Part shown: piece after piece, positions 1-64,000 of the stretch | Layout of the letters: each line of letters begins with the position of its first letter | How positions within the stretch are numbered: the first letter of the stretch is position 1 | IMG/VR virus record: IMGVR_UViG_3300044701_003953 | Coordinates: 1-64,000 of that record | Length of the DNA: 64,000 nucleotides | Strand: one strand, 5' to 3' | Made by a program: the position numbers and the translations under genes | Notes under the pieces: generated by a model | Database searches by the model: none | What the model was told of the DNA's origin: nothing | Seen by the model: the letters and a program-made list of their open reading frames with translations, nothing else

Positions 1-42
1 CTACCAATCCGATAGTGGATTGTATCACAGTTAGTTGGGTTA

Positions 43-131
43 CCATATCCAAACGCACTGGCAGGTCGCTCAAGCCTGCTGTCTGCATTGCCGCGGTTGA
101 TCATTCCGAATCTCAATGCGTTTGGATATAG
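43..131 (-). ncRNA. Long-stem hairpin cassette A (13-bp perfect inverted repeat around a ~59-nt structured insert)
   Basis: atatccaaacgca (45-57) is the exact reverse complement of tgcgtttggatat (117-129); the insert contains a GCAGG/CCTGC stem. Strand inferred from the upstream promoter and attenuator. Confidence 0.55.
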
Positions 132-136
132 TGTCG

Positions 137-211
137 CCATATTGAAACACACTAAACGAGGAGTCCTGTTTCGAACCAGTACCGTCTTATCTCTAATGTG
201 TTTCAATATGG
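137..211 (-). ncRNA. Long-stem hairpin cassette B (15-bp perfect inverted repeat around a 45-nt insert)
   Basis: ccatattgaaacaca (137-151) / tgtgtttcaatatgg (197-211); the stem is homologous to cassette A with compensatory base changes. Confidence 0.55.
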
Positions 212-380
212 TACCACAGCACACAGTCTACAAGAAACTGATTTTGTGGTCAACCATATGACAGGGTCGATACCCTGCCCAGGAGTCTTACAGTCTGCGT
301 TCTCGCCACAGAGTTCATGGATCCTGTCCGCCCGTTTATTTTTTTGAGTGCTTATGGGACCTCGTTTCCGCTTGCACCTT

Positions 381-414
381 AAAACAAAAAACCCTGGGTC
401 TTTCGATCCAGGGT
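381..414 (-). terminator. Rho-independent terminator (attenuator terminator)
   Basis: Minus strand ACCCTGGATC-GAAA-GACCCAGGGT followed by a U-rich tract (TTTTTTGTTTT). Confidence 0.8.
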
Positions 415-445
415 CCTTGTAGAATTCTATGTGTTACAATGAGTT

Positions 446-568
446 CTACTCAGACCCTCCACGATCAAGACGCTCAATCATTAGGGCACTAAAGTTAGGC
501 CAATAGGAATGGCCTGCCTTCGATTGGCATCCTAATGTTGATATGTTTGACAGTTTTGTAGTCATCAT
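446..568 (-). CDS. Putative 40-aa attenuator leader peptide MMTTKLSNISTLGCQSKAGHSYWPNFSALMIERLDRGGSE
   Basis: Translated by hand (below the ORF-track cut-off). ATG lies 7 nt after the -10 box; the last codons overlap the antiterminator strand. Confidence 0.6.
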   Translation of the reverse strand: MMTTKLSNISTLGCQSKAGHSYWPNFSALMIERLDRGGSE

Positions 569-575
569 AGTATCT

Positions 576-604
576 ATTGTATAGTCGTTTTATTTATGTG
601 TCAA
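576..604 (-). promoter_or_regulatory. Sigma70-type promoter TTGACA-17-TACAAT with embedded TAAATA late motif
   Basis: Plus-strand tgtcaa 599-604, attgta 576-581, tattta 591-596. Confidence 0.75.
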
Positions 605-659
605 CCGGTGGGAACCTACAATGTTCTCTATATTTCGTCCGATTTCGAAAATATTTATT

Positions 660-1553
660 CTATTGATCAAATATTCCTAAATTAGTATACCTGTCCTCGC
701 GGTCACAAACTATGGTGACTATAACAGAATCATCTTTAGCGGGCAATGCCAAAGATGCCCAAATATTAGCACCCGACGTGAAACCAGTTTTGATCCCTTC
801 AACTTTGTAGAGTTTTTTAGCCGTTATCTTTGAATCTTTAATAGAAACATCAATCATTCGATCAATGATCGCCTCTCTTCCTACTTGCGGTTCATACCCC
901 GGGCGCCAGCGAGATATGCCCGGAATGACCCAACTTTCTATGTCTGGCCGTACACCAATGATTTCTATATCGGGGTTCATTTCTTTAAGGAATTTACTCA
1001 CCCCGGTGATAGTGCCCATGGTCCCCATGCATGAAACAAAATGCGTGATCTTGCCGCCGGTATCTTTCCAGATCTCGGGTCCAGTTGTACTGTAATGATA
1101 TCTCCAGTTATCGTCATTGGAAAATTGATCTAACATTTTTCCACGACCCAGAGATACTAATTCTTTAGCACGATCTCTCACATCTGCCTGGTCTCCGTCG
1201 ACGATTTCTAGTTCAGCACCATTGGATATTAAAAGATTCTTTATATTTTCATTGACAAATTTAGAAATCACCAGTAAACATTTATAACCTTTTTGCTGGC
1301 AGATCATAGAAAGACTGATACCAGTATTGCCACTTGTTGGCTCTAATAACGTATCTCCGTTGGCTATCTCTCCTCGACGTTCGGCACCCTCGATCATGCC
1401 GATCACTGCTCGATCCTTTACTGATCCGCTGAGATTTTCGCTCTCCATCTTGACGAATAGACGAATGTTTTTGTTTCTATATTCGTCCGGTATTATACGC
1501 TTGAAATTTTTTAAAGAAGTATTGCCTATAGTCATTGGAATATCGACGACCAA
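660..1553 (-). CDS. cysM: Cysteine synthase B (O-acetylserine sulfhydrylase, PLP-dependent); start may be ATG at 1535
   Basis: TIGNT, GSVKDR (PLP lysine), PTSGNTG, DQFSN, HYSTTGPEIW, MGTMGT, IPGISRW and CDREDRY all match CysM. Confidence 0.9.
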   Translation of the reverse strand: MVVDIPMTIGNTSLKNFKRIIPDEYRNKNIRLFVKMESENLSGSVKDRAVIGMIEGAERRGEIANGDTLLEPTSGNTGISLSMICQQKGYKCLLVISKFVNENIKNLLISNGAELEIVDGDQADVRDRAKELVSLGRGKMLDQFSNDDNWRYHYSTTGPEIWKDTGGKITHFVSCMGTMGTITGVSKFLKEMNPDIEIIGVRPDIESWVIPGISRWRPGYEPQVGREAIIDRMIDVSIKDSKITAKKLYKVEGIKTGFTSGANIWASLALPAKDDSVIVTIVCDREDRYTNLGIFDQ

Positions 1554-1804
1554 ATTTTTAGCTTGTCGATCTTTCTTTTTTTAAATTCGATGATGTTTTC
1601 CTGATCGACTACCGTTTGATCAATGAGTATGTCTATCATCGCTAACACATCGGCGATCTCTTGTTCTAACATTTCTTTGTGCGGAATGTTAGTTTTATAA
1701 TGGCGAGATTCTAGCCCAAACCTACGGCATTTACTAACTTCTACGATGACTTCGGCACACTCTTCTTGTAGGATGTCGAGTGCCTGCTGTGTTTTAGCGT
1801 CCAT
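1532..1804 (-). CDS. MazG-like all-alpha NTP pyrophosphohydrolase
   Basis: LQEECAEVI...EQEIADVLAMID (EExxE / ExxD) motif; start trimmed to the ATG of MDAKT. Confidence 0.7.
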   Translation of the reverse strand: MDAKTQQALDILQEECAEVIVEVSKCRRFGLESRHYKTNIPHKEMLEQEIADVLAMIDILIDQTVVDQENIIEFKKRKIDKLKIWSSIFQ

Positions 1805-2555
1805 GTATGACGTGGCGTACTGTATCCCAGAATGCCATCTTATCATCGATAGACTTGTGTCCGGCATCCTGCGCTTCTTGTATTTTTGTCGAATTGCCGT
1901 CGCAGAAAATATTAACTAATTCCACCGCTGCCGGGCCATGATCGTCTGTGTCAACCTCGATATGTCTTTTTAACCAGGCGTAGAACTTAGGTGCTTCTTG
2001 CTCAGTGATGCCTAACTGTTTGACCATGTTCATGTACATTCCGGGGATGACTGTCTCTCGACCGAACGCAAATGCAGCTGCGGCCACATGCGGTTTGCCC
2101 GAATTGATAAATCCAAACGTGCTCTTCATAAAGGCTCGGCTAGCGGCAGGTGCTACTTCCATGGCTTCGTACAAACCTACTGAATGTATGCGTTCAACAA
2201 AGTTTAGCACACGGGTGGGGTCAGCGCCGATCTCTTCCATGGCTTCGATGTAGAGATCGAAGTGACTAATATATCTACCGTCAAAACAATCGCTTTCTTC
2301 GGCCACCATGATCGAGTTGATAAGACGAGCGGCACCATTTTTAGTATACTTGCTGGGTATCCACGGCACTGCGGTTGGGGCCACATAATTCTGCAAGCAC
2401 TTGACCAAGCACATGAAATCCCATACACAATAGACGTGATGTTCCATGAACGTGGCCAATTGTCGCTTATTCTCCATGACATCTGTAGTCAGTAGAGGAT
2501 GATTTTCTAATCGTGTCTGATGTTCACGTATAGCTTCAAGATCCAGCATCTTCAT
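1794..2555 (-). CDS. DUF3050 family protein (heme-oxygenase-like diiron fold)
   Basis: FMEHHVYCVWDFMCLVK, RLINSIMVAEESD, SHFDLY, FAFGRE, LKRHIEVDTDDHGPAA; start trimmed to MKMLDLE. Confidence 0.8.
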   Translation of the reverse strand: MKMLDLEAIREHQTRLENHPLLTTDVMENKRQLATFMEHHVYCVWDFMCLVKCLQNYVAPTAVPWIPSKYTKNGAARLINSIMVAEESDCFDGRYISHFDLYIEAMEEIGADPTRVLNFVERIHSVGLYEAMEVAPAASRAFMKSTFGFINSGKPHVAAAAFAFGRETVIPGMYMNMVKQLGITEQEAPKFYAWLKRHIEVDTDDHGPAAVELVNIFCDGNSTKIQEAQDAGHKSIDDKMAFWDTVRHVIHGR

Positions 2556-2721
2556 TTTTTCCTTGTTCAGACTTCTTAGCACGAGGCGGTTGCAATGTAG
2601 CGGCAATCTCTGCTTCGATGAGAGCACGACGCAAGGCGCCGCGTTCGGGATGATCCCACCATTTTGCAAAATGTATTTTTGATTGCTTTGAAAGTTTGAA
2701 ATTTTTGTTTGGAGATAGCAT
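2536..2721 (-). CDS. Small hypothetical protein (61 aa)
   Basis: Fills the gap between operon genes with tight coupling; start MLSPNK. Confidence 0.6.
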   Translation of the reverse strand: MLSPNKNFKLSKQSKIHFAKWWDHPERGALRRALIEAEIAATLQPPRAKKSEQGKNEDAGS

Positions 2722-2723
2722 TT

Positions 2724-3242
2724 TTATTCCTTCATAAACCCTGAAAAATTGACTGTGCATAGATCACGCATGCCACCATTGACAGTAACGTGAGGTACCT
2801 GGTCGTCCCAGATCGTTCCTTCGCCAACTTGCCAGCCAGCACTGGCGTAAAGTGTGCCGTCTACGGCATACTGTGTTATTTGGCCTATGTCAAACGGAGT
2901 AGCATAGATCACGGCTCGGACCATCCGGCCGGTTTCATTAGGGAACTCGGTACGCAATTTATGGAAAGTATCTGAGTGCAGCGGGATAATCGAGCCTGGT
3001 GGTATCACTATGCTTGAGATAGTCTTAACATCAAACCCAAGGTCCTGGCTGATCTTTTCCATATTAAATTCGTCTGTGTTCCACCACAGCTGATGGATGC
3101 GAGTATTTTCTAAACAATATGAAGATGGAAAGTTACTTCCTTCTTGATACATTTTAGTACCAATAGAACTGACTTCGTTTACACGGTGGTCAGCATTGGT
3201 AAAACGCGATAGATCGAAATCTACCTTGACATTTTTCAACAT
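2724..3242 (-). CDS. Cupin / Fe(II)-2OG oxygenase-like protein (aspartyl/asparaginyl hydroxylase-like)
   Basis: IPPGSIIPLHSD (HxD) and a distal WDDQVPH..NGG motif. Confidence 0.6.
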   Translation of the reverse strand: MLKNVKVDFDLSRFTNADHRVNEVSSIGTKMYQEGSNFPSSYCLENTRIHQLWWNTDEFNMEKISQDLGFDVKTISSIVIPPGSIIPLHSDTFHKLRTEFPNETGRMVRAVIYATPFDIGQITQYAVDGTLYASAGWQVGEGTIWDDQVPHVTVNGGMRDLCTVNFSGFMKE

Positions 3243-3244
3243 TT

Positions 3245-3481
3245 TTATTTTCCTAACAGTTTAAGATTCAAAACGAAATTCTCTACTGTCAACTTTATTA
3301 TGATAGACAGTAGTATCTCGTCTTTATCTTGTTCATCGATATTTTCAAACATCTCAGCCACGCTACATCCGATCATCATGTATGCGTGGTCTTCGCTGAC
3401 ATTTAACATCCCCCAGTCGATGGGATCTGTGATTTCTACTTCGCGAGCGAGATCGACTATTCTGTCGACAGAGATCTTCAT
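3245..3481 (-). CDS. Hypothetical protein (78 aa)
   Basis: Operon-coupled ORF (1-nt overlap with the upstream gene). Confidence 0.65.
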   Translation of the reverse strand: MKISVDRIVDLAREVEITDPIDWGMLNVSEDHAYMMIGCSVAEMFENIDEQDKDEILLSIIIKLTVENFVLNLKLLGK

Positions 3482-4611
3482 CAGCGACGCTCTCTGCCAA
3501 CTCCCTTGTCTGATATTTTTCTTGTTGTTTTAGTTGTTGGTGTGATTTCAACCCTCTTACCGGTGACCGCCGAAGGTGCGGCTATCGGTTTCGAAGGAGT
3601 ACTCGATTTTGCTGTGCCAGCAGAAGAACCGCCCACGGGCATCAATGATACTTTGGGCATGGCTTCCGATTCTGGAGCATAGATATATGTGGTATCGACT
3701 TTGACTAGTCCGCTCATGCTAGGATAGTCACGGAAATATTGTGCCGATTCGCTACGGACATCCATCATCAGGATCCCGTCGAATTTAGAATAGGTCTTGT
3801 AGTTTTCGTAACCAACATTGAGTATAGCTTCACGGATGTCTGCGGCTGTGCTTGACATCAGTGCTTGCTGATATTCGGAATTGTCTGTGTGGTTGAACAG
3901 TCCGTCGGCCATGGCTTTGGTAGTCGATTTCAGCATCTTAGGATCGATCAATGGACGTATGCTGTCTACCCATAGCGCAGGACTGACGCGAGCCGGGATA
4001 GGACCTTCTGGTTCTTTTCCTGTGCTCTTGGTGATGGCATCCACGATAGCCTTTTCTATGCCCGCCATGTCCATAGTGGCTTTGCGAGCATTGATCCAAC
4101 GGCCTCCTGAAGATACTGTCGTTTTGACTTCTACCGCTTGATCGCCGACTTGGATGTCGCCGCCGCCCGCGGCACGGCCACTCCAAGAAATATCTGGGCT
4201 CAAGACAGCCAGTGCTACTTCGCCTGGGCCAACACCTTGGCTGACCAACGAAGTCGATAATGCTTTGAATAATTCGACGTTGAATCCCGGTCCAACTAAG
4301 TCGGCGAAACTATGACCATTGCCATCGAGCAATTTCGCTGTATCAACGATACCTTTAGGAAAGTCTTCTAGGAACTTGTTCTTTTCCTCGATGGGAGATT
4401 TGATCTTGACTATGATGTCAGCGATCTGTTGTACGAAACGCTTGGCATCAGCATCTTTGCTGATGATGTTTTCGATACGTTCCTCGATGTTTCCTGCTTT
4501 GAGTGTGTCTATCACTTTCTGTAACAGACGGTCGTCATCAGTGGATTTCACAGCGGCTACCGCTTGTGCTTTGAGTTCGGGATCTTCAAATATTTGTAAT
4601 AGTTCGCGCAT
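3481..4611 (-). CDS. Hypothetical protein with a PD-(D/E)xK-like motif
   Basis: GPGEVAL...GDIQVGDQAVEVK; TAAATA-N5-ATG start. Confidence 0.6.
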   Translation of the reverse strand: MRELLQIFEDPELKAQAVAAVKSTDDDRLLQKVIDTLKAGNIEERIENIISKDADAKRFVQQIADIIVKIKSPIEEKNKFLEDFPKGIVDTAKLLDGNGHSFADLVGPGFNVELFKALSTSLVSQGVGPGEVALAVLSPDISWSGRAAGGGDIQVGDQAVEVKTTVSSGGRWINARKATMDMAGIEKAIVDAITKSTGKEPEGPIPARVSPALWVDSIRPLIDPKMLKSTTKAMADGLFNHTDNSEYQQALMSSTAADIREAILNVGYENYKTYSKFDGILMMDVRSESAQYFRDYPSMSGLVKVDTTYIYAPESEAMPKVSLMPVGGSSAGTAKSSTPSKPIAAPSAVTGKRVEITPTTKTTRKISDKGVGRERR

Positions 4612-4619
4612 GACTGTAT

Positions 4620-5393
4620 TTATTCTCTACGTTCTATATCGCTTTCATCGCATGCGTCACCGTATTGTATTTCCACTATTTTACAAGGTTCGTCGTAGGG
4701 ATTAGTCAATTTATGCCATTCCCCGCGTGGGATAGTGCGATTCTCGTGTGCGTCTAGCGTCTTCGGTGGCAATGTATACCCTCCTGCCAGCTGCCCATAC
4801 ACATCACATCGTCCGCTAGTGACATGCCAATATTCGTTCCTGTGCGCATGACGCTGTAGGCTAAGACTCTGTTTGGGATTGACTGTGAGTTCTTTTACTT
4901 TAGTACCCGGGACTTCGTGTAACACACGATAATACCCCCATGGCCGTTCAGTCTTGGGAGCCTTCCATTCTTCTAGTATCCACGAGCTTGAATTACCTTT
5001 GTCATGGCCACCAACTCCAAACACGAAACTAAGTCGTGGATCTTGTATCTCCATCTCGGGGATATTTTTATCTGTACGATCACCACCATTAGCGAAGATG
5101 ATTTCGTGGTCTGGGAATAGCTCAAGAGTTTCTTTGATGAAGTGTTTGGCACTACCATCAGCATCTGCTCGATCGTCAAAAAACACGACTTGGTCGACCA
5201 TCTTGAGATTCTGTATCAACTCTGCTCGTTCCCAGACTGGCATGAACGGTCTACCTTTTTTACGAGTCAACCATGCGTCAGAATTGACGCCCACTATCAA
5301 CCGATCGCCAAGAGCCTTCGCGGCACGGAAGTATGCCAAATGTCCCGAATGTAGCGGATCAAAGCCGCCTGTGACTAATACTATTTTTTTCAT
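4620..5393 (-). CDS. Cytidyltransferase-like (RfaE2/TagD) domain fused to a mannose-6-phosphate-isomerase-type cupin
   Basis: GGFDPLHSGH, GVNSDAWLTRKKG, FANGGDR; C-terminal ERPWGYY, SLQRHAHRNEYW, IVEIQYG..ESDIER. Confidence 0.85.
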   Translation of the reverse strand: MKKIVLVTGGFDPLHSGHLAYFRAAKALGDRLIVGVNSDAWLTRKKGRPFMPVWERAELIQNLKMVDQVVFFDDRADADGSAKHFIKETLELFPDHEIIFANGGDRTDKNIPEMEIQDPRLSFVFGVGGHDKGNSSSWILEEWKAPKTERPWGYYRVLHEVPGTKVKELTVNPKQSLSLQRHAHRNEYWHVTSGRCDVYGQLAGGYTLPPKTLDAHENRTIPRGEWHKLTNPYDEPCKIVEIQYGDACDESDIERRE

Positions 5394-6133
5394 TTATATT
5401 GATAAAAATCTTTGTCTAACCACGGGTATATGAGATCTTCTTGCCTTATGTATCCATACCGTGTTATTGAGTCAGCTGCACTCTTATGGAACATTCCGGC
5501 GTCGACGAGATCATAGAGTTTAGTTTTACGAAAATCAAAAGGGTCACGAGTCTTATAGACACCGGCATATAACCAATTATCTTTTCTATAAAAATAAGCG
5601 TCCTGACAGTCAAACCCGGACATGGCTAGCATGTGTATCAAGTTCACTATATTATAGTTATAAAAGGCATTGTTATACGATCTATTAACTATCCTGCCAT
5701 TTAAATTACCCGAATATTCTGGCACTGATAAAATCAACATGCCATTATCGGACATTTGCCGATTCCATAACGCCAGAGTTTCCATGGGCCTGAGTGCGTA
5801 TTGGAAGCTATCATGGCTCCATATAACATCTACTTTGAGAGGCAAAGATAGTTCCTCGAAATCTTTTTCTAGTATCGATATATTTTCATGTTTTTTCAAT
5901 TCGGGATCAAGCCGAGAAATATCTTTATCTAGAGCAACGACTCTCAAATTACGAGGTTCGGGAGGATCTTCTCGTGTTTGTAAAGTTCCCCACCAAAGAG
6001 CGTCAAGACCGGCTCCGCAGCCCATGTCGCATACCGTAGTGATGCTGTCAAGGAAACTGTCGTATTGATAGATAAGATCTAACACATAACGACTATGATC
6101 GTGGCTTTTGTGATTGCTAATGAATGGTTCCAT
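5390..6133 (-). CDS. Class I SAM-dependent methyltransferase
   Basis: VCDMGCGAG motif I; DVIWSHDSFQY motif. Confidence 0.75.
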   Translation of the reverse strand: MEPFISNHKSHDHSRYVLDLIYQYDSFLDSITTVCDMGCGAGLDALWWGTLQTREDPPEPRNLRVVALDKDISRLDPELKKHENISILEKDFEELSLPLKVDVIWSHDSFQYALRPMETLALWNRQMSDNGMLILSVPEYSGNLNGRIVNRSYNNAFYNYNIVNLIHMLAMSGFDCQDAYFYRKDNWLYAGVYKTRDPFDFRKTKLYDLVDAGMFHKSAADSITRYGYIRQEDLIYPWLDKDFYQYK

Positions 6134-6395
6134 GTTGTAGTGTTTCCATGATTACTTTTTTCTTATACTTGTCTAGTCTTGTTTCAAATTGATAACAAGC
6201 TTCTGCTAAATCAACTGACGGTTCTTTGTCAAACGAATATCGTCTTAATAGTGTGGCCCATTCATCGAGTGATTCTCTCGCACATTCGAGATCCACCGAC
6301 GACACTAGATCGGTCCTGGGGCGGGCATTTCTTACAGTCTGCCACTCGTCGAGCAATGATTGGCTCCAAGCCACGAAGTCCGGCATGGGCCTCAT
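6117..6395 (-). CDS. Hypothetical protein (92 aa)
   Basis: Start trimmed to the ATG overlapping the uvsY TGA stop (ATGA coupling). Confidence 0.55.
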   Translation of the reverse strand: MRPMPDFVAWSQSLLDEWQTVRNARPRTDLVSSVDLECARESLDEWATLLRRYSFDKEPSVDLAEACYQFETRLDKYKKKVIMETLQHGTIH

Positions 6396-6844
6396 ACCGT
6401 GACGTCCTCCATGCCAGCAGTCCGCAATCTGACCACGTGACCCAGCATCCATTGTTTGTTTTCCAGTCCCTTCATGAGACCTAACCACTTGTTACGGAGC
6501 AGGGCTACTTCGTTGATGATGGTCTCGAAGTCGATGACTTCGTCCTCGCCATCTACATACTTCTCAGCATCACGTGCGCTGAGTGCGCGAGCATAGTTCT
6601 CTAGATACTTCTGGAAATGCTTACGTCGTATCTTCCTGAGCTGTATGTTAAGGAACTCCAACACCGCTTCAATCTCTTGTAGCTGATTGAATCGATGCTC
6701 AGTGATACCCGGCATCTCTTTGAGGTTCTTTTCTACCAAGCCGCCGATCCTGGCGTCGTTTTTGGCCACTGATAGCTCACCTTCGTAATAATCGATGAAG
6801 GGAGGTATGTTACCTAGGTCTGCGACTATCTTGTTATACCACAT
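6392..6844 (-). CDS. uvsY: Recombination mediator UvsY
   Basis: YLENYARALSARDAEKYVDGE and KQWMLGHVVRLRTAGMED typical of T4-like UvsY; near uvsX. Confidence 0.8.
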   Translation of the reverse strand: MWYNKIVADLGNIPPFIDYYEGELSVAKNDARIGGLVEKNLKEMPGITEHRFNQLQEIEAVLEFLNIQLRKIRRKHFQKYLENYARALSARDAEKYVDGEDEVIDFETIINEVALLRNKWLGLMKGLENKQWMLGHVVRLRTAGMEDVTV

Positions 6845-8119
6845 TTATATATCCAAATAAGGAAACAGGGATCGCCAATCGGTCCCGCGACGTCGGTCGA
6901 TCTCGTCGAGATAGATCTTCATCTTATCGACTTCTTTACGGTTGAACTCAGTGACATCTAATCTCGCTTTCATGCCTTCCATGCGTTGCCTTGCTTCTCG
7001 TTGCTCAACAGTATCCGACGGCATGGCATCAAATATCCTGCGCCAATCATCTTGCCAGAACTCCCCGCCATATATCTCTGGATGTAGATAACTATGTCCA
7101 GTGGCGTATTGGAAATAATGACCGATGTGCCTAGTGTCATTATTACTGTAAAAAGTGATTTTGTCAATGAGATCAGGCATCGTTCTCATGGTCAAGGGAG
7201 TCACGGTCTGGTTCACGTTGAGCGTGATCCATTCCTGCTCGGCGACCCAAGCAAAGTTGCGTTCAAATAACTCTAAATCCAATCCCGATCGTGTATATTC
7301 GATCTCTGGTCCCCATGCGTCGATGCTGGCTGTGAAATCGAAACGAGATATCTTGTCCTGTTCATACAGTCTTTCGATATCGCCGATGTACTTACGGAAC
7401 ACCTTTTCTGGTACGCTGAAGTTAGAGAATATACCTAACTCGAGCTCAGGATTAGGGTGTTCGTCTAGTATGCCGATCACACGTTCGATCAACTCTTTCT
7501 GGACCAGTGTCTCTCCACCTAGCAAGTGTAGACGCCGTAGTTCATGCCCTTTACGCTCTAGCCACGAGTAGAACTTTTCGAGATAGAGATCGTCCTGTGG
7601 GTTCTTGTCTATCTTGCCAGGGATCCAGACACCGTTGCGATAGAATTGCCCGAACTTGACATTTTCCTGTTCGATCTTGGAACTTAGGTTCCCTGAACAG
7701 TATACGCAGGCCAGGTTACAAGTGTTCTTGGCGAATATCTCTACTATGCGTGGCGTGACGTGTGTAGCTGTGGGATCTGTAGCGAGCTCGGGTGGCGTCA
7801 ATCCGGGTATGTCTAGGTTGTGCTGTCGATCGCTCCATCCACCGGCTCGTTCGGTGTCACGGCAATACTCGCAACCATACCCCGGCCATTCACCGCGCAA
7901 CATAGCTTCGCGATCGCGGATCTTTTCTGGCAGATTATGGAAATCGTCGGCTTGGTCCAGGGTCATTGGCCAAGGTTGTACACGGTGGCAAGAAGATGAA
8001 GCACCCTGGTTTAACCAGATAGTGCTCCATGTCCATTTGCTCTGACAGGCTGTTTCGGTCTTGATCGGAAAGAAATCGCGATCAGTGAAGACTTTGGCTG
8101 GTTTGATATTCGCCATCAA
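6845..8119 (-). CDS. Radical SAM protein with N-terminal Cys-rich (twitch/SPASM-like) region
   Basis: CNLACVYC (CxxxCxxC), GGETL, additional SCHR and CEYC motifs. Confidence 0.85.
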   Translation of the reverse strand: MMANIKPAKVFTDRDFFPIKTETACQSKWTWSTIWLNQGASSSCHRVQPWPMTLDQADDFHNLPEKIRDREAMLRGEWPGYGCEYCRDTERAGGWSDRQHNLDIPGLTPPELATDPTATHVTPRIVEIFAKNTCNLACVYCSGNLSSKIEQENVKFGQFYRNGVWIPGKIDKNPQDDLYLEKFYSWLERKGHELRRLHLLGGETLVQKELIERVIGILDEHPNPELELGIFSNFSVPEKVFRKYIGDIERLYEQDKISRFDFTASIDAWGPEIEYTRSGLDLELFERNFAWVAEQEWITLNVNQTVTPLTMRTMPDLIDKITFYSNNDTRHIGHYFQYATGHSYLHPEIYGGEFWQDDWRRIFDAMPSDTVEQREARQRMEGMKARLDVTEFNRKEVDKMKIYLDEIDRRRGTDWRSLFPYLDI

Positions 8120-8358
8120 TCCTCATCGTAATCGTAATCTTCTTCGTCCTCTTCGTCCTCTTCATCGTCAAACCCGCCACCATATTCTTTCATAGCACGT
8201 TCTAGATAAGAGTCGTACCCGGCGAACTCTTTCAAATCGCCATCGCTCAAGAAATCGACCAGGACGCTGACGATATTGTCAGCGGCCGCTTGGCGTTCCT
8301 TAGAAGGAACATATTCCTTCATGATACCATACAGTTCGGTGAGTGCGTCAATGCTCAT
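8116..8358 (-). CDS. Hypothetical protein with acidic C-terminal tail
   Basis: Coupled to uvsX by a 1-nt overlap. Confidence 0.7.
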   Translation of the reverse strand: MSIDALTELYGIMKEYVPSKERQAAADNIVSVLVDFLSDGDLKEFAGYDSYLERAMKEYGGGFDDEEDEEDEEDYDYDED

Positions 8359-9434
8359 TATGCTTCCTCAAGTTCTCCAGCCGGGATGTCTTCTGCTTTA
8401 GACTCTCCGCGGTGTGGGTTAGCGACGAAATCAGTCATGACTCGGTCAAGGATGCCTTCTTCGTTGCGTTCCCAGGCTTTACGGAATTCTTTGACTTCTT
8501 CGCCGGCTGCTGTGACATATTTAAGCCTGTTACCATCTTTTTGTAACAAACCTTTGCCTTCGAAGAGATCGACTAGTCCTGAGTAAGGGTTCATACCAGT
8601 CTCATAAGGGATCTTGACTTGGACTGACTCGAAAGGCTTGGCATAGCGTGTCTTCATGATCTTACAACCAGCACGGATACCTTTGACTTCGGAGATCTTG
8701 TTGCCGTCTTCGTCCTCTTTGAGCTTCATCTTCTTCATAGCGACTACGATAGAAGAAGCATAGATAAAGCCCTGTCCGCCCGAGATCTTGTCATCGGGGT
8801 CGAACATGTCTTGGCTGGCGTAGGTGTGGTTAGTTGCCACTAGCCCGATGTTGAGACTGCCAAACATGTTCACGCAGTTACGGACTAGAGCTGTCAGTGA
8901 TTTGGCTTTACGACCCAAGTCACCTTTCATGTCGCCGGCTTCGAACTGGTTCACATCAGTGGGAGTCAGCATCATGCCCAAAGAGTCAAGCACGAACATG
9001 ACTTTGGGACGCTGGTCTTCGGGTAGCGTCTTGTATTCTTTGACGAACTCAGAAACCATCTTGGCCACATCGTCGATCATGGCCATGTTGAGTTTGAGTA
9101 GTTTGTCTTCGGAAGTATCTACACCCAAGGCATGTAGCCAGGCTTCGTCAAGTGCGTTCTCTGTGTCGATCAGGATCACATAGATGCCTTGCTGTTGTGC
9201 GTGTCGAACCAGGTTACCGGAACAGATAAACGATTTACCTGCGCCAGACTCGCCAGCGAACACGGTGACTTTACCTAGCGGGACTCCTTTGTGGAAGTCG
9301 CCGGAGATGAGATAGTTCAGAGCATAGTTGCCGGTGCTGATCCAGTCTGTGGGGTCATTGAAGCCCACGGAGATACCGTCGATGCTCTTAGTGATTGATT
9401 TACGGAATTTACTTACGTCGAATGGTTTGCCCAT
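8358..9434 (-). CDS. uvsX: RecA-like recombinase UvsX
   Basis: Walker A GESGAGKS, LIDTENALD, VLDSLG, ISGGQGFIYASS. Confidence 0.92.
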   Translation of the reverse strand: MGKPFDVSKFRKSITKSIDGISVGFNDPTDWISTGNYALNYLISGDFHKGVPLGKVTVFAGESGAGKSFICSGNLVRHAQQQGIYVILIDTENALDEAWLHALGVDTSEDKLLKLNMAMIDDVAKMVSEFVKEYKTLPEDQRPKVMFVLDSLGMMLTPTDVNQFEAGDMKGDLGRKAKSLTALVRNCVNMFGSLNIGLVATNHTYASQDMFDPDDKISGGQGFIYASSIVVAMKKMKLKEDEDGNKISEVKGIRAGCKIMKTRYAKPFESVQVKIPYETGMNPYSGLVDLFEGKGLLQKDGNRLKYVTAAGEEVKEFRKAWERNEEGILDRVMTDFVANPHRGESKAEDIPAGELEEA

Positions 9435-9456
9435 AATTGATCCTCATTAGTAGAAA

Positions 9457-9478
9457 CGGGTGGGACGGATCCCACCCG
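9457..9478 (-). terminator. GC-rich hairpin between gp32 and uvsX (weak U tract)
   Basis: cgggtggga-cgga-tcccacccg, 9-bp stem. Confidence 0.5.
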
Positions 9479-9489
9479 GTGTGCTCATA

Positions 9490-10476
9490 TTACTTCTGGC
9501 GATTACGGATCATCGCGAGGATGTCTTCGGCTTTCTGGCTAGAAGGTTTAGCGGCTGCCACGGGAGCGGCTGCTACAGGAGCGTCTTCTTCGTCGACTTC
9601 AAACGGAGCGGACTGTACTGGAGCAGGAGCGGCCTTAGCCACTGGAGCATCTTCGGATGCCGCGGCAGGAGCAGAACCACCACCAGTGAAACCAGCGGGC
9701 TTGTAGTAAGCACCCCACTTGTCGGGATCATATGCTTGACCATCCACAGATGCTTCGAACATCTCTTTCATGACTTTCAGCTCAGTGTCGTTGGGACGCT
9801 TGGGCAAGAAGTCCTGGAGGTCGTAGAGACCATATTGCTCGATGGCCGCACGTTCTACTTCAGTCAGCGCAGACTCTTTACGAGCATACTTGGAAGTAGA
9901 GTAGTCAGCATAACCACCTTTGGAAGTCTTGGTGATCAAGAAGTCCAGACCACGCTCGATGTCAGTTGGCAGTTCTTCCATCTCAGGGTCCATAAGGGCC
10001 GCCTTGACGATGTTGAAGATCTGGGGGCTGATCACGAAACGACGGATTGGATTCTCAGGGACTTTGTCGTCGCCTAGTGTGCTTTCGCGGACGAAGCCTT
10101 GGAAGAGATAAGATTTCTTCTTCCAATATTTGCGACCCATTTCTTCGAGGCTAGGGTCTTTGAACCATGTGCGTACTTCGGCCAAGATCGGACATGCGTT
10201 GGGTTCCCACATCTCGATACAAGGGACCTGGACTACCACTGGTTTAGAATCGGCTTGACCTTTGATGCCAGCGAATGGCAAGCGGATCATCGCACGTTCT
10301 ACCCAGAAGAACGAGTTCTTGGTATTAGCGTCGGGAAGGAAACGGATTCGGGAAGTTGAGCCTTCTGGGATGTTCCAGTGGGCGAAGATGGCGTTATCAC
10401 CACCAGTTGAGTTGCCGCCTTGACGGCTTTCTTGAGCTTGAAGTTTTGCACGGATTTCGGCCAATGTAGTTGCCAT
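9490..10476 (-). CDS. gp32: Single-stranded DNA-binding protein (T4 gp32-like)
   Basis: IRFLP, YWKKKSYLFQG, KGGYADYSTSK, acidic/Ala-rich tail; next to uvsX. Confidence 0.85.
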   Translation of the reverse strand: MATTLAEIRAKLQAQESRQGGNSTGGDNAIFAHWNIPEGSTSRIRFLPDANTKNSFFWVERAMIRLPFAGIKGQADSKPVVVQVPCIEMWEPNACPILAEVRTWFKDPSLEEMGRKYWKKKSYLFQGFVRESTLGDDKVPENPIRRFVISPQIFNIVKAALMDPEMEELPTDIERGLDFLITKTSKGGYADYSTSKYARKESALTEVERAAIEQYGLYDLQDFLPKRPNDTELKVMKEMFEASVDGQAYDPDKWGAYYKPAGFTGGGSAPAAASEDAPVAKAAPAPVQSAPFEVDEEDAPVAAAPVAAAKPSSQKAEDILAMIRNRQK

Positions 10477-10538
10477 GATGTTTTCTCCTTAAAAAGTGTG
10501 CCATAATAAATGTGTGAGATTGTCTCGAGCACATACAG

Positions 10539-10568
10539 AGTATATGCTCAAGTATTTAGCAAAGTCAA
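10539..10568 (-). promoter_or_regulatory. Dual promoter: TTGACT-18-TATACT with embedded TAAATA
   Basis: Minus-strand TTGACT 10568-10563, TAAATA 10558-10553, TATACT 10544-10539. Confidence 0.65.
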
Positions 10569-10581
10569 GAGAAATGTGATA

Positions 10582-11976
10582 TTATTTTTGGAGCCCAGAT
10601 AACCATTTTAGCATAGCCAGATCTGGATCTACGCTTTCAGTTGGTTGCGCAGGAACTGGTTGCTGTTCTGGTTGCTCAGGAGGTTCGAGTGCCGGAGTCA
10701 CTTGCTGTGCCACTTCGGGCATGTTCTGCTCGAGCCAATTTTGGACTACGGGGCGGGCGTCAGTTTCGGGATCCTCTTCGGCCATGGATTCTAGTTCATC
10801 AAACAAGTCATCATCCCCGATGATGTCGTAGAGTGCGCTGGTAGCGTCTGCGGCATCGGCGCCCAACAACAAGGGCTTGGTCATAAGTTCTTTGAGCTTG
10901 TTGATCTTTTCGGCATCGTCGGGTTGTGCCCAGGTGCCTTCGACCATGTCATCGGCCCAGGATTCGAACTCGCGTCCCATGGGTGTGTTTTGGCTGTCGA
11001 GGTATTGGCTGTAGGCACGGCGCACATAGGGCAAGGCTTCTTCCAGTCGCTCGTCAAATACACGGCGGGTGAGTCGATCTTTGATCTCGTCTTCGCCGAT
11101 GCCGCCAGCGTCACCGCTGCTGTCAACGCCTGAGCCGGCCCAGTAGAATCCATAGCCGCGGGGACCACGCATGCTCTTGAGACCTTTACGGACGTTCTGA
11201 TAACGGCGCTTGGCTGCTTCGATCATGACAGGTGTTATATCATCTTCGAATACTTGGTTGCGTGTGGCCGAAACGAATGTGCGTAGCGCGGCCATTTCTT
11301 TTACCAAGTCAATGATATGACCAGCACGCTCGTCCAGCATGTTGCCACCCTGGGCGATGTGCTGACCGATGGCTCTGGCACCTGTGAGGTTAGTGAAAGG
11401 CAATTTGAAACGTTCGCCTTCGGCGGTCTCTACATAGATGCTTTCGATGTTGCGTGTGCGGCAGCCGCGTTTTTCTTCATCCACTGGAGTGCTATGGCGC
11501 ACGATGATACGGGTCTCGCCCATACGGTCATAACTGATACGGCGGGTTCCATACATACGGCTTTCTCCAATGGTGACTTCGTCTGATGTGTAAGCAGAGT
11601 CACTCTTGCTCTGCTGTTTGATATCTCTGATATCCAATGATTTTTTAGTGATGTCGCGTGTGTCAAAATCCATCATGTTGCGCTTGGCGAACATTCGGAT
11701 GCCGCGCAGGAAGTCGAACCAGCCTTGCGTGTCCTCCTCGGGCATGCCGTCGGTGATGTTTTTGCTGTAATAGACTTTGATAGAGTTTTCGTCGATGAGG
11801 CTGATTGTGATATTGCCAAGATTTTCGCCACTCTGTGTAGAGTATTGGAAATTGATGAATCTCGCGTTTTCGGGATCCTGGGTGGCTTTGGCATTTTCGT
11901 CGCCAATGGTCACACCTTCAAACCTCGAGCGGATCTTTTCAAACAGGGCCTCGGCAATTTTATCTAATTCACGCAT
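10582..11976 (-). CDS. Hypothetical head-region protein (464 aa)
   Basis: Long ORF after terminase; TAAATA-N7-ATG; C-terminal LSGL motif. Confidence 0.75.
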   Translation of the reverse strand: MRELDKIAEALFEKIRSRFEGVTIGDENAKATQDPENARFINFQYSTQSGENLGNITISLIDENSIKVYYSKNITDGMPEEDTQGWFDFLRGIRMFAKRNMMDFDTRDITKKSLDIRDIKQQSKSDSAYTSDEVTIGESRMYGTRRISYDRMGETRIIVRHSTPVDEEKRGCRTRNIESIYVETAEGERFKLPFTNLTGARAIGQHIAQGGNMLDERAGHIIDLVKEMAALRTFVSATRNQVFEDDITPVMIEAAKRRYQNVRKGLKSMRGPRGYGFYWAGSGVDSSGDAGGIGEDEIKDRLTRRVFDERLEEALPYVRRAYSQYLDSQNTPMGREFESWADDMVEGTWAQPDDAEKINKLKELMTKPLLLGADAADATSALYDIIGDDDLFDELESMAEEDPETDARPVVQNWLEQNMPEVAQQVTPALEPPEQPEQQPVPAQPTESVDPDLAMLKWLSGLQK

Positions 11977-11989
11977 AGTAGTGTATTTA

Positions 11990-13558
11990 TCAACTCATCA
12001 TTATAAAGGGCATGGGCTCGATGTAGTCATCTAGGCTATCGCGCATTTTTTCATCTAAGTTAGCATCAAATCCCTGTAGCAGTTGTATCATGCGTAGGGC
12101 TAATACTAAGGCCATAACCAAGTCATCGGTTTCCCCGGGCTTGGCCGCAAAGCTCATACCGTGTGCTACAAATCCTTTGAGCTCAGTAATCAAGTTCTTG
12201 CTAGTGAGTGTGATACGTTTGTTTTCTATCAGAGTTTTGAGTTTAGCGCAAGCAGTAAGTTTGGGCTTGTGAGTGGTGTTGAATCCTTTGCGGAAGCGTC
12301 GCACATTTCCGCTTCGCCCGGGCTCGCTAAGGAAAGTGCCTCGTATGTTTTCCTCGCCTACTTCGGCGATGCTGACCAGTCCTGCCTCGCCTAAAGTATT
12401 GTTTTCCAGGCTGTAGTAGATGTCGTTTTCGCTGCCGGTGATACTATAAATGTAGTCGGCAATCTCTCGTAGTATAGCGATCTGTCGCTGGATCACTGTC
12501 TTGTTGTGTTTCCATTCAGCTACCTGTATCATGGACGGGATTTCTACTACTTGGATAGCGGCGTTGTCGCCTCCGGTGCCTAGGCTGGGATCCAGTGCTA
12601 TCACATATTGCTGGCCAGGCTCGGGTCGTTTATACCAGCGCACCTGTCCTTGTTTCTCCAGTGGATCACGCCCTTCCAGTTCCATGAGATGTATAGCCGA
12701 GATCAATGTCTCGTCGTAGATCACCGGTTCGCATTCGTGCTCTCGTTTGAAACGCTCTTCACCAATACTGGAACGCTCTTGGTTGGCCCATACTTCGTCG
12801 CGATCGGGATGACGGTTCCATTTAGCCATGTAGCCTTTGAAACCGTTCTCGCCCAACTCGCGCTGGTTACCGTATTCGTCCTCAGTCCTGTTAGCGGCAC
12901 GCCATAACATCCAGAACTGATCCTCGTCGGAGTTGGGGGTAGAAGTGATTATCGCTTTACCACCAGTAGCCAGCGTCGGTGATATAGAAGTCCAGAACTC
13001 TTTGGCGATAGAGTTTCGCACGAACGCGAACTCGTCAGCGTACAGGAGCGTGATGGACATACCCCGGCCTGTTGTTTCTGTGGTAGTGGCAGAAACTATG
13101 CGGCTACCATTTTCAAAGTCTATGCTGCCTTTGTTATAACTTACCACACCCGCACGGATGAAGTCAGGACACAACTCATAGGCATATCTGATACGTTGCA
13201 TGATCTCCTGGGCACCAGTGTATTTGTGCGCGGCGATCAGGATAGTAGAGTCGGGACGGAACATGGCATACCATAACAGATATCCTGCGGCTGTGGTGGT
13301 CTTACCCATCTGTCGTCCCAGCAGGTTGATACTGAATCGATGATTGTGATAGACGTCGATCAGTTCGTCTTGATAGTCAAAAGGCTGATACAGCATGCGG
13401 CCTTTGACAGGATGCTGTATGTAGAAATAGTTACCCAGGAAGTATTTAGGGCCCGTGGCGGGATCGGCACACCGAGCGAACTCGACGATCTGTTCATTGG
13501 TATATTTTTCTTTGCGGTGTGCGGGTTTGACCAGCACGCCTTCGAGACTCTTGGACAT
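11990..13558 (-). CDS. gp17: Terminase large subunit (gp17)
   Basis: GRQMGKTT Walker A, LLYADEFAF Walker B, ITSTPN, ALDPSLG nuclease motif, DDLVMA. Confidence 0.95.
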   Translation of the reverse strand: MSKSLEGVLVKPAHRKEKYTNEQIVEFARCADPATGPKYFLGNYFYIQHPVKGRMLYQPFDYQDELIDVYHNHRFSINLLGRQMGKTTTAAGYLLWYAMFRPDSTILIAAHKYTGAQEIMQRIRYAYELCPDFIRAGVVSYNKGSIDFENGSRIVSATTTETTGRGMSITLLYADEFAFVRNSIAKEFWTSISPTLATGGKAIITSTPNSDEDQFWMLWRAANRTEDEYGNQRELGENGFKGYMAKWNRHPDRDEVWANQERSSIGEERFKREHECEPVIYDETLISAIHLMELEGRDPLEKQGQVRWYKRPEPGQQYVIALDPSLGTGGDNAAIQVVEIPSMIQVAEWKHNKTVIQRQIAILREIADYIYSITGSENDIYYSLENNTLGEAGLVSIAEVGEENIRGTFLSEPGRSGNVRRFRKGFNTTHKPKLTACAKLKTLIENKRITLTSKNLITELKGFVAHGMSFAAKPGETDDLVMALVLALRMIQLLQGFDANLDEKMRDSLDDYIEPMPFIMMS

Positions 13559-13573
13559 GCTAGTATTTAAGGA

Positions 13574-13792
13574 TTATTTCTTGCCGAAGGGATTTTCGCC
13601 CGTGAGTTTGGGGCGAGCGAACCAAAGTTTAAACCAGTCATCGGTGCCGGGCTGTATCTTGTGCTTTTTCATGTGCGCAACTTTTTCGGCCGCGGTATGT
13701 GTGATGTTCCCACTGACAGAATGGTCAACGGTGTCTTTAGGATAGACACCGCGACCAACTCCTGCTAGATGTTTAAGTTCTTCTAAAGTCAT
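13574..13792 (-). CDS. Hypothetical protein (72 aa)
   Basis: Operon-coupled; N-terminal LKHLAGV motif. Confidence 0.7.
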   Translation of the reverse strand: MTLEELKHLAGVGRGVYPKDTVDHSVSGNITHTAAEKVAHMKKHKIQPGTDDWFKLWFARPKLTGENPFGKK

Positions 13793-13796
13793 GCAA

Positions 13797-15167
13797 TTAC
13801 TTGCTCAACTTGATGCTTTGGTATTCTTTCATGAGGTCACGACCTAGTTTGGCGACAGGATCATTGTCTTCAAACTGTGTGGTACGCATGGGGTTGTCGC
13901 CTTGCCAGTTAGGGTTAGCACCTTTGCTCTTATGTAGGTCATCGCCAGAAGTCACGACAGCGTCAACACCAGCTGTTTCTTCATCGGGAGTGTTTGCGTA
14001 TTCGATATCACGCTCTTCCTCGACTTCAGTTTCGTGCTCGGGGTGAGCAGCGACGATCGCGACTTGTGGCTCTTTGGCAGGAGCATCGCCCATGAGTCCG
14101 CTGAGCTTCAGCATCTGTGCTAGTTCTACGGCTGAATCACCTTGTGCTGTGATAGTGATGCTCTTGTTGCCATCGGCAGAGTTGTAGTTTGTGCTGACGT
14201 TGATCTCAGGTTTACCGGAGTCGCCAGTCGCACTCATTGGGCTCATCGAGCCACAGCTCTCACGCAAGCCAGCTAATTTAGCTAGTTCATCTAACTCCAT
14301 GGCAGATGGTTGTGCGGAGTCAGGAACGACTACTGTAGTAGTTGTTTCTTCGAGATTGAGTTCAGCGACTAATTTTTCTGTGACCCACTCGTAAGGATCA
14401 CCGCTACGAGCTTTGGCTGTGCCGTAAGGCATCTCGCCCGAACTCAGGTAGTAGTCATAGAGAGCATCATAGAGGTTGTCCTCGAGATCGCCACCTTGCT
14501 CGAAGGTTTTGACTTCAGCTGGGAAACGATCCAGGATGTGTTGTAATGTGTTGCCGTCTTCGTCGATGAGGCGTGCTTCGCTCATGTTCAGCAAGCGGCT
14601 CTTGAGGCTAGGACCTTTGGCACCCATCTTACGACCTGTGCCCTTTGGACGACCGCGGCCACGCTTCTCGCCAGTATCAGCAGGTTTGGCTTTACGACCT
14701 GGTTTGAGGTTGCCCCATTCGTCGTAAGCATCATCATCTTCTTCTTCACGGTCGCCACGGTAACCATATTTCTTATGGATGTTGCGATCGCTTTCAGCGT
14801 CGTGTTGCATCTTGACACCGCCCTTGGCGATGGCTTTCAGCAGGTTGGGGTCAAGACCCTCGACTTTGTATTTCTTACCATCTACTTCAAATTCTTCTTC
14901 GCCGGCAGCTTTGGCTTTGGCCAGTGCGCCCGAGAACTCGTTGCCTTCTTCCATCTCTTCGCACTGGCAGGGCTCGCTGTCGCATACCGGGCAGACTTCG
15001 CCTTCGGCCACGGTTTCTTTGAACTCGCGCAATTGAGCTTCGAGTCTAGCGGCGATGCCTTCCTTGATGCTACCTTTGGCCTCTACGGGCTCGTGGGTTT
15101 CTTTTACTTCTTCTTGTTTAGGTTCTAGGCTGTTCAGCGTAGAGAGGATGGAGTAGATGCTTGTCAC
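13797..15167 (-). CDS. Acidic hypothetical head-region protein with AT-hook-like motif
   Basis: KRGRGRPKG; two LAGL/LSGL motifs. Confidence 0.7.
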   Translation of the reverse strand: MTSIYSILSTLNSLEPKQEEVKETHEPVEAKGSIKEGIAARLEAQLREFKETVAEGEVCPVCDSEPCQCEEMEEGNEFSGALAKAKAAGEEEFEVDGKKYKVEGLDPNLLKAIAKGGVKMQHDAESDRNIHKKYGYRGDREEEDDDAYDEWGNLKPGRKAKPADTGEKRGRGRPKGTGRKMGAKGPSLKSRLLNMSEARLIDEDGNTLQHILDRFPAEVKTFEQGGDLEDNLYDALYDYYLSSGEMPYGTAKARSGDPYEWVTEKLVAELNLEETTTTVVVPDSAQPSAMELDELAKLAGLRESCGSMSPMSATGDSGKPEINVSTNYNSADGNKSITITAQGDSAVELAQMLKLSGLMGDAPAKEPQVAIVAAHPEHETEVEEERDIEYANTPDEETAGVDAVVTSGDDLHKSKGANPNWQGDNPMRTTQFEDNDPVAKLGRDLMKEYQSIKLSK

Positions 15168-15178
15168 TTTAGTGTTCC

Positions 15179-15760
15179 TTATCTTGCGGCGCTCTTGGGT
15201 TCAGGCTTGGCTACTTTGGTAGAGCCAACTGGACTCTCCGTGCCTTGGGGGATTTCGTTTGTGGTCTTACCGTCGGCTTTCTCCTTGCCGTCGATATCGT
15301 ATTTTCTTGTTTCTAATTCTTTGAAGAATGAAGTTAGGCGTTTCTCACCTACCAACTCTTGACCGGACTCCGAACTCATTTCTTCTTGCTCCAGGACAGC
15401 TTCTTTGCTTTCTTCAGAAACATTGAGTTCTTCTTGCTCCATCTGCGATTTCGTATAAACGCAAACATTCTCGCCAGCGATCTGAGCACGTTGGATGATC
15501 AATTGACGGATCTGCTCAGTGATAGTTGGGTAGCGCACAGCCACATCAAATTGGTAGACTTCTACTGGACCTGCTCTAGAAAAGTCTCTGTGTTCTTGGA
15601 TGGGCAGGCGTTTGACCTTGCCGATGGTTTCGACTTCGTATGTGTTGAGAGCGTTCTTGATGCGCTCCATCACTTCGCCTTTAGGGTCGATCCCTGCGAG
15701 TTTGACGCGAAACTCAAACAGTTTACCTGCTTCAAAAAAGTATGCTTGGAAATTTTTCAT
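15179..15760 (-). CDS. Hypothetical protein (193 aa)
   Basis: TAAATA at 15780-15785 upstream; N-terminus MKNFQAYFFE. Confidence 0.7.
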   Translation of the reverse strand: MKNFQAYFFEAGKLFEFRVKLAGIDPKGEVMERIKNALNTYEVETIGKVKRLPIQEHRDFSRAGPVEVYQFDVAVRYPTITEQIRQLIIQRAQIAGENVCVYTKSQMEQEELNVSEESKEAVLEQEEMSSESGQELVGEKRLTSFFKELETRKYDIDGKEKADGKTTNEIPQGTESPVGSTKVAKPEPKSAAR

Positions 15761-15782
15761 GTCCGTATCCTATTATCTATAT

Positions 15783-16277
15783 TTATTCAGATCTGCCTTT
15801 TTCTTGCTTGGCAGAATCCAGGATTTGTTTCAATAACTCGGAACGGTCTAGGACTACCCCGTGTCCTTCGATGGCCCCATCCTCTGGGCTTTCTTTGCTC
15901 ATCTGGTGATCCAGACGAGCCTTGCTTAATTGTAGTTGTATCATCTTGAGCTTTTTGTCCATCTTAGCAGTCTTGGCGGTTATAGCATGTCCTAATAGCG
16001 TAGATGCTGTTTGTAATATCACGCCCGAGTAACGTGGCTCTACGTTCATGCCCAGATCCATGAGATCTTTGAACTTTTCTTCTGCCAGATCTGCTAAGTC
16101 GTCCATCTCTTTGTCAGCGGCTTCTAACTCGCGGACCATTGGAAGAGCGGCATCGATCTTATCGATAGCAGTATCTACTTCTCTGATGACGTCTTTCTGA
16201 TGAGTTATTTCGGTCGAAACAGACTCGGTCTCGTCCGACGGGGACAGATTTAGTAGTTCCTCTAATTTTTTAGTCAT
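15783..16277 (-). CDS. Helical hypothetical protein (possible terminase small subunit)
   Basis: Start trimmed to MTKKLEELL (TAAATA-N5-ATG). Small-terminase role is inferred from size and position only. Confidence 0.55.
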   Translation of the reverse strand: MTKKLEELLNLSPSDETESVSTEITHQKDVIREVDTAIDKIDAALPMVRELEAADKEMDDLADLAEEKFKDLMDLGMNVEPRYSGVILQTASTLLGHAITAKTAKMDKKLKMIQLQLSKARLDHQMSKESPEDGAIEGHGVVLDRSELLKQILDSAKQEKGRSE

Positions 16278-16313
16278 AAAACTATTTAACCCAACGCAAA
16301 AGGGCGCCCCCAA

Positions 16314-16341
16314 AAAGAAAGGACCTTGCGGTCCTTTCTTT
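16314..16341 (-). terminator. Rho-independent terminator after dctP
   Basis: aaagaaaggacc-ttgc-ggtcctttcttt, 12-bp stem with GCAA loop on the minus strand. Confidence 0.8.
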
Positions 16342-16359
16342 CTATAGTTTTTAAAACTA

Positions 16360-17307
16360 TTAGGCTTTACGGATGGCGTCAACCAAGCCAGCTGTGAAGT
16401 AGTCTTCGTACTTGACGTAAACTTCTTTTGTAGCTTCTTGGAATTTGGCTTTTTCTTCAGCTGTCAGTGTGACAACTTCGATACCGTCTTTGGCAGCACG
16501 CTCTTGTGTAGCGGCTACGTCAGCGATCGAAATCTCACGCTCGTGACGGGCAGCAACGATAGCGGCGTCAGCAACAACCTTCTGGAGGTCTTCGCTGAGG
16601 CTGTTCCAGAACTGCTCACCGACTAGGATCGATGTCAGGAACAAGCTGTGCTCTGTGTGGTTGATGACTTTAGAAACAGCGTTCTGGCCTAAAGCGTAAA
16701 CACGTGGGTATGTGGACTCGCCGATTGTTACATCAGCTTGTGCCAGACCTTCTGTCAGCTCTTCTAGTTCCATAGGAACTACGTTGGCGCCAACAGCTTT
16801 GAATGTGTCGATAGCAACGGGAGAGAACGATGTGCGGACTTTCATGCCACGTAGATCTTCGATCTGGCTAACTGCTTCGTTACCTGGGATGATACGGAAA
16901 CCACCCGAGTATGTGAAAGCAAGACCCTTGATCTTCTTCTCTGTGGAAAGGCTGTTTAACAGGCTCTTACCAACTTCACCTTCGAACACGCGGCTGGCGT
17001 GATCGTGGCTTTGGAACAGGAAGGGCAAGTCCAGGGCGAAGAAGTCTTTGTTGACTTTGCCCAGTGTGATTGTGTATGTCTGGCTCATTTCGATTGCACC
17101 GCTGTCCAGCAGGTCGACTAGGTCGTGCTTGCTAACAGCTTTGCCGCCGTTGTATTTCTCAGCATACTCAGAAAGTGTTAAAACTTCGATATCCAATGCG
17201 CCTGCGGCTTTTGCTTCTACTTCAGCAGCAAAAACTTTGGCAGCACGGATGAAAAGCTCGATAGGCTCGTGCGCTAGAACCCAACGGATTTTCTTTGCTT
17301 GTGTCAT
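16360..17307 (-). CDS. dctP: TRAP transporter substrate-binding protein DctP-like, lacking a signal peptide
   Basis: LDLPFLF, YSGGFR, DLRGMKVRT, ESTYPR, TEHSLF motifs of the DctP family. Confidence 0.85.
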   Translation of the reverse strand: MTQAKKIRWVLAHEPIELFIRAAKVFAAEVEAKAAGALDIEVLTLSEYAEKYNGGKAVSKHDLVDLLDSGAIEMSQTYTITLGKVNKDFFALDLPFLFQSHDHASRVFEGEVGKSLLNSLSTEKKIKGLAFTYSGGFRIIPGNEAVSQIEDLRGMKVRTSFSPVAIDTFKAVGANVVPMELEELTEGLAQADVTIGESTYPRVYALGQNAVSKVINHTEHSLFLTSILVGEQFWNSLSEDLQKVVADAAIVAARHEREISIADVAATQERAAKDGIEVVTLTAEEKAKFQEATKEVYVKYEDYFTAGLVDAIRKA

Positions 17308-17427
17308 TTAGGAGTCTCCTTAAACTAAGTTTATGTTTAGATATTTATCCGGATCGAGAAGGATATGGGCAGGATAGCGTGAAACGAGGCATTTTATCAC
17401 GGGATTTCCTATCCCGAACTTCACTTA

Positions 17428-17862
17428 CTATTTACCTTTTCCTTGATGAAAAATCTGATCTTCGGTTACTATGCGAAAGTTTAGGCCTTGCCCTTTACAC
17501 CATGCACGGGCAGCTTCCCACTTGGCCATATTAAGTACCACGAATGCTTGATCACGGGTACTTTTAGCCTGTTCCATCGTGGTCTCTTTCTTGGGCTTGA
17601 CTTCGATCACTTCACCGATCTGGTTGCCATTTTTGTCCTGGTATATGATCAGGAAGTCGGGCACATAGATGGTGTTTTTACCTGTGAGCGGATTGCGATA
17701 GTTGATGTGTACTGCTTCGCTCGCCCATTTTAATATATTAGGATTGTTGTCGCAGAACTGCATGAAAACGAATTCCCATGCGCTACGATATGTGGGGGAT
17801 TTCTTACCTATGTACTTGTCGGGATTTTTTATCTGGAACTTTCCCTGGGCATACTTACTCAT
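17428..17862 (-). CDS. gp4: Head completion nuclease (T4 gp4 / TnsA-like)
   Basis: YRSAWE, WASE, YVPDF, IEVKP. Confidence 0.85.
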   Translation of the reverse strand: MSKYAQGKFQIKNPDKYIGKKSPTYRSAWEFVFMQFCDNNPNILKWASEAVHINYRNPLTGKNTIYVPDFLIIYQDKNGNQIGEVIEVKPKKETTMEQAKSTRDQAFVVLNMAKWEAARAWCKGQGLNFRIVTEDQIFHQGKGK

Positions 17863-18227
17863 GGTAATATACTACGTTGGATATATTTGTTTTTAACAGG
17901 CTGATTATTGATGCCCAATAAACTTGAATTGACACGATTGATATTTAAGAACATACAAAGATAGGCATTTAATTGATCCTTGCCCATCTTGTTAAACTCT
18001 GCTAAAACTTCCATGACATCTAGTTGTCGAGATTTACTAGTGTTTATAACTGCGCTAGCCAATGCCAAGGCACTTTCTTTATTATCAGTAATTTTTTCAA
18101 AGTTAGTGAAAATAGCATCGTTGATGTTTGATGAAACATCAAGGTCGGGCCGAAAGTAATTGTTAAAGAATCTTTCAGTTTTTGAATCACTGACTTCAAA
18201 ATTTGTAATAGTTCTTTTATCGGTCAT
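17859..18227 (-). CDS. Hypothetical tail/baseplate-region protein
   Basis: ATGA-coupled on both sides. Confidence 0.65.
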   Translation of the reverse strand: MTDKRTITNFEVSDSKTERFFNNYFRPDLDVSSNINDAIFTNFEKITDNKESALALASAVINTSKSRQLDVMEVLAEFNKMGKDQLNAYLCMFLNINRVNSSLLGINNQPVKNKYIQRSILP

Positions 18228-19354
18228 AACTCAAATCCCCCATCGTCTATACTAGAAAATCCAGATCGTTGTGTGCTGTTAGAAGCAGAAGGTGCATTGT
18301 TTATCACTTCTCCGTTGCTCCTTACTGAACGGCTACTCGACCCAATCGAAGCAAGCCCCGAAGTAACTTTGCTACTGATGTTTGATAAACTTGGAACATT
18401 GATTTTTGAGAGTGGATTATTGCCTCGTAGTATATCCATACCGATGCTTTTTAACTCGGCGCCAGCGATGGCTTTAAGATTAGATCCTCGAAAATTTTGA
18501 GCTCCGCGGGCGCCTTTGAGGGCTGCGCTTAAAAAGTTTCCGTCGGAAAGATCGGTGGTGATCTCGTCGATGGTGTTTAGTAACCCACCGGGGCCTAGGA
18601 TACTATTGGTGCCACCGCCGGCTGGTGTGAGTGGGCTGGGAACATGGTCATAGTGCAAGTCGGCGAATCCAGAAACAGTATTTTTGCTCACGTATCCGTA
18701 GGCATATTTCACCGTCTCAAACTGTACAGTCATCTCGTGAGTCATGGTACCATTTTCGCCGTTGACGTGCTCGCCGTGTCGGAATGCTGTGATCGTCGGA
18801 TTTATGAGTGTATACTCGCTGAACTTTTTCTGATAGAGGCTATAAATTCTAATAGCCTTTACAAACTGTTGTGTCCCGGGATTGTTGCCTGAAGAAAATC
18901 TAGGACTGTAGCCCCAGTCCTGGGATTGCCGAACTCCATATTTATGTGCTGAATTGTAGACGCTTTGTTGATAATCACTGTCTCGATAGTAATAACTGTA
19001 GTAGTCGTACCAGAAATTCCTGACTACATCTGCAGAGTCGTCGTGGAACACGATGTTGACAGGATCGTATTTGATCTTGTTTTGTACTACGTTGACACGA
19101 TTGTAAGCGTTAAAGGTTTTAGTATCAACTGTAAATTTTGGCAAAGAAGCTGACTTAACGATCATTCCTAACTCAAGTATTTGATCTCGAGGAATGCGAC
19201 TGATCTCGGGATTGATATCAACGGCCACATGAAAGAGGAAACCGTACTTGGGACTCAGCCTATAATTATCGCCAACAAAAAGTTTAGAGGCGTGCGAATA
19301 ATCCTTGACATTATCCCCGGTACTAAGTTCTTTAAGAAACTGATTTATGGACAT
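18224..19354 (-). CDS. Tail tube-like baseplate protein (gp54/gp48-like)
   Basis: VKSASLPKF, YDPVNIVFHDD and MTVQFETV resemble the tube fold; follows the tube gene. Confidence 0.55.
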   Translation of the reverse strand: MSINQFLKELSTGDNVKDYSHASKLFVGDNYRLSPKYGFLFHVAVDINPEISRIPRDQILELGMIVKSASLPKFTVDTKTFNAYNRVNVVQNKIKYDPVNIVFHDDSADVVRNFWYDYYSYYYRDSDYQQSVYNSAHKYGVRQSQDWGYSPRFSSGNNPGTQQFVKAIRIYSLYQKKFSEYTLINPTITAFRHGEHVNGENGTMTHEMTVQFETVKYAYGYVSKNTVSGFADLHYDHVPSPLTPAGGGTNSILGPGGLLNTIDEITTDLSDGNFLSAALKGARGAQNFRGSNLKAIAGAELKSIGMDILRGNNPLSKINVPSLSNISSKVTSGLASIGSSSRSVRSNGEVINNAPSASNSTQRSGFSSIDDGGFEL

Positions 19355-19386
19355 AGAAAAAATCCTTGCTCCTAGTATTTATGGCC

Positions 19387-19420
19387 AAAAAAAAGCCCGG
19401 AATTCCGGGCTTTGTTTTTT
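19387..19420 (-). terminator. Terminator after the tail tube gene
   Basis: aaaaaaagcccgg-aatt-ccgggctttgttttt; T tracts on both sides. Confidence 0.8.
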
Positions 19421-19449
19421 CTTCTGTGATTTTCTATGCGTCGTCTGGA

Positions 19450-20067
19450 TCAACCAGTCACAGTAGAGCCAATTGTACGAGCCACTGCGGAGCCAACTCC
19501 GGTACCAATTGGGCTTTGTACAGCGTTGTCGAATCTTATAGTTAAACTAATAGTTGCAGGATCGTTGGTGCTGTAATTCATGTCACCGTAGTCAACCTGA
19601 CTGATCTGGCATCCATACATCTCCCAAGTTTCAAGTACGTTGGGCGTGCTGGCACCGTTACCGCCATCGAGCACTTCGTAGCGCAGGATAAACTTGTAGT
19701 CAATGCCCGATGCTGCCGAGGCTTGTTCCATGAAGTCAAACTGCTTCTGGATCTGCTCGCCGACCAATTTAGCCACGTTGCCGGCTGCATCGTCACGCAA
19801 GTTCACTGAGGTTTCTTGCCATTCGGGCTTGCCTTGCAGGTAAACTTTGCTGTTGTAAACATCTAGTGTGATGGGATTGAAGTTTACACTGGGACGCTTG
19901 ATATCAATGACCTGTTTGGTCAATTCTACCTTAGGTTGGCTAACACCAAAACCGTCAAAACTAGCACGGAATCGGAACTTTAATTTTGGCATCAACAGAC
20001 CTTGTGCGCTGGCACTCTGATCTGTGGCTAATGGTACTGTAAATCTCGTCAATGATGATACTGACAT
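19450..20067 (-). CDS. gp19: Tail tube protein (gp19)
   Basis: Directly follows the sheath; KFRF..., LRDDA, WEMYGC, LTIRFDNA tube-fold pattern. Confidence 0.8.
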   Translation of the reverse strand: MSVSSLTRFTVPLATDQSASAQGLLMPKLKFRFRASFDGFGVSQPKVELTKQVIDIKRPSVNFNPITLDVYNSKVYLQGKPEWQETSVNLRDDAAGNVAKLVGEQIQKQFDFMEQASAASGIDYKFILRYEVLDGGNGASTPNVLETWEMYGCQISQVDYGDMNYSTNDPATISLTIRFDNAVQSPIGTGVGSAVARTIGSTVTG

Positions 20068-20145
20068 TTATATTCTCCTGTTACAGATATTTATCTGTGT
20101 CAAGGTAACAAACGAGGAGGGTTGACTCCTCGTTATATACCTATA

Positions 20146-23100
20146 TTATCCGCCCAACTTGGCGATATCGCCGGGGTTCTTCAAACGGATTGGAATGTAA
20201 ATGAATTCCACCGCTTTCATTGGCTCGATAGCAATATCGACATAGAGTTCATTGCGTGCAATTCGCTCTGGTGTATTGTTGGTGCTGTCGCAAACAACCA
20301 AGTAGTCATAGATACCACGCTTGGCCACTAAGTCGTTCATAGCGCCTTCAATGATGCTCTTGATTTGATCGCGTGTGATCTTGTCGTTGGGCTCAAACAA
20401 GAATCCGTTGCCTACGCTGGCCAATATCGTACGGATGTAGTTTACTAGACGAGCTACGTTTACGCGATCCATCGCAGATGCGGTTGGGTTTCGTGTCTTC
20501 TGGCCCCAAGCAACTAAACCAACACCGGGCAGGATAGTCAATGGGTTGACACGGTTCTCGTATAACGCATCGCGCATGCCTTGATTGATACCGTTACGGT
20601 TAAATCCGCCAGTCACAGGATTGATGTAACCAATGTCTGTAGCGTTATCAATCAGGCCGCGGCGTGTACCAGCTGGTGCAAACCATGGGTAAGAAACATT
20701 ATCGTTGCGGATGAATGTACGCAGCATCATATGCGATGCTGGGACAACGATAGTGTTGCCGTCTACGTCGTTGGTCAAACCAGCAGGATAGAAAATACCT
20801 AGATAAGGATCTGCTGTCGACAAGCCATCGCCGTTGACGTTGTTAGCCCAATTAGCAACAGCGATCGAATCTGTGGGCAGTGTCATTGGCGTGTCGCCGA
20901 TAACGAATGCTGTATTCTTACGATCGTTGTTGAGTGCAACCATGTTCGTGATTACTTCGGGGTAACCAGGTGCAGCGATCAGGTTGAAGAAGAACTGATC
21001 TTCACGGACTTGTGTGTTTCCGTCAATGGCACTGCGCATAGCTTTAACAACCATGTTGCGCTGTGCTTGTGCGCCCATGTATGGTGCACCATTGTCTTTG
21101 AGACCACTTACTGAGACCCAAGAACTGCGAACATCGGGCAATGTCTCGTTAGGGAAACTATCTTCATTGAAATAGTCACCGACATATTTCTTGACATTGA
21201 ATCCGCTTCGACGTGTGTTAAACAACAATGTTCCTCTGGGGTACAAACGTGGATTTGGTGCATCAAGATCGACATAGTTGCTGATCAGCATCTTGCCAAG
21301 GTCTGGCATTTCTCCAACGATTGGGTCAATCATTCCGCCAACTTGGAGGATCTCGTCGTCTTCACCAAGCTCGGTGTCGGCGTCCCAACGTGCGTCAGCA
21401 AAAATTATTCCGTTTTGGCTGATACGGTCTGTGTTGTCAATTGCTACCCACTTGTTTTGTGTGTTGTAACGATATAACTTGGGATAATTTTCTAGGTCTG
21501 ACGTGTCTAACCAAATATCTCCGGGTCGTAGAACAGAAATGCCATCGTTTTGTGTCTTTGGTTTAGTAGGAGAAATGATTGGGCCATTGGCATCAGTGTT
21601 TGTAAGATCGTATCCGCGGGCATCTGATGCCAGTGTACGATATCCTCTCCAGGCGCTACCATCATTGATCATGATATCGACTTGTGTAGGATCACCAAAG
21701 TACCAGTGTGTTCCATCATTAGGAGACGTGTATGGAGGATCAAAATCAATATCTGTTCGATTACTGATAGTGTCAAGTGCTTGATAAGAACTGATCACAT
21801 ATTCGGTCTCTGTGCTACGAGTATTTTGTTTGCTGAATCCGGCGCTCTCCATTGGAGATCCGGTGATTGTTTCGATCCAGATCGTTCCACCAGATAGGTG
21901 ACCGACGGTCACCGAACCAGTCGAAGAGTCGTATTGAGCAAAGACCTCTGGGGCATTAGCCGTTACGATTGCTCTCACAAAATTCGATTTAAACTCGTCG
22001 CTGGTGTCACCGCTATTAATAGTGATGACACTTGAAACAAATAGCTCGTCTGTACCGGGCTGTGTAGATCTCAGTATGATCGTTCCTCCGGTTAAACCTG
22101 AACCAGATCGTTTACGTGAAGTACGACCTTGCAATGTCTTGTAAAAGATATTGAGTGTGACGCCAGAAGTTAATATTCTATTGTCTCCGTACGATCTACC
22201 GATATTATCGTACTGTACGAATGATGTTCCTAATTGTACTGAGAATCCCCCAGCGATTGGGTCAAATCCATATATGGCACTTTGTTCGCTAGGATATGCC
22301 GGAACGGCTAACAAATTCCATGATGAAGATTCAGCATTGAATTGTTTCAGGGCAAGATTTAAGCCGCCGCCGATAGCCGATGTTTTGATGTAAACGCTAC
22401 CCGACGGTCTAGTTTCAGATGGTAGTATCCAATTTGGAACGTCAATATACGACCCCAGGAATGTTGCTGGGGCACGATACTCGCCGGCAGTAAGACCAAC
22501 GGATGCCAGTCCATTACCTTGGCCGGCTTCTATTTTTACGATGCCATCTTTATTGGCCCCGTCGTTTCCGCTCACTGCGTCTGCAGAGGCAAAAATTTCT
22601 AATTTGTCCCCATTAACGACAGCACGGACACCCGAAGCAAGTGGCGAACCGGGTGTGTATGAACCAAAACGTACTGTAATATCGCTAACTACTGTCTCAA
22701 GAGTATTGCCGGTGAATATAACTTCTTGACCATTGATGATGATTGAGTCATTGGGTTGTATAGTGCTCGACTCGGCAGGAACTGATCCAACTACTGTTGG
22801 CCAATTTTCAATTTGCCAAACAGTGGATCCCACTAGTCTCCAACGATTGCGAGAAGATTTGTGGAAGTATCTAATTTGTTTTTTATCGCAGACTACAGCA
22901 TAATCTCCGATTACACCAACACCATCACTAGGCAAATAAATAGGCACGCCACCAACTGTTATAACAGTAGCGTCGTTTTCTAGGTCAAATATTACTATAG
23001 GCTCTTTTGTAACAAATGCACCCCTTGATTTATCCCACTCATTGATGCCCCAGGCCGAATCACCGAGGTCTAACCATAAAGTAGCATCTTCGGGATCAGC

Positions 23101-23475
23101 TACAGGTCGAACCGAAGTTGGTTCAAGCTCGTCGAGATCAATATCAGCACGGATCGCATAAACGCGATTAGCTATAGCTAATGTGCTGTAGGCCGCCATC
23201 AAACCATATTCATTAAGTGCAGATCCATGCAAAGGAGTACCAGCGGCACTCTGCTTGAACTCAGGGTAACCCAGTGCCGATACTAATTCGCGTTGGCTGG
23301 TAAATACCTGCAATTTTCCAGCATTGGCCTTGGATGTTCCGGTGGCATAACTACCGTTGGATGTTTTGTCTTGTGCGGTAGCCAGGATCACCAATGGGGT
23401 GGATCCTACTGCGCCTGGTACATATTGACTCTCGTCTGTTACTGACAGTTGGAGTCCGGGTGATATCAGTGCCAT
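20146..23475 (-). CDS. gp18: Contractile tail sheath protein (gp18), unusually long (1109 aa)
   Basis: MALISPG, C-terminal WFAPAGTRRG, LYENRVNP, WGQKT, DRVNVARL, CDSTNNTPE, IEPMKAVEFI. Confidence 0.93.
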   Translation of the reverse strand: MALISPGLQLSVTDESQYVPGAVGSTPLVILATAQDKTSNGSYATGTSKANAGKLQVFTSQRELVSALGYPEFKQSAAGTPLHGSALNEYGLMAAYSTLAIANRVYAIRADIDLDELEPTSVRPVADPEDATLWLDLGDSAWGINEWDKSRGAFVTKEPIVIFDLENDATVITVGGVPIYLPSDGVGVIGDYAVVCDKKQIRYFHKSSRNRWRLVGSTVWQIENWPTVVGSVPAESSTIQPNDSIIINGQEVIFTGNTLETVVSDITVRFGSYTPGSPLASGVRAVVNGDKLEIFASADAVSGNDGANKDGIVKIEAGQGNGLASVGLTAGEYRAPATFLGSYIDVPNWILPSETRPSGSVYIKTSAIGGGLNLALKQFNAESSSWNLLAVPAYPSEQSAIYGFDPIAGGFSVQLGTSFVQYDNIGRSYGDNRILTSGVTLNIFYKTLQGRTSRKRSGSGLTGGTIILRSTQPGTDELFVSSVITINSGDTSDEFKSNFVRAIVTANAPEVFAQYDSSTGSVTVGHLSGGTIWIETITGSPMESAGFSKQNTRSTETEYVISSYQALDTISNRTDIDFDPPYTSPNDGTHWYFGDPTQVDIMINDGSAWRGYRTLASDARGYDLTNTDANGPIISPTKPKTQNDGISVLRPGDIWLDTSDLENYPKLYRYNTQNKWVAIDNTDRISQNGIIFADARWDADTELGEDDEILQVGGMIDPIVGEMPDLGKMLISNYVDLDAPNPRLYPRGTLLFNTRRSGFNVKKYVGDYFNEDSFPNETLPDVRSSWVSVSGLKDNGAPYMGAQAQRNMVVKAMRSAIDGNTQVREDQFFFNLIAAPGYPEVITNMVALNNDRKNTAFVIGDTPMTLPTDSIAVANWANNVNGDGLSTADPYLGIFYPAGLTNDVDGNTIVVPASHMMLRTFIRNDNVSYPWFAPAGTRRGLIDNATDIGYINPVTGGFNRNGINQGMRDALYENRVNPLTILPGVGLVAWGQKTRNPTASAMDRVNVARLVNYIRTILASVGNGFLFEPNDKITRDQIKSIIEGAMNDLVAKRGIYDYLVVCDSTNNTPERIARNELYVDIAIEPMKAVEFIYIPIRLKNPGDIAKLGG

Positions 23476-23576
23476 GTTGTTTTTCCTTTATATGACAAGT
23501 TATCAATATTTATTTTAGGATAACAAAATCCCACCGTTACGATGCCCTTAATTAAGGTTTAACCTTAAATAAGTGT

Positions 23577-23927
23577 ATGAAAATCAGGACATTATGCCCC
23601 ACTTGCAACGAAAGACCAGTAGCCGTCAATTGCCGTAAGAATGGAAAAACCTATTACAGGCGACAATGCGATCCGTGCATTAGAAAAGGGAAAGGAATCA
23701 AACCCAAACCACCATTATGGTTTCGGCAAGGATACAGAAAAAAATCTGTGTGCGATCGATGTGGATTTAAGTCCTCGTCAGATCGTCAGATGATGGTATT
23801 CCACGTGGACGGGGATCTAAAAAATGTGGACTGGAACAACCTCAAAACTATCTGTGCCAATTGCTCAATAGACTTGTTCCACAGTGGGTCAAAATGGAAA
23901 TTAGGAACTACCGTACCAGGTTTTTAA
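23577..23927 (+). CDS. Zinc-binding HNH-like protein
   Basis: CxxC pairs; CDRCGF...HVDGDLKN..WNNLKTICANC; TAAATA-N5-ATG. Confidence 0.65.
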   Translation: MKIRTLCPTCNERPVAVNCRKNGKTYYRRQCDPCIRKGKGIKPKPPLWFRQGYRKKSVCDRCGFKSSSDRQMMVFHVDGDLKNVDWNNLKTICANCSIDLFHSGSKWKLGTTVPGF

Positions 23928-24549
23928 TCTTGTTGTATAGATCTTCGATACTACTGTTGTTGTCGACTATATGATCAAAATCTGTCCCTATCCACGCCCA
24001 TTCTGAAGCGTGTACACCCGGGTACATCTGTGGCATTAATTGACCGTGATCTTCGAGAATGTATTGCTCTAACTCTGGGGTAGTGTTTTCTCGCAAAGCA
24101 CATTCGTACCACTCCGGTAAGTCTCCGCGCTGTACCCATATCACAGACCCCCCAGCTCTCTTGATGGCTGCGATTTCGTTGGGGAAACGGCAATCAGAAA
24201 TCACTAGGTCGTCAAGGCTTGTGCGGAGTTTGTTTTCTAAGCTGGCGATCCAGATATCGTCGTGGAACGCTTTGCGGCATACTTCTGTGCCCCAGTATTG
24301 TAGGACCCAGCGAGGAGTAAGATTGGGCATTCCTAGACGTTCCGACCACCACGGATCCACTTGCTCTCGCCATTCGCGGGCTTGTTTGGTGCGCCCTTCC
24401 AGCATGTCACGATCCCAGCCAAACACCGCGGCGACCGCATCCTTGAGCGTAGCGGCGAAACTTTCTCTCCGGAACTCATGGAAGTTTACTAGATAATCTG
24501 CGGCGGTGTCTTTGCCGCTGCCAATGAACCCACATATGCCTACGATCAT
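23908..24549 (-). CDS. Deoxynucleoside monophosphate kinase (T4 gp1-like)
   Basis: GFIGSGKDT P-loop, SFAATLKD, PRWVLQYWGTE, VISDCRFPNE, HASEW. Confidence 0.9.
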   Translation of the reverse strand: MIVGICGFIGSGKDTAADYLVNFHEFRRESFAATLKDAVAAVFGWDRDMLEGRTKQAREWREQVDPWWSERLGMPNLTPRWVLQYWGTEVCRKAFHDDIWIASLENKLRTSLDDLVISDCRFPNEIAAIKRAGGSVIWVQRGDLPEWYECALRENTTPELEQYILEDHGQLMPQMYPGVHASEWAWIGTDFDHIVDNNSSIEDLYNKIKNLVR

Positions 24550-24568
24550 GACGAATCTCCTTTGGTAC

Positions 24569-24597
24569 AGTATACACTATACCACCGAACATGTCAA
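24569..24597 (-). promoter_or_regulatory. Sigma70 promoter TTGACA-17-TATACT for dNMP kinase
   Basis: Plus tgtcaa 24592-24597 and agtata 24569-24574; AAGGAG SD downstream. Confidence 0.8.
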
Positions 24598-24986
24598 ACA
24601 CCGTATTTGTTCGTTTTGCGGGTTGGCACAGGACTGCGATTGTTTATATCGCTTAATTCTAGGCTTTTTTCTTGTGGGTTTGGTTTCAGTGCGTCGTCCC
24701 ACTCGACACCAACGGACCGATATGCCCGTTTTAGCATCTCCGATTCTAGTTTCGTGTAAGGTGCGGCTATGTTGTTACGGCCACACCAACTCTGGTCGGG
24801 TACAGATGATTCTGCTTTGCCATCAGACGCGGCTACTGCCATCATCACACGATTCAAGTCGTAGACACGATCGGCTGTGCCCGCTACACGATGTGCCGCA
24901 GGTATAGCCATTTCTTGATCTTTTCGTGGTTTGAGATTGTTGCGCACGGTTCCGGTGCGCCCTTCGGTGATTTCACGAGCTCGCAT
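24594..24986 (-). CDS. Hypothetical protein (130 aa)
   Basis: TAAATA-N5-ATG; N-terminus MRAREITE. Confidence 0.7.
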   Translation of the reverse strand: MRAREITEGRTGTVRNNLKPRKDQEMAIPAAHRVAGTADRVYDLNRVMMAVAASDGKAESSVPDQSWCGRNNIAAPYTKLESEMLKRAYRSVGVEWDDALKPNPQEKSLELSDINNRSPVPTRKTNKYGV

Positions 24987-25031
24987 ACTACTATTTAGAA
25001 TGCGATTGTGTTCTTTTGACCTACAGAAGTA

Positions 25032-25319
25032 TTAACGGAAGCGATTGAGTTTGTTGATCAAGCGACTGGCGGTGTTGATCTTTTTGGTGCGCTGTGCTCT
25101 ACGAGCCTGTGGCTTTTCGGTCCTAGCACGAGTCTTTTTCATGCGTTCTCGTTTAGCTACATCTATCTGATCGTTACAGTCACTGACTTGAGGGACTACA
25201 CGACCTTTGCGTGGGCCCGTTGTACAGCGCCATTTTAAAACAGGTTTGCCGCCACGAGTAGTAGTCTTGCGACGTGTCCAGACCATCTTGTGTTCCGTGA
25301 TGATCTCAGAGATTTTCAT
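25032..25319 (-). CDS. Small basic hypothetical protein
   Basis: Start trimmed to MKISEIITE, overlapping the gp13 stop; strongly Arg/Lys-rich. Confidence 0.65.
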   Translation of the reverse strand: MKISEIITEHKMVWTRRKTTTRGGKPVLKWRCTTGPRKGRVVPQVSDCNDQIDVAKRERMKKTRARTEKPQARRAQRTKKINTASRLINKLNRFR

Positions 25320-26191
25320 CAGCCTGTGATCCAAGTCAAAGGCATGGAGCCATCGACATAATCTTTGAGTTGTTGTTCGAGTGCGTCCATCTCAGCTTGC
25401 GCTTCGCTCTTGAGAGCAGAACCGTTTAATGCTGTGCCGCCCTGTGGACCGGCGATGGAGGCGAACTTCTCACGAGCTTCGCCCACGATGCGCTTGGCGA
25501 AACTGTAGGCATAGTCTTGGAGCCATGGGAAGATCATGTGATCATTGAACAGCATGATATCAGGTTTATAGTTATACAACCACAGCATCACAGGTTCTGT
25601 GCCCGACCCTGCGGGCATCTTGCGCACGATGGTAAGTTTCTTAGTAGCAGGATTGAATGTGAAATTCATGTGGCCGCCGAACATCTTCATGGCTAACTTT
25701 TGATAATCCACAAACAGTTCGTAACTAGAAAGGCCACCTACACGTCCGGCCACCAACATATAAGTGTTTAAATAACCCGAAGCAAAGGGCTCAAATTGAC
25801 TGGCTGTAGTGCCCGATACCGATCCGATACCACGACGTAGTATCTGGCGGACGGCCATGACTTCGCGTGGTAATATGTATTCTTGTGTTTCGGGAAGGAG
25901 TTCCATGAATGCATAACTCTCTTCCTGACTGTTAGAAGCACGTTGGCGATACTTGATCAGTGCTTGGTTGATAGCCAGATTGTAGTGCTCGGGATCTAGC
26001 TCAACATCAACGATCTGATCAGCGAGGCGCAGTCTGATATAGTCCGTGATCTCAGCACGTTTGGCTTCGACTACTTCTAGTTGGCTAGCATCGAACGCGA
26101 TGGGACCTGCGCCTGTGCCCGTGTTGGGGTCATACAGGTTATCGGTTTGGATGTTTAAGTTGGCATCAAGCCCGGTTTTAAGTGTGGCCAT
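25319..26191 (-). CDS. gp13: Neck protein (gp13-like)
   Basis: LRLADQIVDVEL, KQ/EKF..IAGPQGGTALNG..LKSEA pattern. Confidence 0.8.
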   Translation of the reverse strand: MATLKTGLDANLNIQTDNLYDPNTGTGAGPIAFDASQLEVVEAKRAEITDYIRLRLADQIVDVELDPEHYNLAINQALIKYRQRASNSQEESYAFMELLPETQEYILPREVMAVRQILRRGIGSVSGTTASQFEPFASGYLNTYMLVAGRVGGLSSYELFVDYQKLAMKMFGGHMNFTFNPATKKLTIVRKMPAGSGTEPVMLWLYNYKPDIMLFNDHMIFPWLQDYAYSFAKRIVGEAREKFASIAGPQGGTALNGSALKSEAQAEMDALEQQLKDYVDGSMPLTWITG

Positions 26192-26223
26192 TTACTGTGT
26201 CCTATTACACAGTATTTATGGCC

Positions 26224-27399
26224 TTACTGGACTTTGAGTAACAGGATGTCAGCGTTGATGCGCCCGTTGAGTTTAGCTTCGGTGGCACGGATCTCGTCCA
26301 AGAATTTGCGTAGCTGGACTTTAGATGCTTTGCCAAATTCCCGCAGTTTTTCCTCGGGTTTGCGGAGTGTCTTGCTCACGCTCTTAGACTCGTCATACCC
26401 AGTGATCGAAGTACCTTTGACTCCAAGCTCGTTAAATTGGGCAGCTACATACTTGCCTAGTTTGCGTGTCTTGACGTTATAAACCCATAGCTCTTGTGCG
26501 CCGATAATGTCCGAAGGAGATACAGATACCAATTTAAGGCTCTTATCTTCTTTGAGATATTTGAGCTTGGCTACCACTTTTTCTTTGCTCGGGGCTTTCT
26601 TGACACGGGCTTTGCGCTGTGTCTTCTTGACTTTCTCGAAGCTGTCGATATCGGCGAGGATACGATCGAGCCAACCAATGATGCGTTTGTAGTCAGCGGC
26701 TTTGAGATGGTTGTACCCTTCTTTGAGCTGTTCGTCCTGTCCCGATTTGGCCAGCTCTAGTTCATCTTTTTTATCCTGGAAAAGCACTCGCACTTTACCG
26801 ATCTGCGCTTGCGGCACTTTCTGTGTGGTCAGGAAATCATAGGCTTTATGATCCGTTTTGGCATTAGTATGGACTTCATCGACCCAGCCTTCCATCTCGC
26901 CTAATACTTCTGACAGTTTCTCATTGAGACGGTCCTGGATAGTGGGACGATAAGGTTCGGGTTTCTTTTCTCCCTTCGCCACTGGCTCGTCCGCGTCGTC
27001 GTTGGCATGCTTCGCGGCGTCTGCGATCCATCCGCGGATCTTTTCCAGTGCGTTATCTTTAAGCGGCATGCCTTGTTCGTTGGCCTTGATCAGGCTACAA
27101 AGAGTCATCGGGGTATGACGATCTGGGCTCTTGATATATGCCTTCGCTGTTTCGGGGTCGATTTTACCCGATGTCTTGACCCACTCGTTGACATATTTCC
27201 GCAGTTCTTTGACCGAATAGAAATAGTTGTAATAACGGAGACTGTTCCGTAGATGATGATCGAAATCATCATCGCTCATGGCCCAAGCACGTTCGGCGTC
27301 CCATGCTGGTTCACCGCCAGTGTACTTCTCGTCGGCGAACAACGGGTTTCGGGTGGCTTTGACTTTAGCTTTGATCGTCTTACCGTTTACTTTTACCAT
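26224..27399 (-). CDS. Hypothetical basic protein (391 aa) with its own early promoter
   Basis: Long ORF with phage-like codon usage; sigma70 promoter upstream. Confidence 0.75.
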   Translation of the reverse strand: MVKVNGKTIKAKVKATRNPLFADEKYTGGEPAWDAERAWAMSDDDFDHHLRNSLRYYNYFYSVKELRKYVNEWVKTSGKIDPETAKAYIKSPDRHTPMTLCSLIKANEQGMPLKDNALEKIRGWIADAAKHANDDADEPVAKGEKKPEPYRPTIQDRLNEKLSEVLGEMEGWVDEVHTNAKTDHKAYDFLTTQKVPQAQIGKVRVLFQDKKDELELAKSGQDEQLKEGYNHLKAADYKRIIGWLDRILADIDSFEKVKKTQRKARVKKAPSKEKVVAKLKYLKEDKSLKLVSVSPSDIIGAQELWVYNVKTRKLGKYVAAQFNELGVKGTSITGYDESKSVSKTLRKPEEKLREFGKASKVQLRKFLDEIRATEAKLNGRINADILLLKVQ

Positions 27400-27433
27400 T
27401 TCGTGTATTTCCTATGCGGAGTGGATTATCGCT

Positions 27434-27463
27434 ATTATAAAGGTCATTTGAGTTATCAGTCAA
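27434..27463 (-). promoter_or_regulatory. Sigma70 promoter TTGACT-18-TATAAT
   Basis: Minus TTGACT 27463-27458, TATAAT 27439-27434. Confidence 0.75.
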
Positions 27464-27732
27464 CCACAAAGGTGTGCCAGTGTTATATACTGCTCGATCT
27501 GGACCAATCTCTCGTCCGTTTTGGCTCGCAACTCCTCCAAACGGTTCGTTTCCCGGTGTAAACGGCGGCATTCTACCTCCTCCCGGCTTATTTCGGTAAG
27601 CAAGGCTTCCACGTTTTTATACATACGACCTAGATCCATCCGTGATTGCGGATTCTGGATGCTAGAGATCTGTATCCAAATTTGGTTGGCTCGTTGGCGC
27701 AGTTCTTCGGGCATGTTGACAGTATATAGCAT
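27460..27732 (-). CDS. Hypothetical coiled-coil protein (90 aa)
   Basis: ORF track; helical composition; start could be the downstream ATG (MPEEL). Confidence 0.55.
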   Translation of the reverse strand: MLYTVNMPEELRQRANQIWIQISSIQNPQSRMDLGRMYKNVEALLTEISREEVECRRLHRETNRLEELRAKTDERLVQIEQYITLAHLCG

Positions 27733-27779
27733 TTCGCGGCAAACGCCAAATCACTAAATACTAGATAAGAGGACTCGAA

Positions 27780-28946
27780 ATGCCCAGATTAAGCCTTTGG
27801 AAAGACGGTAAAAAGACTAACGATTACAAGTTCATGGATAAGCGTATCCACGAGATGTTCACCGTTGGCGGCACTGGCATCAATGTCCACAAATACCTGG
27901 GACCGATCGATCAGGGCGACACCGGCGATGCTACTAAACCCAGTTATCTGAATCAGAGTGAGCAAAACATCCAGGACTTGCTATTCGTAGAAAACCGCGA
28001 TCGCAAGTATGATTCCGATGTGTATAACATGCGTGGTATCTACAATCGCGGGGATCAGGATTTTGATCTCAGCCAATTTGGTATCTTCTTGAGTGCCGGT
28101 ACCACATTCATGGTGTTCCATTACAACGACATGATCGAGACACTGGGCCGCAAACTCATAGCCGGCGACGTGCTTGAGTTCATGCACTTACGCGACGATC
28201 ATCCCCTAGACGACGATGTTCCTGCTGCACTAAAAAGATACTATGTAGTGGGAGATGCCAGTTTTGCCGCTGAGGGTTTTACCCCCACTTGGTGGCCACA
28301 TCTATGGCGTGTGAAACTCAATCCGTTAGTAGACAGCCAAGAGTACAAAGACATACTTAACAAAATCAAAGTCGGAGATACAGATACCCCCATCGCCGAC
28401 ATACTCAGTACCTATGACAAGTATCTAGGCATCAATGATGCTGTGATCGAACAGGCCGAGTCCGAAGTTCCGGCATCAGGTTACGACACCAGCACATTAT
28501 TGCTGCCTAGAGCTGCAGGAGAGCCTACAGGAGTCACTGCCGACAGCGGCAAATCGGTAGAAGAACTCAATGACGTTGGTAATGCTACTGCCGACTCGGC
28601 GCCTACAACGATCTACAAAAAACCCACTGGTTATCTTACCAGTGACGGGCTCGCACCCAATGGTGAAAATATCTCGGCTGGAATCAGTTTTCCCGAATCG
28701 CCGATCGAAGGAAACTATTTCTTGAGACTGGATTATCTTCCAAATCGTTTGTTTAGGTACAACGGTTCGCGTTGGGTCAAAGTCGAAGATGCTGTACGCA
28801 CATCATTGACTAATAATTCTGACGACAACAAAACTCTTCGTGCCTCGTTTACACATAATACCAGCACATACAACGATCTCAACGGAGATACCATGCCAGT
28901 CAAACAAAGCCTATCTAAGGCATTTACTCCTAAGGCCGATAACTAA
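27780..28946 (+). CDS. gp14: Neck protein (gp14-like)
   Basis: DLLFVENRDRKY, FDLSQFG, LIAGDVLE; TAAATA at 27755-27760; precedes gp15. Confidence 0.75.
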   Translation: MPRLSLWKDGKKTNDYKFMDKRIHEMFTVGGTGINVHKYLGPIDQGDTGDATKPSYLNQSEQNIQDLLFVENRDRKYDSDVYNMRGIYNRGDQDFDLSQFGIFLSAGTTFMVFHYNDMIETLGRKLIAGDVLEFMHLRDDHPLDDDVPAALKRYYVVGDASFAAEGFTPTWWPHLWRVKLNPLVDSQEYKDILNKIKVGDTDTPIADILSTYDKYLGINDAVIEQAESEVPASGYDTSTLLLPRAAGEPTGVTADSGKSVEELNDVGNATADSAPTTIYKKPTGYLTSDGLAPNGENISAGISFPESPIEGNYFLRLDYLPNRLFRYNGSRWVKVEDAVRTSLTNNSDDNKTLRASFTHNTSTYNDLNGDTMPVKQSLSKAFTPKADN

Positions 28947-30376
28947 TGAGCCACCCAAACTTTTTCTACGACGGTCAGATACGACGATTTATCATGCAGT
29001 TCATACGCATGGTATCTAATTTTTACGTGGAGTTCGGCCAAGACCGAGATGGAAACCTAAGCCTGCAACGTGTACCTGTGATCTACGGAGATCAAAGTCG
29101 GCAAGCTGCACAGATACTTCGTGGTAATTCAGAAAACGCTTTACCGTCAGTGCCAGCAATGGCCGTATATGTTTCCGGACTCGACTACGACCGAGAAAGA
29201 GTGCAAGAGCCCAGTCATGTCAGTAAGATAAGCCTAAGGCAACAAAGGTATGATCCCGATACCGGGAACTATGATCCTACCCGTAGTGATTCGTTTACGG
29301 TAGAACGCATCATGCCGGTCCCGTATCGACTTACCCTCAAGCTCGATATCTGGACTTCTAATACCGAGCAGAAATTACAACTCATTGAGCAAATCGCCAC
29401 CTTGTTTAATCCTGCGCTAGAAATACAAAGTACTGATAATTATATCGACTGGACATCATTGAGCGCAGTATTCTTAACAGGTACCAATTGGGACTCAAGA
29501 GTAGTGCCAATGGGCAATGATGAACCCATCAGCATTTCAACATTGACTTTTGAATTGCCGATTTGGATTTCTGCTCCGGCCAAGGTACAAAAACTCGGAG
29601 TAGTGTACAAAATCATCAATTCTATCTACGACGCCGACGGCAATATCGCAAAAACCGTGTTCGATGACGAAAGTTATCTCTCTCGTCGAGTGATAGCACC
29701 ATTTGGTTTCAAGGTAGTCTATATCGGAGATAAAGTAACTTTGGTCAAAAACAGTACTGTGGTCAATGGAGAAGAGCATCCCGAGGTAGCCACGAGTTGG
29801 AAAACTCTCATCGACTACTACGGTGAACTAAAAGATGGACTCAGCGAACTACGCCTAAGACATTTTGACTCAAACTTTGAGTTGATAGGACATGTTAGTT
29901 ACAATCCTTTAGACGAAAGCCAACTGATATTCAACCTCGATCCCGACTCAGCGCCTGTTAATACTTTGACTAATGTGCATGCGATAATCGATCCTTATAC
30001 TATCAACTTAGATAAGCCAATTGGTCGCAGACCACAATATGCCAATCCTCCTGGTGAGCCCGAGCACCCACTTTATCGCATTTTCGTCACGGCGCCAGAA
30101 ATCGGAGATAGATTTTTAATATTGAATCCAATTGGTAGTCTAGACAACACTCAAGCCGCTGAAGTGTGGGCGGACCCAAATTTTGTCGCCGAAGCCAATG
30201 ATATCATTGAGTGGAATGGATCTACATGGCGTGTAGTATTCCATAGCCAGCGAGAATCAAACACCCAGTATGTAACGAACTTAAATACTGGCGTACAGTA
30301 TAGATGGTATCAAGGATCATGGGCCAAGAGCACAGAAGGAATATATCAAGAAGGCGAGTGGAGCATCGTAATCTAG
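28946..30376 (+). CDS. gp15: Tail sheath stabiliser / tail terminator (gp15-like) with C-terminal extension
   Basis: FFYDGQIRRFI, RVPVIYG, PVPYRL, QKLQLIEQI..LFNP. Confidence 0.8.
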   Translation: MSHPNFFYDGQIRRFIMQFIRMVSNFYVEFGQDRDGNLSLQRVPVIYGDQSRQAAQILRGNSENALPSVPAMAVYVSGLDYDRERVQEPSHVSKISLRQQRYDPDTGNYDPTRSDSFTVERIMPVPYRLTLKLDIWTSNTEQKLQLIEQIATLFNPALEIQSTDNYIDWTSLSAVFLTGTNWDSRVVPMGNDEPISISTLTFELPIWISAPAKVQKLGVVYKIINSIYDADGNIAKTVFDDESYLSRRVIAPFGFKVVYIGDKVTLVKNSTVVNGEEHPEVATSWKTLIDYYGELKDGLSELRLRHFDSNFELIGHVSYNPLDESQLIFNLDPDSAPVNTLTNVHAIIDPYTINLDKPIGRRPQYANPPGEPEHPLYRIFVTAPEIGDRFLILNPIGSLDNTQAAEVWADPNFVAEANDIIEWNGSTWRVVFHSQRESNTQYVTNLNTGVQYRWYQGSWAKSTEGIYQEGEWSIVI

Positions 30377-30834
30377 AGAGTTGCGGTGCTCTAATCTATT
30401 GCGTTCCAACGAAAAGATATTTGTTTTTGTTACGAAACCATGACCGACATGAAGGTTCGTGGGGATTAGTCGGCGGCAAAATCGAAAAAGACGAAACTGT
30501 TGTTGACGGTCTACGTAGAGAAATCCAAGAAGAAATTGGTGAAGTTGACTACAAAAAAATAATACCCATCGAAAAGTTCACTAGCGACAACGAAAGATTC
30601 TTCTTTCACACTTTCCTTATTCCAGTCAAAGACGAATTTGTTCCTAAATTAAATAGCGAACACAGAGGCTATTGTTGGGTAGGCATAAAAGATTACCCCC
30701 GGCCGTTACATCCGGGGGTATGGCGTAGTTTTAAATTTGATTCCGTGATAGCAAAACTATCAACTATGGAATCTGTGTTAGCCGATGTCGGCTTCCAAGA
30801 CAAACTCACGAGTGGAAACAGTACGGAAGTTTGA
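30358..30834 (+). CDS. Nudix hydrolase
   Basis: Nudix box GGKIEKDETVVDGLRREIQEEIG; GTG start chosen (track starts at 30304). Confidence 0.85.
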   Translation: MEHRNLESCGALIYCVPTKRYLFLLRNHDRHEGSWGLVGGKIEKDETVVDGLRREIQEEIGEVDYKKIIPIEKFTSDNERFFFHTFLIPVKDEFVPKLNSEHRGYCWVGIKDYPRPLHPGVWRSFKFDSVIAKLSTMESVLADVGFQDKLTSGNSTEV

Positions 30835-31455
30835 TAACGATTTCCATTCTGTTGGCACATAACCATCGGCACTGAAACCCTGTACTAATACAAAGTCTAC
30901 CTCAGGATAAGTCTCCATAACAAGCTTCATAGATTGCGCCCAGAATGGACGATCGGGGTCAGCTTCGCATCCTAATAGATAAACTTTACTATGTCCATCA
31001 AAACAGGCCATGTAAGCAGCAATGGCGCCCGAGTTCCAGGCTGGATCTTGTGGTACCAGATAGAACTTGCCGGGATAGTCTAAGACGTTGCCAGCGTTGG
31101 TGTAAACGATGTGATTCTTGCAATAGCCGCTCTTGGCTACTGTCTGGGCATTTTCTCGGCCGACTACTACCAGGAAATCAACTTCGATGTCTTTGTAGAC
31201 ATCATTGCAACCATAGGTCTGTAGTTTGCTCTCGCCCAGGATACCACCTTTGTGGTTCTTGATCAAGCGTAGATCAAATTTCTTGGCTGTATCACCACCA
31301 CCGATCACGATGGCTTGGCTGGTTAAGTGGTTGTTGAACACATTGTTGGGCACCCACTCGCGCTCGTATTGTTGATCATTACCGGATACTGTCATCTGTG
31401 TCGTGACTTCTTCACCGGTGTAAGTGGCACGATATTTTTGTTCAATTTTAAACAT
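30778..31455 (-). CDS. Hypothetical protein, Rossmann-like (MptE/Maf- or glycosyltransferase-like)
   Basis: AIVIGGG, YGCN, DFLV, NSGAIAA, VYLLG pattern. Confidence 0.5.
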   Translation of the reverse strand: MFKIEQKYRATYTGEEVTTQMTVSGNDQQYEREWVPNNVFNNHLTSQAIVIGGGDTAKKFDLRLIKNHKGGILGESKLQTYGCNDVYKDIEVDFLVVVGRENAQTVAKSGYCKNHIVYTNAGNVLDYPGKFYLVPQDPAWNSGAIAAYMACFDGHSKVYLLGCEADPDRPFWAQSMKLVMETYPEVDFVLVQGFSADGYVPTEWKSLSNFRTVSTREFVLEADIG

Positions 31456-31540
31456 AGTTGGCTAGCTCCAAAAGTCTATACTACTACTTATCAAAAATCT
31501 CCAAGATCAGCCCGGGTGGGCTGTGAAATCTCACTATTCG

Positions 31541-33895
31541 TTAAAACGGTTCCATGGTTGGTATGTCGGCCGCCGTCAAGATCGTGTTCGAGAATATGAA
31601 ACTGTCCATGTATCCACGCAGTTTATTGGCCGATGCTGTGCCGGTGTTGAATGTTATATAATCCACGGTATAGTTGTTATTCGCATAGAACCAACCACTA
31701 CCCCATCTGGTCCAATCCTGACCGCCATAGGCGGCTCCCAGCGTATGCGTCAATGTCCTACTGCTGTTGTATATCCTTGACTGTATGACCGTGGTGTTGG
31801 CCTCGTGGAAAAACTCTATCCAGTTCCAACTATTTGACGATGGCACCGCGGTACCATAAGTCCTGTCGTCGCCGGCGCCAGCACCGTCCCAGGAAAATCT
31901 TGGATAGGCTGTAGAACCATTGAATGTGAGGTATGCGTTCATTATCTCGTTGCTGTTAGTGACGCCATTACGATAAAATCCCACCACTGGGAGATTGAGT
32001 AATGTCGTAGTTGAGTTGAACCACCAGCCCACATACCATGTCGATGATTTGAACCCCATACCCCTTGGGCTGATATCGACCATGACATAGTTGGTGCCAA
32101 TAGTGGGATTGCTGAAAAATATGCTGTTGCCGGTACCGCCGTAGACTGTGTTAGTAGAACCTTGGATGGAAAGATTGTTGCCACCATCGGCACCAATGGT
32201 ATAGACTCCATGAGCATAACTGCTGGAATCAGTGAAGGTGGTTCCAGAGGCGGCGCCATAGAGCTTGACAAGGTATGGTTTTAACTGTATCGCGGCCACT
32301 GTAAGGCTAAATGTGCGCGGACTGTCTTGATTTTCGGCATCGGTGGCCACTACCGTAAAACTGTAAGTGGTCTCTGAAATGATGCCAGTGACTGTGCCTG
32401 ACAGCACGCCTGCCGATGTTAGTGTCACGCCTGCGGGCAACGACGATCCTGCGGCCAAAGCATAGGAAGTCGCGCCAGTGGCAGATAGTTGGATACTGAA
32501 GGCTTGATCTACCATTTGGCTGGTTAATGTGCCGGATGTGACCCAAGTTGGTGTTGATGAGAAAGTCACTCCATTGGGTTTCATGGCCAGGCCACCATCG
32601 GGGTTATTTAGATAGACCATGTAGGAGCCAGCTGCGGTGGCAGGGACCTGTGCTCTGACTGCTGTACCGGACACGAATGTGGTTGATGTGGCTAGTGTGT
32701 CTCCGATCAGTACTTGGCATCCCGACACGAAACCCGAGCCGTTGAGTTTGATATATCCACCTGCGGTATCCACTGCGGTGTCGTCTAGCACCGTCCCCGA
32801 CGAGTCAGTGACTTCTACGGAACTGATCTTGGGCGGAAGTGCTGAGTTGGCATTTTGTATGATGACGGCATTGATAGATCCGGCACTGGTCGCTGCTACT
32901 GCGATCGTTCCAGCAGGGTTCACTATTAATGCCGACGGATTGGGATTAGACTCTGTGACCGGCGGCACGAAAGCGATAGAACCGGTGGTGTCGTCTGTTT
33001 TGATCTGAGCGCCACCAAGATCGATGGTACTGCCGCTCAAGTAAAGATCTCGCCAGCGATATGACGATGATCCAATGTCGTAAGTGACATCAGTGGCAGG
33101 AATGATGTCTTGATCTACTGCCGAAAGATCAACAGCAGAAGCAGCAGATGCCAGGACTTGTGCTCGTATGTAACCTGTAGTAGTGTCAGAGCCCAGCGTG
33201 ATACGATTCACACGAACTGACACATTGGCGCTGGTTCCTGTGCCTTGTAGAACGATGTTGCCACCGGAAATAGTAGTGCCGATCGTGACTACATCTTGCG
33301 CACTGTCGCTGAGTAGCACACCGTATTCAATCTCGGTGATAGTAGTGCCGTTGGTGACAGCATCTACTGTGGAAGTCTTGTGATATCCGCCAACATTGTC
33401 AGTGGCCGATATCAACCAACGCACAGTGGTCACGCCCGAGGCCGAAAATGAGTCGATAGTGGCCGGGCTGTCACTGATGTCTACTGCTTTGACATAGACG
33501 TTGCTGTTTTCTAGATTGGGGACAAATGTGAGTTCGGTGCTGCCAATGGTGATGGGGTCAGCTGTGGTCAGCTTCCAGATCGAACTAGAGTGTAGCGTGC
33601 CTTCAGTGACTGTGAGTATGAGCCCCGACGATACTTCGGCGTTTTCGTTGGCGTCTAGGGCGCGGGTCCAAGAGCCGTTACTGCCTGATCCCAAAGTAGA
33701 AACAAAATAGATACCGTTCTCTGTGGCGTCAGTCTGACCTGTGACCAGAACACGGTCATTGACTTGTAGATTTACGCCATCGACCGTGGCCGGTGTTCCA
33801 CCTGATAGTGTTACATTCGATGTAGTGGCTACACGACAACTGCTTTTAAAGTCTGATTCTTGCAGTTGGTTAAAGCGAGGTCTGGTTAATCCCAT
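31541..33895 (-). CDS. Tail fibre/virion protein with IPT/TIG and putative Ig domains and a lectin-like C-terminus
   Basis: N-terminal CRVATTSNVTLSG..IDG fibre module; GGYIKLNGSGF..VRAQVP..VYLNNPDG; LPAGVTLTSAGVLSGT. Confidence 0.7.
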   Translation of the reverse strand: MGLTRPRFNQLQESDFKSSCRVATTSNVTLSGGTPATVDGVNLQVNDRVLVTGQTDATENGIYFVSTLGSGSNGSWTRALDANENAEVSSGLILTVTEGTLHSSSIWKLTTADPITIGSTELTFVPNLENSNVYVKAVDISDSPATIDSFSASGVTTVRWLISATDNVGGYHKTSTVDAVTNGTTITEIEYGVLLSDSAQDVVTIGTTISGGNIVLQGTGTSANVSVRVNRITLGSDTTTGYIRAQVLASAASAVDLSAVDQDIIPATDVTYDIGSSSYRWRDLYLSGSTIDLGGAQIKTDDTTGSIAFVPPVTESNPNPSALIVNPAGTIAVAATSAGSINAVIIQNANSALPPKISSVEVTDSSGTVLDDTAVDTAGGYIKLNGSGFVSGCQVLIGDTLATSTTFVSGTAVRAQVPATAAGSYMVYLNNPDGGLAMKPNGVTFSSTPTWVTSGTLTSQMVDQAFSIQLSATGATSYALAAGSSLPAGVTLTSAGVLSGTVTGIISETTYSFTVVATDAENQDSPRTFSLTVAAIQLKPYLVKLYGAASGTTFTDSSSYAHGVYTIGADGGNNLSIQGSTNTVYGGTGNSIFFSNPTIGTNYVMVDISPRGMGFKSSTWYVGWWFNSTTTLLNLPVVGFYRNGVTNSNEIMNAYLTFNGSTAYPRFSWDGAGAGDDRTYGTAVPSSNSWNWIEFFHEANTTVIQSRIYNSSRTLTHTLGAAYGGQDWTRWGSGWFYANNNYTVDYITFNTGTASANKLRGYMDSFIFSNTILTAADIPTMEPF

Positions 33896-33953
33896 GTGCG
33901 AAATCCGTTTTTATCGTGTATTTATGCTGTTGCTGGATTGTGACAACGGCCAA

Positions 33954-33979
33954 CAAAAAAGGGCCGGAGCCCTTTTTTG
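33954..33979. terminator. Bidirectional terminator
   Basis: caaaaaagggc-cgga-gcccttttttg. Confidence 0.75.
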
Positions 33980-33996
33980 CTTGATGCTGAGTTTGA

Positions 33997-35664
33997 TTAA
34001 TAGCGACCAACTGCTACTTCGATCACACCGCTCTGACCATCAAAGTTGGCCAGTGCTTTACCAATGATCTGACCCACTTTGGGATCACGAGCCACTGTGG
34101 CGTGTCCGTTACCGGAAGCTACCAAGATGTCGCCTTTGCGTACAGAACCTGTTACCTTGCAAGGAACACGACCTGTGAATGCTACTGCGACAACATTCGT
34201 ACCTTTGAGACCAGCGTTCATCAAGAAGCCAGGTGCTGTGGAAACCACACCAGCTACGCGAGTGGAACCTGGAGCAGCGACTGTGACTTCTTCGGCGCCG
34301 CCAAACTCAACTACTGTGCCAGCGTCATAGGCCTTGTCAGCAATATAGTTCTCTGCCAAGTCAGCGTATTTGGCTGTAGTCGCTTCGCCATCAAATGTGG
34401 TAGCGTAAACAGTACCAAACTTGTTGTTGCTTTGACCGATGTTGCCTGTGCCGTCTGTGCCGGCTTTGACGATGTCAGTGATCTCGATACCTGTGGCGGC
34501 ATCGGAACCGTCTGTGAACTTCATCTTACCGCTGCTGTTTGTTTGCTTAATAGCAGAAGCACCCGAACCAGTACCAATCTGAGACGAAGCAGCAACAACT
34601 TTCTTCAGGTTGTTGGAACTGTCTTTGATCTCAACGTCACCATTGGCATCTTTAGAGATCTTTGTACCGCCTAGGTTGATAGTAGAACCTGCTAGATACA
34701 AGTCACGGAAACGATATGTTGCCGAACCTAGGTCATAGGTTTCAGTCACTGTTGGTGTCAAGTTACCAGCGATAGTTGTGTTGCCGGGCAGAGCCGAAGC
34801 GTCACCTAGCACGCTGTAGTTTGTACCATCTGTGGTAAATTCCCACTTGTCAGAAGTTTCGTTCCAACGGATCTGTACAGCGGGGTCGTCGCCACGCAAG
34901 ACACGCAGACCAGCGTTCTGGCTTGGAGAACCTGTCGTGACATCGCTGTTGAGGTCGATGATGTTGTCAGCTACGCTCAATGTTGATGTGTTGACTGTGG
35001 TAGTAGTACCAGAAATAGTCAAGTTACCTGTGACTACCATGTCGTCGTCGATGCGTACTACACCTGTACCATTGGCTGTGACTGTGAGGTCTGTGTTTGT
35101 GGTTTTACTGGTTACGCTGTCGGTCTTGATACCAACTGCGATGTTAACAGCGTTACCATCACTGTTAGTGATGTTTGTGCCGGCTTCAATCTGTAGTGTA
35201 CCTTTGACGAGAACCACACCTGTGCCAACTGGATCAAGTTCTAGGTTACCCGAACCCGAAGTCTGGAATACCAGGTTTTGGTTAGCATCAGCTGAAACAA
35301 CGATGTTACCCGAATCTTCTTGCAGAACTTTCTGACCATTAACGTACAAAGATCCAGGACCGACGTAAACGTCTCGCCACTGTAGATCTGCGCTACCTAG
35401 GTCATAGGTTTGGTCTGTGTTGGGCAACATAGCGTTGCCGGTGAATACTACCGCACGAGTTCCGTCAATGATGACATCGACGTTGGAGCCTGTGCCTGTG
35501 TCGTTGATAGCGATAGTACTGTTGTTTTTGCTGATGCTGGATACGGCGATGTTACCGCCGAAAGAAACAGCACCTGCTGTTGAGCTGATCGTACCTGTCG
35601 AGGCATCGATCGATAATGGTCCAATCTGGATACCATTCTTTACTACGAAAAAGCTGCTTGCCAT
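33997..35664 (-). CDS. Tail fibre protein with C-terminal YADLAE (chaperone/peptidase-like) domain
   Basis: KYADLAENY..YDAGTVV, GVVSTAPGFLMN, GRVPCKV, IIGKAL. Confidence 0.75.
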   Translation of the reverse strand: MASSFFVVKNGIQIGPLSIDASTGTISSTAGAVSFGGNIAVSSISKNNSTIAINDTGTGSNVDVIIDGTRAVVFTGNAMLPNTDQTYDLGSADLQWRDVYVGPGSLYVNGQKVLQEDSGNIVVSADANQNLVFQTSGSGNLELDPVGTGVVLVKGTLQIEAGTNITNSDGNAVNIAVGIKTDSVTSKTTNTDLTVTANGTGVVRIDDDMVVTGNLTISGTTTTVNTSTLSVADNIIDLNSDVTTGSPSQNAGLRVLRGDDPAVQIRWNETSDKWEFTTDGTNYSVLGDASALPGNTTIAGNLTPTVTETYDLGSATYRFRDLYLAGSTINLGGTKISKDANGDVEIKDSSNNLKKVVAASSQIGTGSGASAIKQTNSSGKMKFTDGSDAATGIEITDIVKAGTDGTGNIGQSNNKFGTVYATTFDGEATTAKYADLAENYIADKAYDAGTVVEFGGAEEVTVAAPGSTRVAGVVSTAPGFLMNAGLKGTNVVAVAFTGRVPCKVTGSVRKGDILVASGNGHATVARDPKVGQIIGKALANFDGQSGVIEVAVGRY

Positions 35665-35695
35665 AGTTCCATATCTCCCTTCTGGCTTTTATTAT

Positions 35696-35725
35696 AAACA
35701 CGGGTGGAACCTACCACCCGTGTTT
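35696..35725 (-). terminator. Hairpin/terminator after the repeat fibre gene
   Basis: aaacacgggtgg-aaccta-ccacccgtgttt, 12-bp stem. Confidence 0.65.
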
Positions 35726-35737
35726 GTTCTTGCTCAA

Positions 35738-38700
35738 TTAAGCCGCGATGTAATCTTGCTTGACTACTACGCTGACTGTTCCCGAAGCGGCTGTGTATTG
35801 TAACAATACATTAGCGCCCGAGATCGTTGCTGTGATAGTTCCCAGCGAACCGTTTGTTGCTACGTTGCCGTATTCAACAAATGTTGCTGTTGTACCGTTA
35901 TGTACTACCAACACTTCGCTGACCTCGTAGTCGCCGCCGGCTGTGGAAGCCTGGACGACATACTTGGCGCTGCGATATGTGGCTTTGGCGAACGAGTCAA
36001 CAGTTGTAGCTGTTGTTGTCGCGCTTGTCGCGGCTGCTGTTGTTACGAAAGCACCGTTGGCAATTACTTTGGTTGTGTTAGCACCACCAGTGTACAGCTC
36101 TAATGCTGTGTCTGTTGGGCGGAACTCAAAGTCACCATTGACGCTGGCAACACCCGAAATCGTGGATGTTGTCTGCAGACGGCGCACATCGATCACATCA
36201 CCGTTCTCAGGGGCTTCTGTGAATGTCAGTGTTGTGCCCGAGATCGAGTAGGACACTGTTGGGATCTGGACCACACCGTTGATTGCTACGATAGCGCCAG
36301 CAGTCGTGATCGAGTCGGCCAGTGTAAAGGCTGTCGTAGATCCGTCACCGTTGAAGCTTTCTGCGGAAATGACTGTGAAATCACCGCCGATGTTTCTCCA
36401 CTGTGTACCTGTGTACAGTTCAGCACTGCCAGTTGTGGAGTTGTAACGAATCATACCAGCTGCGCCAGTTGCGGGACGCTCTGCTGTAGTACCTGCGGGG
36501 ATCATCATAGAGTCTGTGCCAAGTACTGCTAGTTTAGCACCAACTACTAGATCACCGGCTGTACCGTCACCACCAATGATGACTTGGTCGTATGTGGCAT
36601 CAGCAACAGAACGGAACAGACCTGCATCTGTGACACCGCTGTGGATGATGTTGTCACCGGCTGTTTGTGCCGAGTTGACTGTGAGGCTTTCGATATCCAG
36701 GTCTGTGGCAGAAACATCAGCTAATGTAGCAGAACCGCTAGCGTCCAGTGTTGTGAAAGCACCAGTGCTGGCTGTTGTAGCACCAACGGGTGTGCCGTCA
36801 ATAGCACCGCCACTGATCTGTGCGTCGCTGAACGAGCTTGTGCCTGTGGATGTTACATCACCTGTCAAGTCACCAGTTACGTTACCTGTGACATTACCTG
36901 TCAAGTCACCAGTTACATCACCAGTTACATCACCAGTTACATCACCTGTCAAGTCACCAGTTACGTTACCAGTCACGTTACCTGTTACGTTACCTGTCAA
37001 GTCACCAGTTACATCGCCTGTTACGTCACCTGTTACGTCGCCAGTTACATCACCAGTTAAATCACCTGTGAAGCCAGCTGAAGCAGAAACTGTTGTGAAA
37101 GCACCAGTGGATGCTGAGTTCGCGCCGATCGCTGTGCCATCGATGTTACCGCCGTTGATGTCAACGGTAGCAAATGTGGATGTACCAGAACTTGTTACGT
37201 CGCCTGTTAGGTCACCTGTTACGTTACCAGTTACGTTACCAGTTACATTACCTGTCAGGTCGCCAGTTACATTACCTGTCACGTTACCAGTCAAATCGCC
37301 TGTTACGTCACCAGTTAGGTCACCTGTTACGTTACCAGTTACATTACCAGTTAGGTCACCTGTCACGTTACCTGTAACATTACCAGTTACATTACCTGTC
37401 AAGTCACCAGTTACATCGCCTGTTACGTCGCCTGTCAAGTCGCCAGTTACATTACCTGTGACATTACCTGTCAGGTCGCCAGTTACGTTACCTGTTACGT
37501 TACCTGTCAAGTCACCAGTTACATCACCAGTAAATGTGGCGTTTGTACCATCGGTGCCATTTTCAAGGATTTTGCTTGTGCCGTTGCTTGCGTAGATATC
37601 GCCAGTTACGTCACCTGTTACATTACCTGTGACATTACCTGTCAGGTCACCTGTTACATCACCGGTTACATCGCCAGTTAAGTCGCCTGTGACATTACCA
37701 GTTACATTACCTGTTAAGTCGCCTGTGACATTACCAGTTACGTTACCTGTGACATCACCAGTTAGATCGCCTGTGACATCAGCAACGATATCTTTGTTAA
37801 AGTCCCATGTATCAGAAGCACTGTTGTATGTGATTGTTGCGTTAGCGCCATCAACTGTCAGGCCAGCACCGTTAGCGGCTGTAGCATTGGCAGCACCTTT
37901 GGCTACTGTGATGTTAAGGTCAGCGATGTCAACCTGTGTGGAGTTGACTGATGTCACAGTACCTTGTACTGTCAGGTCACCACCAACTACCAGATCGCCA
38001 CCAATGTTGGTGTCGCCACCAATACCAGCACCACCAGCGACCACTAAAGCACCTGTAGAGCTGTCTGTGGAAGCAGTTGTGTCTGTGATCTCAACAGCAA
38101 CAGCGGATGTTGTTAATGTTTCGGCAAATGTTGTTGTCAGTGTACCATCAACTGTGACTTCGATGTCGCCGGCGTTAGTACCATCGTCATTGATGATGAC
38201 GCTTGTGTCGTCTTCGATGATGCGGTCACCACCAGCACTGATCTTGCCGTCAACGTAGGCCTTTGTGGCTGCGTCTGTGTTGTCTGTAGGTGTGCCTACG
38301 TTAGTGATCTTGTTGGCACCAGCATCGATAGTGGAAGTAGCGTCAAATGTTGTGTCGCCCAGTGTAGTAGAAGCAGCGGAAGCATCAACTGTACCAGTGA
38401 ATGTGCTTGTACCAGCGGATGTGATATCGCCAGTTACATCGCCAGTTACATCACCAGTTAGGTCGCCTGTTACGTTACCAGTCACGTTACCTGTCAAATC
38501 GCCGGTTACGTCGCCTGTTAGGTCGCCTGTGATCGTTCCACTTGCTGTGATGTCATTGAATGAGCTTGTGCCGGAACTTGTAACATCACCAGTCAAATCG
38601 CCAGTCACGTTACCTGTAACATTACCAGTTACATTACCTGTCAAGTCACCAGTTACATCGCCTGTTACGTCACCTGTTAAGTCACCTGTGAAACCAGCTG

Positions 38701-39739
38701 AAGCAGAAACTGTTGTGAAAGCACCAGTAGAGGCCGAGTTAGCACCGATTGCTGTGCCGTCAATGTTACCGCCATTGATGTCAACTGTAGCAAATGTCGA
38801 TGTGCCGCTAGATGTGACATCACCTGTCAGGTCGCCAGTCACGTTACCTGTTACATTACCAGTTACGTTACCAGTCAAATCGCCAGTTACATCGCCAGTT
38901 ACGTCACCAGTTACATCACCTGTCAAATCGCCTGTGATCGTACCACTTGCTGTGATATTATTAAATGAGCTTGTACCGGACGAAGTGATATCGCCAGTTA
39001 CATCACCAGTTACATTACCTGTGACATTACCTGTCAAATCGCCTGTTACGTCACCAGTTAGGTCGCCAGTTACATTACCAGTTACATTACCTGTGACATT
39101 ACCTGTCAAGTCGCCTGTTACGTCGCCTGTTAGGTCACCAGTTACATTACCTGTGACATTACCTGTCAAGTCACCAGTCACGTTACCTGTAACATCACCA
39201 GTTAAGTCGCCACTGAAGCCAGTTGCGGCTTGTATTGTTGCGGCGCTAACGTCGCCTGTTGTTGTTAGGTCACCGCCTGTGATGCTCAGTGTACCATCTG
39301 TGAGTTCGTCACCAGTGATTACGCCAGCGACGAAGTCAGCTGTGGCTGTTTCGTTGATAGCACCTGCTGTACCACCAGTTTCTGTAGTCAGGATAGCTTT
39401 AAATGCGTCGTCGGCTTCTACCCAGACCAGGGCAGCGTTGACGTTGCCTACGCCAGAGATGCTGGCTAAGTTTCTGTTTACCAGGATACCAATGTCATAG
39501 CTTGGTGAACCGGTATAACCGTTGTTGAAAATGACCAGTGGGTCATTGATGTATGTGTTCGTGCTCTGTACCGTGCTCGTGTCGCCGCTGACAGACAAGT
39601 TACCAACGATGGTAACATTAGAATTCAGTGTTAGATCAGCGTTAAAAACCGAACCAACGAGTGTACCTGGTTTGATCTTGGTATACTCAATGGTTGAGTC
39701 CGTGATCTGATTATTTTTAATTCGTGTAATGTTAGGCAT
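35738..39739 (-). CDS. Long tail fibre / adhesin (1333 aa) with TG[DN][VL] tetrapeptide repeats
   Basis: Repeat blocks plus ATKAYVD and IPAGTTAERP...IRYN fibre modules; TAAATA at 39772-39777. Confidence 0.8.
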   Translation of the reverse strand: MPNITRIKNNQITDSTIEYTKIKPGTLVGSVFNADLTLNSNVTIVGNLSVSGDTSTVQSTNTYINDPLVIFNNGYTGSPSYDIGILVNRNLASISGVGNVNAALVWVEADDAFKAILTTETGGTAGAINETATADFVAGVITGDELTDGTLSITGGDLTTTGDVSAATIQAATGFSGDLTGDVTGNVTGDLTGNVTGNVTGDLTGDVTGDLTGNVTGNVTGNVTGDLTGDVTGDLTGNVTGNVTGDVTGDITSSGTSSFNNITASGTITGDLTGDVTGDVTGDVTGDLTGNVTGNVTGNVTGDLTGDVTSSGTSTFATVDINGGNIDGTAIGANSASTGAFTTVSASAGFTGDLTGDVTGDVTGDLTGNVTGNVTGNVTGDLTGDVTSSGTSSFNDITASGTITGDLTGDVTGDLTGNVTGNVTGDLTGDVTGDVTGDITSAGTSTFTGTVDASAASTTLGDTTFDATSTIDAGANKITNVGTPTDNTDAATKAYVDGKISAGGDRIIEDDTSVIINDDGTNAGDIEVTVDGTLTTTFAETLTTSAVAVEITDTTASTDSSTGALVVAGGAGIGGDTNIGGDLVVGGDLTVQGTVTSVNSTQVDIADLNITVAKGAANATAANGAGLTVDGANATITYNSASDTWDFNKDIVADVTGDLTGDVTGNVTGNVTGDLTGNVTGNVTGDLTGDVTGDVTGDLTGNVTGNVTGDVTGDIYASNGTSKILENGTDGTNATFTGDVTGDLTGNVTGNVTGDLTGNVTGNVTGDLTGDVTGDVTGDLTGNVTGNVTGNVTGDLTGNVTGNVTGDLTGDVTGDLTGNVTGNVTGDLTGNVTGNVTGNVTGDLTGDVTSSGTSTFATVDINGGNIDGTAIGANSASTGAFTTVSASAGFTGDLTGDVTGDVTGDVTGDVTGDLTGNVTGNVTGNVTGDLTGDVTGDVTGDVTGDLTGNVTGNVTGDLTGDVTSTGTSSFSDAQISGGAIDGTPVGATTASTGAFTTLDASGSATLADVSATDLDIESLTVNSAQTAGDNIIHSGVTDAGLFRSVADATYDQVIIGGDGTAGDLVVGAKLAVLGTDSMMIPAGTTAERPATGAAGMIRYNSTTGSAELYTGTQWRNIGGDFTVISAESFNGDGSTTAFTLADSITTAGAIVAINGVVQIPTVSYSISGTTLTFTEAPENGDVIDVRRLQTTSTISGVASVNGDFEFRPTDTALELYTGGANTTKVIANGAFVTTAAATSATTTATTVDSFAKATYRSAKYVVQASTAGGDYEVSEVLVVHNGTTATFVEYGNVATNGSLGTITATISGANVLLQYTAASGTVSVVVKQDYIAA
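36855..39240 (-). repeat. Degenerate 12-bp coding repeats (TGDV/TGDL/TGNV) in several blocks, with an internal ~130-bp duplicated spacer
   Basis: Runs such as gttacattacctgtgacattacct; duplicated spacer at about 37071-37200 and 38691-38820. Confidence 0.9.
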
Positions 39740-39905
39740 ACCTTGTAGCTCCTAAAAAGATTTCGCTATGGTATTTACCAAAATCGTAGGTAAACACCAT
39801 TCGTGTGTGAAATTTTTAAGGTCTACAAGAATGGAGTTGGATGGAAGTTAATGACTAAGCCGTGACTCTACAGGAGTCAGGTATTGAATTACATTATTAT
39901 TTATA

Positions 39906-41339
39906 TCACCAGGTGCTTAAAGCGGCTCTAACCCAGGTGTTTTGTGCTACACACACATATACATAGTTACTATCATATGCTACTTGCCCAGGAGTACCAC
40001 TTGCTGTAGCACTAGACGGTGCTGTTGCTGAAGCTAGACGTGTAGCCACAGTTGTAGCTAAGAAACGCACATCAATGATGTCTGTGGGCAACGGAGTTTC
40101 TAAGAAAGTTATGTTTGTGCCCAACACGGAATATGTAGCAGGACTTTGTATCACGCCGTTTAATGACACCATTACGCTGTCTGTGGTCGCTTCTTGATCC
40201 AACGTGTATGTGTCTGAAGAGCCATCAGGTTCGATGATCTGTGATTCGATGTTATTAGTGAGCTTGACCCAGGTATTACCATCGTATAATTCAACTGTAG
40301 CTAGATCTGTGTTATAGCGTATGTCACCTGAATTTGGGGCCGCTGGACGCTGAGAAGTGTTACCAACGGGAAGATTTATCGCGGCCGTAGTATCAATGTT
40401 TAATACACCGGTTGTAGAGACCGTGTCACTGGAGATAGTAGTATTGCCAATCACATACCCTGTGGCATCAAACTGACTGTGTGCTACGCCGTCTACTGTG
40501 ACATTAATGACGCCAGGATCGATCCCGTCATCGTTGATAATAACTGAAGTGTCGCCTTTGATGATCCGGTCGTCATTGAAGTCTAAGAAACGAGTGTCAA
40601 CATAGTTTTTAGTGGCTGCGTCTTGCGGATCTTCAGGGTCAGCTACACTGGTTAGTGGGTTTCCGTTGAGGCTGATTTTGCCAGGGCCAATGGCATCTAG
40701 GACGAGATCTTTAGCGCCATCTAGTGTAGAAATAGTCGTGTCGGTGACTTGTAGGTTACCGATATTGGCTGTTTGTCCTGCGGCGGCGCCTACGCCTTTA
40801 GGGCCGACATATCGGGCGCCTGACACATAGATCGCTTTGTCAGTGACATTAGTAGCTATAGCTGTAGGAAGATTTTCTCCAATAAAATGCAAGATTCCAG
40901 CTTGATAGTCAAAAAACCATTCGTCATCGTTACCGGATCCGGCACCAATTAGCTGTGTGCCGGTGGTCTGCGGTGCCGCGGCGCCTGGATCATTTACATA
41001 AACTTTGACCAAGTAAGTAGATCCAAACTCAGGAGGTATCCAATCAACAAGATCTGTTTTCCAGGTACGATTGTCACTAGATGTGATGTCTTCTGTGCAT
41101 TCTACCGTGGCTGAAGCTAATCCTGAATCATTATAGACTTCAATGATGTCGATGCTGCTATCGGGCATGACCAATGGGATATCGGCAGATCTCTGCCAAA
41201 CTTTGTCTCCGCGCACCAGCAAGGGACTGGAGATGCTTTCGTTAAAAGCACGCTTGTATTCCAGAGTATCAGTTTTAGCTAGTCCGTAACCTAGCTTCTT
41301 CCAGAGATAGTCAACTTTTTGATTGTCGGAGATAGCCAT
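39906..41339 (-). CDS. Virion structural / baseplate-fibre protein
   Basis: MAISDNQKVDYLWKK; shares ATKNYVD, LPVGNTSQRP and NGVIQ modules with neighbouring fibres. Confidence 0.7.
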   Translation of the reverse strand: MAISDNQKVDYLWKKLGYGLAKTDTLEYKRAFNESISSPLLVRGDKVWQRSADIPLVMPDSSIDIIEVYNDSGLASATVECTEDITSSDNRTWKTDLVDWIPPEFGSTYLVKVYVNDPGAAAPQTTGTQLIGAGSGNDDEWFFDYQAGILHFIGENLPTAIATNVTDKAIYVSGARYVGPKGVGAAAGQTANIGNLQVTDTTISTLDGAKDLVLDAIGPGKISLNGNPLTSVADPEDPQDAATKNYVDTRFLDFNDDRIIKGDTSVIINDDGIDPGVINVTVDGVAHSQFDATGYVIGNTTISSDTVSTTGVLNIDTTAAINLPVGNTSQRPAAPNSGDIRYNTDLATVELYDGNTWVKLTNNIESQIIEPDGSSDTYTLDQEATTDSVMVSLNGVIQSPATYSVLGTNITFLETPLPTDIIDVRFLATTVATRLASATAPSSATASGTPGQVAYDSNYVYVCVAQNTWVRAALSTW

Positions 41340-44300
41340 TATGCTGATGCTCCTATACTGATTGAGTTGACATAGTCATTGGTAGCCAACTGTATGCGAA
41401 CCAAGCACACATTTCCTGTGGCTTTGGAAAGATTTTCGCCGCCCAATGTCAGAGTATAACTTCCGTTGATGGCTGTGCCAGTAGGGATTCGGTCTGACGA
41501 TGTTACCGCACAACCATTGCTTCCGTTGCCACCAGTAGCGGTGTTGGCGCCAGGAACACCTGAACCAGCATAGTTAGTCGATGAATCTAACCAACCATTG
41601 AGAGTTGATGTAGTATCAACATCTGTGCCGGGTGCAGCTATCCACAACCCCGATATCTTGCCATTGATAGCGATGTCAAAGTTGGCTACCAATGTTCTGC
41701 GGAAGGCAAATGTGAAATATTGGTATCCTGTTCTTCCGGTGGCTAAATCGGGTCCAGCAGGAAGATAATTTGTAAAGTCTGTAGTGACATTTTTGATCGC
41801 TCCCCATCGAACAACAGCTTCGTTGGTTCCGTCTACCGTAGTAGCTCCTGTGAATACTTGGGTAGTATAATAATTTGTCGCAGAATTAAATGCCGGGGTA
41901 GCGTCTAAAGGTCCGCCGGTGTTTGAAATCACCACTCGTTTACCATTGTCGCTATAAGTACCACCTAAGTTAGATGACACAGGGATAGATTCTTCGTTGA
42001 TACCCGATATCGTCGACGAGTAGACGTTGATAGGTACAGTCACCTGTTTGGTAGTGCCAGATCCATTGACGTTGGTAGCCGTGACATTGAGATAACCAAC
42101 TGAGGCAGCGGTTCCGTCGATGTTGACGTCAATACCACCTAAAGCATATATTGATCCGTTGCCAGTGTTGGCATTGGGAATACCTGATGTCAAGAAACTA
42201 GTTGATCCATCAACGTCAGTATAGGATTTTGATTGTGGTGAGATCAATGATCCTGTGGTGCTTTCAAGGTTGGCGCCATCAGAAACAGTCACAGGGTTTC
42301 CATTGAAATAAGTCTGTCCGATCCAATCTGTGATAGTCACCCCACTGATCGTAACAGCACCACCGGTATTGTAATAAGGTACACCCGATATGTAACGATA
42401 TGTGCCGCTGGTTTTTTCAGTGATAGTAGCCGATGAAGTATCTAAGGTAGGTACCGCTATGAGATCGTCTCGTACAAATCCAGTTGAATTAGTATTTCCA
42501 GATACCGTGTGAGTAAGTTGGAGAGTGCTGTAGCCTACTGGCAAGTCGGAGATAAATTTTGATATGCGTGCATCAAAGACCTTGTAGAATCCTGTGGGGT
42601 AAACACTATCAGATATAGCAAGGTGTGCATCTCTGTCATCGACTACCACTAGGCTGTTATAGGTTCCCGACTTGTTAGATGCTGTGTCAAATATCACTGA
42701 GCCATCATCGGTGCCATTAACACTAGCAACTAATGTTCCTGCTATCGATGTGTTGGCATCAGTAATAGTCGACGACGAAATAGTTCCCGAAACATATCTG
42801 GTCACTGTCGTACCAGCCGATGGCATAGCGCCGCCGGAGTTATTCGTGGCATCATAGGCCAATCTTGGACTGGTGCCTTGGCTGGATGTGCTCATTGACA
42901 GAGTCTTTGACGAAAGATTTCCGGGGGCAACTGGGTTAGCTGCTATGGTTAACGTGCGACTCTCTGTGTCTGTTTGTGCAATGGTCCCGGGCATGCCAGC
43001 CACTGCTAATGTAACTGTCTTGGTGCCAGTAGTGGTGTAAGAATGCGATATCGACCCGCCAGTGGCCGTTCCTGCATCGCCTTCGTTGATTGTGCCCGAT
43101 GTGTTGCCGTCTCCCCAAGACCACTCATAGGTATCAGCATTTTGGCTAGTGGTTGAGAAATTAAACTTTGATCTATCGTTATTGTTGTAATCGGTATAGG
43201 CATAGCCCACCGAACTGCTGTCACCTAATCGGTCACTGACTATGTCGGCGGTCAATGTAAAATTTGATCTTACATCAGGTTCTACAGTGATCACTGTGGG
43301 CAACGAAGTAAATGGGCTGAGACTGTGGCCGTTTACTACGTCAAGAGTCACGCTGTAAGTTTTAGTAACCCCGGCTGCCTGATCGGACGCTGAGAGAGCA
43401 AATGTATGCGATATCGGAGAACCGGGATTTCCTGCGATACCTGGACCAACATCAATGGTGTTGTCGGTGCTATCGTCCCAAATCCAACGATATCTATTTG
43501 ATAGAAAAATAGACGTATTGCCGGGGGCTGTATCAGTAGAGTTAGTGAAAGATACTACTCCGCCAGCGGTCGCTTCTTCGTTGACTACGCGGACGGTGTT
43601 GGCTGTGAAGCTTGGTGTGTGCTCGCTGTAGACATAGATTGGGTAAGGATCTGACTCTATAGTGACTGGGGAAGGGCCTGCTGTGTCGCTGGTCGCTAGC
43701 AGCACTAAATCATATTTGGTGTCACCGTTGGTGTTGCTGTAGATATGGGTGCGAGTATCAGTGCCTGACCCATCGTCTTCCCATACCGCACCTTTAGTAT
43801 TGGGATCGTAGACGATCTTACCGCTACCGTCGACTTGTATACCGCCGTTGAGTTTGGTTAGAGCCGTCGTTGTACCATCGCCCCAGACGATCTCATATGA
43901 GTTTGAATATTCACTGAAGTTAGTGATCGCTAATCCGGTCACATCATCGGTGTCAATGACGTCACTGATCAACGACAACGAAGGCACGGGGTTTGGTGTG
44001 TACAGAGTGATGTAGTCTGTCTTGATCTCTTGATCAACCGATCCACGAGCACCAGCCGATAAGTCACCATTTAGTGTGCCTGCGGAGTTGTATGCTCGTA
44101 ATGTGACTGTGTACTGTTCGCCTTCCTCGTTGTTGTACGTGTGACTCACAACCGATCCGGCAGTTATCACTGTACCATCACCGAAGTCCCAATAATAATT
44201 TGTGGGATTGCCTGTGACAGTGCTTGTGAATTCTACTGTCATCGGGCTAGGACCAGCAACAACATTGGCTGAAAAATTGGCTTCGCCAACATAAGTGCCT

Positions 44301-44800
44301 TTGGCAATATTGAGTGCTACTTGATTGAGATCATCAATAGCGTCTGTGACATAAACATCAGGCGTCCAGCTGTCCCAGGAAGCATGTTCATTTAATGAGC
44401 TGTCGGTAGGAGTTCCAAGTATTACTGTCATTCCAGTAGTGCCAGTGGCCTGTGCCAAGCTACCAATGTCACTCCACCTCAATGTACCGTTGCCATCTGT
44501 GGTCAACACATAGTTAGATGTCCCACCCGAAATAGTGATATCTGTAACAGCACCAAGATCTAATAGACCACTCAATGAAGATATCGACGATCCTGAAATT
44601 AAAACATCTCCAACCCTGGCTTCGCCATTAACATCAAGGTCGTATGCTGGACTATTAGTTTTTATACCAACGCGGCCGTCTTGACTATTTTGATTATTGT
44701 TGACATCGAGGTAGATGAGGTTGCCTTCGAAGCGCAGGTCGACCCCTTGGCGCTCCAAGTTTTCATATAGCATCGCACCTGATATTCTACCTATTGCCAT
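41339..44800 (-). CDS. Large Ser/Thr-rich virion protein with PKD domains (1153 aa)
   Basis: NYYWDFGDG, YEWSWGDG, IVWGDG PKD signatures. Confidence 0.75.
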   Translation of the reverse strand: MAIGRISGAMLYENLERQGVDLRFEGNLIYLDVNNNQNSQDGRVGIKTNSPAYDLDVNGEARVGDVLISGSSISSLSGLLDLGAVTDITISGGTSNYVLTTDGNGTLRWSDIGSLAQATGTTGMTVILGTPTDSSLNEHASWDSWTPDVYVTDAIDDLNQVALNIAKGTYVGEANFSANVVAGPSPMTVEFTSTVTGNPTNYYWDFGDGTVITAGSVVSHTYNNEEGEQYTVTLRAYNSAGTLNGDLSAGARGSVDQEIKTDYITLYTPNPVPSLSLISDVIDTDDVTGLAITNFSEYSNSYEIVWGDGTTTALTKLNGGIQVDGSGKIVYDPNTKGAVWEDDGSGTDTRTHIYSNTNGDTKYDLVLLATSDTAGPSPVTIESDPYPIYVYSEHTPSFTANTVRVVNEEATAGGVVSFTNSTDTAPGNTSIFLSNRYRWIWDDSTDNTIDVGPGIAGNPGSPISHTFALSASDQAAGVTKTYSVTLDVVNGHSLSPFTSLPTVITVEPDVRSNFTLTADIVSDRLGDSSSVGYAYTDYNNNDRSKFNFSTTSQNADTYEWSWGDGNTSGTINEGDAGTATGGSISHSYTTTGTKTVTLAVAGMPGTIAQTDTESRTLTIAANPVAPGNLSSKTLSMSTSSQGTSPRLAYDATNNSGGAMPSAGTTVTRYVSGTISSSTITDANTSIAGTLVASVNGTDDGSVIFDTASNKSGTYNSLVVVDDRDAHLAISDSVYPTGFYKVFDARISKFISDLPVGYSTLQLTHTVSGNTNSTGFVRDDLIAVPTLDTSSATITEKTSGTYRYISGVPYYNTGGAVTISGVTITDWIGQTYFNGNPVTVSDGANLESTTGSLISPQSKSYTDVDGSTSFLTSGIPNANTGNGSIYALGGIDVNIDGTAASVGYLNVTATNVNGSGTTKQVTVPINVYSSTISGINEESIPVSSNLGGTYSDNGKRVVISNTGGPLDATPAFNSATNYYTTQVFTGATTVDGTNEAVVRWGAIKNVTTDFTNYLPAGPDLATGRTGYQYFTFAFRRTLVANFDIAINGKISGLWIAAPGTDVDTTSTLNGWLDSSTNYAGSGVPGANTATGGNGSNGCAVTSSDRIPTGTAINGSYTLTLGGENLSKATGNVCLVRIQLATNDYVNSISIGASA

Positions 44801-44810
44801 GTTTTATCCT

Positions 44811-45251
44811 TTACAAAGCGTCGGTCTTGACGTCGGTGCTGTTGAAATTGTAAATGATAACGATCTTGTTGGGACTGTTTGGTAAGTCAGGAGCCGGTGG
44901 AGGGCTAGTGAACACTATTTCTGGACCAGATATTGTATAGTTTACACCAGGCTGTTGATATACACCGCCAATGAATACCATGACGTCTGTGGCATTAGCT
45001 ACAGCATTGGTCATGGTAAAATTAGTAGAGGTATTGTTGCCAATTTCTTCTTGTGTTTCTATCATGACATTGCCCACTGATGCAATATCTTTCCAATCAT
45101 TATTATAAACGTATTGTACTCTGTTAGTAGATGTGTTGAATCTAATCATTCCATCTATTAGATTAGAAGGTTCAGGACCTGATGTACCAGCCAGTGGTAA
45201 TCGAAATGCATAACCAACTGAGGTACTTGAATTTTTTAAATAACGTCCCAT
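44811..45251 (-). CDS. Virion structural protein
   Basis: GMIRFNTSTN and VFIGGVYQQP..YTISG modules shared with the fibres. Confidence 0.65.
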   Translation of the reverse strand: MGRYLKNSSTSVGYAFRLPLAGTSGPEPSNLIDGMIRFNTSTNRVQYVYNNDWKDIASVGNVMIETQEEIGNNTSTNFTMTNAVANATDVMVFIGGVYQQPGVNYTISGPEIVFTSPPPAPDLPNSPNKIVIIYNFNSTDVKTDAL

Positions 45252-45273
45252 TTAAATTCTGCTCTTTTATATT

Positions 45274-45585
45274 TTACAATGTGGTATAACTTACTGTGGC
45301 GACGACAACATCATCTGCGGATGCTGATCCATAAACGGTGTCTCCATTATCTAGCAAAAGTTTTTCAGTATCTAAAATATAGGTATCACCGGGTTCAATC
45401 GATAGCGCACCATAAAATTTATTACCGTCCGATGGAGAATCTCCCGACGGAACCGCATAGAGATCGATGGTTCTCATAGTAGAGTCGCCATTGTAGAGAT
45501 ATATCACTGTGACTGCTCGTTCGCCGACAGTGTTGCTGATGATTGGCGCCGGCGTTGAAGTCAAGGTAGTGTTTGCAATTGACAT
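45274..45585 (-). CDS. Small virion structural protein (beta-rich)
   Basis: Operon position; beta-strand composition. Confidence 0.6.
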   Translation of the reverse strand: MSIANTTLTSTPAPIISNTVGERAVTVIYLYNGDSTMRTIDLYAVPSGDSPSDGNKFYGALSIEPGDTYILDTEKLLLDNGDTVYGSASADDVVVATVSYTTL

Positions 45586-45594
45586 GAGTTGTTC

Positions 45595-46140
45595 CTAAAA
45601 AATCAATGCGTAAATAAACGCTTTACGTTTGGTCACTAACTCTTTTTCAATAGAAGAATCGTTAGTGACAAATATTCCTGTGCCGCCACCGGCAACGGTA
45701 TTAAATTTAATTTCAACATTGGCATCTGTGTCTTTGATAGTGTTACCAGCTAATGACAGATTGCCACCTAATTCTGGCTGTAGATCTTCTACTACAGCCG
45801 TCAGTCCTGCCCCTGACGAAGAAGAAACCGAAGTAAGAATATATCTTGCTGTCCCATCTCCGTTGTTAAGTATCCAAGCATCATCGGACTCACGAAACTT
45901 AAGATATGCTGTTGTCAGTGTTCCGCGATCAACTTCAATTCCCGACGTGCTGTCACCACCCAATACGCCAGCTTGCATAGTATCGTCATCCAGTTTATTC
46001 AATGTGATTATTCTATCATTGACTGTGGATTCAATAGATTGTAATTTGGTTTCTGTGCCAGTGACTATGAGATTCCCTTGAAGTTCAATCGTAGGAGATT
46101 TGATGGTGTAATAATCGCTGACTATTTTTTTAGCTGGCAT
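45595..46140 (-). CDS. Virion structural protein
   Basis: DRIITLNK, SGIEVDRG, LTAVVEDLQPELGGNL modules; TAAATA at 46168-46173. Confidence 0.65.
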   Translation of the reverse strand: MPAKKIVSDYYTIKSPTIELQGNLIVTGTETKLQSIESTVNDRIITLNKLDDDTMQAGVLGGDSTSGIEVDRGTLTTAYLKFRESDDAWILNNGDGTARYILTSVSSSSGAGLTAVVEDLQPELGGNLSLAGNTIKDTDANVEIKFNTVAGGGTGIFVTNDSSIEKELVTKRKAFIYALIF

Positions 46141-46206
46141 ACTCTGTTATCCAAGGTAATTTCCTAGTATTTATGCTCATAGATACATTGTACAAACTGT
46201 TCGACT

Positions 46207-46557
46207 TTATGGAGATACTATGCCAACTACATCGTCATGAGCATTTTTGGCTCCGACTACCCACCGATATCGTTCTCCAGTGGATTTCCAGACAAAGTCG
46301 TCGGTGATTTTGATCACATTAAATTTTCCATGGTTAACATGAGTAGCTGTGATGGTCATTTGGCCTGGGCCCGAAAGTTTATCTACTAGCTTGCATCTGC
46401 TAGTTCCTTCGTCAGTTTTAACTAAAAACACTCTTTCGCCAAGTTGGCTTAGTATATCGCCAACCATGCCTCTTGATCCGCCGATCACCCAGGCGTCCGA
46501 CGAAATCATGTCTTGATTTCCTTGAAAATATTTTGTATCTAAGCTAGGTCTTCCCAT
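46207..46557 (-). CDS. Hypothetical protein after major capsid (116 aa)
   Basis: Start trimmed to MGRPSLDTKYF; TATAAATA 7 nt upstream. Confidence 0.6.
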   Translation of the reverse strand: MGRPSLDTKYFQGNQDMISSDAWVIGGSRGMVGDILSQLGERVFLVKTDEGTSRCKLVDKLSGPGQMTITATHVNHGKFNVIKITDDFVWKSTGERYRWVVGAKNAHDDVVGIVSP

Positions 46558-46578
46558 AGTGTAGTATTTATAGTCAAC

Positions 46579-46603
46579 AAAAAAGGGCCTTGCGGCCCTT
46601 TTT
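46579..46603 (-). terminator. Terminator after major capsid gene
   Basis: aaaaagggcc-ttgc-ggcccttttt. Confidence 0.85.
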
Positions 46604-46638
46604 GTCCTTCCCATCCCTGGGTTGGTCTGATTCTCTGA

Positions 46639-47805
46639 TTAGGAGAACGACAGATTTTGGATAGCAACTTTACCGAGGTAGTCGGCAGCGTTACCTAACG
46701 AAGAAGCTGTGTTTGTCAGCTCAACGTAGCCATAACGTGTCATGAAGCCTACGACTGGCTCGAATGTTGCTGGGTCAAGAACGACACCAGAAGACATTAG
46801 AGGAACATATGGGCAGTAGAACGCAGCGGCGTCAGCTTCGCTAGAACCTTTGTAGCCAACGAGAACGTCAGCATCATCGGCAGCATAGCTGTCAACGTAA
46901 ATGCGCATTGCACCGTTCAATGTACCAACGAACTTGGTGTTTGTTGGAGCTTCGAATGTGCCTTCTGTTGTACGAGCAAAAGCAGAAGTTGTGGCAGACT
47001 GTAGAACAGTCAGAGCAGCTGGGGAAACAACGGCCCAGTTACCAGCACCACGACGTGTGCGTTGAGCGATACGGTTAGCAACGCGGTTGATCAGAACTGC
47101 TAGAGCAGCGTGCTGGTCACCAACGAATGTAGCTTGACCGGAAACACCAGTTTGGTCGAATGTTTCTTGTGCTGTACCGGCTAAGCTACGCAGAGAACCG
47201 AGAACTTCTTGATCGATTTCAACTGTGATTTCTTGTGCCAGAGCAGCCATGATTTCTGCTTCAACGTCCAGGCCATGCATGGCTTGTGCGTCTTGAGCAG
47301 CTTCAAATGTCCAACGAGCAGACAGTTTACGAGTTTTAGCCTCGACAACTTGCTTCAGGATTTGGACGTTGATCTTACGACCAGGTGCGCCTTCCAGGCT
47401 AGCTGTAGAAGAAGCCTTACCATTAGGATCTGTACCTGTACCAGAGTACGCAGTAGCGATCTTGAATGGGCTCAGTGCTTCGTCACCGGCTGTTACGTTG
47501 TCATTGCTGTCAGCGTAACGAACGCGGAGTGTGTGGATCTGAGCAACGGGGCCTGTCATTGGCTGAACACCAACGATTTCGTTAGCGATAACTGTTGGCA
47601 TTACTCGACGGATAACTGGAAGAATAACGCGGTTCAGTGTAGCTACGTTACCGGAAGCTGTTGCACCGGCTGTTGCATTTTCAGATAGATACTTCTTTGT
47701 GTTTTCAAGGATCACGCCCATTGTTGTGCGCTTGGAACCTTGGAGGCCTTCGAGCAGAGCTTCTTTGGTCTCGCCCCAGCGGCTCTCTAATAGTGCTTGT
47801 GTCAT
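46639..47805 (-). CDS. gp23: Major capsid protein (gp23)
   Basis: VIRRVMP..IANEIVGVQPMTGP, KTRKLSARWTFEAAQD, AAFYCPYVPL, FMTRYG. Confidence 0.96.
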   Translation of the reverse strand: MTQALLESRWGETKEALLEGLQGSKRTTMGVILENTKKYLSENATAGATASGNVATLNRVILPVIRRVMPTVIANEIVGVQPMTGPVAQIHTLRVRYADSNDNVTAGDEALSPFKIATAYSGTGTDPNGKASSTASLEGAPGRKINVQILKQVVEAKTRKLSARWTFEAAQDAQAMHGLDVEAEIMAALAQEITVEIDQEVLGSLRSLAGTAQETFDQTGVSGQATFVGDQHAALAVLINRVANRIAQRTRRGAGNWAVVSPAALTVLQSATTSAFARTTEGTFEAPTNTKFVGTLNGAMRIYVDSYAADDADVLVGYKGSSEADAAAFYCPYVPLMSSGVVLDPATFEPVVGFMTRYGYVELTNTASSLGNAADYLGKVAIQNLSFS

Positions 47806-47830
47806 TTTACCTTTTCTCCTTTAGGGTAAG

Positions 47831-48928
47831 TTATTTAAGCCCTGCTAGACGCTTGATTTCGATGACGTTACTGACATCAGCCTCAGCGGCGGTTTTAGCA
47901 GTTTTATCTCCTGTAACCTCTACTCGACTTTCAGCAACCATTTGCTTTTGGGCTTGTGGTTTGCTAGAAGCATTGAGTACAGCAGGTAGATACTTTTCAA
48001 ATGCGGACTGTAGCTTATCAGTCTGCACCGATTCTAGAAGCTCGCTCATTACAGCGGCTTTTTCCTTGTTGAGAGGCTTGAGCAGTTCGGCCATAGTGGC
48101 TTTGCGCTCTGATAGATCCTTGACAACACGGATTTCACGTTCTTTGGATTCCACGATCGCTTGTTTCTCTTCAGCCGCACGAACCGCTTCGGCTAACTGT
48201 TGATCTTTTTCTGCGACAGCTTCGCGTAGTTTAGCGATTTCTTTGTTCTCATTGAGATGAGTAACAGCAAATTCACCTGCGAAGGCTTCAAAGATTCTAC
48301 GACCAAACATGTTTTCACGTGCGATCGAGATGTCTTCTTTGAGCTGGGTCAGTTCAGACTCCAGATTCTTGGCAACACTCTCTTTGACCAGTTTGGAAGC
48401 CTTGGCCACGAAGTTTTGCTGGAGCTCGGCCATTTTGGCTTTTGCTTCGGCTACTAAGCGAACCTTGGTTTCTACCACTGCTTGTTTGTCTTGCTCAAAT
48501 TCCTGGATTTCCTCGGCAAGAGCCTTGATGACAAACTGTTCGAGTTTAGCGATGCTATTCTCGTAAGTCTTGCGATCACTGCGCAGCTCTTTGATTTCTT
48601 CAGCCAATTTAGTAACCATGAAGTCGTTGAACTTCTTGGAACTTTCTGTCATGTGAACTTTGTGGTTCACACGCTCTTCGGCTAGGGCTGCTTTTTCTGC
48701 TTGGAATTCTTGGATTTCAGCTTGGAGAGATTCTGTCACCATCTTGTCTAGAGCTTCAACCATTAATGCTTTATCGTGCTGATAGCGTTCCGCGAATTCT
48801 TCGCGTAATTCAGCGCGGACTTGCTCGCGAGCTTCCGTCAGCTTGGCTTCCCAGGCTTCAGAGATCGCTGTGCGAGTTTCCTCGTTGATGATGCCACTAT
48901 CTAGCAATGGTTTGATAGCATCTAACAT
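47831..48928 (-). CDS. gp22: Prohead core scaffolding protein (gp22-like)
   Basis: Glu/Lys/Ala coiled coil between the protease and capsid genes. Confidence 0.8.
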   Translation of the reverse strand: MLDAIKPLLDSGIINEETRTAISEAWEAKLTEAREQVRAELREEFAERYQHDKALMVEALDKMVTESLQAEIQEFQAEKAALAEERVNHKVHMTESSKKFNDFMVTKLAEEIKELRSDRKTYENSIAKLEQFVIKALAEEIQEFEQDKQAVVETKVRLVAEAKAKMAELQQNFVAKASKLVKESVAKNLESELTQLKEDISIARENMFGRRIFEAFAGEFAVTHLNENKEIAKLREAVAEKDQQLAEAVRAAEEKQAIVESKEREIRVVKDLSERKATMAELLKPLNKEKAAVMSELLESVQTDKLQSAFEKYLPAVLNASSKPQAQKQMVAESRVEVTGDKTAKTAAEADVSNVIEIKRLAGLK

Positions 48929-48937
48929 CGGTTTCTC

Positions 48938-49564
48938 CTATAGTTTCAGTTCGTTGATGAGACGTACAACCGCCTCTTTCATGTACTTCTGTACTCTTTG
49001 ATCTGTATTGGCTTCACGTGCCATTTCAATGATCCCAGCACCACCTCTCATGTTCATGAGTCCTTCATAAATTGCTTTAGGATAGGCATGAGGTGCGCTA
49101 GGTTGAGCAACAACGTCCACGGTAACGATTTCAAACTCGCTAACATGGCCGGTTCCTTCGTTTACATTGCCGGAACCACGGCTTGAAACGCCGAGTTTTA
49201 CACCGGCTTCCAGCATGCTCTTGACTAGATTTCCCATTGGTGTGGGAAGAATCTTGAGCTTGCCGTGACCACAAGGACCATCCATCCACATTTCTGTGAT
49301 CATATGGCTCACGCGGTCTAAGTTGATCTTTAAATCATCAGGGTGATCAACTTCGCCTAAAACGGAGTAACCACCCTTGATCTGCTCATTGATAGTCGAA
49401 ACAGCTTTTTCGATCTCGTTAACGGGATACACACGCTGGTTAGCGTTTTTGACGCCACCTTCGATGAATATACCTTTCATGTAGAGATTCTTGCCATCTT
49501 CACCGCTTTCAACGATCATGTTGGCGCGGTCAAATGTAAGATTCTCGCGGAGATACAGGGCCAT
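48938..49564 (-). CDS. gp21: Prohead protease (gp21)
   Basis: NANQRVY, GEVDHP, GVSSRGSG, DVVAQPSAP. Confidence 0.93.
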   Translation of the reverse strand: MALYLRENLTFDRANMIVESGEDGKNLYMKGIFIEGGVKNANQRVYPVNEIEKAVSTINEQIKGGYSVLGEVDHPDDLKINLDRVSHMITEMWMDGPCGHGKLKILPTPMGNLVKSMLEAGVKLGVSSRGSGNVNEGTGHVSEFEIVTVDVVAQPSAPHAYPKAIYEGLMNMRGGAGIIEMAREANTDQRVQKYMKEAVVRLINELKL

Positions 49565-49577
49565 CTCTATCTATTCC

Positions 49578-50357
49578 TTATTCTGCTTTTTTAGGAGCAG
49601 GAGCTTTTTCCAGGCTACCAGCTTTGGCACCAGGAACGTTTTTGTTACCGCTGTTGATGGTAGAAGGAGCTTTTACTTTGCCGCCTTGCTCTTCACCGCC
49701 TTGAGCTAGGTTCTTGGCAGAACCGCCCATGTCGTTTTTACCAGCAACTACAGAAGCTTTGTTATCAGCGCCTTCGGTGTTGGAAACACCAGCGACTTTT
49801 TCTACGTATTCACGCAGTTTGTCAAGTTCAGCTTGACCGTCGTCTTCGGCAACTTCTTCTTTGTCTTCTTCAGCTTCGTCTTCGTCTTTGGCTTCAACAA
49901 CAGACTCTTCCATTTCAGCTTCTTCAGCTTCGTGGTCGGCCATGTCGTGGTCGCCGTTGCTGTCGGCGTCAACTTCGCCCATCAGCTTGTCAAATTCTGC
50001 TTTGAGTTCGTCGAGAGCGTCTTCGAGATCCATAACGCGATCTTCGATAGCTTCTTCGCCGCCAAACTCTTCTTCGCCGCCCATGTCGTCACCGCCAAGA
50101 TCCATTTCTTCGTCGCCGCCCATTTCAGCGTCAACTTCCATGTCTTCTTCGGAGATGCCTTCTTCGTCGGCTGTGATCTCGTCAACGAGATCTTCGACTT
50201 CGTTGCCGCCAACAGTCTCTTCTACGCCTTGCTCGTCAGAGAGTAGGCTTTCATAGATGTCACGGCTCTTTTCTACTACGATCTCGTGAAACAGTTCACG
50301 AGCCTGAGATTCTTGGTCATTGATGATATACTCAATGAGCTTTTCATATTTGTTCAT
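49578..50357 (-). CDS. Highly acidic prohead core protein (gp67/gp68-like position)
   Basis: Extreme Asp/Glu content; located between portal and protease. Confidence 0.65.
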   Translation of the reverse strand: MNKYEKLIEYIINDQESQARELFHEIVVEKSRDIYESLLSDEQGVEETVGGNEVEDLVDEITADEEGISEEDMEVDAEMGGDEEMDLGGDDMGGEEEFGGEEAIEDRVMDLEDALDELKAEFDKLMGEVDADSNGDHDMADHEAEEAEMEESVVEAKDEDEAEEDKEEVAEDDGQAELDKLREYVEKVAGVSNTEGADNKASVVAGKNDMGGSAKNLAQGGEEQGGKVKAPSTINSGNKNVPGAKAGSLEKAPAPKKAE

Positions 50358-50475
50358 GGTAAAAGGACTCCTTTTAATATGTTCCGTTAAACTATTTACA
50401 AAAGTACGTAGATAATCACTAAAAAACGGCTGTTTTTTTAGTCAAATGTTACAAAAGTATTATCTGAGGATATTT

Positions 50476-50709
50476 TTACAGCGAAGGTGCGCCTTCGGCG
50501 CCGGGGATTGGGGCAGCATACTGACGAGAAACATCTTGCAATTCTTGTTCTTTTTCAAACTTGCGTACATCGTTGACCATACGGATTTTGTTAAGATCAG
50601 CAAGAGTTAGACGTGTTTTACGGGTATCAGTTTTCTGCAATACCGTGTTGTCGTCACCATCTTTACCGTAACCAGTAGGGACATCTTGGAAGAATTCTAG
50701 TAGCACCAT
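50476..50709 (-). CDS. Small hypothetical head-region protein (77 aa)
   Basis: Start trimmed to MVLLEFF (TAAATA-N5-ATG). Confidence 0.65.
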   Translation of the reverse strand: MVLLEFFQDVPTGYGKDGDDNTVLQKTDTRKTRLTLADLNKIRMVNDVRKFEKEQELQDVSRQYAAPIPGAEGAPSL

Positions 50710-50731
50710 AGTGTTATTTAACCAAAAACCT

Positions 50732-52444
50732 TTAAACTCCCGGTGCTGGTGCTGCTGGTGCTGCTGGTGCTGCTGGTGCTGCTTCGGCACCACCAGGTAC
50801 TACAACTTCAGCACCTGCTTCGCCACCTTCAACAGGCGCTGGAGCGAACTGTTCGGTGTCGGATTCGATGCCGCCGGGAGTGATGCCCACGCTTCGCAGG
50901 CCGCCGATATCACCGGTGCTGGATGTGGAGTTTTCGCCATGCTCTTCTTTCCACATGATCTCGTTTTCTGCGATCTCAGCTTCGCTCATGCCCAGATAAC
51001 GCTTCATAAGGAAACGCTTGCTCATGTAAGGAAAGCCTTCTAGCTGTGTGAAAGTAGCGATACGAGCCGCATCAACATCAGCTTGGCGATATTGTGCAAA
51101 GTTCTGTGGCTCTGTGAATACTAGATCAAACAATTGGTTATCGATGTTGATGCCACGCCAACGCATGAACAGTTTAAACTCACGATCCAGTGTGTCAGCG
51201 ATCAGGCTCTGCAAGCGTTTGCAGTATTGATTGAAACGCCATTCTTGTATGAGTGCTGTGCCTACTCGGCCGTCATTGACACTTTGTGTGCCGTCATCCA
51301 TGCCAGTAGGCAAGTAACTGCTAGGAATACGCAGGCCACGGAACAGCTTGTTAGTAAAGAATCGCAGATCGGTGATCTCTCCTAGATTTGAACCGCCTTG
51401 CAATGTATCAACGCTGGACCCACGACCGTCAGCGGTCACTGGGAAGAAAAAGTCTTCGTTAGTGCTGAGTGGGTTATAAGTAGCATCCATAACATTGGCG
51501 CCGCCGCCAGTTTGTGTAGGAATACGGCGCTGGCTGACTTCGTTTTTGATGCGATCAACAAAGGCCATGGCCATATGTGGAGGCATGTTACCCACGTCGA
51601 TCTTGAAGATCCTGCGTTCCGGAGCACGCTGTACACGATAGATAATGATGGAATCTTCAAGCAGTTCTTTTTGCTTGAAAGTTTTAAAAATATTTTCTAA
51701 TACACTGGTACCAAATGGCCAGAAAGCATCTAAACCTTCAGTGAGACTGACATGAACCACATGTTCAGCATTAATGGCCGCTTCGTTCTGCGCATGGCTG
51801 AAACGACTGCCGCCAGTGTAAGGTGTGTTGGGTTGTACATAAGCCGAACCGCCGTGTGTAGGTGACGAACTCATGGCGTCAGTGGCTGCCACGGCTGTTA
51901 CAGTGAGATTCTGGAAATTAGGATTGATGTCTTTGATCACATACTGCTCAAGTTTTTTTCCTTCGGCTTCGTTGACGATAACTTTAGTGACCTTGTTCAT
52001 CTCTACCCAAAACAGTTTGAATGTCTCAGGATCGCGCACAAACACTTGGTCGCCGTACTTGAGGGCATTACGAACCACCTTGAATATGCGCTTGTTGAAG
52101 TCGTTGAGATTGACCCACTGCTGTAGTTGCTCTTTGAGGATCTTGACTTCGTTGTCGGTGGGCGAATCTTTGAAAACTATCTCAAAAGGTGTGTGATTTT
52201 CTTCATTGCGCTGTGTGCAAAATTCGCCCAGGATGTCGAGAGCGGCATTGACTTCTGAGTCCATGTCCATCTGCTCGTATTGGTTGTAGCGATCCAAACG
52301 ATTGGAATGTCCTACATAGACATCGGGCAAAGTGCTGGCCCAGTTACGATAGGAGGCATCGGCAGCGCGGTTCGCGCCCGATATGGGACTTCCGCCAACC
52401 AAAGATGGCACATTTGATGTTTTAAAGTATTTTTTCCAGGACAT
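50732..52444 (-). CDS. gp20: Portal vertex protein (gp20)
   Basis: QKELLEDSIIIYRVQRAPERRIFKIDVGN, EDFFFP, LFRGLRIPSS. Confidence 0.95.
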   Translation of the reverse strand: MSWKKYFKTSNVPSLVGGSPISGANRAADASYRNWASTLPDVYVGHSNRLDRYNQYEQMDMDSEVNAALDILGEFCTQRNEENHTPFEIVFKDSPTDNEVKILKEQLQQWVNLNDFNKRIFKVVRNALKYGDQVFVRDPETFKLFWVEMNKVTKVIVNEAEGKKLEQYVIKDINPNFQNLTVTAVAATDAMSSSPTHGGSAYVQPNTPYTGGSRFSHAQNEAAINAEHVVHVSLTEGLDAFWPFGTSVLENIFKTFKQKELLEDSIIIYRVQRAPERRIFKIDVGNMPPHMAMAFVDRIKNEVSQRRIPTQTGGGANVMDATYNPLSTNEDFFFPVTADGRGSSVDTLQGGSNLGEITDLRFFTNKLFRGLRIPSSYLPTGMDDGTQSVNDGRVGTALIQEWRFNQYCKRLQSLIADTLDREFKLFMRWRGINIDNQLFDLVFTEPQNFAQYRQADVDAARIATFTQLEGFPYMSKRFLMKRYLGMSEAEIAENEIMWKEEHGENSTSSTGDIGGLRSVGITPGGIESDTEQFAPAPVEGGEAGAEVVVPGGAEAAPAAPAAPAAPAPGV

Positions 52445-52477
52445 GTATATTTCGCTCGGGTGTTATATTTACCGTGA

Positions 52478-54760
52478 TTACATTAGGTCTCGCATCATTT
52501 CCTGCGCAACACGAGCACGCTCTATTTCGGCTTTGGTTTCGTCTTGCTTGGTCAAGAACTGCTCAAACAAGGCAATCATGCGATTTTGAGCGTCAATCAT
52601 TGGTGCTGTTCCTTCGCCTACTATAGAGACCTGACCCGATTCAACACGATTGCGGCCTTCTTTGAGTTGCAGTAAGGTCTCACCAAAGCCCTTCATTATT
52701 TCATTAACTTGGGAACGGCCGGCTTCGGATTGTTCGAGTTCTCGGATCTTAGTAGTGGCAGAATTTACATAATCGACCATGGCTTTGCCAAAGTCTCCAC
52801 TGGTGTTGATTCCGTCGGCTACGCTGTTGCGTGTGGTGCTAGTGATCAGCATAGCGGCTCTGCTAAGTTTGTCATACCAGTCAGATTCAAACTGTATAGG
52901 TATCTTATTGTTTTCTAGTGGTACAATCGCTTCAGTTCCATGCATAGTGAGATTGGGCTTATAGCCCGACTGGGGGCCCGACAACACCGCACCCCCGGCA
53001 GCAGCCACATTTTGTCCTTCGACCTCGACTCCGTTACCTAGATCGATTACGCCGGGGCTTTTTTCTGCGGCAGCTTTTTTCTCAGCAGCGATCTCGGCTT
53101 CGGTCTTGGGAATGTCTATGCCTACTTTACGGAATGCTTCGACCATTCCTTGCAGGGCTGTGCTCAGCATGTCGCTGTACTTGGGCAAGGCTTTAGTGGC
53201 GATGTTTTCTACTGCCACGCTGAACTTCATGGCAGCATCGGTGGCTTTGGCAAATCCTTGTGTGGCTTCATCCTGTGTCCCTGCCATGTTTTCGGCCGCG
53301 GCGCGACTCTTATCGGTGTCGCCATAGAATCTTGCTGCGGCATCGTTTGCCATATTTGAATACTCAGCAACAGCGCCCCCGGCTTTTGCTAATATTACTG
53401 CTGTGTCGGCCGCGGCTGCGGCACCACCTGCTTTGTTGAGTCGTCTCTGTTCTTCACCAATGGATTTGACATTGTTTAAAGTTTGATCTTGTAGTTGAGA
53501 TGCTGTTACATTTTGATCTTTAACTCCTGAATACATGGCCTGCAAGGTCTTGTCAAATTCTTTGTTAGTAGCACGCATCAGTGCTCCACCAGCATTAGTC
53601 ACTGCGGTGCCTCCGCTGGCAAAATATTCTAGCACACTTTGTTGCATGCTCTTTGGCACTGATGCATAGGCTTGCATGAACTTCTCGCGTTCGTTGTCAC
53701 TCATGTTAGCCATCAAGGAGGCACGCATACTTTCTTTGCGTGCTTCTTCCATTTTCTTTTTAGCATCTTCACCAGTGATATCAGACAGCACTTTGAGATC
53801 GGCTGCGTACTTACGAGTGCCGGCGGCAATTTCTTCTCTGCTCATCTTTTCAAGATTGCCAGATGATTTCATGTTGGCCATGTACTGACTCATCACGATA
53901 CCTTGCTCTTCGTAGCTGTAGCCCATGCTCAGCATTTCATCTCGGAGTGTTTTTCCACTGCGGCCGGTCATTGTGCTGGCCGATTGCATGCTACTTCCAA
54001 TACGCTGTGCGGCTTCGCCTACGGTCAGGCCCATGCCCATTATTGATTCGCGAGAACTCTTAACTACATTGGTAAATGCCTGCAAATTTAGCCCACTGGC
54101 GCCTGATATATTGCGCAACTCAGTGAGACCACCAGCAAAACTGGCCCCCATGGCTGCGAAATTCTTCATTGATTCGGCTGTCTTAGCTAGTTCTTTGGCC
54201 AAGACGTCATTGGCTATCTTGGCCGCAGCCGACAAGGCTTCGATCGCGCCCTCAGCAGCACCTTTGAGTCCTTTGAATACTCCACCTACTATCGGAATTT
54301 CTGATCCAAGATCTAACAAGGCACCCGAAGTGGTCTTGGCTGCCCGAGCAGTCATGTCGATGCCGACATTGAGTAAACTGGCCCCAGTGCTTATAGGATC
54401 GGCAGCCACGCGGTCGTGCATTTTAATCAAACCAGCCGCTATACGAGTGGCATTGGCGGCCAAGTTGGTGGTGAAATCTCGTACACTGACTTTCATCTGC
54501 TCCATCTGATTGCGTCGATCGGCGGCTTCTTTGGCTGCCATCAATCGTGCCCGTTCTTCTTCAGTGGTGGCGTTTTTTAATGCTTCTTCAAACTTTTTAG
54601 TGGCTGCGGCTGCCTCTTTGTTGGCTGTGGCCGTAGGGGAACTGGAGTTTTTTGGGTCCATGGCCTTGAGTTGGTCAAGGATTTTCTCCATGACGGATTC
54701 TGAGGCTACTCCCTCAACTTGTACTCGACCTACACCAGGAATGTCAATATTAACGGCCAT
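52478..54760 (-). CDS. Tape-measure-like protein (760 aa)
   Basis: Long Ala/Gly-rich helical protein; C-terminal GAVLSGPQSGY...HGTEAIVPL motif typical of tape-measure proteins. Confidence 0.6.
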   Translation of the reverse strand: MAVNIDIPGVGRVQVEGVASESVMEKILDQLKAMDPKNSSSPTATANKEAAAATKKFEEALKNATTEEERARLMAAKEAADRRNQMEQMKVSVRDFTTNLAANATRIAAGLIKMHDRVAADPISTGASLLNVGIDMTARAAKTTSGALLDLGSEIPIVGGVFKGLKGAAEGAIEALSAAAKIANDVLAKELAKTAESMKNFAAMGASFAGGLTELRNISGASGLNLQAFTNVVKSSRESIMGMGLTVGEAAQRIGSSMQSASTMTGRSGKTLRDEMLSMGYSYEEQGIVMSQYMANMKSSGNLEKMSREEIAAGTRKYAADLKVLSDITGEDAKKKMEEARKESMRASLMANMSDNEREKFMQAYASVPKSMQQSVLEYFASGGTAVTNAGGALMRATNKEFDKTLQAMYSGVKDQNVTASQLQDQTLNNVKSIGEEQRRLNKAGGAAAAADTAVILAKAGGAVAEYSNMANDAAARFYGDTDKSRAAAENMAGTQDEATQGFAKATDAAMKFSVAVENIATKALPKYSDMLSTALQGMVEAFRKVGIDIPKTEAEIAAEKKAAAEKSPGVIDLGNGVEVEGQNVAAAGGAVLSGPQSGYKPNLTMHGTEAIVPLENNKIPIQFESDWYDKLSRAAMLITSTTRNSVADGINTSGDFGKAMVDYVNSATTKIRELEQSEAGRSQVNEIMKGFGETLLQLKEGRNRVESGQVSIVGEGTAPMIDAQNRMIALFEQFLTKQDETKAEIERARVAQEMMRDLM

Positions 54761-54770
54761 TTTTCGCGCT

Positions 54771-54819
54771 TATAAATAATAGTAATCTACTAATAGACTA
54801 CTGGTCTACTGTATTTATA
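54771..54819. promoter_or_regulatory. Face-to-face late promoters (TATAAATA on both strands)
   Basis: TATAAATA at 54771-54778 (+) and tatttata at 54812-54819 (-). Confidence 0.7.
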
Positions 54820-54832
54820 GGATCAAAAAACC

Positions 54833-55654
54833 ATGTCAAATCCCTTAGCCAAACATTTCCGGCAACCTGCCATTTACCTCAAAATACCGTCGGGCGGACG
54901 TTTTTGGCCCGAAGGCAGCATTGAACTCACTGCCACTGGCGAAGTTCCAGTGTTTCCCATGACCATCAAGGACGAGATCGCGCTAAAAACACCCGATGCG
55001 CTCATGAACGGCGAAGGTGTGGTTAACATGATAAAAAGCTGCATTCCTGCCATCAAAGATCCCAAGGACTGCCCCACAGTGGATCTTGATGCTATCTTGA
55101 TAGCCATTAGATTGGCTAGTTATGGACAAGGCATGGATATAAACAGCACCTGCCCGAGCTGTCAGGAAAGCAACGAATCCACTGTCAATCTCACTTCTTT
55201 GTTAGATAATATCAGGATGTCGGGTTTCGTACCCGAAAATATCAATGGCATGACTTTTGAATTTTGTCCGCAGACGTTCCGAGACATCAATCGTGCCAAC
55301 ATGATCGCATTTGAAGAACAAAGGATCCTGGAACTAGTTGGATCAGACCAGATATCCGAACAAGAAAAAAATCGCTTGTTCAAAGAAAGTTTCCAAAAAT
55401 TAACTACCATGAGTCTTGACAGCGTGGTATCATCCATCAAATCCATTACTGTTGACGGAGAGAGCGTCAATGACCCTGGAATGATCCTGGAGTTTTTTGA
55501 CAACTGCGATCGCAAGACCTATGATGCTGTTAAGAAAAAGATCGACGATTACGCGAACGCCAACAAGATTAAACCTATCAAATTGACTTGCGAGCATTGT
55601 AATAAAGATTACGAAACCGATCTCACGTTTGATCAGGCAAATTTTTTCGACTAA
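54833..55654 (+). CDS. Baseplate hub assembly protein (gp26/gp51-like)
   Basis: LPS/IPSGG, FPMTIKDE, two CxxC pairs; divergent from the tape-measure-like gene. Confidence 0.7.
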   Translation: MSNPLAKHFRQPAIYLKIPSGGRFWPEGSIELTATGEVPVFPMTIKDEIALKTPDALMNGEGVVNMIKSCIPAIKDPKDCPTVDLDAILIAIRLASYGQGMDINSTCPSCQESNESTVNLTSLLDNIRMSGFVPENINGMTFEFCPQTFRDINRANMIAFEEQRILELVGSDQISEQEKNRLFKESFQKLTTMSLDSVVSSIKSITVDGESVNDPGMILEFFDNCDRKTYDAVKKKIDDYANANKIKPIKLTCEHCNKDYETDLTFDQANFFD

Positions 55655-55727
55655 GGCTTTTGAATCTACGCTCTGACCAGGAAGTATTAGATTTTTTAGA
55701 TCGCCTGGAAAAAGAAGCAAAAGCCTT
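55642..55727 (+). other. Candidate -1 programmed ribosomal frameshift signal
   Basis: T TTT TTC heptamer in frame at 55642-55648; 9-bp inverted repeat 55653-55661 / 55719-55727. Confidence 0.55.
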
Positions 55728-55881
55728 GAGATCAGAAGCATTGAAACTCTGCTGGTACATGAGAGGTGCTATTAGTTACGACGAAGCTATGCAGTTAAGT
55801 TATGACGACCGAGAGATAATTTCAAAATTAATCGACGACAATCTCGAAACAACTAAAAAATCAGGATTACCATTTTTCTAA
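55660..55881 (+). CDS. Small gp51-like hub-assembly ORF, probably the frameshift extension of the upstream gene
   Basis: TTG start with no clear SD; -1 frame relative to the upstream ORF and open back through the slippery site. Confidence 0.65.
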   Translation: MNLRSDQEVLDFLDRLEKEAKALRSEALKLCWYMRGAISYDEAMQLSYDDREIISKLIDDNLETTKKSGLPFF

Positions 55882-55890
55882 GGAAATAAA

Positions 55891-56625
55891 ATGCGAGTAG
55901 CCATAGTAACACCAACTATTGGGAGTAAAAATCTCAAAAAATGCATAGAAAGCGTGCAGACACAGATCTATACTAAAGTCAAACATTATATCTTTGTTGA
56001 CGGCGCCGACCACGAAGACTCGGTCAATGCCATCATTGAAAATGCTCGTATGTTTGATGTTCCGGTAGCCGTCTCTACATTAGCTGAGAATACTGGAGGC
56101 AATGGATGGTATGGTCATCGAGTATATGCGGCGTGCGGATTTTTAATTGATGCTGATGTAATATGCTACCTCGACGAAGATAACTTCCTTGAACCAAATC
56201 ATGTATTAGACCTAATAACCGTAATGGAAAATCAAGAACTTGATTGGGCGTATTCGTTAAGGAAAATCGTTGGTCCAAGTGACAACATTATCTGTCGTGA
56301 CGAATGCGAAAGTCTCGGAAAATGGCCAACTTATGTGGGAGAGAATGTGTTCCATATCGACACATCTTGCTTCATGGTCAAGCGAGACATCGCTACTACA
56401 ATCGGGCATGCATGGTATTTTCAATGGGGAGCCGACCGTAGATTTTTAGCGGCACTAAAACATTACTTTCCAAAATTTGATACTTCAGGTAGCTACAGCC
56501 TCTGTTATCGATTAGGCGGTAACGAAGGATCTGTGACAGAAGATTTTTTCCACGAAGGCAATCGTATCATGTCTGAACGATATCCATCTGGATTCCCGTG
56601 GGATCGTAGCGCATTAGAATATTAA
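55891..56625 (+). CDS. Glycosyltransferase family 2 (GT-A fold)
   Basis: IVTPTIG, IFVDG, CYLDEDN (DxD-like), IDTSCF. Confidence 0.8.
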   Translation: MRVAIVTPTIGSKNLKKCIESVQTQIYTKVKHYIFVDGADHEDSVNAIIENARMFDVPVAVSTLAENTGGNGWYGHRVYAACGFLIDADVICYLDEDNFLEPNHVLDLITVMENQELDWAYSLRKIVGPSDNIICRDECESLGKWPTYVGENVFHIDTSCFMVKRDIATTIGHAWYFQWGADRRFLAALKHYFPKFDTSGSYSLCYRLGGNEGSVTEDFFHEGNRIMSERYPSGFPWDRSALEY

Positions 56626-56629
56626 AAGA

Positions 56630-56651
56630 AAACCGCCCCATAGGGCGGTTT
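56630..56651. terminator. Bidirectional terminator between GT2 and amt
   Basis: aaaccgccc-cata-gggcggttt flanked by A and T tracts. Confidence 0.8.
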
Positions 56652-56672
56652 GTTTTTAGTCGAAAAGAACTA

Positions 56673-57896
56673 CTATTTGACTGATTGACGGAACTCAGGA
56701 TAAGCGATGAGTCCACACTCTTCCATGTCAGAACCTTCGTGTTCCTCTTTGGGAGAGACACGCAAGCCCATGACAGCTTTGATGATATACCAAACGATCA
56801 AGCTAGTGATGAACACCCAAGCGAAAATCACGGCAGCACCGTAGGCCTGGGTCAGGAACGATCCGGCTTTGTTGGTCAATGGCACTGCTAACAGTCCCCA
56901 TAGTCCAGCTACACCGTGTACTGAGATAGCACCAACTGGGTCGTCGATTTTGAAAATACGATCTAAAGTCAGGATGGATGCGTAGCAGATCAAACCACCG
57001 ATAGCACCGATTGCCGTAGAGGCGATGGCAGTGCCTGTGAGTGGTTCAGCAGTGATTGACACCAATCCAGCCAAAGCACCGTTTAGCGCCATGGTGATAT
57101 CTGACTTGCCTGTAAACAGTTTACCAGCGACTAATGCCGCTAACAAACCACCCACAGCAGCCATGTTGGTGTTGACGAAGATCTGTGCCACAGCGTTGGC
57201 GTCAGCGAACGTGCTCATCTTCAGTTGTGAGCCACCGTTGAAACCAAACCAACCAAACCACAGGATCCATGTGCCCAGGGCCACCAGTGTGATGTTTGAA
57301 CCTTGGATAGCACGTGGCTTACCATTGGGTCCATACTTGCCTTTTCTAGCACCCAGCAGGATCACACCTGCAAGGGCAGCGGCAGCACCGGCCATGTGTA
57401 CCACGCCTGAACCTGCGAAGTCCAGGAAGCCAGCAGCGTCAAGAGCGCCTTTGCCCCACTTCCAGAAACCTTCCACTGGATAGATGAAGCCAGTCATCAC
57501 TACTGCGAACAACAGGAAGCTCCACAGTTTCATGCGCTCGGCCACTGCTCCCGACACGATGCTCATGGCAGTTGCCACGAACACTACCTGAAACCAGAAG
57601 TCCGACAGTTTGCTGTAGTAAGCGTCGGCAGCGGGTTTGGCATGATCGCCTGCGACCAGGAAATCAAAGCCCGGGATCCACGAACCTTTGGCTCCGCCGT
57701 ACATGATGTTGTAGCCTACGAGTAGGAACATCAAACAAGCGATGCCGTAGAGCGCAAAGTTTTTAGTGATGATCTCTGAGACGTTCTTGGTGCGGACCAT
57801 ACCTGCTTCCAGCATGGTGAAACCTGCGCCCATGAACATGACCATGGCGCCCATGACTAGGAAGTAAAACGTATCTAAGCTATATGCTAGTTCCAT
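56673..57896 (-). CDS. amtB: Ammonium transporter (Amt family)
   Basis: AGFTMLEAG, DFAGSGVVH and ISVHGVAG (twin His), WFGWFGFNGGS, NGALAGLVSIT, IDDPVGA; start trimmed to MELAYSLDT. Confidence 0.93.
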   Translation of the reverse strand: MELAYSLDTFYFLVMGAMVMFMGAGFTMLEAGMVRTKNVSEIITKNFALYGIACLMFLLVGYNIMYGGAKGSWIPGFDFLVAGDHAKPAADAYYSKLSDFWFQVVFVATAMSIVSGAVAERMKLWSFLLFAVVMTGFIYPVEGFWKWGKGALDAAGFLDFAGSGVVHMAGAAAALAGVILLGARKGKYGPNGKPRAIQGSNITLVALGTWILWFGWFGFNGGSQLKMSTFADANAVAQIFVNTNMAAVGGLLAALVAGKLFTGKSDITMALNGALAGLVSITAEPLTGTAIASTAIGAIGGLICYASILTLDRIFKIDDPVGAISVHGVAGLWGLLAVPLTNKAGSFLTQAYGAAVIFAWVFITSLIVWYIIKAVMGLRVSPKEEHEGSDMEECGLIAYPEFRQSVK

Positions 57897-57897
57897 T

Positions 57898-58939
<1,042 letters not shown>

Positions 58940-59096
58940 AGTTGAATTACCTTTCTGCTGATACTCTTGATCAGCGTTGATGTCCAGGGTACTCCTGACC
59001 CTTGACACTAATATATATATAGCAGAGCACAATATCAGTGTGTGTTTTGTAGTATTTTTGTCATGGACATATAGATTTATGTCGTTAGCGACGGAC

Positions 59097-59126
59097 AATA
59101 AAAAACCGCTGCCAAAGACAGCGGTT
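59097..59126 (-). terminator. Terminator after the 64-aa gene
   Basis: Minus aaccgctg-tctttgg-cagcggtt followed by a T tract. Confidence 0.75.
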
Positions 59127-59146
59127 CTAGTCCAAGATACGCGAGA

Positions 59147-59341
59147 TTACTTCTTAGCGTCAGCTTTCTTTTCAGACTTAGCGTCAGCTTTCTTTTCAGA
59201 CTTAGCGTCAGCTTTCTTTTCTTCTTTTTTGGCTTCTGCTTTAGCAGGAGCGGCAGCAGGAGCTGCGGGTGCTTTGGCCGCATCGGCAGCAAACACCGAT
59301 GTAGCAATACCCATCATCAGGGCGGCAACTACGTTTTTCAT
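59147..59341 (-). CDS. Small secreted Lys/Ala-rich protein (acid-shock-protein-like)
   Basis: Signal peptide MKNVVAALMMGIATSVFA; KKADAKSE repeats. Confidence 0.7.
   Translation of the reverse strand: MKNVVAALMMGIATSVFAADAAKAPAAPAAAPAKAEAKKEEKKADAKSEKKADAKSEKKADAKK
59153..59221. repeat. 24-bp tandem repeat, about 2.9 copies
   Basis: cttagcgtcagctttcttttcaga repeated exactly. Confidence 0.9.
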
Positions 59342-59454
59342 TTTGAATTTCCTTTAAAAGAAACTACTCACGTGGTGTAGTGAGACCATCTCACTACTGT
59401 AAATATTTACGCTTAAGATTTTACGCCCAAAAAGAAACCGTCCAATTTGACGAA

Positions 59455-60456
59455 TCAGATTATCTCTACGAGGTTCTCGCGGAATATCTTCCAGCACGAT
59501 TCCCAACTCCACTGTTGGCTAGCTTGTTCAACTCGGTCTCTGGGATAGCCCAAGCAGATACGGGCAGATTCTGTGAGATCTTCGCTCATGTGCCCTGTGA
59601 TGCCGTTTTCCAAGATATCAATGGGGCCAGGTACAGGATAGGCTGCCACCGGAGTGCCCATAGCCAATGCTTCAATGATCACTATACCAAAAGTATCAGC
59701 ACGACTGGCAAACACAAACACATCGGCGTTGGCATAGTAGCGTGCTAGATCCGTACCACGCAAGGCTCCCACAAACTCGATGCTGGGATAGCGAGATTCA
59801 AGTTCTTGACGGTAAGGACCGTCGCCAACCACTATCTTCCTGGCACCTGGTATGTCGATCTCGCAGAAATCATCAAGACCTTTTTCTCGAGACACTCGGC
59901 CCACGCTCAACAGAACAGGTGGTCCCGATTCCTTGGATCGCATGCGATGATCAAAGATGTTGCGATCCACACCGCGTGTCCAGGCTCGGATGTCGCCGCG
60001 GAAGCCATGCTCTTTTAATTCTCTCACCATAGTGTCGGTTGTTGTAAGCACACGACCCGAATGCTTGTGGAACCAACGCAGATAAGCATAAGTGATCCAA
60101 GCAGGAACACCGTAGATCTTTTTCAAGAACTCGGGGAATTTGGTATGGTAGGAAGTGTTGTAGCGATAGAAGTGGCTGTCTAACCACCACCGCGCCGCGA
60201 AGCCAATTGGGCCTTCCGTAGCGATGTGTACATAGTTCGGATCAATCTCTTGGATCTTGTCACCAATGCCCTTGGGCCAACTAAGCCGAACTTCAGGATA
60301 ACCAGGAGCGCCACGATTAGGGAACTGCCGGGGATCAATATAAAAGATATCGTAGCCGTCGCGACGAGCATGTATTTCCAGATTCTGGAAAGTAGTGACC
60401 ACACCGTTGATCTGCGCAGGGTCATTGTCGGTTATGATGAGGATTTTTTTTCGCAT
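59455..60456 (-). CDS. GT-B family 4 glycosyltransferase, Agt-like (diacylglycerol glycosyltransferase)
   Basis: QINGVVTT, HIATEGPIG, YHTKFPEF, WTRGVD, VGRVSREK, DTFGIVIIEALAMGTPV; directly behind plcP. Confidence 0.85.
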   Translation of the reverse strand: MRKKILIITDNDPAQINGVVTTFQNLEIHARRDGYDIFYIDPRQFPNRGAPGYPEVRLSWPKGIGDKIQEIDPNYVHIATEGPIGFAARWWLDSHFYRYNTSYHTKFPEFLKKIYGVPAWITYAYLRWFHKHSGRVLTTTDTMVRELKEHGFRGDIRAWTRGVDRNIFDHRMRSKESGPPVLLSVGRVSREKGLDDFCEIDIPGARKIVVGDGPYRQELESRYPSIEFVGALRGTDLARYYANADVFVFASRADTFGIVIIEALAMGTPVAAYPVPGPIDILENGITGHMSEDLTESARICLGYPRDRVEQASQQWSWESCWKIFRENLVEII

Positions 60457-60525
60457 GAGTGTACTATCTTGTAGCCGCGATAGCGTATGTCGTACCGCAT
60501 GGATGCGACTGCCTGTTCGCAGACT

Positions 60526-61365
60526 TCACGACTGGGCAGATCCATTTGTATCGTTGCTGGTCGATCTTGGGGATTTGTAAGGCTTACTGCTACTAGTATC
60601 AGTGTCCACATCGTCGTGCTCTTTGGTCCAGGTCACTATCTCCCAGCGACCGTCGTAGTGTTCGACAAGGGCAGTCATTGATTCCACCCAATCTCCATCG
60701 TTCATGTATGTGACGCCGTCTATTTCTTTGATCTCAGCGTGATGTATGTGTCCGCAGATAACACCATCAAAGCCACGCTTCTTACAGTATGCGGCAAGGT
60801 TCTTTTCAAATTGAAATATGAAGTCTATGGCTTTTTTCACACGTCCTTTGAGATACTTACTCAACGACCAATAACCAAATCCCATGCGATGTCGTATCCA
60901 ATTAAACTTGCTGTTTAACATCAACACAAAGTCATAGGCCTTGTCGCCTAAAAAGCTGATCCATGGGGCTAGTCTAGTGATACCATCGAAGAGATCACCG
61001 TGTGTGACTAGATAGTGCCGTCCATCTACACCTATGTGTTCGCACTGATTGACCACTTCAATATTGCCAAAGTTGATGCCGTAGGGCATGAGCGGTCTAA
61101 GGAATTCGTCATGATTACCAGCCACATATATGACTCGTGTGCCACGCTTGGCATGACCCATGACACGTCGTACTACATTGGTATGGCTTTGTTTCCAACG
61201 CCATTTGTTTTGCTGTATCCTCCAAGCATCAATGATATCTCCTACTAGGTAAAGCGTTTCACAGGTATGATGTTTGAGGAAGTTGTTTAATTGATTGGCT
61301 TTACAGTCCCGCGTACCAAGATGCACATCAGATATGAATATAGATCTGTAAGTTTGTTGCGGCAT
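60526..61365 (-). CDS. plcP: PlcP-type Mn-dependent metallophosphoesterase (LpxH-like phospholipase C)
   Basis: FISDVHLG, LVGDIID, GNHDE, HGDLFD, YWSLS, CGHIHH, NDGDWVES. Confidence 0.8.
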   Translation of the reverse strand: MPQQTYRSIFISDVHLGTRDCKANQLNNFLKHHTCETLYLVGDIIDAWRIQQNKWRWKQSHTNVVRRVMGHAKRGTRVIYVAGNHDEFLRPLMPYGINFGNIEVVNQCEHIGVDGRHYLVTHGDLFDGITRLAPWISFLGDKAYDFVLMLNSKFNWIRHRMGFGYWSLSKYLKGRVKKAIDFIFQFEKNLAAYCKKRGFDGVICGHIHHAEIKEIDGVTYMNDGDWVESMTALVEHYDGRWEIVTWTKEHDDVDTDTSSSKPYKSPRSTSNDTNGSAQS

Positions 61366-61419
61366 AACAAATATTTACTCTTTCTGCTTTGCGACAAATA
61401 ACTTACTATGACCGTTTCA

Positions 61420-61917
61420 TTACAAGATCCGCATATGCGGATCTATCGCTTTCGCTATTCGCTCAGCGATGTTTTTTCTAAATTAGAACTATTGTTTGTT
61501 TTTAAGTATCATCCAGATTAAGCAGCCACACTTCGCCCCTTGCGGGGCGAAAAAGGTTTTACTAGCATCATCCGAGTAGCACAACCACTTAGCGTTGGAA
61601 CTATGATTGACTATATTTTAATATAAACAATCGCGCAGGCGGTCATCCGGTACCTGCTCATCCCGTCTTCCTATGACGGCGGGGTCTACGACATACGCTA
61701 ACACATCGCAGAGCCGTGTGAGTATCGTTGTAATCTCACATCTTTTAGCCTTGATAAAAGAACATTTGTCTTACAGCGAAACCAGTTGATAAAGGCATAT
61801 CTGGTCATCGTCCTGTCAAGGATAGTCGCTGTATGCTCGCGGCGGCGGCGAGACTTCGGTCCCCGTGATCCAAAGATCCGGTTATCGTCGGCACCCGATG
61901 TTGGCCGGTGCTAGCCT
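61420..61917 (-). ncRNA. Candidate large structured non-coding RNA downstream of the GIY-YIG gene
   Basis: About 500 nt with no ORF of 60 aa or more, at least 8 local hairpins, long-range complementarities and a GCAA tetraloop. Confidence 0.55.
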
Positions 61918-62367
61918 TTACTCGCTGATGATATTTTTAAGTTTGCCCTTGATGTGGGAGCCATGTACACGGACTTGTATGTGTCCGTTATAGTATTCGT
62001 TGGATTCTAAGACTTGGTGTCGGAATTGTTCTCTTGCTTCGATGTAACTGCATTCGGCCTTGCTGTAACAGTAATAGAGTATCTCCCTGGTAAAGTTTTC
62101 GGGACCTAGCGTTTCTACATCTCGGTTTAGTTCGTCGTTTGAGCCATAATAAGTCTGCCAGTCTGAATCGATTTTTGATTTGATGCGTTTTTTCTTTTTA
62201 GTGCCATTCTTCAGTTTAACAGTTCGATAAGTGGTTTTTGAGAATTTTGCCAGTTTTTTGCCTATGTATTTCCTACCTGATACTCGATTCGTGATGAGAT
62301 AGACGAAGCCTACACAATCGTCGGGCAAAGATTCTACGGGTGAGTTCTCGAAAAGCCACATGGACAT
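61918..62367 (-). CDS. Single-domain GIY-YIG endonuclease (Seg-like)
   Basis: GFVYLITN...KYIGKK, YYGS, conserved E (YIEAREQ) and YYN. Confidence 0.8.
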   Translation of the reverse strand: MSMWLFENSPVESLPDDCVGFVYLITNRVSGRKYIGKKLAKFSKTTYRTVKLKNGTKKKKRIKSKIDSDWQTYYGSNDELNRDVETLGPENFTREILYYCYSKAECSYIEAREQFRHQVLESNEYYNGHIQVRVHGSHIKGKLKNIISE

Positions 62368-62391
62368 CCATAGTTATCGTTTTATCGTTGA

Positions 62392-62862
62392 TCATAGATT
62401 TTTTTCGTAGATCCAGCCAAGATGTTCGGTTTCGTGTATCCAGGTGTAGATGGGAAACGTCACGGGCAACACCCATTCTCCGTTCCAACCTAGGTAATCA
62501 CCGCGGATCGCGGGTTCTAACACTATGCCTTGCTGTTCGCAGGTTCTGCGATATGCTTCAGGATAACGCGGATAGTATAAGGCCTGCTGACGGAAACTGT
62601 CAAAATTCATGCCTTCGAACCCGATACCTTCTATGATCACGGCCTTGTCGAGATCCTGTTCGACTACTGTATCGCCGTCCCTTTTGTTGTAGAACTCCAC
62701 GACCAAGAGATGGTCTCCATGTCCTCCGGAGACATCAAAAGTCTTGACGTGGTGATGATCGAGCTCGCCGCGGAACAATACTTGATCGTCCCAACGGATT
62801 TCGATCTCGGGATAGTCGTCCCACCATACGGGTTTTAGAGTGATATCAATGACGGTATCCAT
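62392..62862 (-). CDS. Hypothetical protein coupled to a radical SAM gene
   Basis: Overlaps the radical SAM stop by 17 nt. Confidence 0.65.
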   Translation of the reverse strand: MDTVIDITLKPVWWDDYPEIEIRWDDQVLFRGELDHHHVKTFDVSGGHGDHLLVVEFYNKRDGDTVVEQDLDKAVIIEGIGFEGMNFDSFRQQALYYPRYPEAYRRTCEQQGIVLEPAIRGDYLGWNGEWVLPVTFPIYTWIHETEHLGWIYEKNL

Positions 62863-64000
62863 ATATCCTTAACCAATCTGTTGCTTCAGGTAAAAAATCT
62901 TCGACGGTCTTGTCGTGGAGCTCATCCTGCTCGCTGAGCCTAGCAGCCATATCTCGGCGTAGTTCATCGGCTCCTGCCGGTTCAGGTCTCCGCAAGTGTC
63001 GTATCAACGCTTCTGCTTCGTTCTTTAATGTGATCTCGACGTTGTTGGGATTCTTGGTATTGTTGAATCTTTCACCTTGTATCTGTATGCTGTCTGCGAA
63101 ATCCTGTAAGTGCTGTATAGTATATGCTTTGAGATCCTCGGGCAAGAGATCTGACAACATCCATCTTGGACGATTTGGGTAGCTGGCATCGATGGGGATA
63201 CGACGATCCAGGGCGTGTTTCAGTAGCGTGTGGTATCTTAATACTGATAATGCTGTAGGTACTGTACGGAAAGTCCATTGTACTTCTGGCATAGCATCTC
63301 TCATATCATCCACATTACGCAGGATCTGTGTGATGTCTGCGCCTTGCCGCAGATAATCGTTGGCACGGTCTGCTGTTTCGATGCTGACGCCAATCTCTAC
63401 TCGTTTGAAGATACGCAAGAGATCATGATATTTTGAGTAGTTGATACTACCGTTGGTAGTGAACGACAAGTTTAACCAAGTCATCTTTTTGTCGGCAAAC
63501 ATCTTCAGCAGATCTCGGAAACGCTCAATGAGTTCAGGTTCTCCGCCGATGATGTGTACTACACGAACCGACTCGTAATTTACATCGAACCAGTCAACGA
63601 AACGCTGCCAAGCCACCGGATCCTGCGTCCATGGCTCTAACTTGTAGTCGATAGGAATCCATCCCATCTTCCGTTGATCTTGTGCCACACGGCTAGATGC
63701 TTCGGGCGGACAAAACTTACAGCTGAAATTACAAGTGGTACCGATGTTGAGATGTAGGCTGGCTATGCGGGTAACAGTCTCTCCGTCGTTGTTGGCGCTG
63801 TAATCAAAATACCCTTTGTGCGGACTCTGCTCAAAACTACGGTCAAACTGTCGCTGGAAGATCACCGACTTGAGATTTTCTTTCTGTCTCGCAGATGTAT
63901 AACCGGCAGCATCTTTCATCTGGCACATGCGGCACATAGGATCCACGGTATCACCTAATTTGATCCTGCGCTTTTCCCGCATGCGACTGCTGTTCCAATA
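62846..64000 (-). CDS. Radical SAM protein, 5'-truncated by the window edge
   Basis: CNFSCKFC, IIGGEP, FTTNG; the frame is open to position 64000. Confidence 0.85.
   Translation of the reverse strand, partial: YWNSSRMREKRRIKLGDTVDPMCRMCQMKDAAGYTSARQKENLKSVIFQRQFDRSFEQSPHKGYFDYSANNDGETVTRIASLHLNIGTTCNFSCKFCPPEASSRVAQDQRKMGWIPIDYKLEPWTQDPVAWQRFVDWFDVNYESVRVVHIIGGEPELIERFRDLLKMFADKKMTWLNLSFTTNGSINYSKYHDLLRIFKRVEIGVSIETADRANDYLRQGADITQILRNVDDMRDAMPEVQWTFRTVPTALSVLRYHTLLKHALDRRIPIDASYPNRPRWMLSDLLPEDLKAYTIQHLQDFADSIQIQGERFNNTKNPNNVEITLKNEAEALIRHLRRPEPAGADELRRDMAARLSEQDELHDKTVEDFLPEATDWLRIYGYRH

What the first reader, a model, noticed from the sequence alone, without database searches (positions are those of the whole stretch)
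43..211. Tandem hairpin cassettes with covarying stems and different inserts
Seen: two adjacent cassettes share a stem consensus on the minus strand. B is CCATATTGAAACACATT..AGTGTGTTTCAATATGG; A is CTATATCCAAACGCATT..AGTGCGTTTGGATATGG. The three internal stem differences (TG to CC, A to G) are matched by compensatory changes on the opposite arm, and both keep an asymmetric CATT/AGTG junction at the stem top. The 45-59 nt inserts are unrelated to each other, though each has a small internal stem (B has a T-loop-like GGTTCGAAAC). Inference: a conserved processing stem (RNase III-like, or a phage enzyme) that releases variable small RNAs, i.e. an sRNA/guide array or the spacer scaffold of a tRNA-like array continuing off the left edge.
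Basis: partly seen in the sequence, partly recalled or inferred. Interest (0 to 1): 0.75.

Follow-up and report, generated by a model that had tools for sequence, protein, structure and literature searches.

The report
Conserved-stem hairpin cassettes of phage tRNA arrays
The two hairpins are real and belong to a large, apparently undescribed family of RNA hairpins with a nearly invariant 17-base-pair stem and a freely varying loop, found inside the tRNA gene arrays of T4-type freshwater phages, where they most likely act as processing or insulating modules that also release small hairpin RNAs.

Summary
Two adjacent 17-bp hairpins, B (137-211) and A (43-131), differ at three stem pairs. All three differences are compensated, and both hairpins keep a U.G wobble at stem position 16.

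They are not a local oddity. The same stem occurs in more than 200 viral contigs. About 80% of copies begin with the 3' CCA of a tRNA, and many end with the first GG of the next tRNA. Complete genomes carry 2-5 copies, all inside the tRNA array. Cellular genomes lack the element.

G.U pairs far outnumber A.C mismatches on the tRNA-sense strand, so the pairing is selected in RNA. Copies are enriched after tRNA-Lys(UUU), Gln(UUG) and Glu(UUC). Inserts are hypervariable, but the A insert is 97-100% conserved where neighbouring DNA is about 72% identical.

The record is a 59%-complete fragment of a T4-type phage that starts inside the array. A conserved sigma-70 promoter (253-225, minus strand) lies about 7 nt upstream of B. 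In a relative, 23 tRNAs follow the cassettes.

Best reading: processing or insulating stems of a polycistronic tRNA precursor that release hairpin RNAs carrying variable cargo. Processing itself is not shown. No Rfam family or paper describing the element was found.

The parts
137..211 (-). Hairpin cassette B: 5' arm 211-195, 41-nt insert 194-154 (T-loop-like GGUUCGAAAC at 177-168), 3' arm 153-137
   Evidence: Fold -29.7 kcal/mol, z = -6.0. Covariance model R1 scores 62.1 bits on the minus strand and 44.3 on the plus strand.
132..136 (-). 5-nt linker (CGACA in sense) between B and A
   Evidence: Read from the sequence.
43..131 (-). Hairpin cassette A: 5' arm 131-115, 55-nt conserved insert 114-60, 3' arm 59-43
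   Evidence: Fold -36.3 kcal/mol, z = -5.2. R1 scores 56.5 bits on the minus strand and 31.5 on the plus strand. The insert is 97-100% identical in L182, L008, L112 and L251, while the stems differ with compensation.
225..253 (-). Sigma-70-type promoter of the array (TTGACC, 17-nt spacer, TAGACT). The predicted start lies about 7 nt upstream of B.
   Evidence: Promoter scan. The hexamers and the 17-nt spacing are conserved while the spacer diverges in L008, L011 (TACAAT) and G001 (TATAAT).
257..345 (-). Conserved upstream element X, ending in a covarying 8-bp hairpin (279-260) followed by AUAUGG. Together with the promoter it forms a stem-loop-plus-promoter composite.
   Evidence: Alignment and consensus fold of four contigs; similarity hits.
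1..44 (-). Module Z, cut by the contig end. The complete copies in relatives are a conserved module of about 52 nt: a closing stem GGUAACC/GGUUACC, a conserved CUAACUGUGAUA stretch and a covarying hairpin. Its first GG is shared with the 3' arm of A.
   Evidence: Complete copies in L038, L021, L032, L251 and L104, with covarying stems.
387..418 (-). Intrinsic-terminator-like hairpin with a U-run that ends the unit upstream of the array
   Evidence: Sequence and fold. Conserved at 90-93% in L182 and L001.

Best explanation
A and B are two members of a phage-specific family that I call CCA-hairpin cassettes. These are modules of the polycistronic tRNA-array transcript of T4-type phages. They are transcribed on the minus strand from the promoter at 253-225. 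Each folds into a 17-bp closing stem with the consensus 5' CCAUAU-NN-AAACACAUU paired to AGUGUGUUU-NN-AUAUGG 3'. Position 16 is usually a U.G wobble and position 8 is often an A.C mismatch. The stem encloses a 30-125-nt insert that is free to vary.

In ordinary arrays the 5' arm starts with the CCA of the upstream tRNA, and the 3' arm often ends with the first two G of the next tRNA. The stem therefore ties up both tRNA ends.

Inferred mechanism: the stem is a processing and insulating element. A double-strand-specific endonuclease would remove it. Host RNase III is the obvious candidate, since it takes part in T4 tRNA maturation. RNase P together with a tRNA 3'-end endonuclease is the alternative. 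Removal frees the neighbouring tRNAs and releases a stable hairpin RNA. The loop is cargo. Most cargo drifts or is swapped, but some, such as the A insert, is kept under strong purifying selection and probably acts as a small RNA. The conserved arms also give homology for recombination that shuffles cassettes.

Shown here: the structure, the strand, family membership, the array context and the promoter. Inferred: cleavage, release and any trans function.
For: Family and context:
- 2,821 tRNAs lie in 191 of 217 fetched loci.
- 191 of 238 hairpins overlap a tRNA 3' CCA, and 72 overlap the 5' end of the next tRNA.
- Complete genomes carry 2-5 copies, all within a few kb.
- In cellular genomes only about 5 of 29 pattern hits are real, and all of those lie on tRNA-dense contigs binned into metagenome-assembled genomes (MAGs).

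RNA-level pairing:
- 96.8% of cells are paired, 9 of 17 pairs show compensatory changes, and 0 of 500 shuffles reach the observed values.
- On the tRNA-sense strand, G.U outnumbers A.C by 76 to 13 outside positions 8 and 16. Position 16 is U.G in 149 of 221.
- The covariance model prefers the minus strand for both window copies.

Orthologous A cassettes keep the insert but carry compensated stem changes. In relative G001, four cassettes are followed by 23 tRNAs on the same strand. The promoter is conserved. [quoted passage not shown] RNA-library contigs of 151-198 nt cover only window 1-133. That is weak evidence.
Against: - No processing data exist. The RNA runs are assembled contigs without read ends, and conservation alone could explain why they match.
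- The stem is conserved in sequence, not only in structure. A simple processing stem does not require that.
- Position 8 is an A.C mismatch in 45% of copies.
- Inserts as a class fold little better than shuffles (mean z = -0.38), and 160 of 216 insert families are singletons, so most cargo may be junk.
- No RNase III gene was found in the record, which is incomplete; a host enzyme has to be assumed.
- In the window neither cassette follows a tRNA.
- The hairpin sets were partly selected for pairing, so the percentage paired is inflated.
Confidence: 0.55

Rival explanations
1. A DNA-level element. The arms are terminal inverted repeats or recombination sites of a small mobile or shuffling cassette, like a miniature inverted-repeat transposable element (MITE), a REP-doublet hairpin (REPIN), or the promoter-early stem-loop (PeSL) elements of T4-type phages. 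RNA folding would only be what makes the insertion tolerable inside a tRNA transcript.
For: The same insert family occurs after different tRNAs. There is a presence/absence polymorphism: L008 has the A insert directly next to the promoter region, with no B and with a B-like outer stem. Insert diversity is very high with conserved arms. Homing endonuclease genes (HNH, GIY-YIG) lie within the arrays. The Lys(CUU)-Lys(UUU) junction reads CCAUAUGG, which looks like an empty site. PeSL elements show that conserved intergenic motifs shuffle modules in T4-type phages (PMC4122927).
Against: The strong strand-specific excess of G.U over A.C, and the many compensated changes, are not expected for transposase-recognised ends. 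Genomes carry only 2-5 copies, never outside the tRNA array. No direct target duplication is evident, and ordinary junctions are not CCATATGG. No transposase is associated with the cassettes.
Confidence: 0.2
2. An array of trans-acting small RNAs. The stem is only a scaffold, and the variable loops are guides, sponges or decoys aimed at host or phage RNAs or at defence proteins. A possible link is to the tRNAs that anticodon nucleases attack.
For: The cassettes are enriched after tRNA-Lys(UUU) (72/122), Gln(UUG) (25/112) and Glu(UUC) (28/138), against 1/231 for Met. The A insert is nearly invariant in sequence without obvious structure. One insert family has conserved loops. A T-loop-like motif occurs in 22 of 221 inserts against 5.7 expected. 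The B loop is 17/18 complementary to an ORF at 105108-105125 of the record. Functional RNAs derived from tRNA spacers are known in E. coli (the 3'ETS-leuZ sponge; from my own knowledge, title seen).
Against: No anticodon-loop mimicry is present in the inserts. The single complementarity has E = 0.02 and lies in the middle of the ORF. Most inserts are singletons and weakly structured. The tRNA enrichment is not corrected for shared ancestry.
Confidence: 0.15
3. Decayed tRNA genes or neutral spacers. A leader-trailer processing stem once enclosed a tRNA that has since degenerated, and the cassette now has no function of its own.
For: T-arm-like hairpins lie at the 3' end of several inserts, next to the 3' arm, for example in L033, L079, L166 and L173. 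The inserts are hypervariable.
Against: The stem is nearly invariant across phages whose inserts and flanks are unrelated, and it shows compensatory changes, which means ongoing selection. The A insert is under purifying selection. No cassette was found that encloses an intact tRNA within a true CCAUAU stem pair of its own.
Confidence: 0.08
4. A CRISPR-like mini-array or solitary repeat units, suggested by the AUUGAAAC and GUUUCAAU ends of the arms.
For: The arms contain AUUGAAAC and GUUUCAAU, which resemble common CRISPR repeat termini. This resemblance is from my own recollection and was not tested.
Against: The repeated units are inverted, not direct. The covariation pairs the two arms around each insert rather than within a repeat. 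The context is always a tRNA array on the tRNA strand.
Confidence: 0.02

Closest known systems
RNase III processing stems of stable-RNA operons (rRNA flanking stems; the T4 tRNA precursor)
   Same: A long duplex formed by sequences that flank a segment of a polycistronic stable-RNA transcript. It occurs in a T4-type phage tRNA cluster. RNase III is known to take part in T4 tRNA maturation (PMC4810235).
   Different: Here the stem encloses a variable insert, not the functional rRNA or tRNA. It starts exactly at the tRNA CCA. Its sequence is conserved across many phages. Cleavage is untested. The covariance model finds nothing in the T4 tRNA region.
T4 rnaC and rnaD (species 1 and 2 stable RNAs)
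   Same: Non-tRNA small stable RNAs encoded inside the tRNA cluster of a T4-type phage, directly abutting a tRNA gene, with unknown function.
   Different: They have no CCAUAU closing stem. They fold differently and give no R1 hit.
Regulatory RNAs derived from tRNA spacers (E. coli 3'ETS-leuZ and internal spacers)
   Same: By-products of tRNA operon processing that can have functions of their own.
   Different: Those have no conserved closing stem, are host-encoded and bind Hfq. None of that has been tested here.
PeSL promoter/stem-loop cassettes of T4-type phages (PMC4122927, PMC2839356)
   Same: Conserved repeated intergenic motifs in plastic regions of T4-type genomes that mediate modular shuffling. 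The window's X hairpin plus promoter resembles a PeSL.
   Different: PeSL stems are short. They sit upstream of sigma-70 promoters between ORFs and carry no variable insert.
GOLLD and ROOL RNAs
   Same: Non-tRNA structured RNAs of phages that lie next to tRNA islands, with unknown function (10.1101/2024.12.08.627333).
   Different: Those are large (hundreds of nt) ornate folds with conserved cores. No Rfam hit to them was found here.
REPIN / MITE palindromic elements
   Same: Two inverted conserved arms around a more variable spacer that fold as a long hairpin.
   Different: Those reach tens to hundreds of dispersed copies per genome and depend on a transposase. These number 2-5 per genome, occur only in the tRNA array, and show RNA-strand-specific wobble pairs.

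Membership tests
CCA-hairpin cassette family (defined here) | 17-bp closing stem matching the consensus CCAUAU-NN-AAACACAUU / AGUGUGUUU-NN-AUAUGG | tested here: met
   B matches exactly. A matches with compensated changes. R1 scores 62.1 and 56.5 bits.
CCA-hairpin cassette family (defined here) | U.G wobble at stem position 16 on the tRNA-sense strand | tested here: met
   Both A and B have it. It is present in 149 of 221 family members.
CCA-hairpin cassette family (defined here) | Located in a phage tRNA array, on the tRNA strand | tested here: inconclusive
   The own record has no tRNA but is a 59%-complete fragment that starts here. In relative G001 the orthologous cassette is followed by 23 tRNAs on the same strand.
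CCA-hairpin cassette family (defined here) | The 5' arm begins with the CCA of an upstream tRNA | tested here: not met
   In the window B follows a promoter and A follows B. The feature holds for 191 of 238 family members.
tRNA | Cloverleaf recognised by ARAGORN or the Rfam tRNA model | tested here: not met
   ARAGORN finds 0 genes in the window and in the whole record. No tRNA hit at E up to 10 in 1-3000.
RNase III substrate | Uninterrupted duplex of more than about one and a half helical turns | tested here: met
   17 bp, extended to 18-20 bp in the predicted folds.
RNase III substrate | Cleavage by RNase III in vivo or in vitro | not testable with these tools
   The available RNA runs are assembled contigs without read ends.
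CRISPR array / solitary repeat unit | Direct repeats separated by spacers | tested here: not met
   The arms are inverted repeats that covary around each insert.
MITE / REPIN | Many dispersed copies per genome, with target-site duplication | tested here: not met
   2 copies in the own record and 2-5 in complete genomes, all within the array. No direct duplication is seen, and ordinary junctions differ.
Bacterial Y RNA (YrlA) with Ro/Rsr | Rfam Y-RNA-type match and a neighbouring TROVE-domain gene | tested here: not met
   No Rfam hit. No TROVE domain in the incomplete record.
Any Rfam 15 family | Score at or above the gathering threshold | tested here: not met
   The best match is a chance hit to mir-653: 26.4 bits against a threshold of 77. 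In 11 related loci only tRNA, tmRNA and a group I intron were listed above threshold (43 lower-scoring rows were not shown).

The most novel reading that the evidence does not exclude
The cassettes are a phage-borne scaffold that uses the host's tRNA-processing machinery to release a set of hypervariable small hairpin RNAs. These would be tied specifically to the phage copies of tRNA-Lys(UUU), Gln(UUG) and Glu(UUC), the tRNAs with U-rich anticodons that host anticodon nucleases attack. On this reading the array doubles as a fast-evolving counter-defence or regulatory RNA locus.
Probability: 0.12. Interest if true: 0.85.

Novelty: new variant of a known kind. Interest (0 to 1): 0.62.

Why it matters
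Phage tRNA arrays are usually read as lists of tRNA genes. This finding shows that a large group of T4-type freshwater phages intersperses those arrays with a sequence-conserved RNA hairpin. The hairpin ties up the CCA end of particular tRNAs and carries a swappable insert.

If the stems are processing signals, they define how these large arrays are matured. They would also offer a natural scaffold for releasing small RNAs from tRNA transcripts. If the inserts act in trans, the arrays hold a hidden class of phage small RNAs.

In practical terms, the conserved stems also appear to break metagenomic assemblies. Many contigs, including this one, end at or near a cassette.

Tried and rejected
- Rfam at permissive thresholds gave only a chance mir-653 match.
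- ARAGORN on the window and on the whole record found no tRNA.
- BLAST of 1-700 against cultured phages found nothing. A typical array region matched cultured phages only through its tRNAs.
- Searching the own record for further copies, by fuzzy pattern and by covariance model, found only A and B.
- T4 rnaC and rnaD were tested as homologues. Their architecture differs and R1 gives no hit.
- Ro/Y-RNA, RNase III and CCA-adding enzyme genes are absent from the own, incomplete record.
- Integron attC and CRISPR readings were rejected on the basis of arm orientation, context and covariation.
- The anticodon-loop decoy idea failed: no enrichment of Lys, Glu or Gln anticodon-loop motifs in the inserts.
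- The codon-mimic idea is inconsistent. The stem reads AAAAA after tRNA-Lys and UGAA after tRNA-Glu, but tRNA-Gln cassettes mostly have AAAAA too.
- The idea of a TA target-site duplication or a CCATATGG empty site holds only at the Lys(CUU)-Lys(UUU) junction.
- I first read window 258-209 as a structured RNA module. It is better explained as a sigma-70 promoter.
- A metagenome scan meant to extend the contig to the left found no match.
- Literature searches by sequence and by concept found no description of the element.

Full report
**1. The observation**

Read on the minus strand, window 211-137 (B) and 131-43 (A) are two hairpins separated by 5 nt.
- Each has a 17-bp stem. B encloses 41 nt and A encloses 55 nt.
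- A differs from B at stem positions 7-8 and 13. All three differences are compensated on the other arm. Position 2 changes to a U.G pair.
- Both hairpins have U.G at position 16. On the plus strand this would be a C.A mismatch.
- Both fold far better than shuffled sequence: z = -6.0 for B and -5.2 for A.

**2. The hairpins belong to a large family**

The 15-nt arm of B occurs as inverted pairs 70-156 nt apart in many IMG/VR contigs. I extracted 180 hairpins from 217 fetched loci.

A tRNA-anchored search that does not presuppose the sequence gave these results:
- 307 of 2,781 tRNAs are followed by a CCA-initiated stem.
- 205 of those stems begin CCATAT.

On 46 diverse members:
- 96.8% of cells are standard pairs.
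- 9 of 17 pairs show two-sided changes, in 66 cells.
- No shuffle out of 500 reaches these values.
- These sequences were partly selected for pairing, so the percentage paired is inflated. The compensatory changes are not affected by that selection.

No Rfam 15 family matches. I found no paper that contains the sequence or describes the element.

**3. Context in other phages**

The fetched loci are dense tRNA arrays: 2,821 tRNAs in 191 of 217 loci.
- After removing artefacts, 191 of 238 hairpins start with the 3' CCA of a tRNA. 72 end with the first nucleotides of the next tRNA, and 36 more end within 10 nt of it.
- Complete genomes with terminal repeats (168-364 kb) carry 2-5 copies, all within a few kb.
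- In 596 Gb of cellular genomes the pattern gave 29 hits against about 17 expected by chance. Only about five are real, and all lie on tRNA-dense contigs binned into metagenome-assembled genomes (MAGs), which are presumably phage.
- The carrier phages encode T4 RNase H, and some encode a betaproteobacterial-type tmRNA.
- The window's own phage has a T4-type Gp23 capsid gene at 46666-47646.

**4. The strand and the level of selection**

I oriented the hairpins by the neighbouring tRNAs.
- Non-Watson-Crick pairs outside positions 8 and 16 are G.U 76 times and A.C 13 times on the sense strand.
- Position 16 is U.G in 149 of 221 copies.
- Position 8 is the one systematic exception: it is A.C in 99 of 221 copies.
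- A purely DNA-level element would show no such strand bias.
- The covariance model R1 scores both window copies higher on the minus strand.
- The counts are not corrected for shared ancestry.

**5. Which tRNAs carry a cassette**

Cassettes follow:
- tRNA-Lys(UUU) in 72 of 122 cases
- tRNA-Gln(UUG) in 25 of 112
- tRNA-Glu(UUC) in 28 of 138
- tRNA-Leu(UAG) in 12 of 98
- all other tRNAs in 8% or fewer of cases
- tRNA-Met in 1 of 231

This is striking, but it is confounded by synteny among related phages.

**6. The inserts**

The inserts fall into 216 families among 355 hairpins, and 160 of those families are singletons (counted before 38 artefactual hairpins were removed). The same family can follow different tRNAs.
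- As a class the inserts are hardly more structured than shuffles (mean z = -0.38).
- They contain no anticodon-loop mimics. A T-loop-like GTTCRA motif is enriched: 22 of 221 against 5.7 expected. B carries this motif.
- Some inserts are clearly constrained. The A insert is 97-100% identical in five contigs whose neighbouring DNA is about 72-74% identical. Their stems differ by compensated changes.
- One family that follows tRNA-Lys has two small covarying hairpins with conserved loops.
- The B insert resembles inserts in L156 and L001 only at its ends.

**7. Anatomy of the window locus**

The record is an IMG/VR linear contig that CheckV estimates at 59% complete. It begins inside the array.

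Reading the minus strand from high to low coordinates:
- a PLP-enzyme gene at 1553-660
- a promoter-like site at 604-576 and a terminator at 418-387, which bracket a conserved unit of about 190 nt
- element X at 345-257, ending in a covarying hairpin
- a sigma-70 promoter at 253-225, whose hexamers and 17-nt spacing are conserved in L008, L011 and G001 while the spacer diverges
- cassette B about 7 nt after the predicted transcription start, then cassette A
- module Z, cut at position 1. Its complete form in five other contigs is a structured RNA of about 52 nt with covarying stems.

In relative G001 the same promoter is followed by four cassettes, including the A orthologue, interleaved with odd modules. 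One of those modules gives a weak hit to a tRNA-like Rfam family. They are followed by tRNA-Tyr, tRNA-Asp and 21 more tRNAs on the same strand. L008 has a tRNA-Tyr next to its cassettes. The array therefore almost certainly continues off the left edge of the window.

**8. Mechanism**

What is shown: a conserved, RNA-level, strand-specific stem that is part of the tRNA-array transcript and ties up the CCA of the upstream tRNA.

What I infer: the stem blocks exonucleolytic 3' trimming and hides the free CCA and the leader that RNase P prefers. An endonuclease must therefore remove it.
- RNase III is the natural candidate. The duplex is long enough, and the enzyme is known to take part in T4 tRNA maturation (PMC4810235).
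- Removal would release a hairpin RNA with paired ends, which should be stable.
- In the window, where B lies at the 5' end of the transcript, the same hairpin could also protect the 5' end.
- The near-invariance of the stem sequence and the recurrent A.C at position 8 are not explained by this model. They suggest a specific protein partner or a recombination role.

**9. Rival explanations**
- A DNA-level shuffling cassette is supported by the B presence/absence polymorphism between the window and L008, by insert families moving between tRNAs, and by homing endonuclease genes in the arrays. It is opposed by the strand bias, by the compensated changes and by confinement to the array.
- A trans-acting small-RNA array is compatible with the conserved A insert and with the tRNA bias, but it has no direct support.
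- Neutral tRNA remnants are contradicted by the ongoing selection on the stem.
- A CRISPR-like reading is excluded by the arm orientation.

**10. RNA data**

DNA runs from freshwater metagenomes hold the window. Three RNA-library runs hold only short contigs (151-198 nt, depth 2-4) that cover window 1-133, plus one piece at the terminator. This is compatible with an abundant small RNA, but equally with sequence conservation. Contigs carry no read-end information.

**11. Verdict**

It is a phage-specific and, as far as I could find, undescribed RNA motif family in tRNA arrays. Its function is inferred, not shown.

Noticed in passing
window 1-44 (minus strand); complete copies at L038:11521-11570, L021:75-130, L032:4370-4425, and in L251 and L104: Module Z is a conserved structured RNA of about 52 nt. 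It has a 7-bp closing stem (GGUAACC/GGUUACC), a conserved CUAACUGUGAUA stretch, a hairpin whose stem covaries in six contigs, and a conserved GGUAG. It sits between hairpin cassettes. No Rfam match.
   Followed up: partly
window 257-345 (minus strand): Element X is conserved in L008, L011 and L129 (AAACGGGCGGACAGGA ... GUAAGACUCCUGG). It ends in an 8-bp hairpin with compensatory changes, immediately upstream of the array promoter. The arrangement of stem-loop plus sigma-70 promoter resembles a PeSL.
   Followed up: partly
window 387-604 (minus strand): A near-consensus promoter (TTGACA, 17-nt spacer, TACAAT at 604-576) and a terminator (418-387) bracket a non-coding stretch of about 190 nt. 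The stretch is 72-93% conserved in L182, L008 and L001. It may be a separate small RNA gene.
   Followed up: no
G000 105108-105125 (outside the window) versus window 160-177: The loop of cassette B is 17/18 complementary to the sense strand of a 320-codon open frame on the plus strand (BLAST E = 0.02 for this search). It is a weak lead for an antisense target.
   Followed up: partly
L250:9449-9510 (minus strand) and neighbouring modules between cassettes in G001: The modules between cassettes are not canonical tRNAs, but one carries a GUUCGAUUCC T-arm. It gives a weak hit (E = 0.038) to the tRNA-like mascRNA family. These may be non-canonical tRNA-like RNAs.
   Followed up: partly
L016:5908-5999, L152:11033-11124, L148:6363-6454, L004:4469-4560 and others: ARAGORN calls recurrent 92-95-nt tRNA-Ile(UAU) genes that have a long extra arm containing a conserved CCAGAUUAG. 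This is an unusual tRNA shape, conserved across these phages.
   Followed up: no
Many loci, e.g. L008, L021, L025, L026, L047, L127, L139, L147, L183, L184, and window position 1: In many of these loci the first cassette lies within about 300 nt of the start of the stretch fetched, and the window's own contig starts inside the array. The repeated conserved stems may break metagenome assemblies. I did not check that the locus starts are contig ends.
   Followed up: no
L016, L095, L144, L152, L160, L178 and others: tRNA-Lys(CUU) is joined to tRNA-Lys(UUU) by exactly UAU, so the junction reads CCAUAUGG. That is the base of the cassette stem with nothing in between.
   Followed up: partly
window 660-8119 (minus strand): A run of metabolic-type genes lies in a T4-type phage: a PLP-dependent enzyme, DUF3050, a cytidylyltransferase/cupin fusion, a methyltransferase and a radical SAM protein.
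   Followed up: no
L182:840-1425 (plus strand): A GIY-YIG-like homing endonuclease ORF, judged only by reading its translation, is inserted between the array promoter region and the upstream terminator in the relative G001. It is absent from the window.
   Followed up: no
Family-wide: Stem positions 7-11 read AAAAA in 50 of 66 cassettes after tRNA-Lys(UUU) and UGAAR in 11 of 26 after tRNA-Glu(UUC). This looks codon-like, but cassettes after tRNA-Gln mostly also read AAAAA, so it is probably a lineage effect.
   Followed up: partly

Follow-up and report, generated by a model that had tools for sequence, protein, structure and literature searches.

Can a short reading frame that uses almost every amino acid, placed directly before a transcription terminator, act as a sensor of translation in a phage genome? 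This question is raised by a locus close to the end of the uncultured viral contig IMGVR_UViG_3300044701_003953 (207.5 kb), of which we analysed the first 64,000 nucleotides (hereafter the window; window position 1 is the contig end). A preliminary description of the locus, made from the sequence alone, proposed that a leaderless leader peptide with 19 of the 20 amino acids controls an attenuator, and that any tRNA shortage would switch on the RNA array downstream. The comparative data presented below support this interpretation, although in the absence of transcription or translation data the translation of the frame, the direction of the switch and the signal sensed are inferred.

Anatomy of the locus

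The phage is a T4-like myovirus with a T4-type portal and large terminase, a tail sheath and a major head protein, the latter being closest (about 69-70%) to jumbo phages of Sinorhizobium, Vibrio and Pseudomonas such as PA5oct. The features listed in Table 1 confirm the preliminary description: the promoter, the ORF and the U-tailed terminator (missed by a consensus scan) are present on the minus strand, and both pairings proposed for the antiterminator are exact. The promoter is the best promoter-like site in the first 3 kb, and the short distance between its -10 hexamer and the ATG makes a transcript that starts at or within 1-2 nt of the A geometrically plausible.

Table 1. Features at the end of the contig, in window coordinates.
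Feature	Position	Strand	Details
PLP-dependent enzyme gene (cysteine-synthase fold)	660-1553		Upstream neighbour of the unit
Conserved 38-nt block with a small hairpin	605..642	minus	Directly upstream of the -35 box
Promoter P1	576..604	minus	TTGACA 604-599, 17-nt spacer, TACAAT 581-576; 11 of 12 matches
Leader ORF	446..568	minus	40 codons plus TAG (448-446); ATG 568-566, 7 nt after the -10 hexamer; 19 amino-acid kinds, lacks Val
Predicted long hairpin inside the ORF	461..538	minus	Tip (GGCC...GGCC) holds the conserved Trp codon at 502-500
Antiterminator hairpin	410..458	minus	Outer stem 458-452 with 416-410 (AGGGUC 458-453 with GACCCU 415-410); inner stem 449-444 with 424-419 (GUAGAA with UUCUAC); stop codon in its 5' half; dG -21.0 kcal/mol
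Intrinsic terminator	381..416	minus	Arms 414-405 and 400-391 (10 nt, 90% complementary), GAAA loop, T6GT4 at 390-381; stop codon 32 nt before the GGACCCTGG arm; dG -14.1 kcal/mol
Conserved structured RNA module	260..377	minus	Hairpin 377-348 with AACGAGG loop; GGGCGGA at 333-327; stem 326-322 with 284-280 enclosing hairpin 312-294; hairpin 279-260
Second promoter-like site	225..253	minus	TTGACC, 17 nt, TAGACT; 9/12
Two long inverted repeats with related arms	42..216	minus	216-131 and 132-42
Extended -10 promoter element	19..27	minus	TGATACAAT; promoter-like site at 24-19

RNAfold places both antiterminator pairings in the minimum-energy fold of the transcript 570..378, which reaches -64.2 kcal/mol (z = -5.4; 0 of 200 shuffles fold as well). 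The antiterminator and the terminator share positions 414-410. When the whole leader is forced into either state, the terminator state is slightly favoured (-60.6 against -59.6 kcal/mol), so any choice between the two would be kinetic. Taken alone, however, this locus is suggestive and no more: 19 or more amino-acid kinds in 40 residues has a probability of 0.06-0.09 under three null models. Moreover, the downstream RNA array of the preliminary description contains no tRNA or tmRNA that ARAGORN recognises in the 380 nt left before the contig end, but conserved hairpins and promoter-like sites instead.

Related units keep the frame and the alternative hairpin

A protein search with the 40-aa product gave no homologue, Rfam searches of the window and of related loci at gathering and E-value thresholds gave only chance-level hits for the unit, and blastn of three family members against GenBank phages gave no match. 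The upstream PALP gene led to only two relatives, 72% identical, in viral and metagenome collections. These at first seemed to lack the unit, but one contig (L002) has it 1.5 kb further on, just before its tRNA array. The 38-nt block upstream of the promoter is identical apart from one base in L002 and L003, two contigs whose neighbouring gene is only 72% identical in protein; it was found only in these contigs, with a diverged copy in L078, the window's closest relative. In contrast, an alignment of DNA contigs from public sequencing runs with the window revealed that the unit and the 300 nt after it occur in several other phages from freshwater samples, sometimes with a different upstream gene, and that pieces of the unit recur with other bodies.

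We therefore scanned viral contigs in two ways. A gapped pattern of the terminator gave 47 contigs, against about 0.3 expected by a rough estimate, of which 45 have an ATG ORF ending shortly before the terminator (37 distinct sequences). To remove the bias of a fixed terminator, a second scan used the promoter type only (TTGACA, ATAAATAAA in the spacer, TACAAT) and gave 27 further distinct units carrying 22 other terminator arm sequences. The same terminator pattern in 596 billion bases of bacterial genomes gave 15 hits: 14 are ordinary gene ends with no such ORF and no tRNA downstream, and the fifteenth is a near-identical copy of the window's unit on a 9.4-kb contig binned with a Polynucleobacter genome.

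The reading frame is kept in all 64 distinct units although the peptide drifts almost neutrally. Frame 0 contains 0 stops in 2,828 codons, whereas frames +1 and +2 contain 226 and 263; ORF lengths run from 30 to 57 codons with in-frame indels, and the stop always lies 23-33 nt (median 29) before the terminator. Between close relatives pN/pS is mostly 0.3-1.5, and changes are spread over the three codon positions. A promoter of the same type (10-12 of 12 matches, often with ATAAATAAA in the spacer) precedes most family members, and the ATG lies 6-10 nt after the -10 hexamer in 25 of the 37 units of the first set and in all units of the second set, while nine units have a 47-58-nt 5' UTR with an SD-like purine stretch. 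This is the pattern expected of a regulatory leader ORF and suggests that what is conserved is that the ORF is translated, not how translation starts or what peptide results.

The alternative hairpin is likewise conserved. We folded each nascent RNA from the ATG to the end of the terminator's 5' arm, and in 64 of 64 units this arm pairs with a complement inside the ORF that starts 8-44 nt before the stop. The complement changes along with 23 different arm sequences: GAACCCTAGG pairs with AGGGTTC, AGAGCCCCTGG with CCAGGGGGTTCT, and ACCCCAGGA with TCCTGGGG. The longest Watson-Crick complement in the last 48 nt of the ORF averages 6.35 and 5.78 nt in the two sets, against 3.8 in dinucleotide shuffles. 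These per-sequence folds and shuffle controls replaced an alignment-based analysis (MAFFT and RNAalifold), which was weakened by register shifts and by the fixed arm of the first set. The GGG of the antiterminator strand is read in all three frames (31/19/14), which explains apparent peptide motifs (Gly-Gly-Ser in the window's subfamily, Arg-Val-Arg-Glu-Gly in others) as RNA conservation. The conserved AUGAUGA resembles a C box, but there is no conserved D box.

These observations bear on an alternative view, namely that the unit is an independent small transcription unit, either a small RNA or a micro-protein gene, which merely sits next to tRNA arrays transcribed from their own promoters. 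The strong promoter and terminator, the strong structure of the RNA and the slight preference for the terminator state at equilibrium would all agree with this view, and because attenuator-derived RNAs can act in trans (PMC6614838), a second role of the terminated RNA is not excluded. Nevertheless, a plain small RNA does not keep 2,828 codons free of stops, a functional peptide would not evolve with pN/pS near 1 or have its most conserved stretch read in three different frames, and a plain gene end does not need a covarying complement of its 5' arm inside the ORF in 64 of 64 cases. We regard this explanation as unlikely.

Position before tRNA arrays and the proposed attenuator

Nearly every unit with enough flanking sequence heads a same-strand tRNA array. 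In the terminator-anchored set, every locus with about 400 nt or more of downstream sequence has a same-strand tRNA 39-1136 nt away, apart from one chance hit (contig L093) and L078, in which no tRNA is seen within the 497 nt available. Up to 24 same-strand tRNAs, of many specificities, lie within 5 kb, and none lie on the opposite strand. In the promoter-anchored set, 19 of 20 units have a same-strand tRNA within 1.8 kb, against 24 of 69 other matches of the same promoter pattern (P = 1e-6). Transcription of these tRNAs need not depend only on read-through, because 10 of 30 loci have a promoter-like site of 10/12 or better between the terminator and the first tRNA, and the window has promoter-like sites after the terminator; the remaining 20 of 30 loci have no such site, which argues against the independent-unit view.

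A conserved structured RNA module always comes between the terminator and the first tRNA, and many loci also have a conserved 51-60 aa ORF with its own SD. The module is supported by an alignment with compensatory changes, precedes the first tRNA in other subfamilies as well, and has no Rfam match; contig depth over it is about three times that of the flanks in the source sample. The second promoter-like site is conserved in position in the relatives grouped as family 1. The two inverted repeats are of the kind that separate tRNAs in L002, where such a hairpin starts at the CCA end of one tRNA and ends at the 5' end of the next. The extended -10 element lies within window positions 1-55, which are shared with two contigs (L007 and L008) that continue into protein genes and same-strand tRNAs. 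The contig analysed here ends before any tRNA gene appears, and scans for the first 30 bases of the window and for the sequence that follows them in L007 and L008 did not reach its other end.

The explanation that we consider likely is a ribosome-dependent transcription attenuator at the head of a phage tRNA region. Host RNA polymerase would start at P1 at or next to the AUG, so that a ribosome loads at once on a leaderless mRNA. If the ribosome keeps pace with the polymerase, it covers the antiterminator strand in the last part of the ORF when the terminator is made, the terminator folds, and transcription stops about 185 nt from the start. If the ribosome lags anywhere in the first 30 or so codons, the antiterminator forms first and the polymerase reads on into the RNA module and, in relatives, the tRNA array. 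The predicted hairpin inside the ORF may act as a pause or synchronising hairpin. As the ORF has no run of any one codon, the switch would report overall decoding speed rather than the supply of one amino acid, and because the product is tRNA, it would form a negative feedback loop. On the other hand, one codon per amino acid should be less sensitive than the codon runs of classical attenuators, and untranslated RNA would read through by default.

Alternatively, coupling might work the other way or by another route: the ribosome may be needed to release a paused polymerase, or the nascent peptide may arrest the ribosome, so that translation promotes read-through. The stable hairpin inside the ORF, a conserved motif in mid-peptide and known effects of ribosome-terminator coupling (PMC4824070) leave room for this possibility. 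However, in E. coli terminators more than about 30 bp from a stop codon work at full efficiency (PMC4824070), so a ribosome at the stop would not block the terminator. The only conserved competitor of the terminator lies inside the ORF, where a translating ribosome must unwind it, and the peptide is not conserved enough for an arrest peptide. We consider this alternative very unlikely.

The leader-peptide attenuators of enteric biosynthesis operons (trp, his, leu, thr, ilvGMEDA, pheA) likewise combine a short ORF, an intrinsic terminator before the regulated genes and an alternative hairpin that uses the terminator's 5' arm; their ORF is translated and a ribosome reaching its end favours termination, which for the units described here is inferred. 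The units described here have no run of regulatory codons, are probably leaderless and precede phage tRNA genes instead of genes for biosynthetic enzymes. Moreover, no upstream segment sequesters the antiterminator strand as the 1:2 hairpin does in the trp leader, since the hairpin in the ORF body ends before this strand and does not pair with it in any computed fold. The closest known design with a leaderless ORF is found in mycobacteria, in which polycysteine short ORFs act as cysteine-responsive attenuators (10.1101/834739); those carry runs of Cys codons and report one amino acid, whereas the family described here has a canonical terminator/antiterminator pair and no codon run. The E. coli pyrBI attenuator (mentioned in PMC4824070) appears to be a kinetic race between the leading ribosome and RNA polymerase, as proposed here, but its leader ORF appears to run through the terminator, so that a closely following ribosome would block the hairpin rather than permit termination. 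T-box leaders may also report tRNA status through a terminator/antiterminator choice, but they would bind one uncharged tRNA directly without translation, and no T-box hit was obtained at Rfam gathering or E-value thresholds in the window or in related loci.

Phage tRNA arrays have been known for about fifty years, and interest in them has grown with evidence that they rescue infection from tRNA-cleaving host defences (PMC10264068, PMC11464382), which offers a possible reason for making tRNAs on demand. In the literature searched we found no description of a leader ORF or attenuator in front of such arrays, nor anything on how their expression is controlled. If the model holds, attenuation is not limited to sensing one amino acid for one pathway, phage tRNA supply would be homeostatic and possibly inducible by host defence, and the cassette of roughly 185 nt, which recurs in dozens of large uncultured phages, would be a compact natural sensor of translation stress that could be used as a reporter. 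The family also marks the start of tRNA arrays in metagenomic phage contigs.

Amino-acid diversity of the leader ORF

Among the 64 units, 29 have all 20 amino-acid kinds, 22 have 19, seven have 18, five have 17 and one has 13. Single-sequence P values range from 0.01 to 0.97, but over 23 clusters (50% identity, single linkage) the mean is 18.43 kinds against 17.10 expected (Fisher P = 1.3e-3; Stouffer-type Z 5.2). Cys, His, Trp and Gln are present more often than expected, Val and Asp less often. The signal is real but moderate, and part of it is tied to conserved RNA motifs.

The conserved Trp codon could also indicate an attenuator that senses one particular tRNA or amino acid, most likely Trp or Tyr-Trp, with the wide repertoire as a by-product. 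A Trp codon sits at codon 20-26 in most of the 64 units, usually 32-75 nt before the antiterminator strand, Tyr-Trp occurs in 27, and Trp is present in 83% of cluster representatives against 57% expected. Yet there is only one such codon and no run, and its UGG is the start of the 3' strand of a small conserved hairpin (GGCC...UGGCC in family 1), so that conservation at the RNA level explains it. A few units lack Trp altogether (e.g. those on contigs L076, L089, L119 and L135), other amino acids are over-represented as well, and the downstream arrays carry tRNAs of many specificities. A specific sensor is therefore improbable in our view.

A more far-reaching possibility, which we put forward only tentatively, is that large phages carry a general gauge of decoding speed, in which a leaderless mini-ORF is selected to contain every kind of amino acid and races RNA polymerase to an antiterminator. 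Any shortage of any charged tRNA, whether from codon mismatch with the host, host shut-off or tRNA-cleaving immunity, would then open transcription of the phage's own tRNA array, and the new tRNAs would close the switch again. A response to tRNA cleavage is pure inference. This would be the first attenuator that senses the whole tRNA pool and the first known regulator of phage tRNA supply.

To control for shared ancestry, we mutated each member of seven independent sister pairs at random by the observed number of changes, rejecting stops. The simulations lose 1.2-2.1 kinds, whereas the real sisters lose none (combined Z 3.7, P about 1e-4). For example, the window has Cys at codon 14 and Ser at codon 27, while L078, a contig from another run, and the Polynucleobacter-binned copy have Ser at 14 and Cys at 27.

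RNA and protein-coding elements around the leader unit

A conserved structured RNA module lies between the attenuator and the first tRNA, and was found in the window as well as in five related viral contigs (L002, L058, L075, L089 and L100), in which it is located just after the terminator. The module comprises a hairpin with a 7-nt AACGNGR loop and a covarying stem, a GGGCGG element, and a stem enclosing a hairpin with a GCGNNAA loop. It has no match in Rfam, and may represent either a processing signal or a new RNA gene. In many loci, a conserved ORF of 51-60 aa with its own SD starts 9-26 nt after the terminator. Its products share a core of the form ...LT.EQL.KLI.DKFERA..., for which no Pfam or PHROG match was found. 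However, this ORF is absent from the window and from most of its subfamily. On the other side of the unit, directly upstream of the -35 box, a 38-nt block containing a small hairpin is almost identical in relatives whose neighbouring protein is only 72% identical, although this block is not part of the wider family.

The window also contains long inverted repeats with related arms (of the CCATATTGAAACAC... type). In L002 such a hairpin starts at the CCA end of one tRNA and ends at the 5' end of the next, so that these repeats look like inter-tRNA spacers and are perhaps processing sites. In the window, in contrast, they occur without recognisable tRNAs.

Locations of features in the window and in related viral contigs (L-numbers)
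Feature	Location (strand)
Structured RNA module	window 260-377 (-); L002, L058, L075, L089, L100, just after their terminators
ORF of 51-60 aa	L068:7261-7440 (+); L099:3353-3526 (+); same position in L059, L061, L066, L072, L081, L088, L091, L092, L094, L096
38-nt block	window 605-642 (-)
Long inverted repeats	window 42-216 (-); L002 downstream of position 8674
Match to Polynucleobacter-1 RNA motif; copy of the leader unit	window 61771-61916 (-); L222
Auxiliary-type genes	window 660-3242 (-)
Predicted permuted tmRNA genes	L063:6252-6700; L079:8133-8581; L068:307-783; L070:5085-5412
tRNA with CUA anticodon (ARAGORN)	L072:4320-4393 (+)
Short Phe-rich ORFs	L105, L129, L142, L150, L162, L166, L169, L173, L188, L208, L212
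Unit-like cassette with low amino-acid diversity	L135, L180

Auxiliary-type genes and putative host

A run of auxiliary-type genes in the window encodes a PLP-dependent enzyme of the cysteine-synthase fold (PF00291), a 111-aa ORF, a DUF3050/haem-oxygenase-like protein (PF11251) and a 172-aa ORF with no Pfam match. The window further contains a strong match to the Polynucleobacter-1 RNA motif (RF01718, 102.5 bits). A near-identical copy of the leader unit likewise lies on a contig binned with a Polynucleobacter genome, and together these observations suggest that the host is Polynucleobacter.

tmRNA and tRNA predictions and leader-like cassettes

ARAGORN predicts permuted tmRNA genes in several of these phage contigs, and in two of them (L063 and L079) the prediction lies about 100 nt upstream of the leader ORF. 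The same program calls a tRNA with a CUA anticodon (an amber suppressor type, labelled Pyl) in L072, 3.5 kb upstream of that phage's leader unit.

Among the matches of the promoter pattern, the same promoter type is in eleven contigs followed 3-7 nt later by very short Phe-rich ORFs of 6-12 codons, for example Met-Arg-Phe-Leu-Phe-Val-stop and Met-His-Phe-Phe-Phe-Tyr-Ser-Gln-stop. No terminator was found here by a simple scan. These ORFs may constitute a different, Phe-type leader or, alternatively, simply mark the start of an RNA gene.

The one clear outlier to the rule of high amino-acid diversity is a unit-like cassette in L135, a 357.6-kb contig from the window's own sample, and in L180. 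This cassette possesses the same promoter, terminator and antiterminator complement, but a 30-codon ORF with only 13 amino-acid kinds. Nevertheless, tRNAs still follow 346 nt after the promoter.

Follow-up and report, generated by a model that had tools for sequence, protein, structure and literature searches.

A scaffold-tail peptide recurs in unrelated protein families of a marine jumbo phage and is probably a reusable head-incorporation tag

Introduction

Several viral and virus-like shells recruit internal proteins through short peptides. In phage T4, whose head is built with a gp21-type protease, a gp22-type scaffold, and a gp23-type coat, the internal proteins IPI-III and Alt are otherwise unrelated but share a short N-terminal capsid targeting sequence (CTS). 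The CTS directs proteins into the core of the prohead and can carry foreign proteins (PMC3012670). It is of the MKTYQEFIAE type and ends in the cleavage site. In P22-type systems, the scaffold C-terminus binds the coat through a helix-turn-helix of about 30 residues, and reviews describe its engineered fusion to foreign proteins, which loads them into procapsids. Encapsulins, which have an HK97-fold shell but no scaffold, protease, or DNA, load unrelated cargo enzymes through short, linker-tethered terminal peptides of the LxIGSLKG type, which bind the inside of the shell. In herpesvirus, lambda, and P2-type systems, nested in-frame genes give the protease and the scaffold one shared C-terminal tail, and a maturational cleavage upstream of this tail frees the scaffold. 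Finally, the jumbo phages phiKZ and SPN3US pack inner-body and ejection proteins with propeptides that are removed by a protease of S/A/G-x-E specificity.

We examined a 64,000-nucleotide window (positions 1 to 64,000 of IMG/VR virus record IMGVR_UViG_3300044701_003953) and the 207.5-kb contig to which it belongs. A sequence-only reading had proposed that a peptide of the form (E/D)xxxL(A/S)G(L/V) is shared by the scaffold C-terminus and three unknown proteins, and that it is a coat-binding tag that recruits accessory proteins into the prohead. The observation was confirmed, as all five peptides are present at the positions given in that reading. The interpretation was only partly supported: the motif is a real, conserved, and portable element placed as a loading tag would be, but binding to the interior of the gp23 coat remains an inference.

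Motif-Bearing Genes and Their Context

All of the features considered are on the minus strand:

47831–48928 (−): gp22-like scaffolding protein gene (365 aa), between the gp21-like protease and the gp23-like major capsid protein (MCP)
47837–47866 (−): scaffold C-terminal motif VIEIKRLAGL (residues 355–364), followed by K and the stop codon
47903–47938 (−): conserved scaffold element upstream of the tail, VAE (family consensus L-x-E, a candidate gp21-type cleavage site) and then ..VTGDK (family consensus V-T-G-N/D-R/K)
10582–11976 (−): 464-aa protein gene, immediately downstream of the terminase large subunit gene (TerL)
10591–10620 (−): C-terminal motif LAMLKWLSGL of the 464-aa protein (residues 453–462), followed by QK and the stop codon
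13574–13792 (−): 72-aa protein gene, immediately upstream of TerL, encoding a conserved C-terminal QPGT.EWFKLWFARPKLTGENP domain
13757–13786 (−): N-terminal motif LEELKHLAGV of the 72-aa protein (residues 3–12)
13797–15167 (−): 456-aa modular protein gene with a GTG start
14628–14663 (−): AT-hook-like stretch RGRGRPKGTGRK in the 456-aa protein (residues 169–180), a possible DNA-binding element
14265–14294 (−): motif copy 1 of the 456-aa protein, LDELAKLAGL (residues 292–301)
14094–14123 (−): motif copy 2 of the 456-aa protein, LAQMLKLSGL (residues 349–358)
11990–13558 (−): TerL, flanked by the motif-bearing genes
46639–47805 (−): gp23-like MCP, one candidate receptor for the motif
48938–49564 (−): gp21-like prohead protease, the candidate enzyme for the L-x-E site and an alternative receptor

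The gene identities were supported by profile matches. The MCP matches Pfam Gp23 (9.6e-101) and has more than 8000 close homologs. The protease matches phrog_207 (head maturation protease; 3.5e-56), and its homologs are annotated as Peptidase_S77 or T4 gp21-like. TerL matches phrog_36964 (1e-131), and the portal also has a PHROG match. The scaffold matches phrog_10922 (2e-88), although the gp22 label rests on its position between the protease and the MCP and on the annotation of relatives as scaffolding protein in 121Q, MIJ3, and others. The 464-aa protein matches phrog_13484 ("virion structural protein"). The neighborhood of TerL is the same in PA5oct and Atu_ph07. In the 456-aa protein, short conserved modules are joined by disordered linkers, with an N-terminal IYSIL helix and a confident helical domain at residues 201–270. 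The AT-hook-like stretch was read directly from the sequence and has the RGRP core that defines AT-hooks.

The formula of the sequence-only reading is too loose, as two of the five sites lack the acidic residue at that position. A better consensus is acidic-h-x-x-h-x-[KR]-L-[AS]-G-[ILV], where h is hydrophobic. The bare tetrapeptide is not enriched at protein termini. A sixth site, LAGI in the 193-aa protein at 15179–15760, is probably due to chance because its PA5oct counterpart reads KIATD.

Conservation and Enrichment of the Motif

For the scaffold, 799 family representatives were found at E<=1e-3. Among the 124 full-length representatives, 94 carry the motif in their last 16 residues, with tails of the form ..[RK][RK]LAG[IL]K. 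In a motif-selected alignment of 87 sequences, L361, A362, and G363 are conserved in 82, 85, and 87 sequences, respectively. Among motif-bearing tails, positions L, A, and G are at 93, 97, and 100%. The upstream element is also conserved in the same alignment: position 331 is L in 71 of 87 sequences (I in 9 and V in 4), E333 is found in 83, T339 in 77, and G340 in all 87. As T4 gp21 cleaves after L/I-x-E, we infer that this L-x-E, located 32 residues before the end of the scaffold, may be a cleavage site.

For the 464-aa family, 24 of 31 complete IMG/VR homologs (31–94% identity, 421–781 aa) end in the same tail, although the preceding linker varies by hundreds of residues. The 72-aa family has 64 homologs in a word search and at least 585 loci in IMG/VR. 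In its alignment, L9 and G11 are invariant, whereas K7 and A10 are at 90% or more. The 456-aa family has at least 739 homologs, and all 119 examined carry one to four copies. Its family consensus sequences are EELNELAKLAGL for copy 1 and AEQLAQMLK[LM][AS]G[LM] for copy 2. The consensus sequences of the four unrelated families are nearly identical.

Whether the motif is more frequent than expected by chance had been named beforehand as a test of this idea. The pattern [LIVMF]..[LIVM]..L[AS]G[LIV] hits exactly the five sites among the 65,281 predicted residues of the contig, compared to 0.74 expected from shuffles (two of 300 shuffles reach five) and two hits in reversed sequences. However, this pattern was derived from these sites, such that the test is circular for the window. 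Conservation is stronger evidence than these pattern counts in the contig. In PA5oct, which provides an independent test, the same pattern has six hits compared to 0.84 expected, and none of 300 shuffles reach six. Scoring matrices trained only on scaffold tails, those of other phages in the case of the contig, gave seven hits at 12 bits or more in the contig (0.8–1.0 expected) and six at 14 bits or more in PA5oct (0.33 expected). Three further partial genomes gave four, three, and three hits at 13 bits or more (0.26, 0.17, and 0.20 expected, respectively). In total, enrichment over shuffled and reversed proteomes was found in six of the eight genomes tested and was weak or absent in RaK2 and CBB. 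In these enterobacterial members, the scaffold motif is degenerate (NAGI, LSGI), few other proteins carry it, and some hits, to an RNA ligase and a dCMP deaminase, are clearly due to chance.

The motif also occurs in distant cultured relatives, namely in PA5oct gp203 and gp235, CBB gp213, and two Atu_ph07 proteins. One of the latter has a NUDIX domain (Pfam 6e-11) preceded by MNIDKLKKLAGIKK, such that the motif is an N-terminal tag on a NUDIX hydrolase; the other is a 113-aa protein. In addition, four of five long contigs with a 72-aa-family gene also have a scaffold ending in LKKLAGLN, LRKLAGL, LKKLAGLTR, or LRKLAGIGK. However, members of one clade share features by descent, and this co-occurrence is weak evidence.

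Predicted Structures and Virion Association

In structure models, the motif is a short helix, tethered by disordered linker in two of the three modeled copies. In the AlphaFold2 model of the 464-aa protein (pLDDT 74.9), residues 429–449 are disordered and residues 451–459 form a helix; a fold search with this protein gave no informative match. The model of the 456-aa protein has alternating confident modules and segments under pLDDT 50. The helix of copy 1 (residues 289–298) is isolated between segments under pLDDT 50 (277–288 and 302–318). In contrast, copy 2 is not free but is modeled as the helix of a small beta-beta-alpha module (residues 322–358), packed on a beta hairpin (strands 322–329 and 334–341, helix 344–355, pLDDT about 80). 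A complex prediction of the MCP with the scaffold tail returned no answer and thus counts neither way.

Relatives or architectural analogs of two of the three unknown proteins were detected in virions by mass spectrometry. For the 464-aa family, these are PA5oct gp206, CBB gp276, GAP32, and phAPEC6 gp205c, of which the first three are annotated as structural and the last was detected by MS. For the 456-aa type, these are PA5oct gp203 and CBB gp213, the latter annotated, like CBB gp276, as "virion structural protein". PA5oct gp203, gp206, and gp235 are all flagged ESI-MS/MS. Among the five non-scaffold PA5oct proteins scoring 13 bits or more, four are MS-positive, compared to 93 of 461 overall. 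However, this label is weak, because the PA5oct MS list also contains ribonucleotide reductase, thymidylate synthase, and similar enzymes. Moreover, PA5oct gp206 and CBB gp276 lack the C-terminal tail yet are found in virions, indicating that the tail is not required for incorporation of that family everywhere. The 72-aa family has no cultured member and no proteomic evidence, and elsewhere lies among non-structural genes. The PA5oct scaffold (gp153) was not detected in mature virions, as expected for a scaffold.

A Proposed Prohead-Incorporation Signal

The peptide is a short linear motif of about 11 residues, an amphipathic helix ending in Gly plus a hydrophobic residue and often followed by Lys. 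It forms the extreme C-terminus of the gp22-like scaffold in a very large clade of jumbo phages with T4-type heads (RaK2/121Q/PA5oct/Atu_ph07 and many uncultured marine relatives). The same peptide is found on otherwise unrelated proteins of these phages: at the C-terminus of the 464-aa family, at the N-terminus of the 72-aa family, of PA5oct gp203, and of the Atu_ph07 NUDIX hydrolase, and in the linkers of the 456-aa family. It is probably a reusable tag that brings proteins into the assembling head, a reading that we hold with moderate confidence. We propose that all copies bind the same site in the assembling prohead as the scaffold tail does, which would be the inner face of the gp23 shell or the scaffold core itself. 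Tagged proteins would then be incorporated as internal head proteins, and the scaffold body would later be released by gp21-type cleavage at the L-x-E site. The receptor could equally be the core, as for the T4 CTS, or the portal or the protease. Our analysis establishes the motif, its conservation, its placement at termini or in linkers, its modeled helix, and the virion detection of relatives or analogs of two families, whereas binding, the identity of the receptor, packaging, and cleavage are inferred.

Other explanations are possible but appear unlikely. The motif may be a docking or recognition element of the gp21-like protease that marks substrates, as an exosite or a signal next to the cleavage site, without determining entry into the prohead. 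It is shared by the scaffold, the main protease substrate in T4-type heads, and by proteins likely to be inside the head. Moreover, a pattern h-x-[ED] often directly precedes the core (hydrophobic at −8 and E/D/Q at −6), and the near-invariant L-x-E lies upstream in the scaffold tail. However, position −6 is not conserved as Glu (E 29%, D 21%, and Q 16% in scaffolds; E/R in the 72-aa family), and a site two to four residues from a C-terminus or at the very N-terminus is an odd place for a cleavage signal. Substrates would still need a way into the prohead, and the only cleavage data for this clade are MCP size shifts. Alternatively, and also doubtful, the motif may dock onto the portal or terminase during packaging, a phage or host chaperone, or an AAA+ protease adaptor site, and so control timing, folding, or turnover and not encapsidation. 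Three motif-bearing genes flank TerL in the window, and the gene just upstream of TerL starts with the motif in the window, PA5oct, and Atu_ph07. PA5oct encodes ClpX, ClpA, ClpS, ClpP, and FtsH, and a C-terminal h-R-h-x-h-K tail loosely resembles ClpX-binding tails. In contrast, the 72-aa family is not next to TerL in other phages, 456-aa-type proteins are found in virions while TerL is not, and a putative separate small terminase, similar to PA5oct gp201, is present at 15783–16277. The scaffold also has its own dedicated protease, and its presence in hundreds of copies fits a shell or core receptor better than a 12-mer portal.

The least likely explanation is that there is no shared partner and that the motif is a generic helix C-cap (helix-Gly-hydrophobic) that arose independently and has only local structural roles. 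This would be consistent with the modeled mini-domain of copy 2 in the 456-aa protein, with the lack of terminal enrichment of the bare tetrapeptide, and with the internal LK.MSG of the 464-aa family (DLKRLSGV in PA5oct gp206), which is a conserved structural element. Motif-like hits inside a PA5oct AAA ATPase, a CBB RNA ligase, and a ParB-like protein are surely incidental. Nevertheless, the near-identical 11-residue consensus in four unrelated families, its preservation at extreme termini after hypervariable disordered linkers, the invariant L and G of the 72-aa family, the enrichment across genomes, and its appearance as an add-on to a NUDIX enzyme all argue against this explanation.

Comparison With Known Systems

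Similar to phiKZ and SPN3US, in which jumbo-phage heads pack many internal proteins, the 121Q and phAPEC6 members of this clade have an inner body, whose proteins are unidentified (PMC7247149; PMC5646251). However, the phage lineage, protease specificity, and protein families all differ, and no short motif shared with the scaffold has been described for phiKZ or SPN3US. As in the herpesvirus, lambda, and P2-type pairs, more than one protein carries the same C-terminal tail and a candidate cleavage site lies upstream of it, although here the cleavage is only inferred, the motif is on independent and unrelated genes, and it can also be N-terminal. Encapsulin cargo-loading peptides are similar in placement and composition (hydrophobic-Gly-hydrophobic-basic), but the consensus differs and no homology is implied.

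The T4 CTS likewise is a short terminal peptide on otherwise unrelated proteins in a head of the same type, but its sequence is unrelated and it is N-terminal only. It is not known to be shared with gp22, and T4 gp22 is not known to end in the motif found here. In contrast, the tag in the phage examined here is N-terminal, C-terminal, or internal, and is identical to the tail of the scaffold itself. The P22 gp8-type domain is also the extreme C-terminal end of the scaffold and is helical with basic residues, but the two lack sequence similarity, and here a single helix of about 11 residues follows a flexible linker, with coat binding only inferred. In P22 the reuse of the scaffold end on cargo is man-made, whereas here it appears to be natural.

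Head module and verification of the motif

The window, which covers the first 64 kb of a 207.5-kb viral contig, carries a T4-type head module on the minus strand. The identical proteins also occur on a 339,769-bp contig. The components of this module are as follows.

50732-52444 (-), portal
48938-49564 (-), gp21-like protease
47831-48928 (-), coiled-coil protein of 365 aa in the gp22 position
46639-47805 (-), gp23-family major capsid protein (MCP; Pfam Gp23, 1e-100)

The nearest cultured relatives are jumbo phages of the RaK2/121Q/PBECO4/CBB/GAP32, PA5oct, Atu_ph07, and SCTP-2 groups, and the 365-aa protein is the counterpart of what those records call the scaffolding protein. The MCP is unusually uniform. 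At least 8000 candidates were found in a word search at E<=1e-20 and the 120 listed are 84–96% identical, whereas the scaffold representatives are only 31–62% identical to the query.

The sequence-only reading had reported a shared peptide at five sites, and this observation holds. All five peptides are present at the positions that it gave: the scaffold ends in ..VIEIKRLAGLK-stop, the 464-aa protein (P0002) ends in ..LAMLKWLSGLQK-stop, the 72-aa protein (P0003) starts with MTLEELKHLAGV, and the 456-aa protein (P0004) contains LDELAKLAGL and LAQMLKLSGL. A 10-residue pattern written from these sites finds exactly these five in the 221 predicted proteins of the contig, compared with 0.74 in residue shuffles (2 of 300 shuffles reach five) and 2 in reversed sequences. 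Because this pattern was fitted to the sites, proteomes were also scored with matrices trained only on scaffold tails from other phages. The window contig has 7 sites at 12 bits or more (about 1 expected), PA5oct has 6 sites at 14 bits or more (0.33 expected), and three further partial relatives have 4, 3, and 3 sites at 13 bits or more (0.26, 0.17, and 0.20 expected, respectively). In the CBB and RaK2 proteomes, the enrichment is weak or absent. The gene calls for whole proteomes were based on a simple longest-ORF heuristic, and no alternative genetic code was needed. Shuffles do not preserve helical periodicity, but reversed sequences, which do, gave only 0–2 hits. The bare LAG[LIV] tetrapeptide is not enriched at protein termini, and the signal lies in the extended helix-plus-cap motif.

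Some instances were judged to be incidental or structural. These include the LAGI in the 193-aa protein at 15179-15760, the internal DLKRLSGV of PA5oct gp206 (a family-wide structural element), and the hits in the PA5oct gp335 AAA ATPase, the CBB RNA ligase and dCMP deaminase, and a ParB-like 354-aa protein at positions 190017-191081 of the contig. Outside the window, a 224-aa protein at contig positions 175610-176284 (-) ends in ..GEKEINDIKLAAGLPVESQAPKNEYTESLRIAAGIR, which is two copies of an L/I-A-A-G variant of the motif, one of them at the extreme C-terminus. This gene lies two genes from a lysozyme-like gene and may encode a further tagged protein.

Conservation of the motif in four protein families

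Conservation provides stronger evidence than enrichment. For the scaffold, an exhaustive profile-free search found 799 representatives at E<=1e-3. Among the 124 full-length sequences in the best 150, 94 have the motif in the last 16 residues and several more have near variants. The consensus is [ED]-I-x-[ED]-[LI]-[RK]-[RK]-L-A-G-[IL]-K-end. The motif is also present in eight of eight named phages, although it is more degenerate in the enterobacterial ones (CBB ..SRNAGISKNR and 121Q ..DVLSGINKK). For the 464-aa family, 24 of 31 complete homologs in IMG/VR (31–94% identity, 421–781 aa) end in EQLKHLAGLK, IAQMRRIAGLK, LLDIRRLAGLS, and the like, and the stretch before the motif varies by hundreds of residues. 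This conservation rescues the weakest instance of the sequence-only reading, which scores only 4.6 bits on the scaffold matrix.

The 72-aa family has 64 homologs in the word search and at least 585 loci in IMG/VR. Its N-terminus reads M-x-[LI]-E-x-L-K-x-L-A-G-[IV], with L and G invariant, and is followed by a variable linker and a conserved Trp-rich domain. In the 456-aa family, all 119 listed homologs have one to four copies, with the consensus sequences EELNELAKLAGL and AEQLAQMLK[LM][AS]G[LM]. That search was word-seeded, such that some selection for the motif is possible. However, E-values of 1e-35 and better rest on several other modules. The four consensus sequences are nearly superimposable. 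Members of one clade are not independent observations.

Some members of the 456-aa family (including homologs P0091, P0143, P0153, and P0105) carry a DUF3008 module (Pfam up to 1.5e-17), which in P0105 directly follows a motif copy (..EMMRLSGMQLNEKAVSKQQQKFMGMVHAMQKGEK). The family looks like a shuffled set of short conserved modules on disordered linkers. A literature search for DUF3008 returned no papers.

Predicted structure of motif-bearing proteins

The AlphaFold2 model of the 464-aa protein (pLDDT 74.9) has a disordered Pro/Gln/Glu-rich segment at residues 429–449, followed by a helix at residues 451–459 that corresponds to the motif. Fold searches with this protein were not informative. 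Foldseek found no match in the PDB at E<=0.001, a wide structural alignment search (VIA-align) gave a best Z of 6.9 on generic helices, and BFVD returned only uncharacterized phage proteins, including the Atu_ph07 863-aa protein downstream of TerL. The model of the 456-aa protein is a string of short confident modules separated by segments with pLDDT under 50. Motif copy 1 is modelled as an isolated helix at residues 289–298 between disordered stretches, whereas copy 2 is the helix of a small beta-beta-alpha module at residues 322–358. This protein also has a confident helical domain at residues 201–270 and an AT-hook-like RGRGRPKGTGRK.

In the scaffold family, the last 35 residues read L-x-E (L 71/87, E 83/87), then V-T-G-N/D-R/K (G 87/87), a variable linker, and the motif. 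The alignment of these 87 sequences was chosen from motif-bearing sequences. Because L-x-E is the specificity of T4 gp21, a cleavage after this site (residue 333 in the scaffold of the window) that would detach the scaffold body from its tail is inferred.

Genomic context and relatives

The gene order of a P0004-type gene, a small protein starting with the motif, TerL, and a P0002-type gene recurs. In PA5oct, gp203 starts with MFNINDILRLAGV, also has LDEISKLAGIS, and precedes TerL (gp204). The P0002 homolog gp206 follows, with gp205 between it and TerL. In Atu_ph07, a 113-aa protein starting with MDIERLKILAGLE precedes TerL, and an 863-aa relative of P0002 follows it. CBB gp213 has the same modular make-up as P0004, namely LALAGQ, SSLAGI, GDNPL, and a C-terminal helix. 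However, tblastn searches of cultured phages with P0003 and P0004 found no match, and a profile comparison (hhalign) of the P0004 family with PA5oct gp203 and CBB gp213 gave E-values of 0.005–0.0065 at 6–7% probability. The links to these two proteins rest on shared short modules only, and they are referred to here as architectural analogs rather than proven homologs. PA5oct gp235 combines a P0004-like module, IDRIKKLAGIS, and a very basic tail. Atu_ph07 also encodes a NUDIX hydrolase (Pfam 6e-11) whose first 14 residues are MNIDKLKKLAGIKK, which is the clearest case of the motif as an apparent add-on to an enzyme. Among five long IMG/VR contigs that hold a 72-aa-family gene, four also hold a scaffold ending in the motif, and the fifth is a 26%-complete fragment.

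In two close relatives of the window, extra genes of 284 aa (contig L010, 3906-4760) and 647 aa (contig L011, 7001-8944) are inserted between the P0004 and P0003 homologs. These genes are absent from the window, suggesting mobile insertions at this spot. In two marine contigs holding 72-aa-family genes (L084 and L086), many neighboring small proteins start with a second recurrent N-terminal pattern, M-[RK]-x-x-[EQ]-[FL] (MRAHQFISE, MRAYQFINE, MKIRELFEAD, MKLSELFAED, and MRAKEFLEG), which recalls the T4 capsid targeting sequence. P0002 and the 376-aa protein at window 3481-4611 start with MRELDKIAE and MRELLQIFE, respectively.

The possibility that P0004 or P0003 is the small terminase was considered and rejected. 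A separate 164-aa candidate lies two genes upstream, P0004-type proteins are in virions, and the 72-aa family is not linked to TerL elsewhere. This candidate and other genes near the packaging and head genes are as follows.

15783-16277 (-), 164-aa helical protein that resembles PA5oct gp201 and possibly T4 gp16-type small terminases; it matches phrog_16202 (unknown function) and has no Pfam hit
16360-17307 (-), DctP-family TRAP-transporter solute-binding protein (Pfam 1.3e-50), among the packaging and structural genes just upstream of the candidate small terminase
56673-57923 (-), ammonium transporter (Pfam Ammonium_transp, 1e-100)
57898-58236 (-), P-II nitrogen regulator (Pfam P-II, 2e-31), overlapping the start of the ammonium transporter gene
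4620-5393, 59455-60456, and 60526-61365 (-), sugar-nucleotide and envelope-type auxiliary genes: a cytidylyltransferase plus mannose-6-phosphate isomerase fusion, a group-1 glycosyltransferase, and a calcineurin-like phosphoesterase

If the candidate small terminase is correct, TerS and TerL are separated by three genes, two of them motif-bearing. The ammonium transporter and P-II regulator form a nitrogen-uptake auxiliary gene pair beside the head module.

Virion association in cultured relatives

PA5oct gp203, gp206, and gp235 are flagged ESI-MS/MS. Among the five non-scaffold PA5oct proteins scoring 13 bits or more, four are MS-positive, compared with a background of 93 of 461. However, the PA5oct list also contains obvious metabolic enzymes, and virion MS does not separate head from tail. 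CBB gp213 and gp276 are annotated as virion structural proteins, and phAPEC6 gp205c was detected. The PA5oct scaffold gp153 was not detected in virions. Both 121Q and phAPEC6 show a bubblegram inner body whose proteins are unknown. The MCPs of 121Q and RaK2 run smaller than predicted, which is consistent with processing.

Interpretation of the motif and its significance

The best-supported reading is a portable short linear motif, which would be the terminal docking peptide of the scaffold, copied onto other proteins so that they enter the prohead with the scaffold. The sequence-only reading had proposed a reusable coat-binding tag that recruits accessory proteins into the prohead, and this interpretation is partly supported. 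The existence of the motif, its sharing among unrelated proteins, and its conservation are demonstrated by the sequence comparisons, and its helical form at termini or in linkers comes from structure models. By contrast, binding, the identity of the receptor, packaging of tagged proteins, and cleavage of the scaffold are inferred, and location in the head is supported only by the virion MS of relatives. For the receptor, the inner surface of the coat is considered about as likely as the scaffold core and other head components together. Some findings conflict with a simple tag model. P0002 homologs without the tail are still in virions, the 72-aa family lacks proteomic evidence, one copy is modelled as folded into a mini-domain, and the signal is weak in the enterobacterial subclade.

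Alternatively, the motif may mediate docking to a non-capsid partner, such as the portal, the terminase, a chaperone, or a Clp-type machine. This is considered unlikely, although it is the least unlikely of the alternatives. A role as a protease recognition element is slightly less plausible, and a mere helix cap with no common partner is the most doubtful of the three.

A more far-reaching version of the tag hypothesis is tentative and, on present evidence, less likely than not. In this view, the motif would be a natural, modular capsid-loading tag identical to the scaffold's own shell-binding tail, and any protein that acquires it, at either end or in a linker, would be co-assembled into the prohead of this jumbo-phage clade. 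The cargo would include the putatively DNA-binding, linker-rich P0004-type proteins, which would build the so far unidentified inner body of 121Q/phAPEC6-type heads, as well as injected enzymes such as the Atu_ph07 NUDIX hydrolase. The scaffold would be released by gp21 cleavage at the conserved L-x-E. Such a system would be the phage counterpart of encapsulin cargo-loading peptides, evolved within a scaffold-dependent virus.

How large phage heads choose which proteins to enclose is known in detail only for T4 and, in part, for phiKZ-like phages, with nothing known for the RaK2/121Q/PA5oct clade and its very abundant marine relatives. If an 11-residue peptide shared with the scaffold is the entry ticket, the internal or ejected proteome of thousands of uncultured jumbo phages could be read from sequence. 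In addition, the peptide would give a concrete, testable handle in PA5oct or Atu_ph07 and offer a small natural tag for loading foreign proteins into large phage capsids. It would also show that the scaffold tail and cargo signals can be the same element, linking phage scaffolding to encapsulin-style cargo loading.

Comparison with known capsid-targeting systems

The motif would work like the T4 capsid targeting sequence, the P22 scaffold C-terminus, and encapsulin cargo-loading peptides, but it is not a member of any of these by sequence or by defining features. The T4 sequence is N-terminal and ends in an L/I-x-E cleavage site. The consensus of the motif is unrelated to it, copies occur at C-termini and internally, and position -6 is not a conserved Glu. 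Sharing by several unrelated proteins is shown, whereas their location inside the head, as for the T4 cargo, is supported only by virion MS of relatives, which does not separate head from tail.

Like the coat-binding element of P22 gp8, the motif is conserved at the extreme C-terminus of the scaffolding protein. The P22 element is a helix-turn-helix of about 30 residues with a basic face. Here, only one short helix is modelled for the motif in P0002 and P0004, and basic residues at -4 and -3 are conserved. A complex prediction of the MCP with scaffold residues 321–365 scored 0.00 and 0.01 against a mark of 0.32, in a run without controls in which the scaffold tail had pLDDT under 50, and it is evidence neither for nor against coat binding. 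In protease-scaffold pairs of the herpesvirus/lambda type, a tail is shared through in-frame overlapping genes. The motif-bearing genes are instead separate ORFs up to 37 kb apart, and the protease (48938-49564) ends in ..VVRLINELKL, without the motif.

Literature searches with motif strings returned only noise, and those on scaffolds, jumbo phages, and cargo found no description of this motif. The families involved are unnamed. As in encapsulin cargo loading, a short terminal peptide on a flexible linker is shared by unrelated proteins. Disordered linkers precede or flank the modelled helix, linker length is hypervariable in the 464-aa family, and a NUDIX enzyme carries the tag. However, an encapsulin shell has no portal, DNA, or scaffold, whereas this locus encodes a portal, protease, scaffold, gp23-type MCP, and terminase. 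Capsid-targeting peptides are already known, and the unusual feature of this motif is that the scaffold tail and the putative cargo tag are the same element, usable at either terminus.

Follow-up and report, generated by a model that had tools for sequence, protein, structure and literature searches.

Does a gp26-family baseplate-hub gene of a freshwater giant phage direct the synthesis of a second, longer protein by programmed -1 ribosomal frameshifting? The question was raised by a first-pass annotation of a 64,000-nucleotide stretch of DNA (positions 1 to 64,000 of a 207.5-kb IMG/VR virus record, 59% complete; referred to here as the window). It predicted that two adjacent ORFs, labelled gp26-like and gp51-like, are fused by such a shift next to the tape-measure gene, and inferred that this T4-like clade uses a recoded hub chaperone of the lambda G/GT style. 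To evaluate this, we first examined the locus itself and then compared it with its relatives, including cultured phages such as RaK2, PA5oct and Atu_ph07. Our results indicate that the gene carries all the sequence hallmarks of a programmed -1 frameshift in the window and across its clade. The features considered below are as follows.

52478 to 54760, minus strand: divergent neighbour encoding a 760-AA tape-measure-like structural protein (identity inferred; context, not part of the recoding signal).
54771 to 54778, plus strand: TATAAATA, matching the T4 late-promoter consensus, about 55 nt upstream of the ORF1 start; a second copy on the minus strand (54812 to 54819) faces the tape-measure-like gene.
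54833 to 55654, plus strand: ORF1, the zero-frame product of 273 AA, a gp26-family baseplate hub / hub-assembly protein.
55642 to 55648, plus strand: slippery heptamer T TTT TTC (X XXY YYZ) in the ORF1 frame, covering the last base of Asn270 and the codons for Phe271 and Phe272.
55649 to 55652, plus strand: spacer between heptamer and stem, 4 nt to the first A-U pair and 6 nt to the first well-conserved G-C pair.
55653 to 55662, plus strand: 5′ arm of the downstream stem (AAGGCTTTTG), which also encodes R-L-L of the -1 frame and contains the TTG taken by gene callers as the ORF2 start.
55718 to 55727, plus strand: 3′ arm of the stem (CAAAAGCCTT); the 55-nt loop holds further local pairings (ccagg/cctgg).
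55648 to 55881, plus strand: -1-frame coding part read after the slip, 77 codons plus stop.

The observation made in the first-pass annotation proved correct. ORF1 ends with GCA AAT TTT TTC GAC TAA, with the stop at 55652–55654, and the heptamer lies in the ORF1 frame. ORF2 (55660–55881, 73 AA from a TTG start) is in the -1 frame relative to ORF1 (55660 − 54833 = 827 = 3n+2). The -1 frame is open from three codons before the heptamer through to 55881 and reads FFRLRLLNLR from 55642. The inverted repeat, given previously as 9 bp, is a perfect 10-bp stem and forms the outer helix of the minimum-free-energy fold. In the window alone this fold is not exceptional (z = -1.58), and the signal rises far above chance only when relatives are compared. 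Two independent assemblies from different freshwater samples reproduce positions 55300–55950 with no differences, so the T6 run is not an assembly error.

We next asked what the two ORFs encode. ORF1 is a member of PF12322 (T4_baseplate, the gp26 family; E = 4.3e-17, 63 bits against a cut-off of 24.5), matched over profile positions 15–218 of 219, that is, right up to the FF motif at the profile end. It also matches phrog_150, baseplate hub (2.8e-22), and a profile of ORF1 homologues aligns to T4 gp26 with 87% probability in hhalign. ORF1 carries four conserved Cys residues (C107, C110, C253, C256). Its AF2 model has a pLDDT of 85.5, with residues 268–273 below 50, consistent with a disordered C-terminal tail ending ANFFD. 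ORF2, in contrast to its earlier labelling, is not gp51-like: the hhalign probability against T4 gp51 was 1.7% for the extension profile (and 4% for the ORF1 profile), and searches of Pfam and PHROG with ORF2 and with 20 extension homologues returned nothing credible. The AF2 model of the extension is all-helical (pLDDT 81), and a search of the PDB with it gave only generic helical matches (E > 4). Foldseek and VIA-align searches with the ORF1 model gave only helical-hairpin matches at a background Z of about 8, and a PDB sequence search with the ORF1 profile gave no hit.

The divergent upstream gene has no Pfam or PHROG family, and none of its 91 homologues carries an informative name, although some carry SLT or lysozyme-type domains. 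The same divergent neighbour is found in PA5oct (virion protein by MS), RaK2 (annotated as similar to a tape measure), Serratia BF, Hallingskeid and an environmental contig (L123), and its tape-measure identity is inferred. Only four matches to the TATAAATA motif occur in the 64-kb window, two of them in the 72-nt divergent intergenic region, one facing each gene. This fits co-expressed late genes of the T4 type, though promoter function is inferred from sequence. Further upstream are T4-type portal, protease and major-head genes. A single PF12322 gene was found in the virus record, which is incomplete as stated above, and an identical ORF1 protein is on record on a contig of about 340 kb. The cultured relatives are all jumbo myophages: Atu_ph07, Phosso, PA5oct, RaK2/K64-1, 121Q-like coliphages, CBB, GAP32, XacN1, Xoo-sp13, RsoM2USA and Vibrio 2.275.O. 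The clade concerned is the RaK2/121Q/PA5oct/Atu_ph07/XacN1-type jumbo phages and their many environmental relatives, not T4-like phages in general.

Conservation of the heptamer in orthologues had been named beforehand as a test of the prediction. For this we collected loci purely by ORF1 homology: 32 from IMG/VR, 80 from JGI metagenomes and 12 cultured isolates, plus one uncultured 595-kb phage record (LR756511). All 121 analysable loci, which fall into 63 single-linkage clusters at 60% identity and 15 at 50%, have the heptamer in frame at the conserved FF (119 TTTTTTC, 2 TTTTTTT). It is present also in three further isolates, Vibrio 2.275.O, RsoM2USA and Stenotrophomonas RAS14. LR756511 has the heptamer and an open -1 frame, but the extension profile does not match it significantly, and we left its status undecided. 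The residue before FF varies (N, S, H, A, R, D, Y), yet its codon (AAT/AGT/CAT/GCT/CGT/GAT/TAT) always ends in T, and the first Phe codon is always TTT. In the same ORFs TTT makes up 72.5% of Phe codons and NAT about 60% of N/H/D/S(AGY) codons, so that, if the lineages were independent, the expectation by codon usage is about 0.44 per lineage. Elsewhere in these ORFs only 4 of 53 FF dipeptides are T-TTT-TTY. Protein constraint alone does not explain this. The distance from the heptamer to the zero-frame stop varies (3, 5, 6, 8, 12 or 13 codons), while the heptamer does not move.

The downstream ORF is in the -1 frame in every locus and has 71–81 codons in complete loci. The -1 peptides align without gaps starting at the slip site, with FFRxRLL conserved (R3 in 95/98, R5 in 80/98, L/I6 in 97/98 and L7 in 90/98), followed by a WYMRGG motif and a P-F-F end. 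Codon-position entropies of 1.30, 0.93 and 1.65, the third position being the most variable, show coding constraint in that frame. The -1 frame is closed by a stop no more than 3 codons upstream of the heptamer in 81/121 loci, and 109/121 have no start codon in the open upstream stretch. Inside the extension, the first ATG/GTG/TTG lies at codon 4, 7, 9, 15, 17, 18, 21, 28, 32–35 or 39. It is at codon 15 or later in 61 of 113 loci, counting PA5oct, which has none at all. In most lineages, conservation of the -1 peptide begins upstream of any start codon. This explains the state of the public annotations: the ORF is missing in PA5oct, RaK2 and RsoM2USA, is cut to the M of WYMRG in Atu_ph07, and is called from assorted starts elsewhere. 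None of the twelve GenBank records inspected carries a joined CDS.

To examine whether the downstream stem is a conserved element, we required the 5′ arm to start 1–9 nt after the heptamer. The best contiguous stem had a median length of 9–10 bp in 105 distinct sequences, against about 6 bp in shuffles. On an alignment of 98 sequences, the window's stem (columns 18–27 with 86–95) is paired in 73% of cells and has double-sided changes in 8 of 10 pairs (pair 24–89 is UA 37 / CG 35; pair 27–86 is GC 45 / AU 27); it exceeds all slid controls, and 0 of 500 column shuffles reach the observed covariation. Columns 14–17 are unpaired, pairs at columns 18–19 are weak and pairs from column 20 onward are strong, so that the first strongly conserved pairs start 6 nt after the heptamer, which is the usual spacing. 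Subclades that do not fit this helix have other complementary arms at the same 5′ position: GGATCT / AGATCC; TCCACTA / TAGTGGA, which becomes TCCACCA / TGGTGGA; GCCTCTTAAC / GTTAAGAGGC; and GCCTCC / GGAGGC. Both arms are coding, so part of their conservation reflects the protein.

A profile of the extension searched against 1.84 billion representatives found 405 proteins. About 19 of the best 150 are 319–351 AA long, with the extension at the C-terminus and the match starting at profile position 2. These are gp26-family proteins with the Cys motifs, fused in frame with the junction x-N-F-R-x-R-I-L; the codons there are AAT TTT AGA, so no slip is needed. In the two contigs of this sister clade that we examined (L123 and L124), the long gene is preceded by a tandem, Cys-less PF12322 paralogue of about 295 AA, ending NFFTR* or SFFND*. 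In L123 its FF is encoded by the non-slippery TTC TTT, and the same divergent gene (765 AA) is present. The fused architecture is therefore a viable natural protein, joined exactly where the frameshift would join it, and that clade encodes a short-type and a long-type protein as separate genes without recoding. This shows viability of the fusion, not that slippage occurs.

Taken together, the comparative evidence strongly supports ORF1 and ORF2 forming one recoded gene, and we consider it highly likely that the -1 frameshift is real and functional. In this view, most ribosomes translate ORF1 to the TAA at 55652 and make the 273-AA product. A fraction would pause over the stem with tRNA-Phe on TTT and TTC of T TTT TTC, slip one base back in tandem, resume at CGA (55648) and add a 77-residue helical domain. 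The predicted trans-frame product is join(54833..55648, 55648..55881), 349 AA, with the junction ...DQANFF|RLRLLNL... and the expected tryptic junction peptide DYETDLTFDQANFFR. What sequence comparison demonstrates is the heptamer, the open and conserved -1 frame starting at the slip site, the covarying stem and the natural one-piece fusions. That slippage occurs, that it is ribosomal rather than transcriptional, that the fusion is produced, and what it does are inferred; as the case rests on sequence alone, the efficiency could be very low. The interpretation offered in the first-pass annotation is thus supported only in part: its core inference of a frameshift stands, the gp51 label does not, and the G/GT-style role remains an analogy.

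Among the alternatives, the best surviving one, though we consider it very unlikely, is that ORF2 is an ordinary separate gene started independently by translational coupling or reinitiation, the T-run being only the codons of a conserved FF motif. In 52 of 113 loci, the window among them (TTG 55660), a start codon lies within 9 codons of the slip site, Phosso, Atu_ph07 and one sampled locus (L006) have ATGA-type start/stop overlaps, and gene callers do call short ORFs here. Termination–reinitiation could therefore also give a free ORF2 protein in those lineages. Yet, the start position is not conserved, whereas residues upstream of most of these starts are. The window's TTG has only AAGG 3 nt upstream and sits inside the stem. 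T4 and the sister-clade paralogue encode the same FF motif as TTC TTT, the conserved wobble T of a variable preceding residue is not explained by protein constraint, and natural fusions join exactly at this point. Independent initiation may occur in some lineages, but it cannot be the conserved mechanism.

Slightly less likely still is transcriptional slippage, in which RNA polymerase adds an extra U in the T6 run and normal translation gives a nearly identical protein. Homopolymeric T runs are known slippage sites (PMC5009743), and the run is T7 in XacN1, Xoo-sp13 and RAS14 and T9 in RsoM2USA; a search of sequencing runs found the window in DNA metagenome runs only. However, 119/121 loci have exactly six Ts followed by C, which is shorter than the runs of about 8–9 usually needed by bacterial polymerases. 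The run is locked to the X XXY YYZ register in every locus, which transcription would not require, and a covarying stem at 4–6 nt is the canonical ribosomal stimulator. Coincidence or a homopolymer sequencing error, although homopolymers are error-prone and the window's fold is not significant on its own, is effectively refuted by the identical arrangement in 124 independent loci from isolates and metagenomes, by the two concordant assemblies, and by the 120 best of 1850 homologues all being 273–290 AA.

We then compared the locus with known systems. In lambda, gpG and gpGT are made in a 30:1 ratio by a -1 shift; G binds the tape measure, the T domain recruits the tube protein, neither is in the virion, and the ratio matters (PMC5009743). 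Equivalents occur in most long-tailed phages, e.g., P2 E/E+E′ and phage G, whose reported frameshifted chaperone is the classical kind next to its tape measure. As in lambda, an X XXY YYZ heptamer near the 3′ end of a small assembly gene beside the tape-measure(-like) gene would give, as judged at the sequence level only, a short and a C-terminally extended form sharing the N-terminal domain. ORF1, however, had no Pfam or PHROG hit to tail-assembly-chaperone families, and is divergent from the tape-measure-like gene (also in PA5oct, RaK2, BF and Hallingskeid) rather than directly upstream and co-oriented. Its heptamer is T TTT TTC rather than G GGA AAG, and a covarying downstream stem is present. 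Structure prediction of a complex of ORF1 with residues 41–760 of the tape-measure-like protein gave no answer and counts neither for nor against binding. In the PA5oct record the neighbouring gene carries an ESI-MS/MS note and the hub gene does not, which is a weak observation.

T4 gp26 is listed as a hub assembly chaperone whose presence in the particle is disputed (PMC3004832). ORF1 is homologous to it, has the same C-terminal FF motif and likewise lies beside hub and tape-measure genes. T4 gene 26 also yields two nested products (26′ CDS), but through internal initiation, giving a shorter C-terminal fragment, gp26*. The first-pass annotation was right that T4 itself lacks the device: gp26 ends E-F-F-E-L-L, encoded GAG TTC TTT GAG TTA CTA TAA, is followed by gene 25, and has no extension homologue nearby. 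The E. coli dnaX tau/gamma frameshift shares a homopolymer-like heptamer and a stem-loop about 6 nt downstream. The dnaX shift truncates the protein and also uses an upstream SD-like stimulator; here the shift would extend the protein.

By analogy with T4 gp26 and lambda G/GT, we infer that the two forms act together in assembling the hub and tape measure at the start of tail formation, with the extension acting as an adaptor to another tail component. The conserved adjacency to a tape-measure-like gene, the predicted disordered linker at the slip site, the small helical extension and the two-gene solution of the sister clade make a G/GT-like division of labour the best functional guess. It remains tentative, given the absence of homology to tail-assembly-chaperone families and of fold relatives in our searches, and the different gene order.

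Frameshifting of G/GT-type chaperones is established; what is new is such a device, predicted from sequence, in an unrelated assembly protein and conserved across a large clade. Searches of the literature on frameshifting in gp26 and baseplate-hub genes, in jumbo-phage baseplates, in PA5oct and in jumbo-phage tail assembly chaperones, and on PRFect, found no description of this site, most subscription journals being outside their reach. The finding corrects the annotation of many published genomes, several of which miss or truncate ORF2, and supplies a clean set of more than 100 natural variants of a U UUU UUC plus stem signal for frameshift studies. It also offers a testable hypothesis for how hub and tape-measure assembly is organised in contractile tails that lack a classical G/GT pair.

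Frameshifted tail assembly chaperones are regarded as nearly universal in long-tailed phages, with T4-type phages as the textbook exception, and gp26 is a hub protein whose role has stayed unclear (PMC3004832). Our analysis shows that a large, ecologically abundant clade of T4-related jumbo phages has a strictly conserved recoding signal in exactly that gene. A more far-reaching reading, possible but tentative, is that this whole clade (RaK2/121Q, PA5oct, Atu_ph07, XacN1, RsoM2USA and abundant freshwater and marine relatives) makes its gp26-family hub assembly protein in two forms by an unannotated -1 frameshift. This would be an independent, convergent invention of the lambda logic of a short chaperone plus an extended adaptor. 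The same need for two forms would be met in the sister clade by gene duplication with a hard-wired fusion, and perhaps in T4 by the internal start that gives gp26*. If so, it gives a handle on the long-unclear roles of gp26 in hub and tape-measure assembly.

Directly downstream of the hub gene, in the region 55891-60456 of the window, the phage record carries a GT2 glycosyltransferase gene followed by a group of genes on the minus strand, as listed below.

55891-56625, plus strand: GT2 glycosyltransferase
56673-57923, minus strand: AmtB ammonium transporter (PF00909, 1e-100)
57898-58236, minus strand: P-II/GlnK protein
58247-59098, minus strand: Gcw_chp-family outer-membrane protein
59455-60456, minus strand: GT4 glycosyltransferase

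A cellular-type amtB-glnK pair inside a jumbo phage would be an unusual auxiliary metabolic module, unless the contig is chimeric. In addition, a SegE-like GIY-YIG homing endonuclease gene (PF19835, 1.7e-33) was found at positions 61918-62367 of the window, and a similar one lies near the hub genes in L123, a contig of the sister clade.

The 72-nt region between the tape-measure-like gene and ORF1 contains two TATAAATA motifs, which match the T4 late-promoter consensus and face outward, one at 54771-54778 on the plus strand and the other at 54812-54819 on the minus strand. Only four matches to this motif are present in the whole window. Within ORF1 itself (54833-55654), four nearly invariant cysteines at residues 107, 110, 253 and 256 are arranged in two CxxC pairs, which is suggestive of a zinc ribbon in the gp26-family domain.

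In the published genomes of PA5oct (L037:2337-2561), RaK2 (L038:2322-2540), RsoM2USA (L127, from position 1468) and Atu_ph07 (L001:2319-2552), the extension ORF is either unannotated or truncated. The PA5oct copy has no ATG, GTG or TTG at all. RsoM2USA has a nine-T run at the site. A very distant gp26-like ORF of the uncultured 595-kb phage LR756511 (L129, around position 2208) also has GGT TTT TTC TTC in frame, with a -1 frame open for about 75 codons. Yet, the extension profile does not match this locus significantly, so that on present evidence the occurrence of the device in the huge phages can be regarded only as possible.

Two further arrangements concern the production of two forms of the hub protein. 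In the sister clade, represented by contigs L123 (2105-4032) and L124 (820-2744), gp26-family paralogues are found in tandem. The first is a form of about 295 aa that ends NFF-x-x-stop and lacks the cysteines found in ORF1; in L123, where the DNA was read, its FF codons are TTC TTT. The second is a form of about 345 aa with the extension fused in frame. This arrangement appears to be a gene-duplication alternative to the frameshift. T4 gene 26 (L042:3803-4429, the T4 locus), in turn, is annotated with two nested products, gp26 and the internal-start 26′ CDS. This is a different way of making two forms of the same hub protein, and it may be relevant to why two forms are needed.
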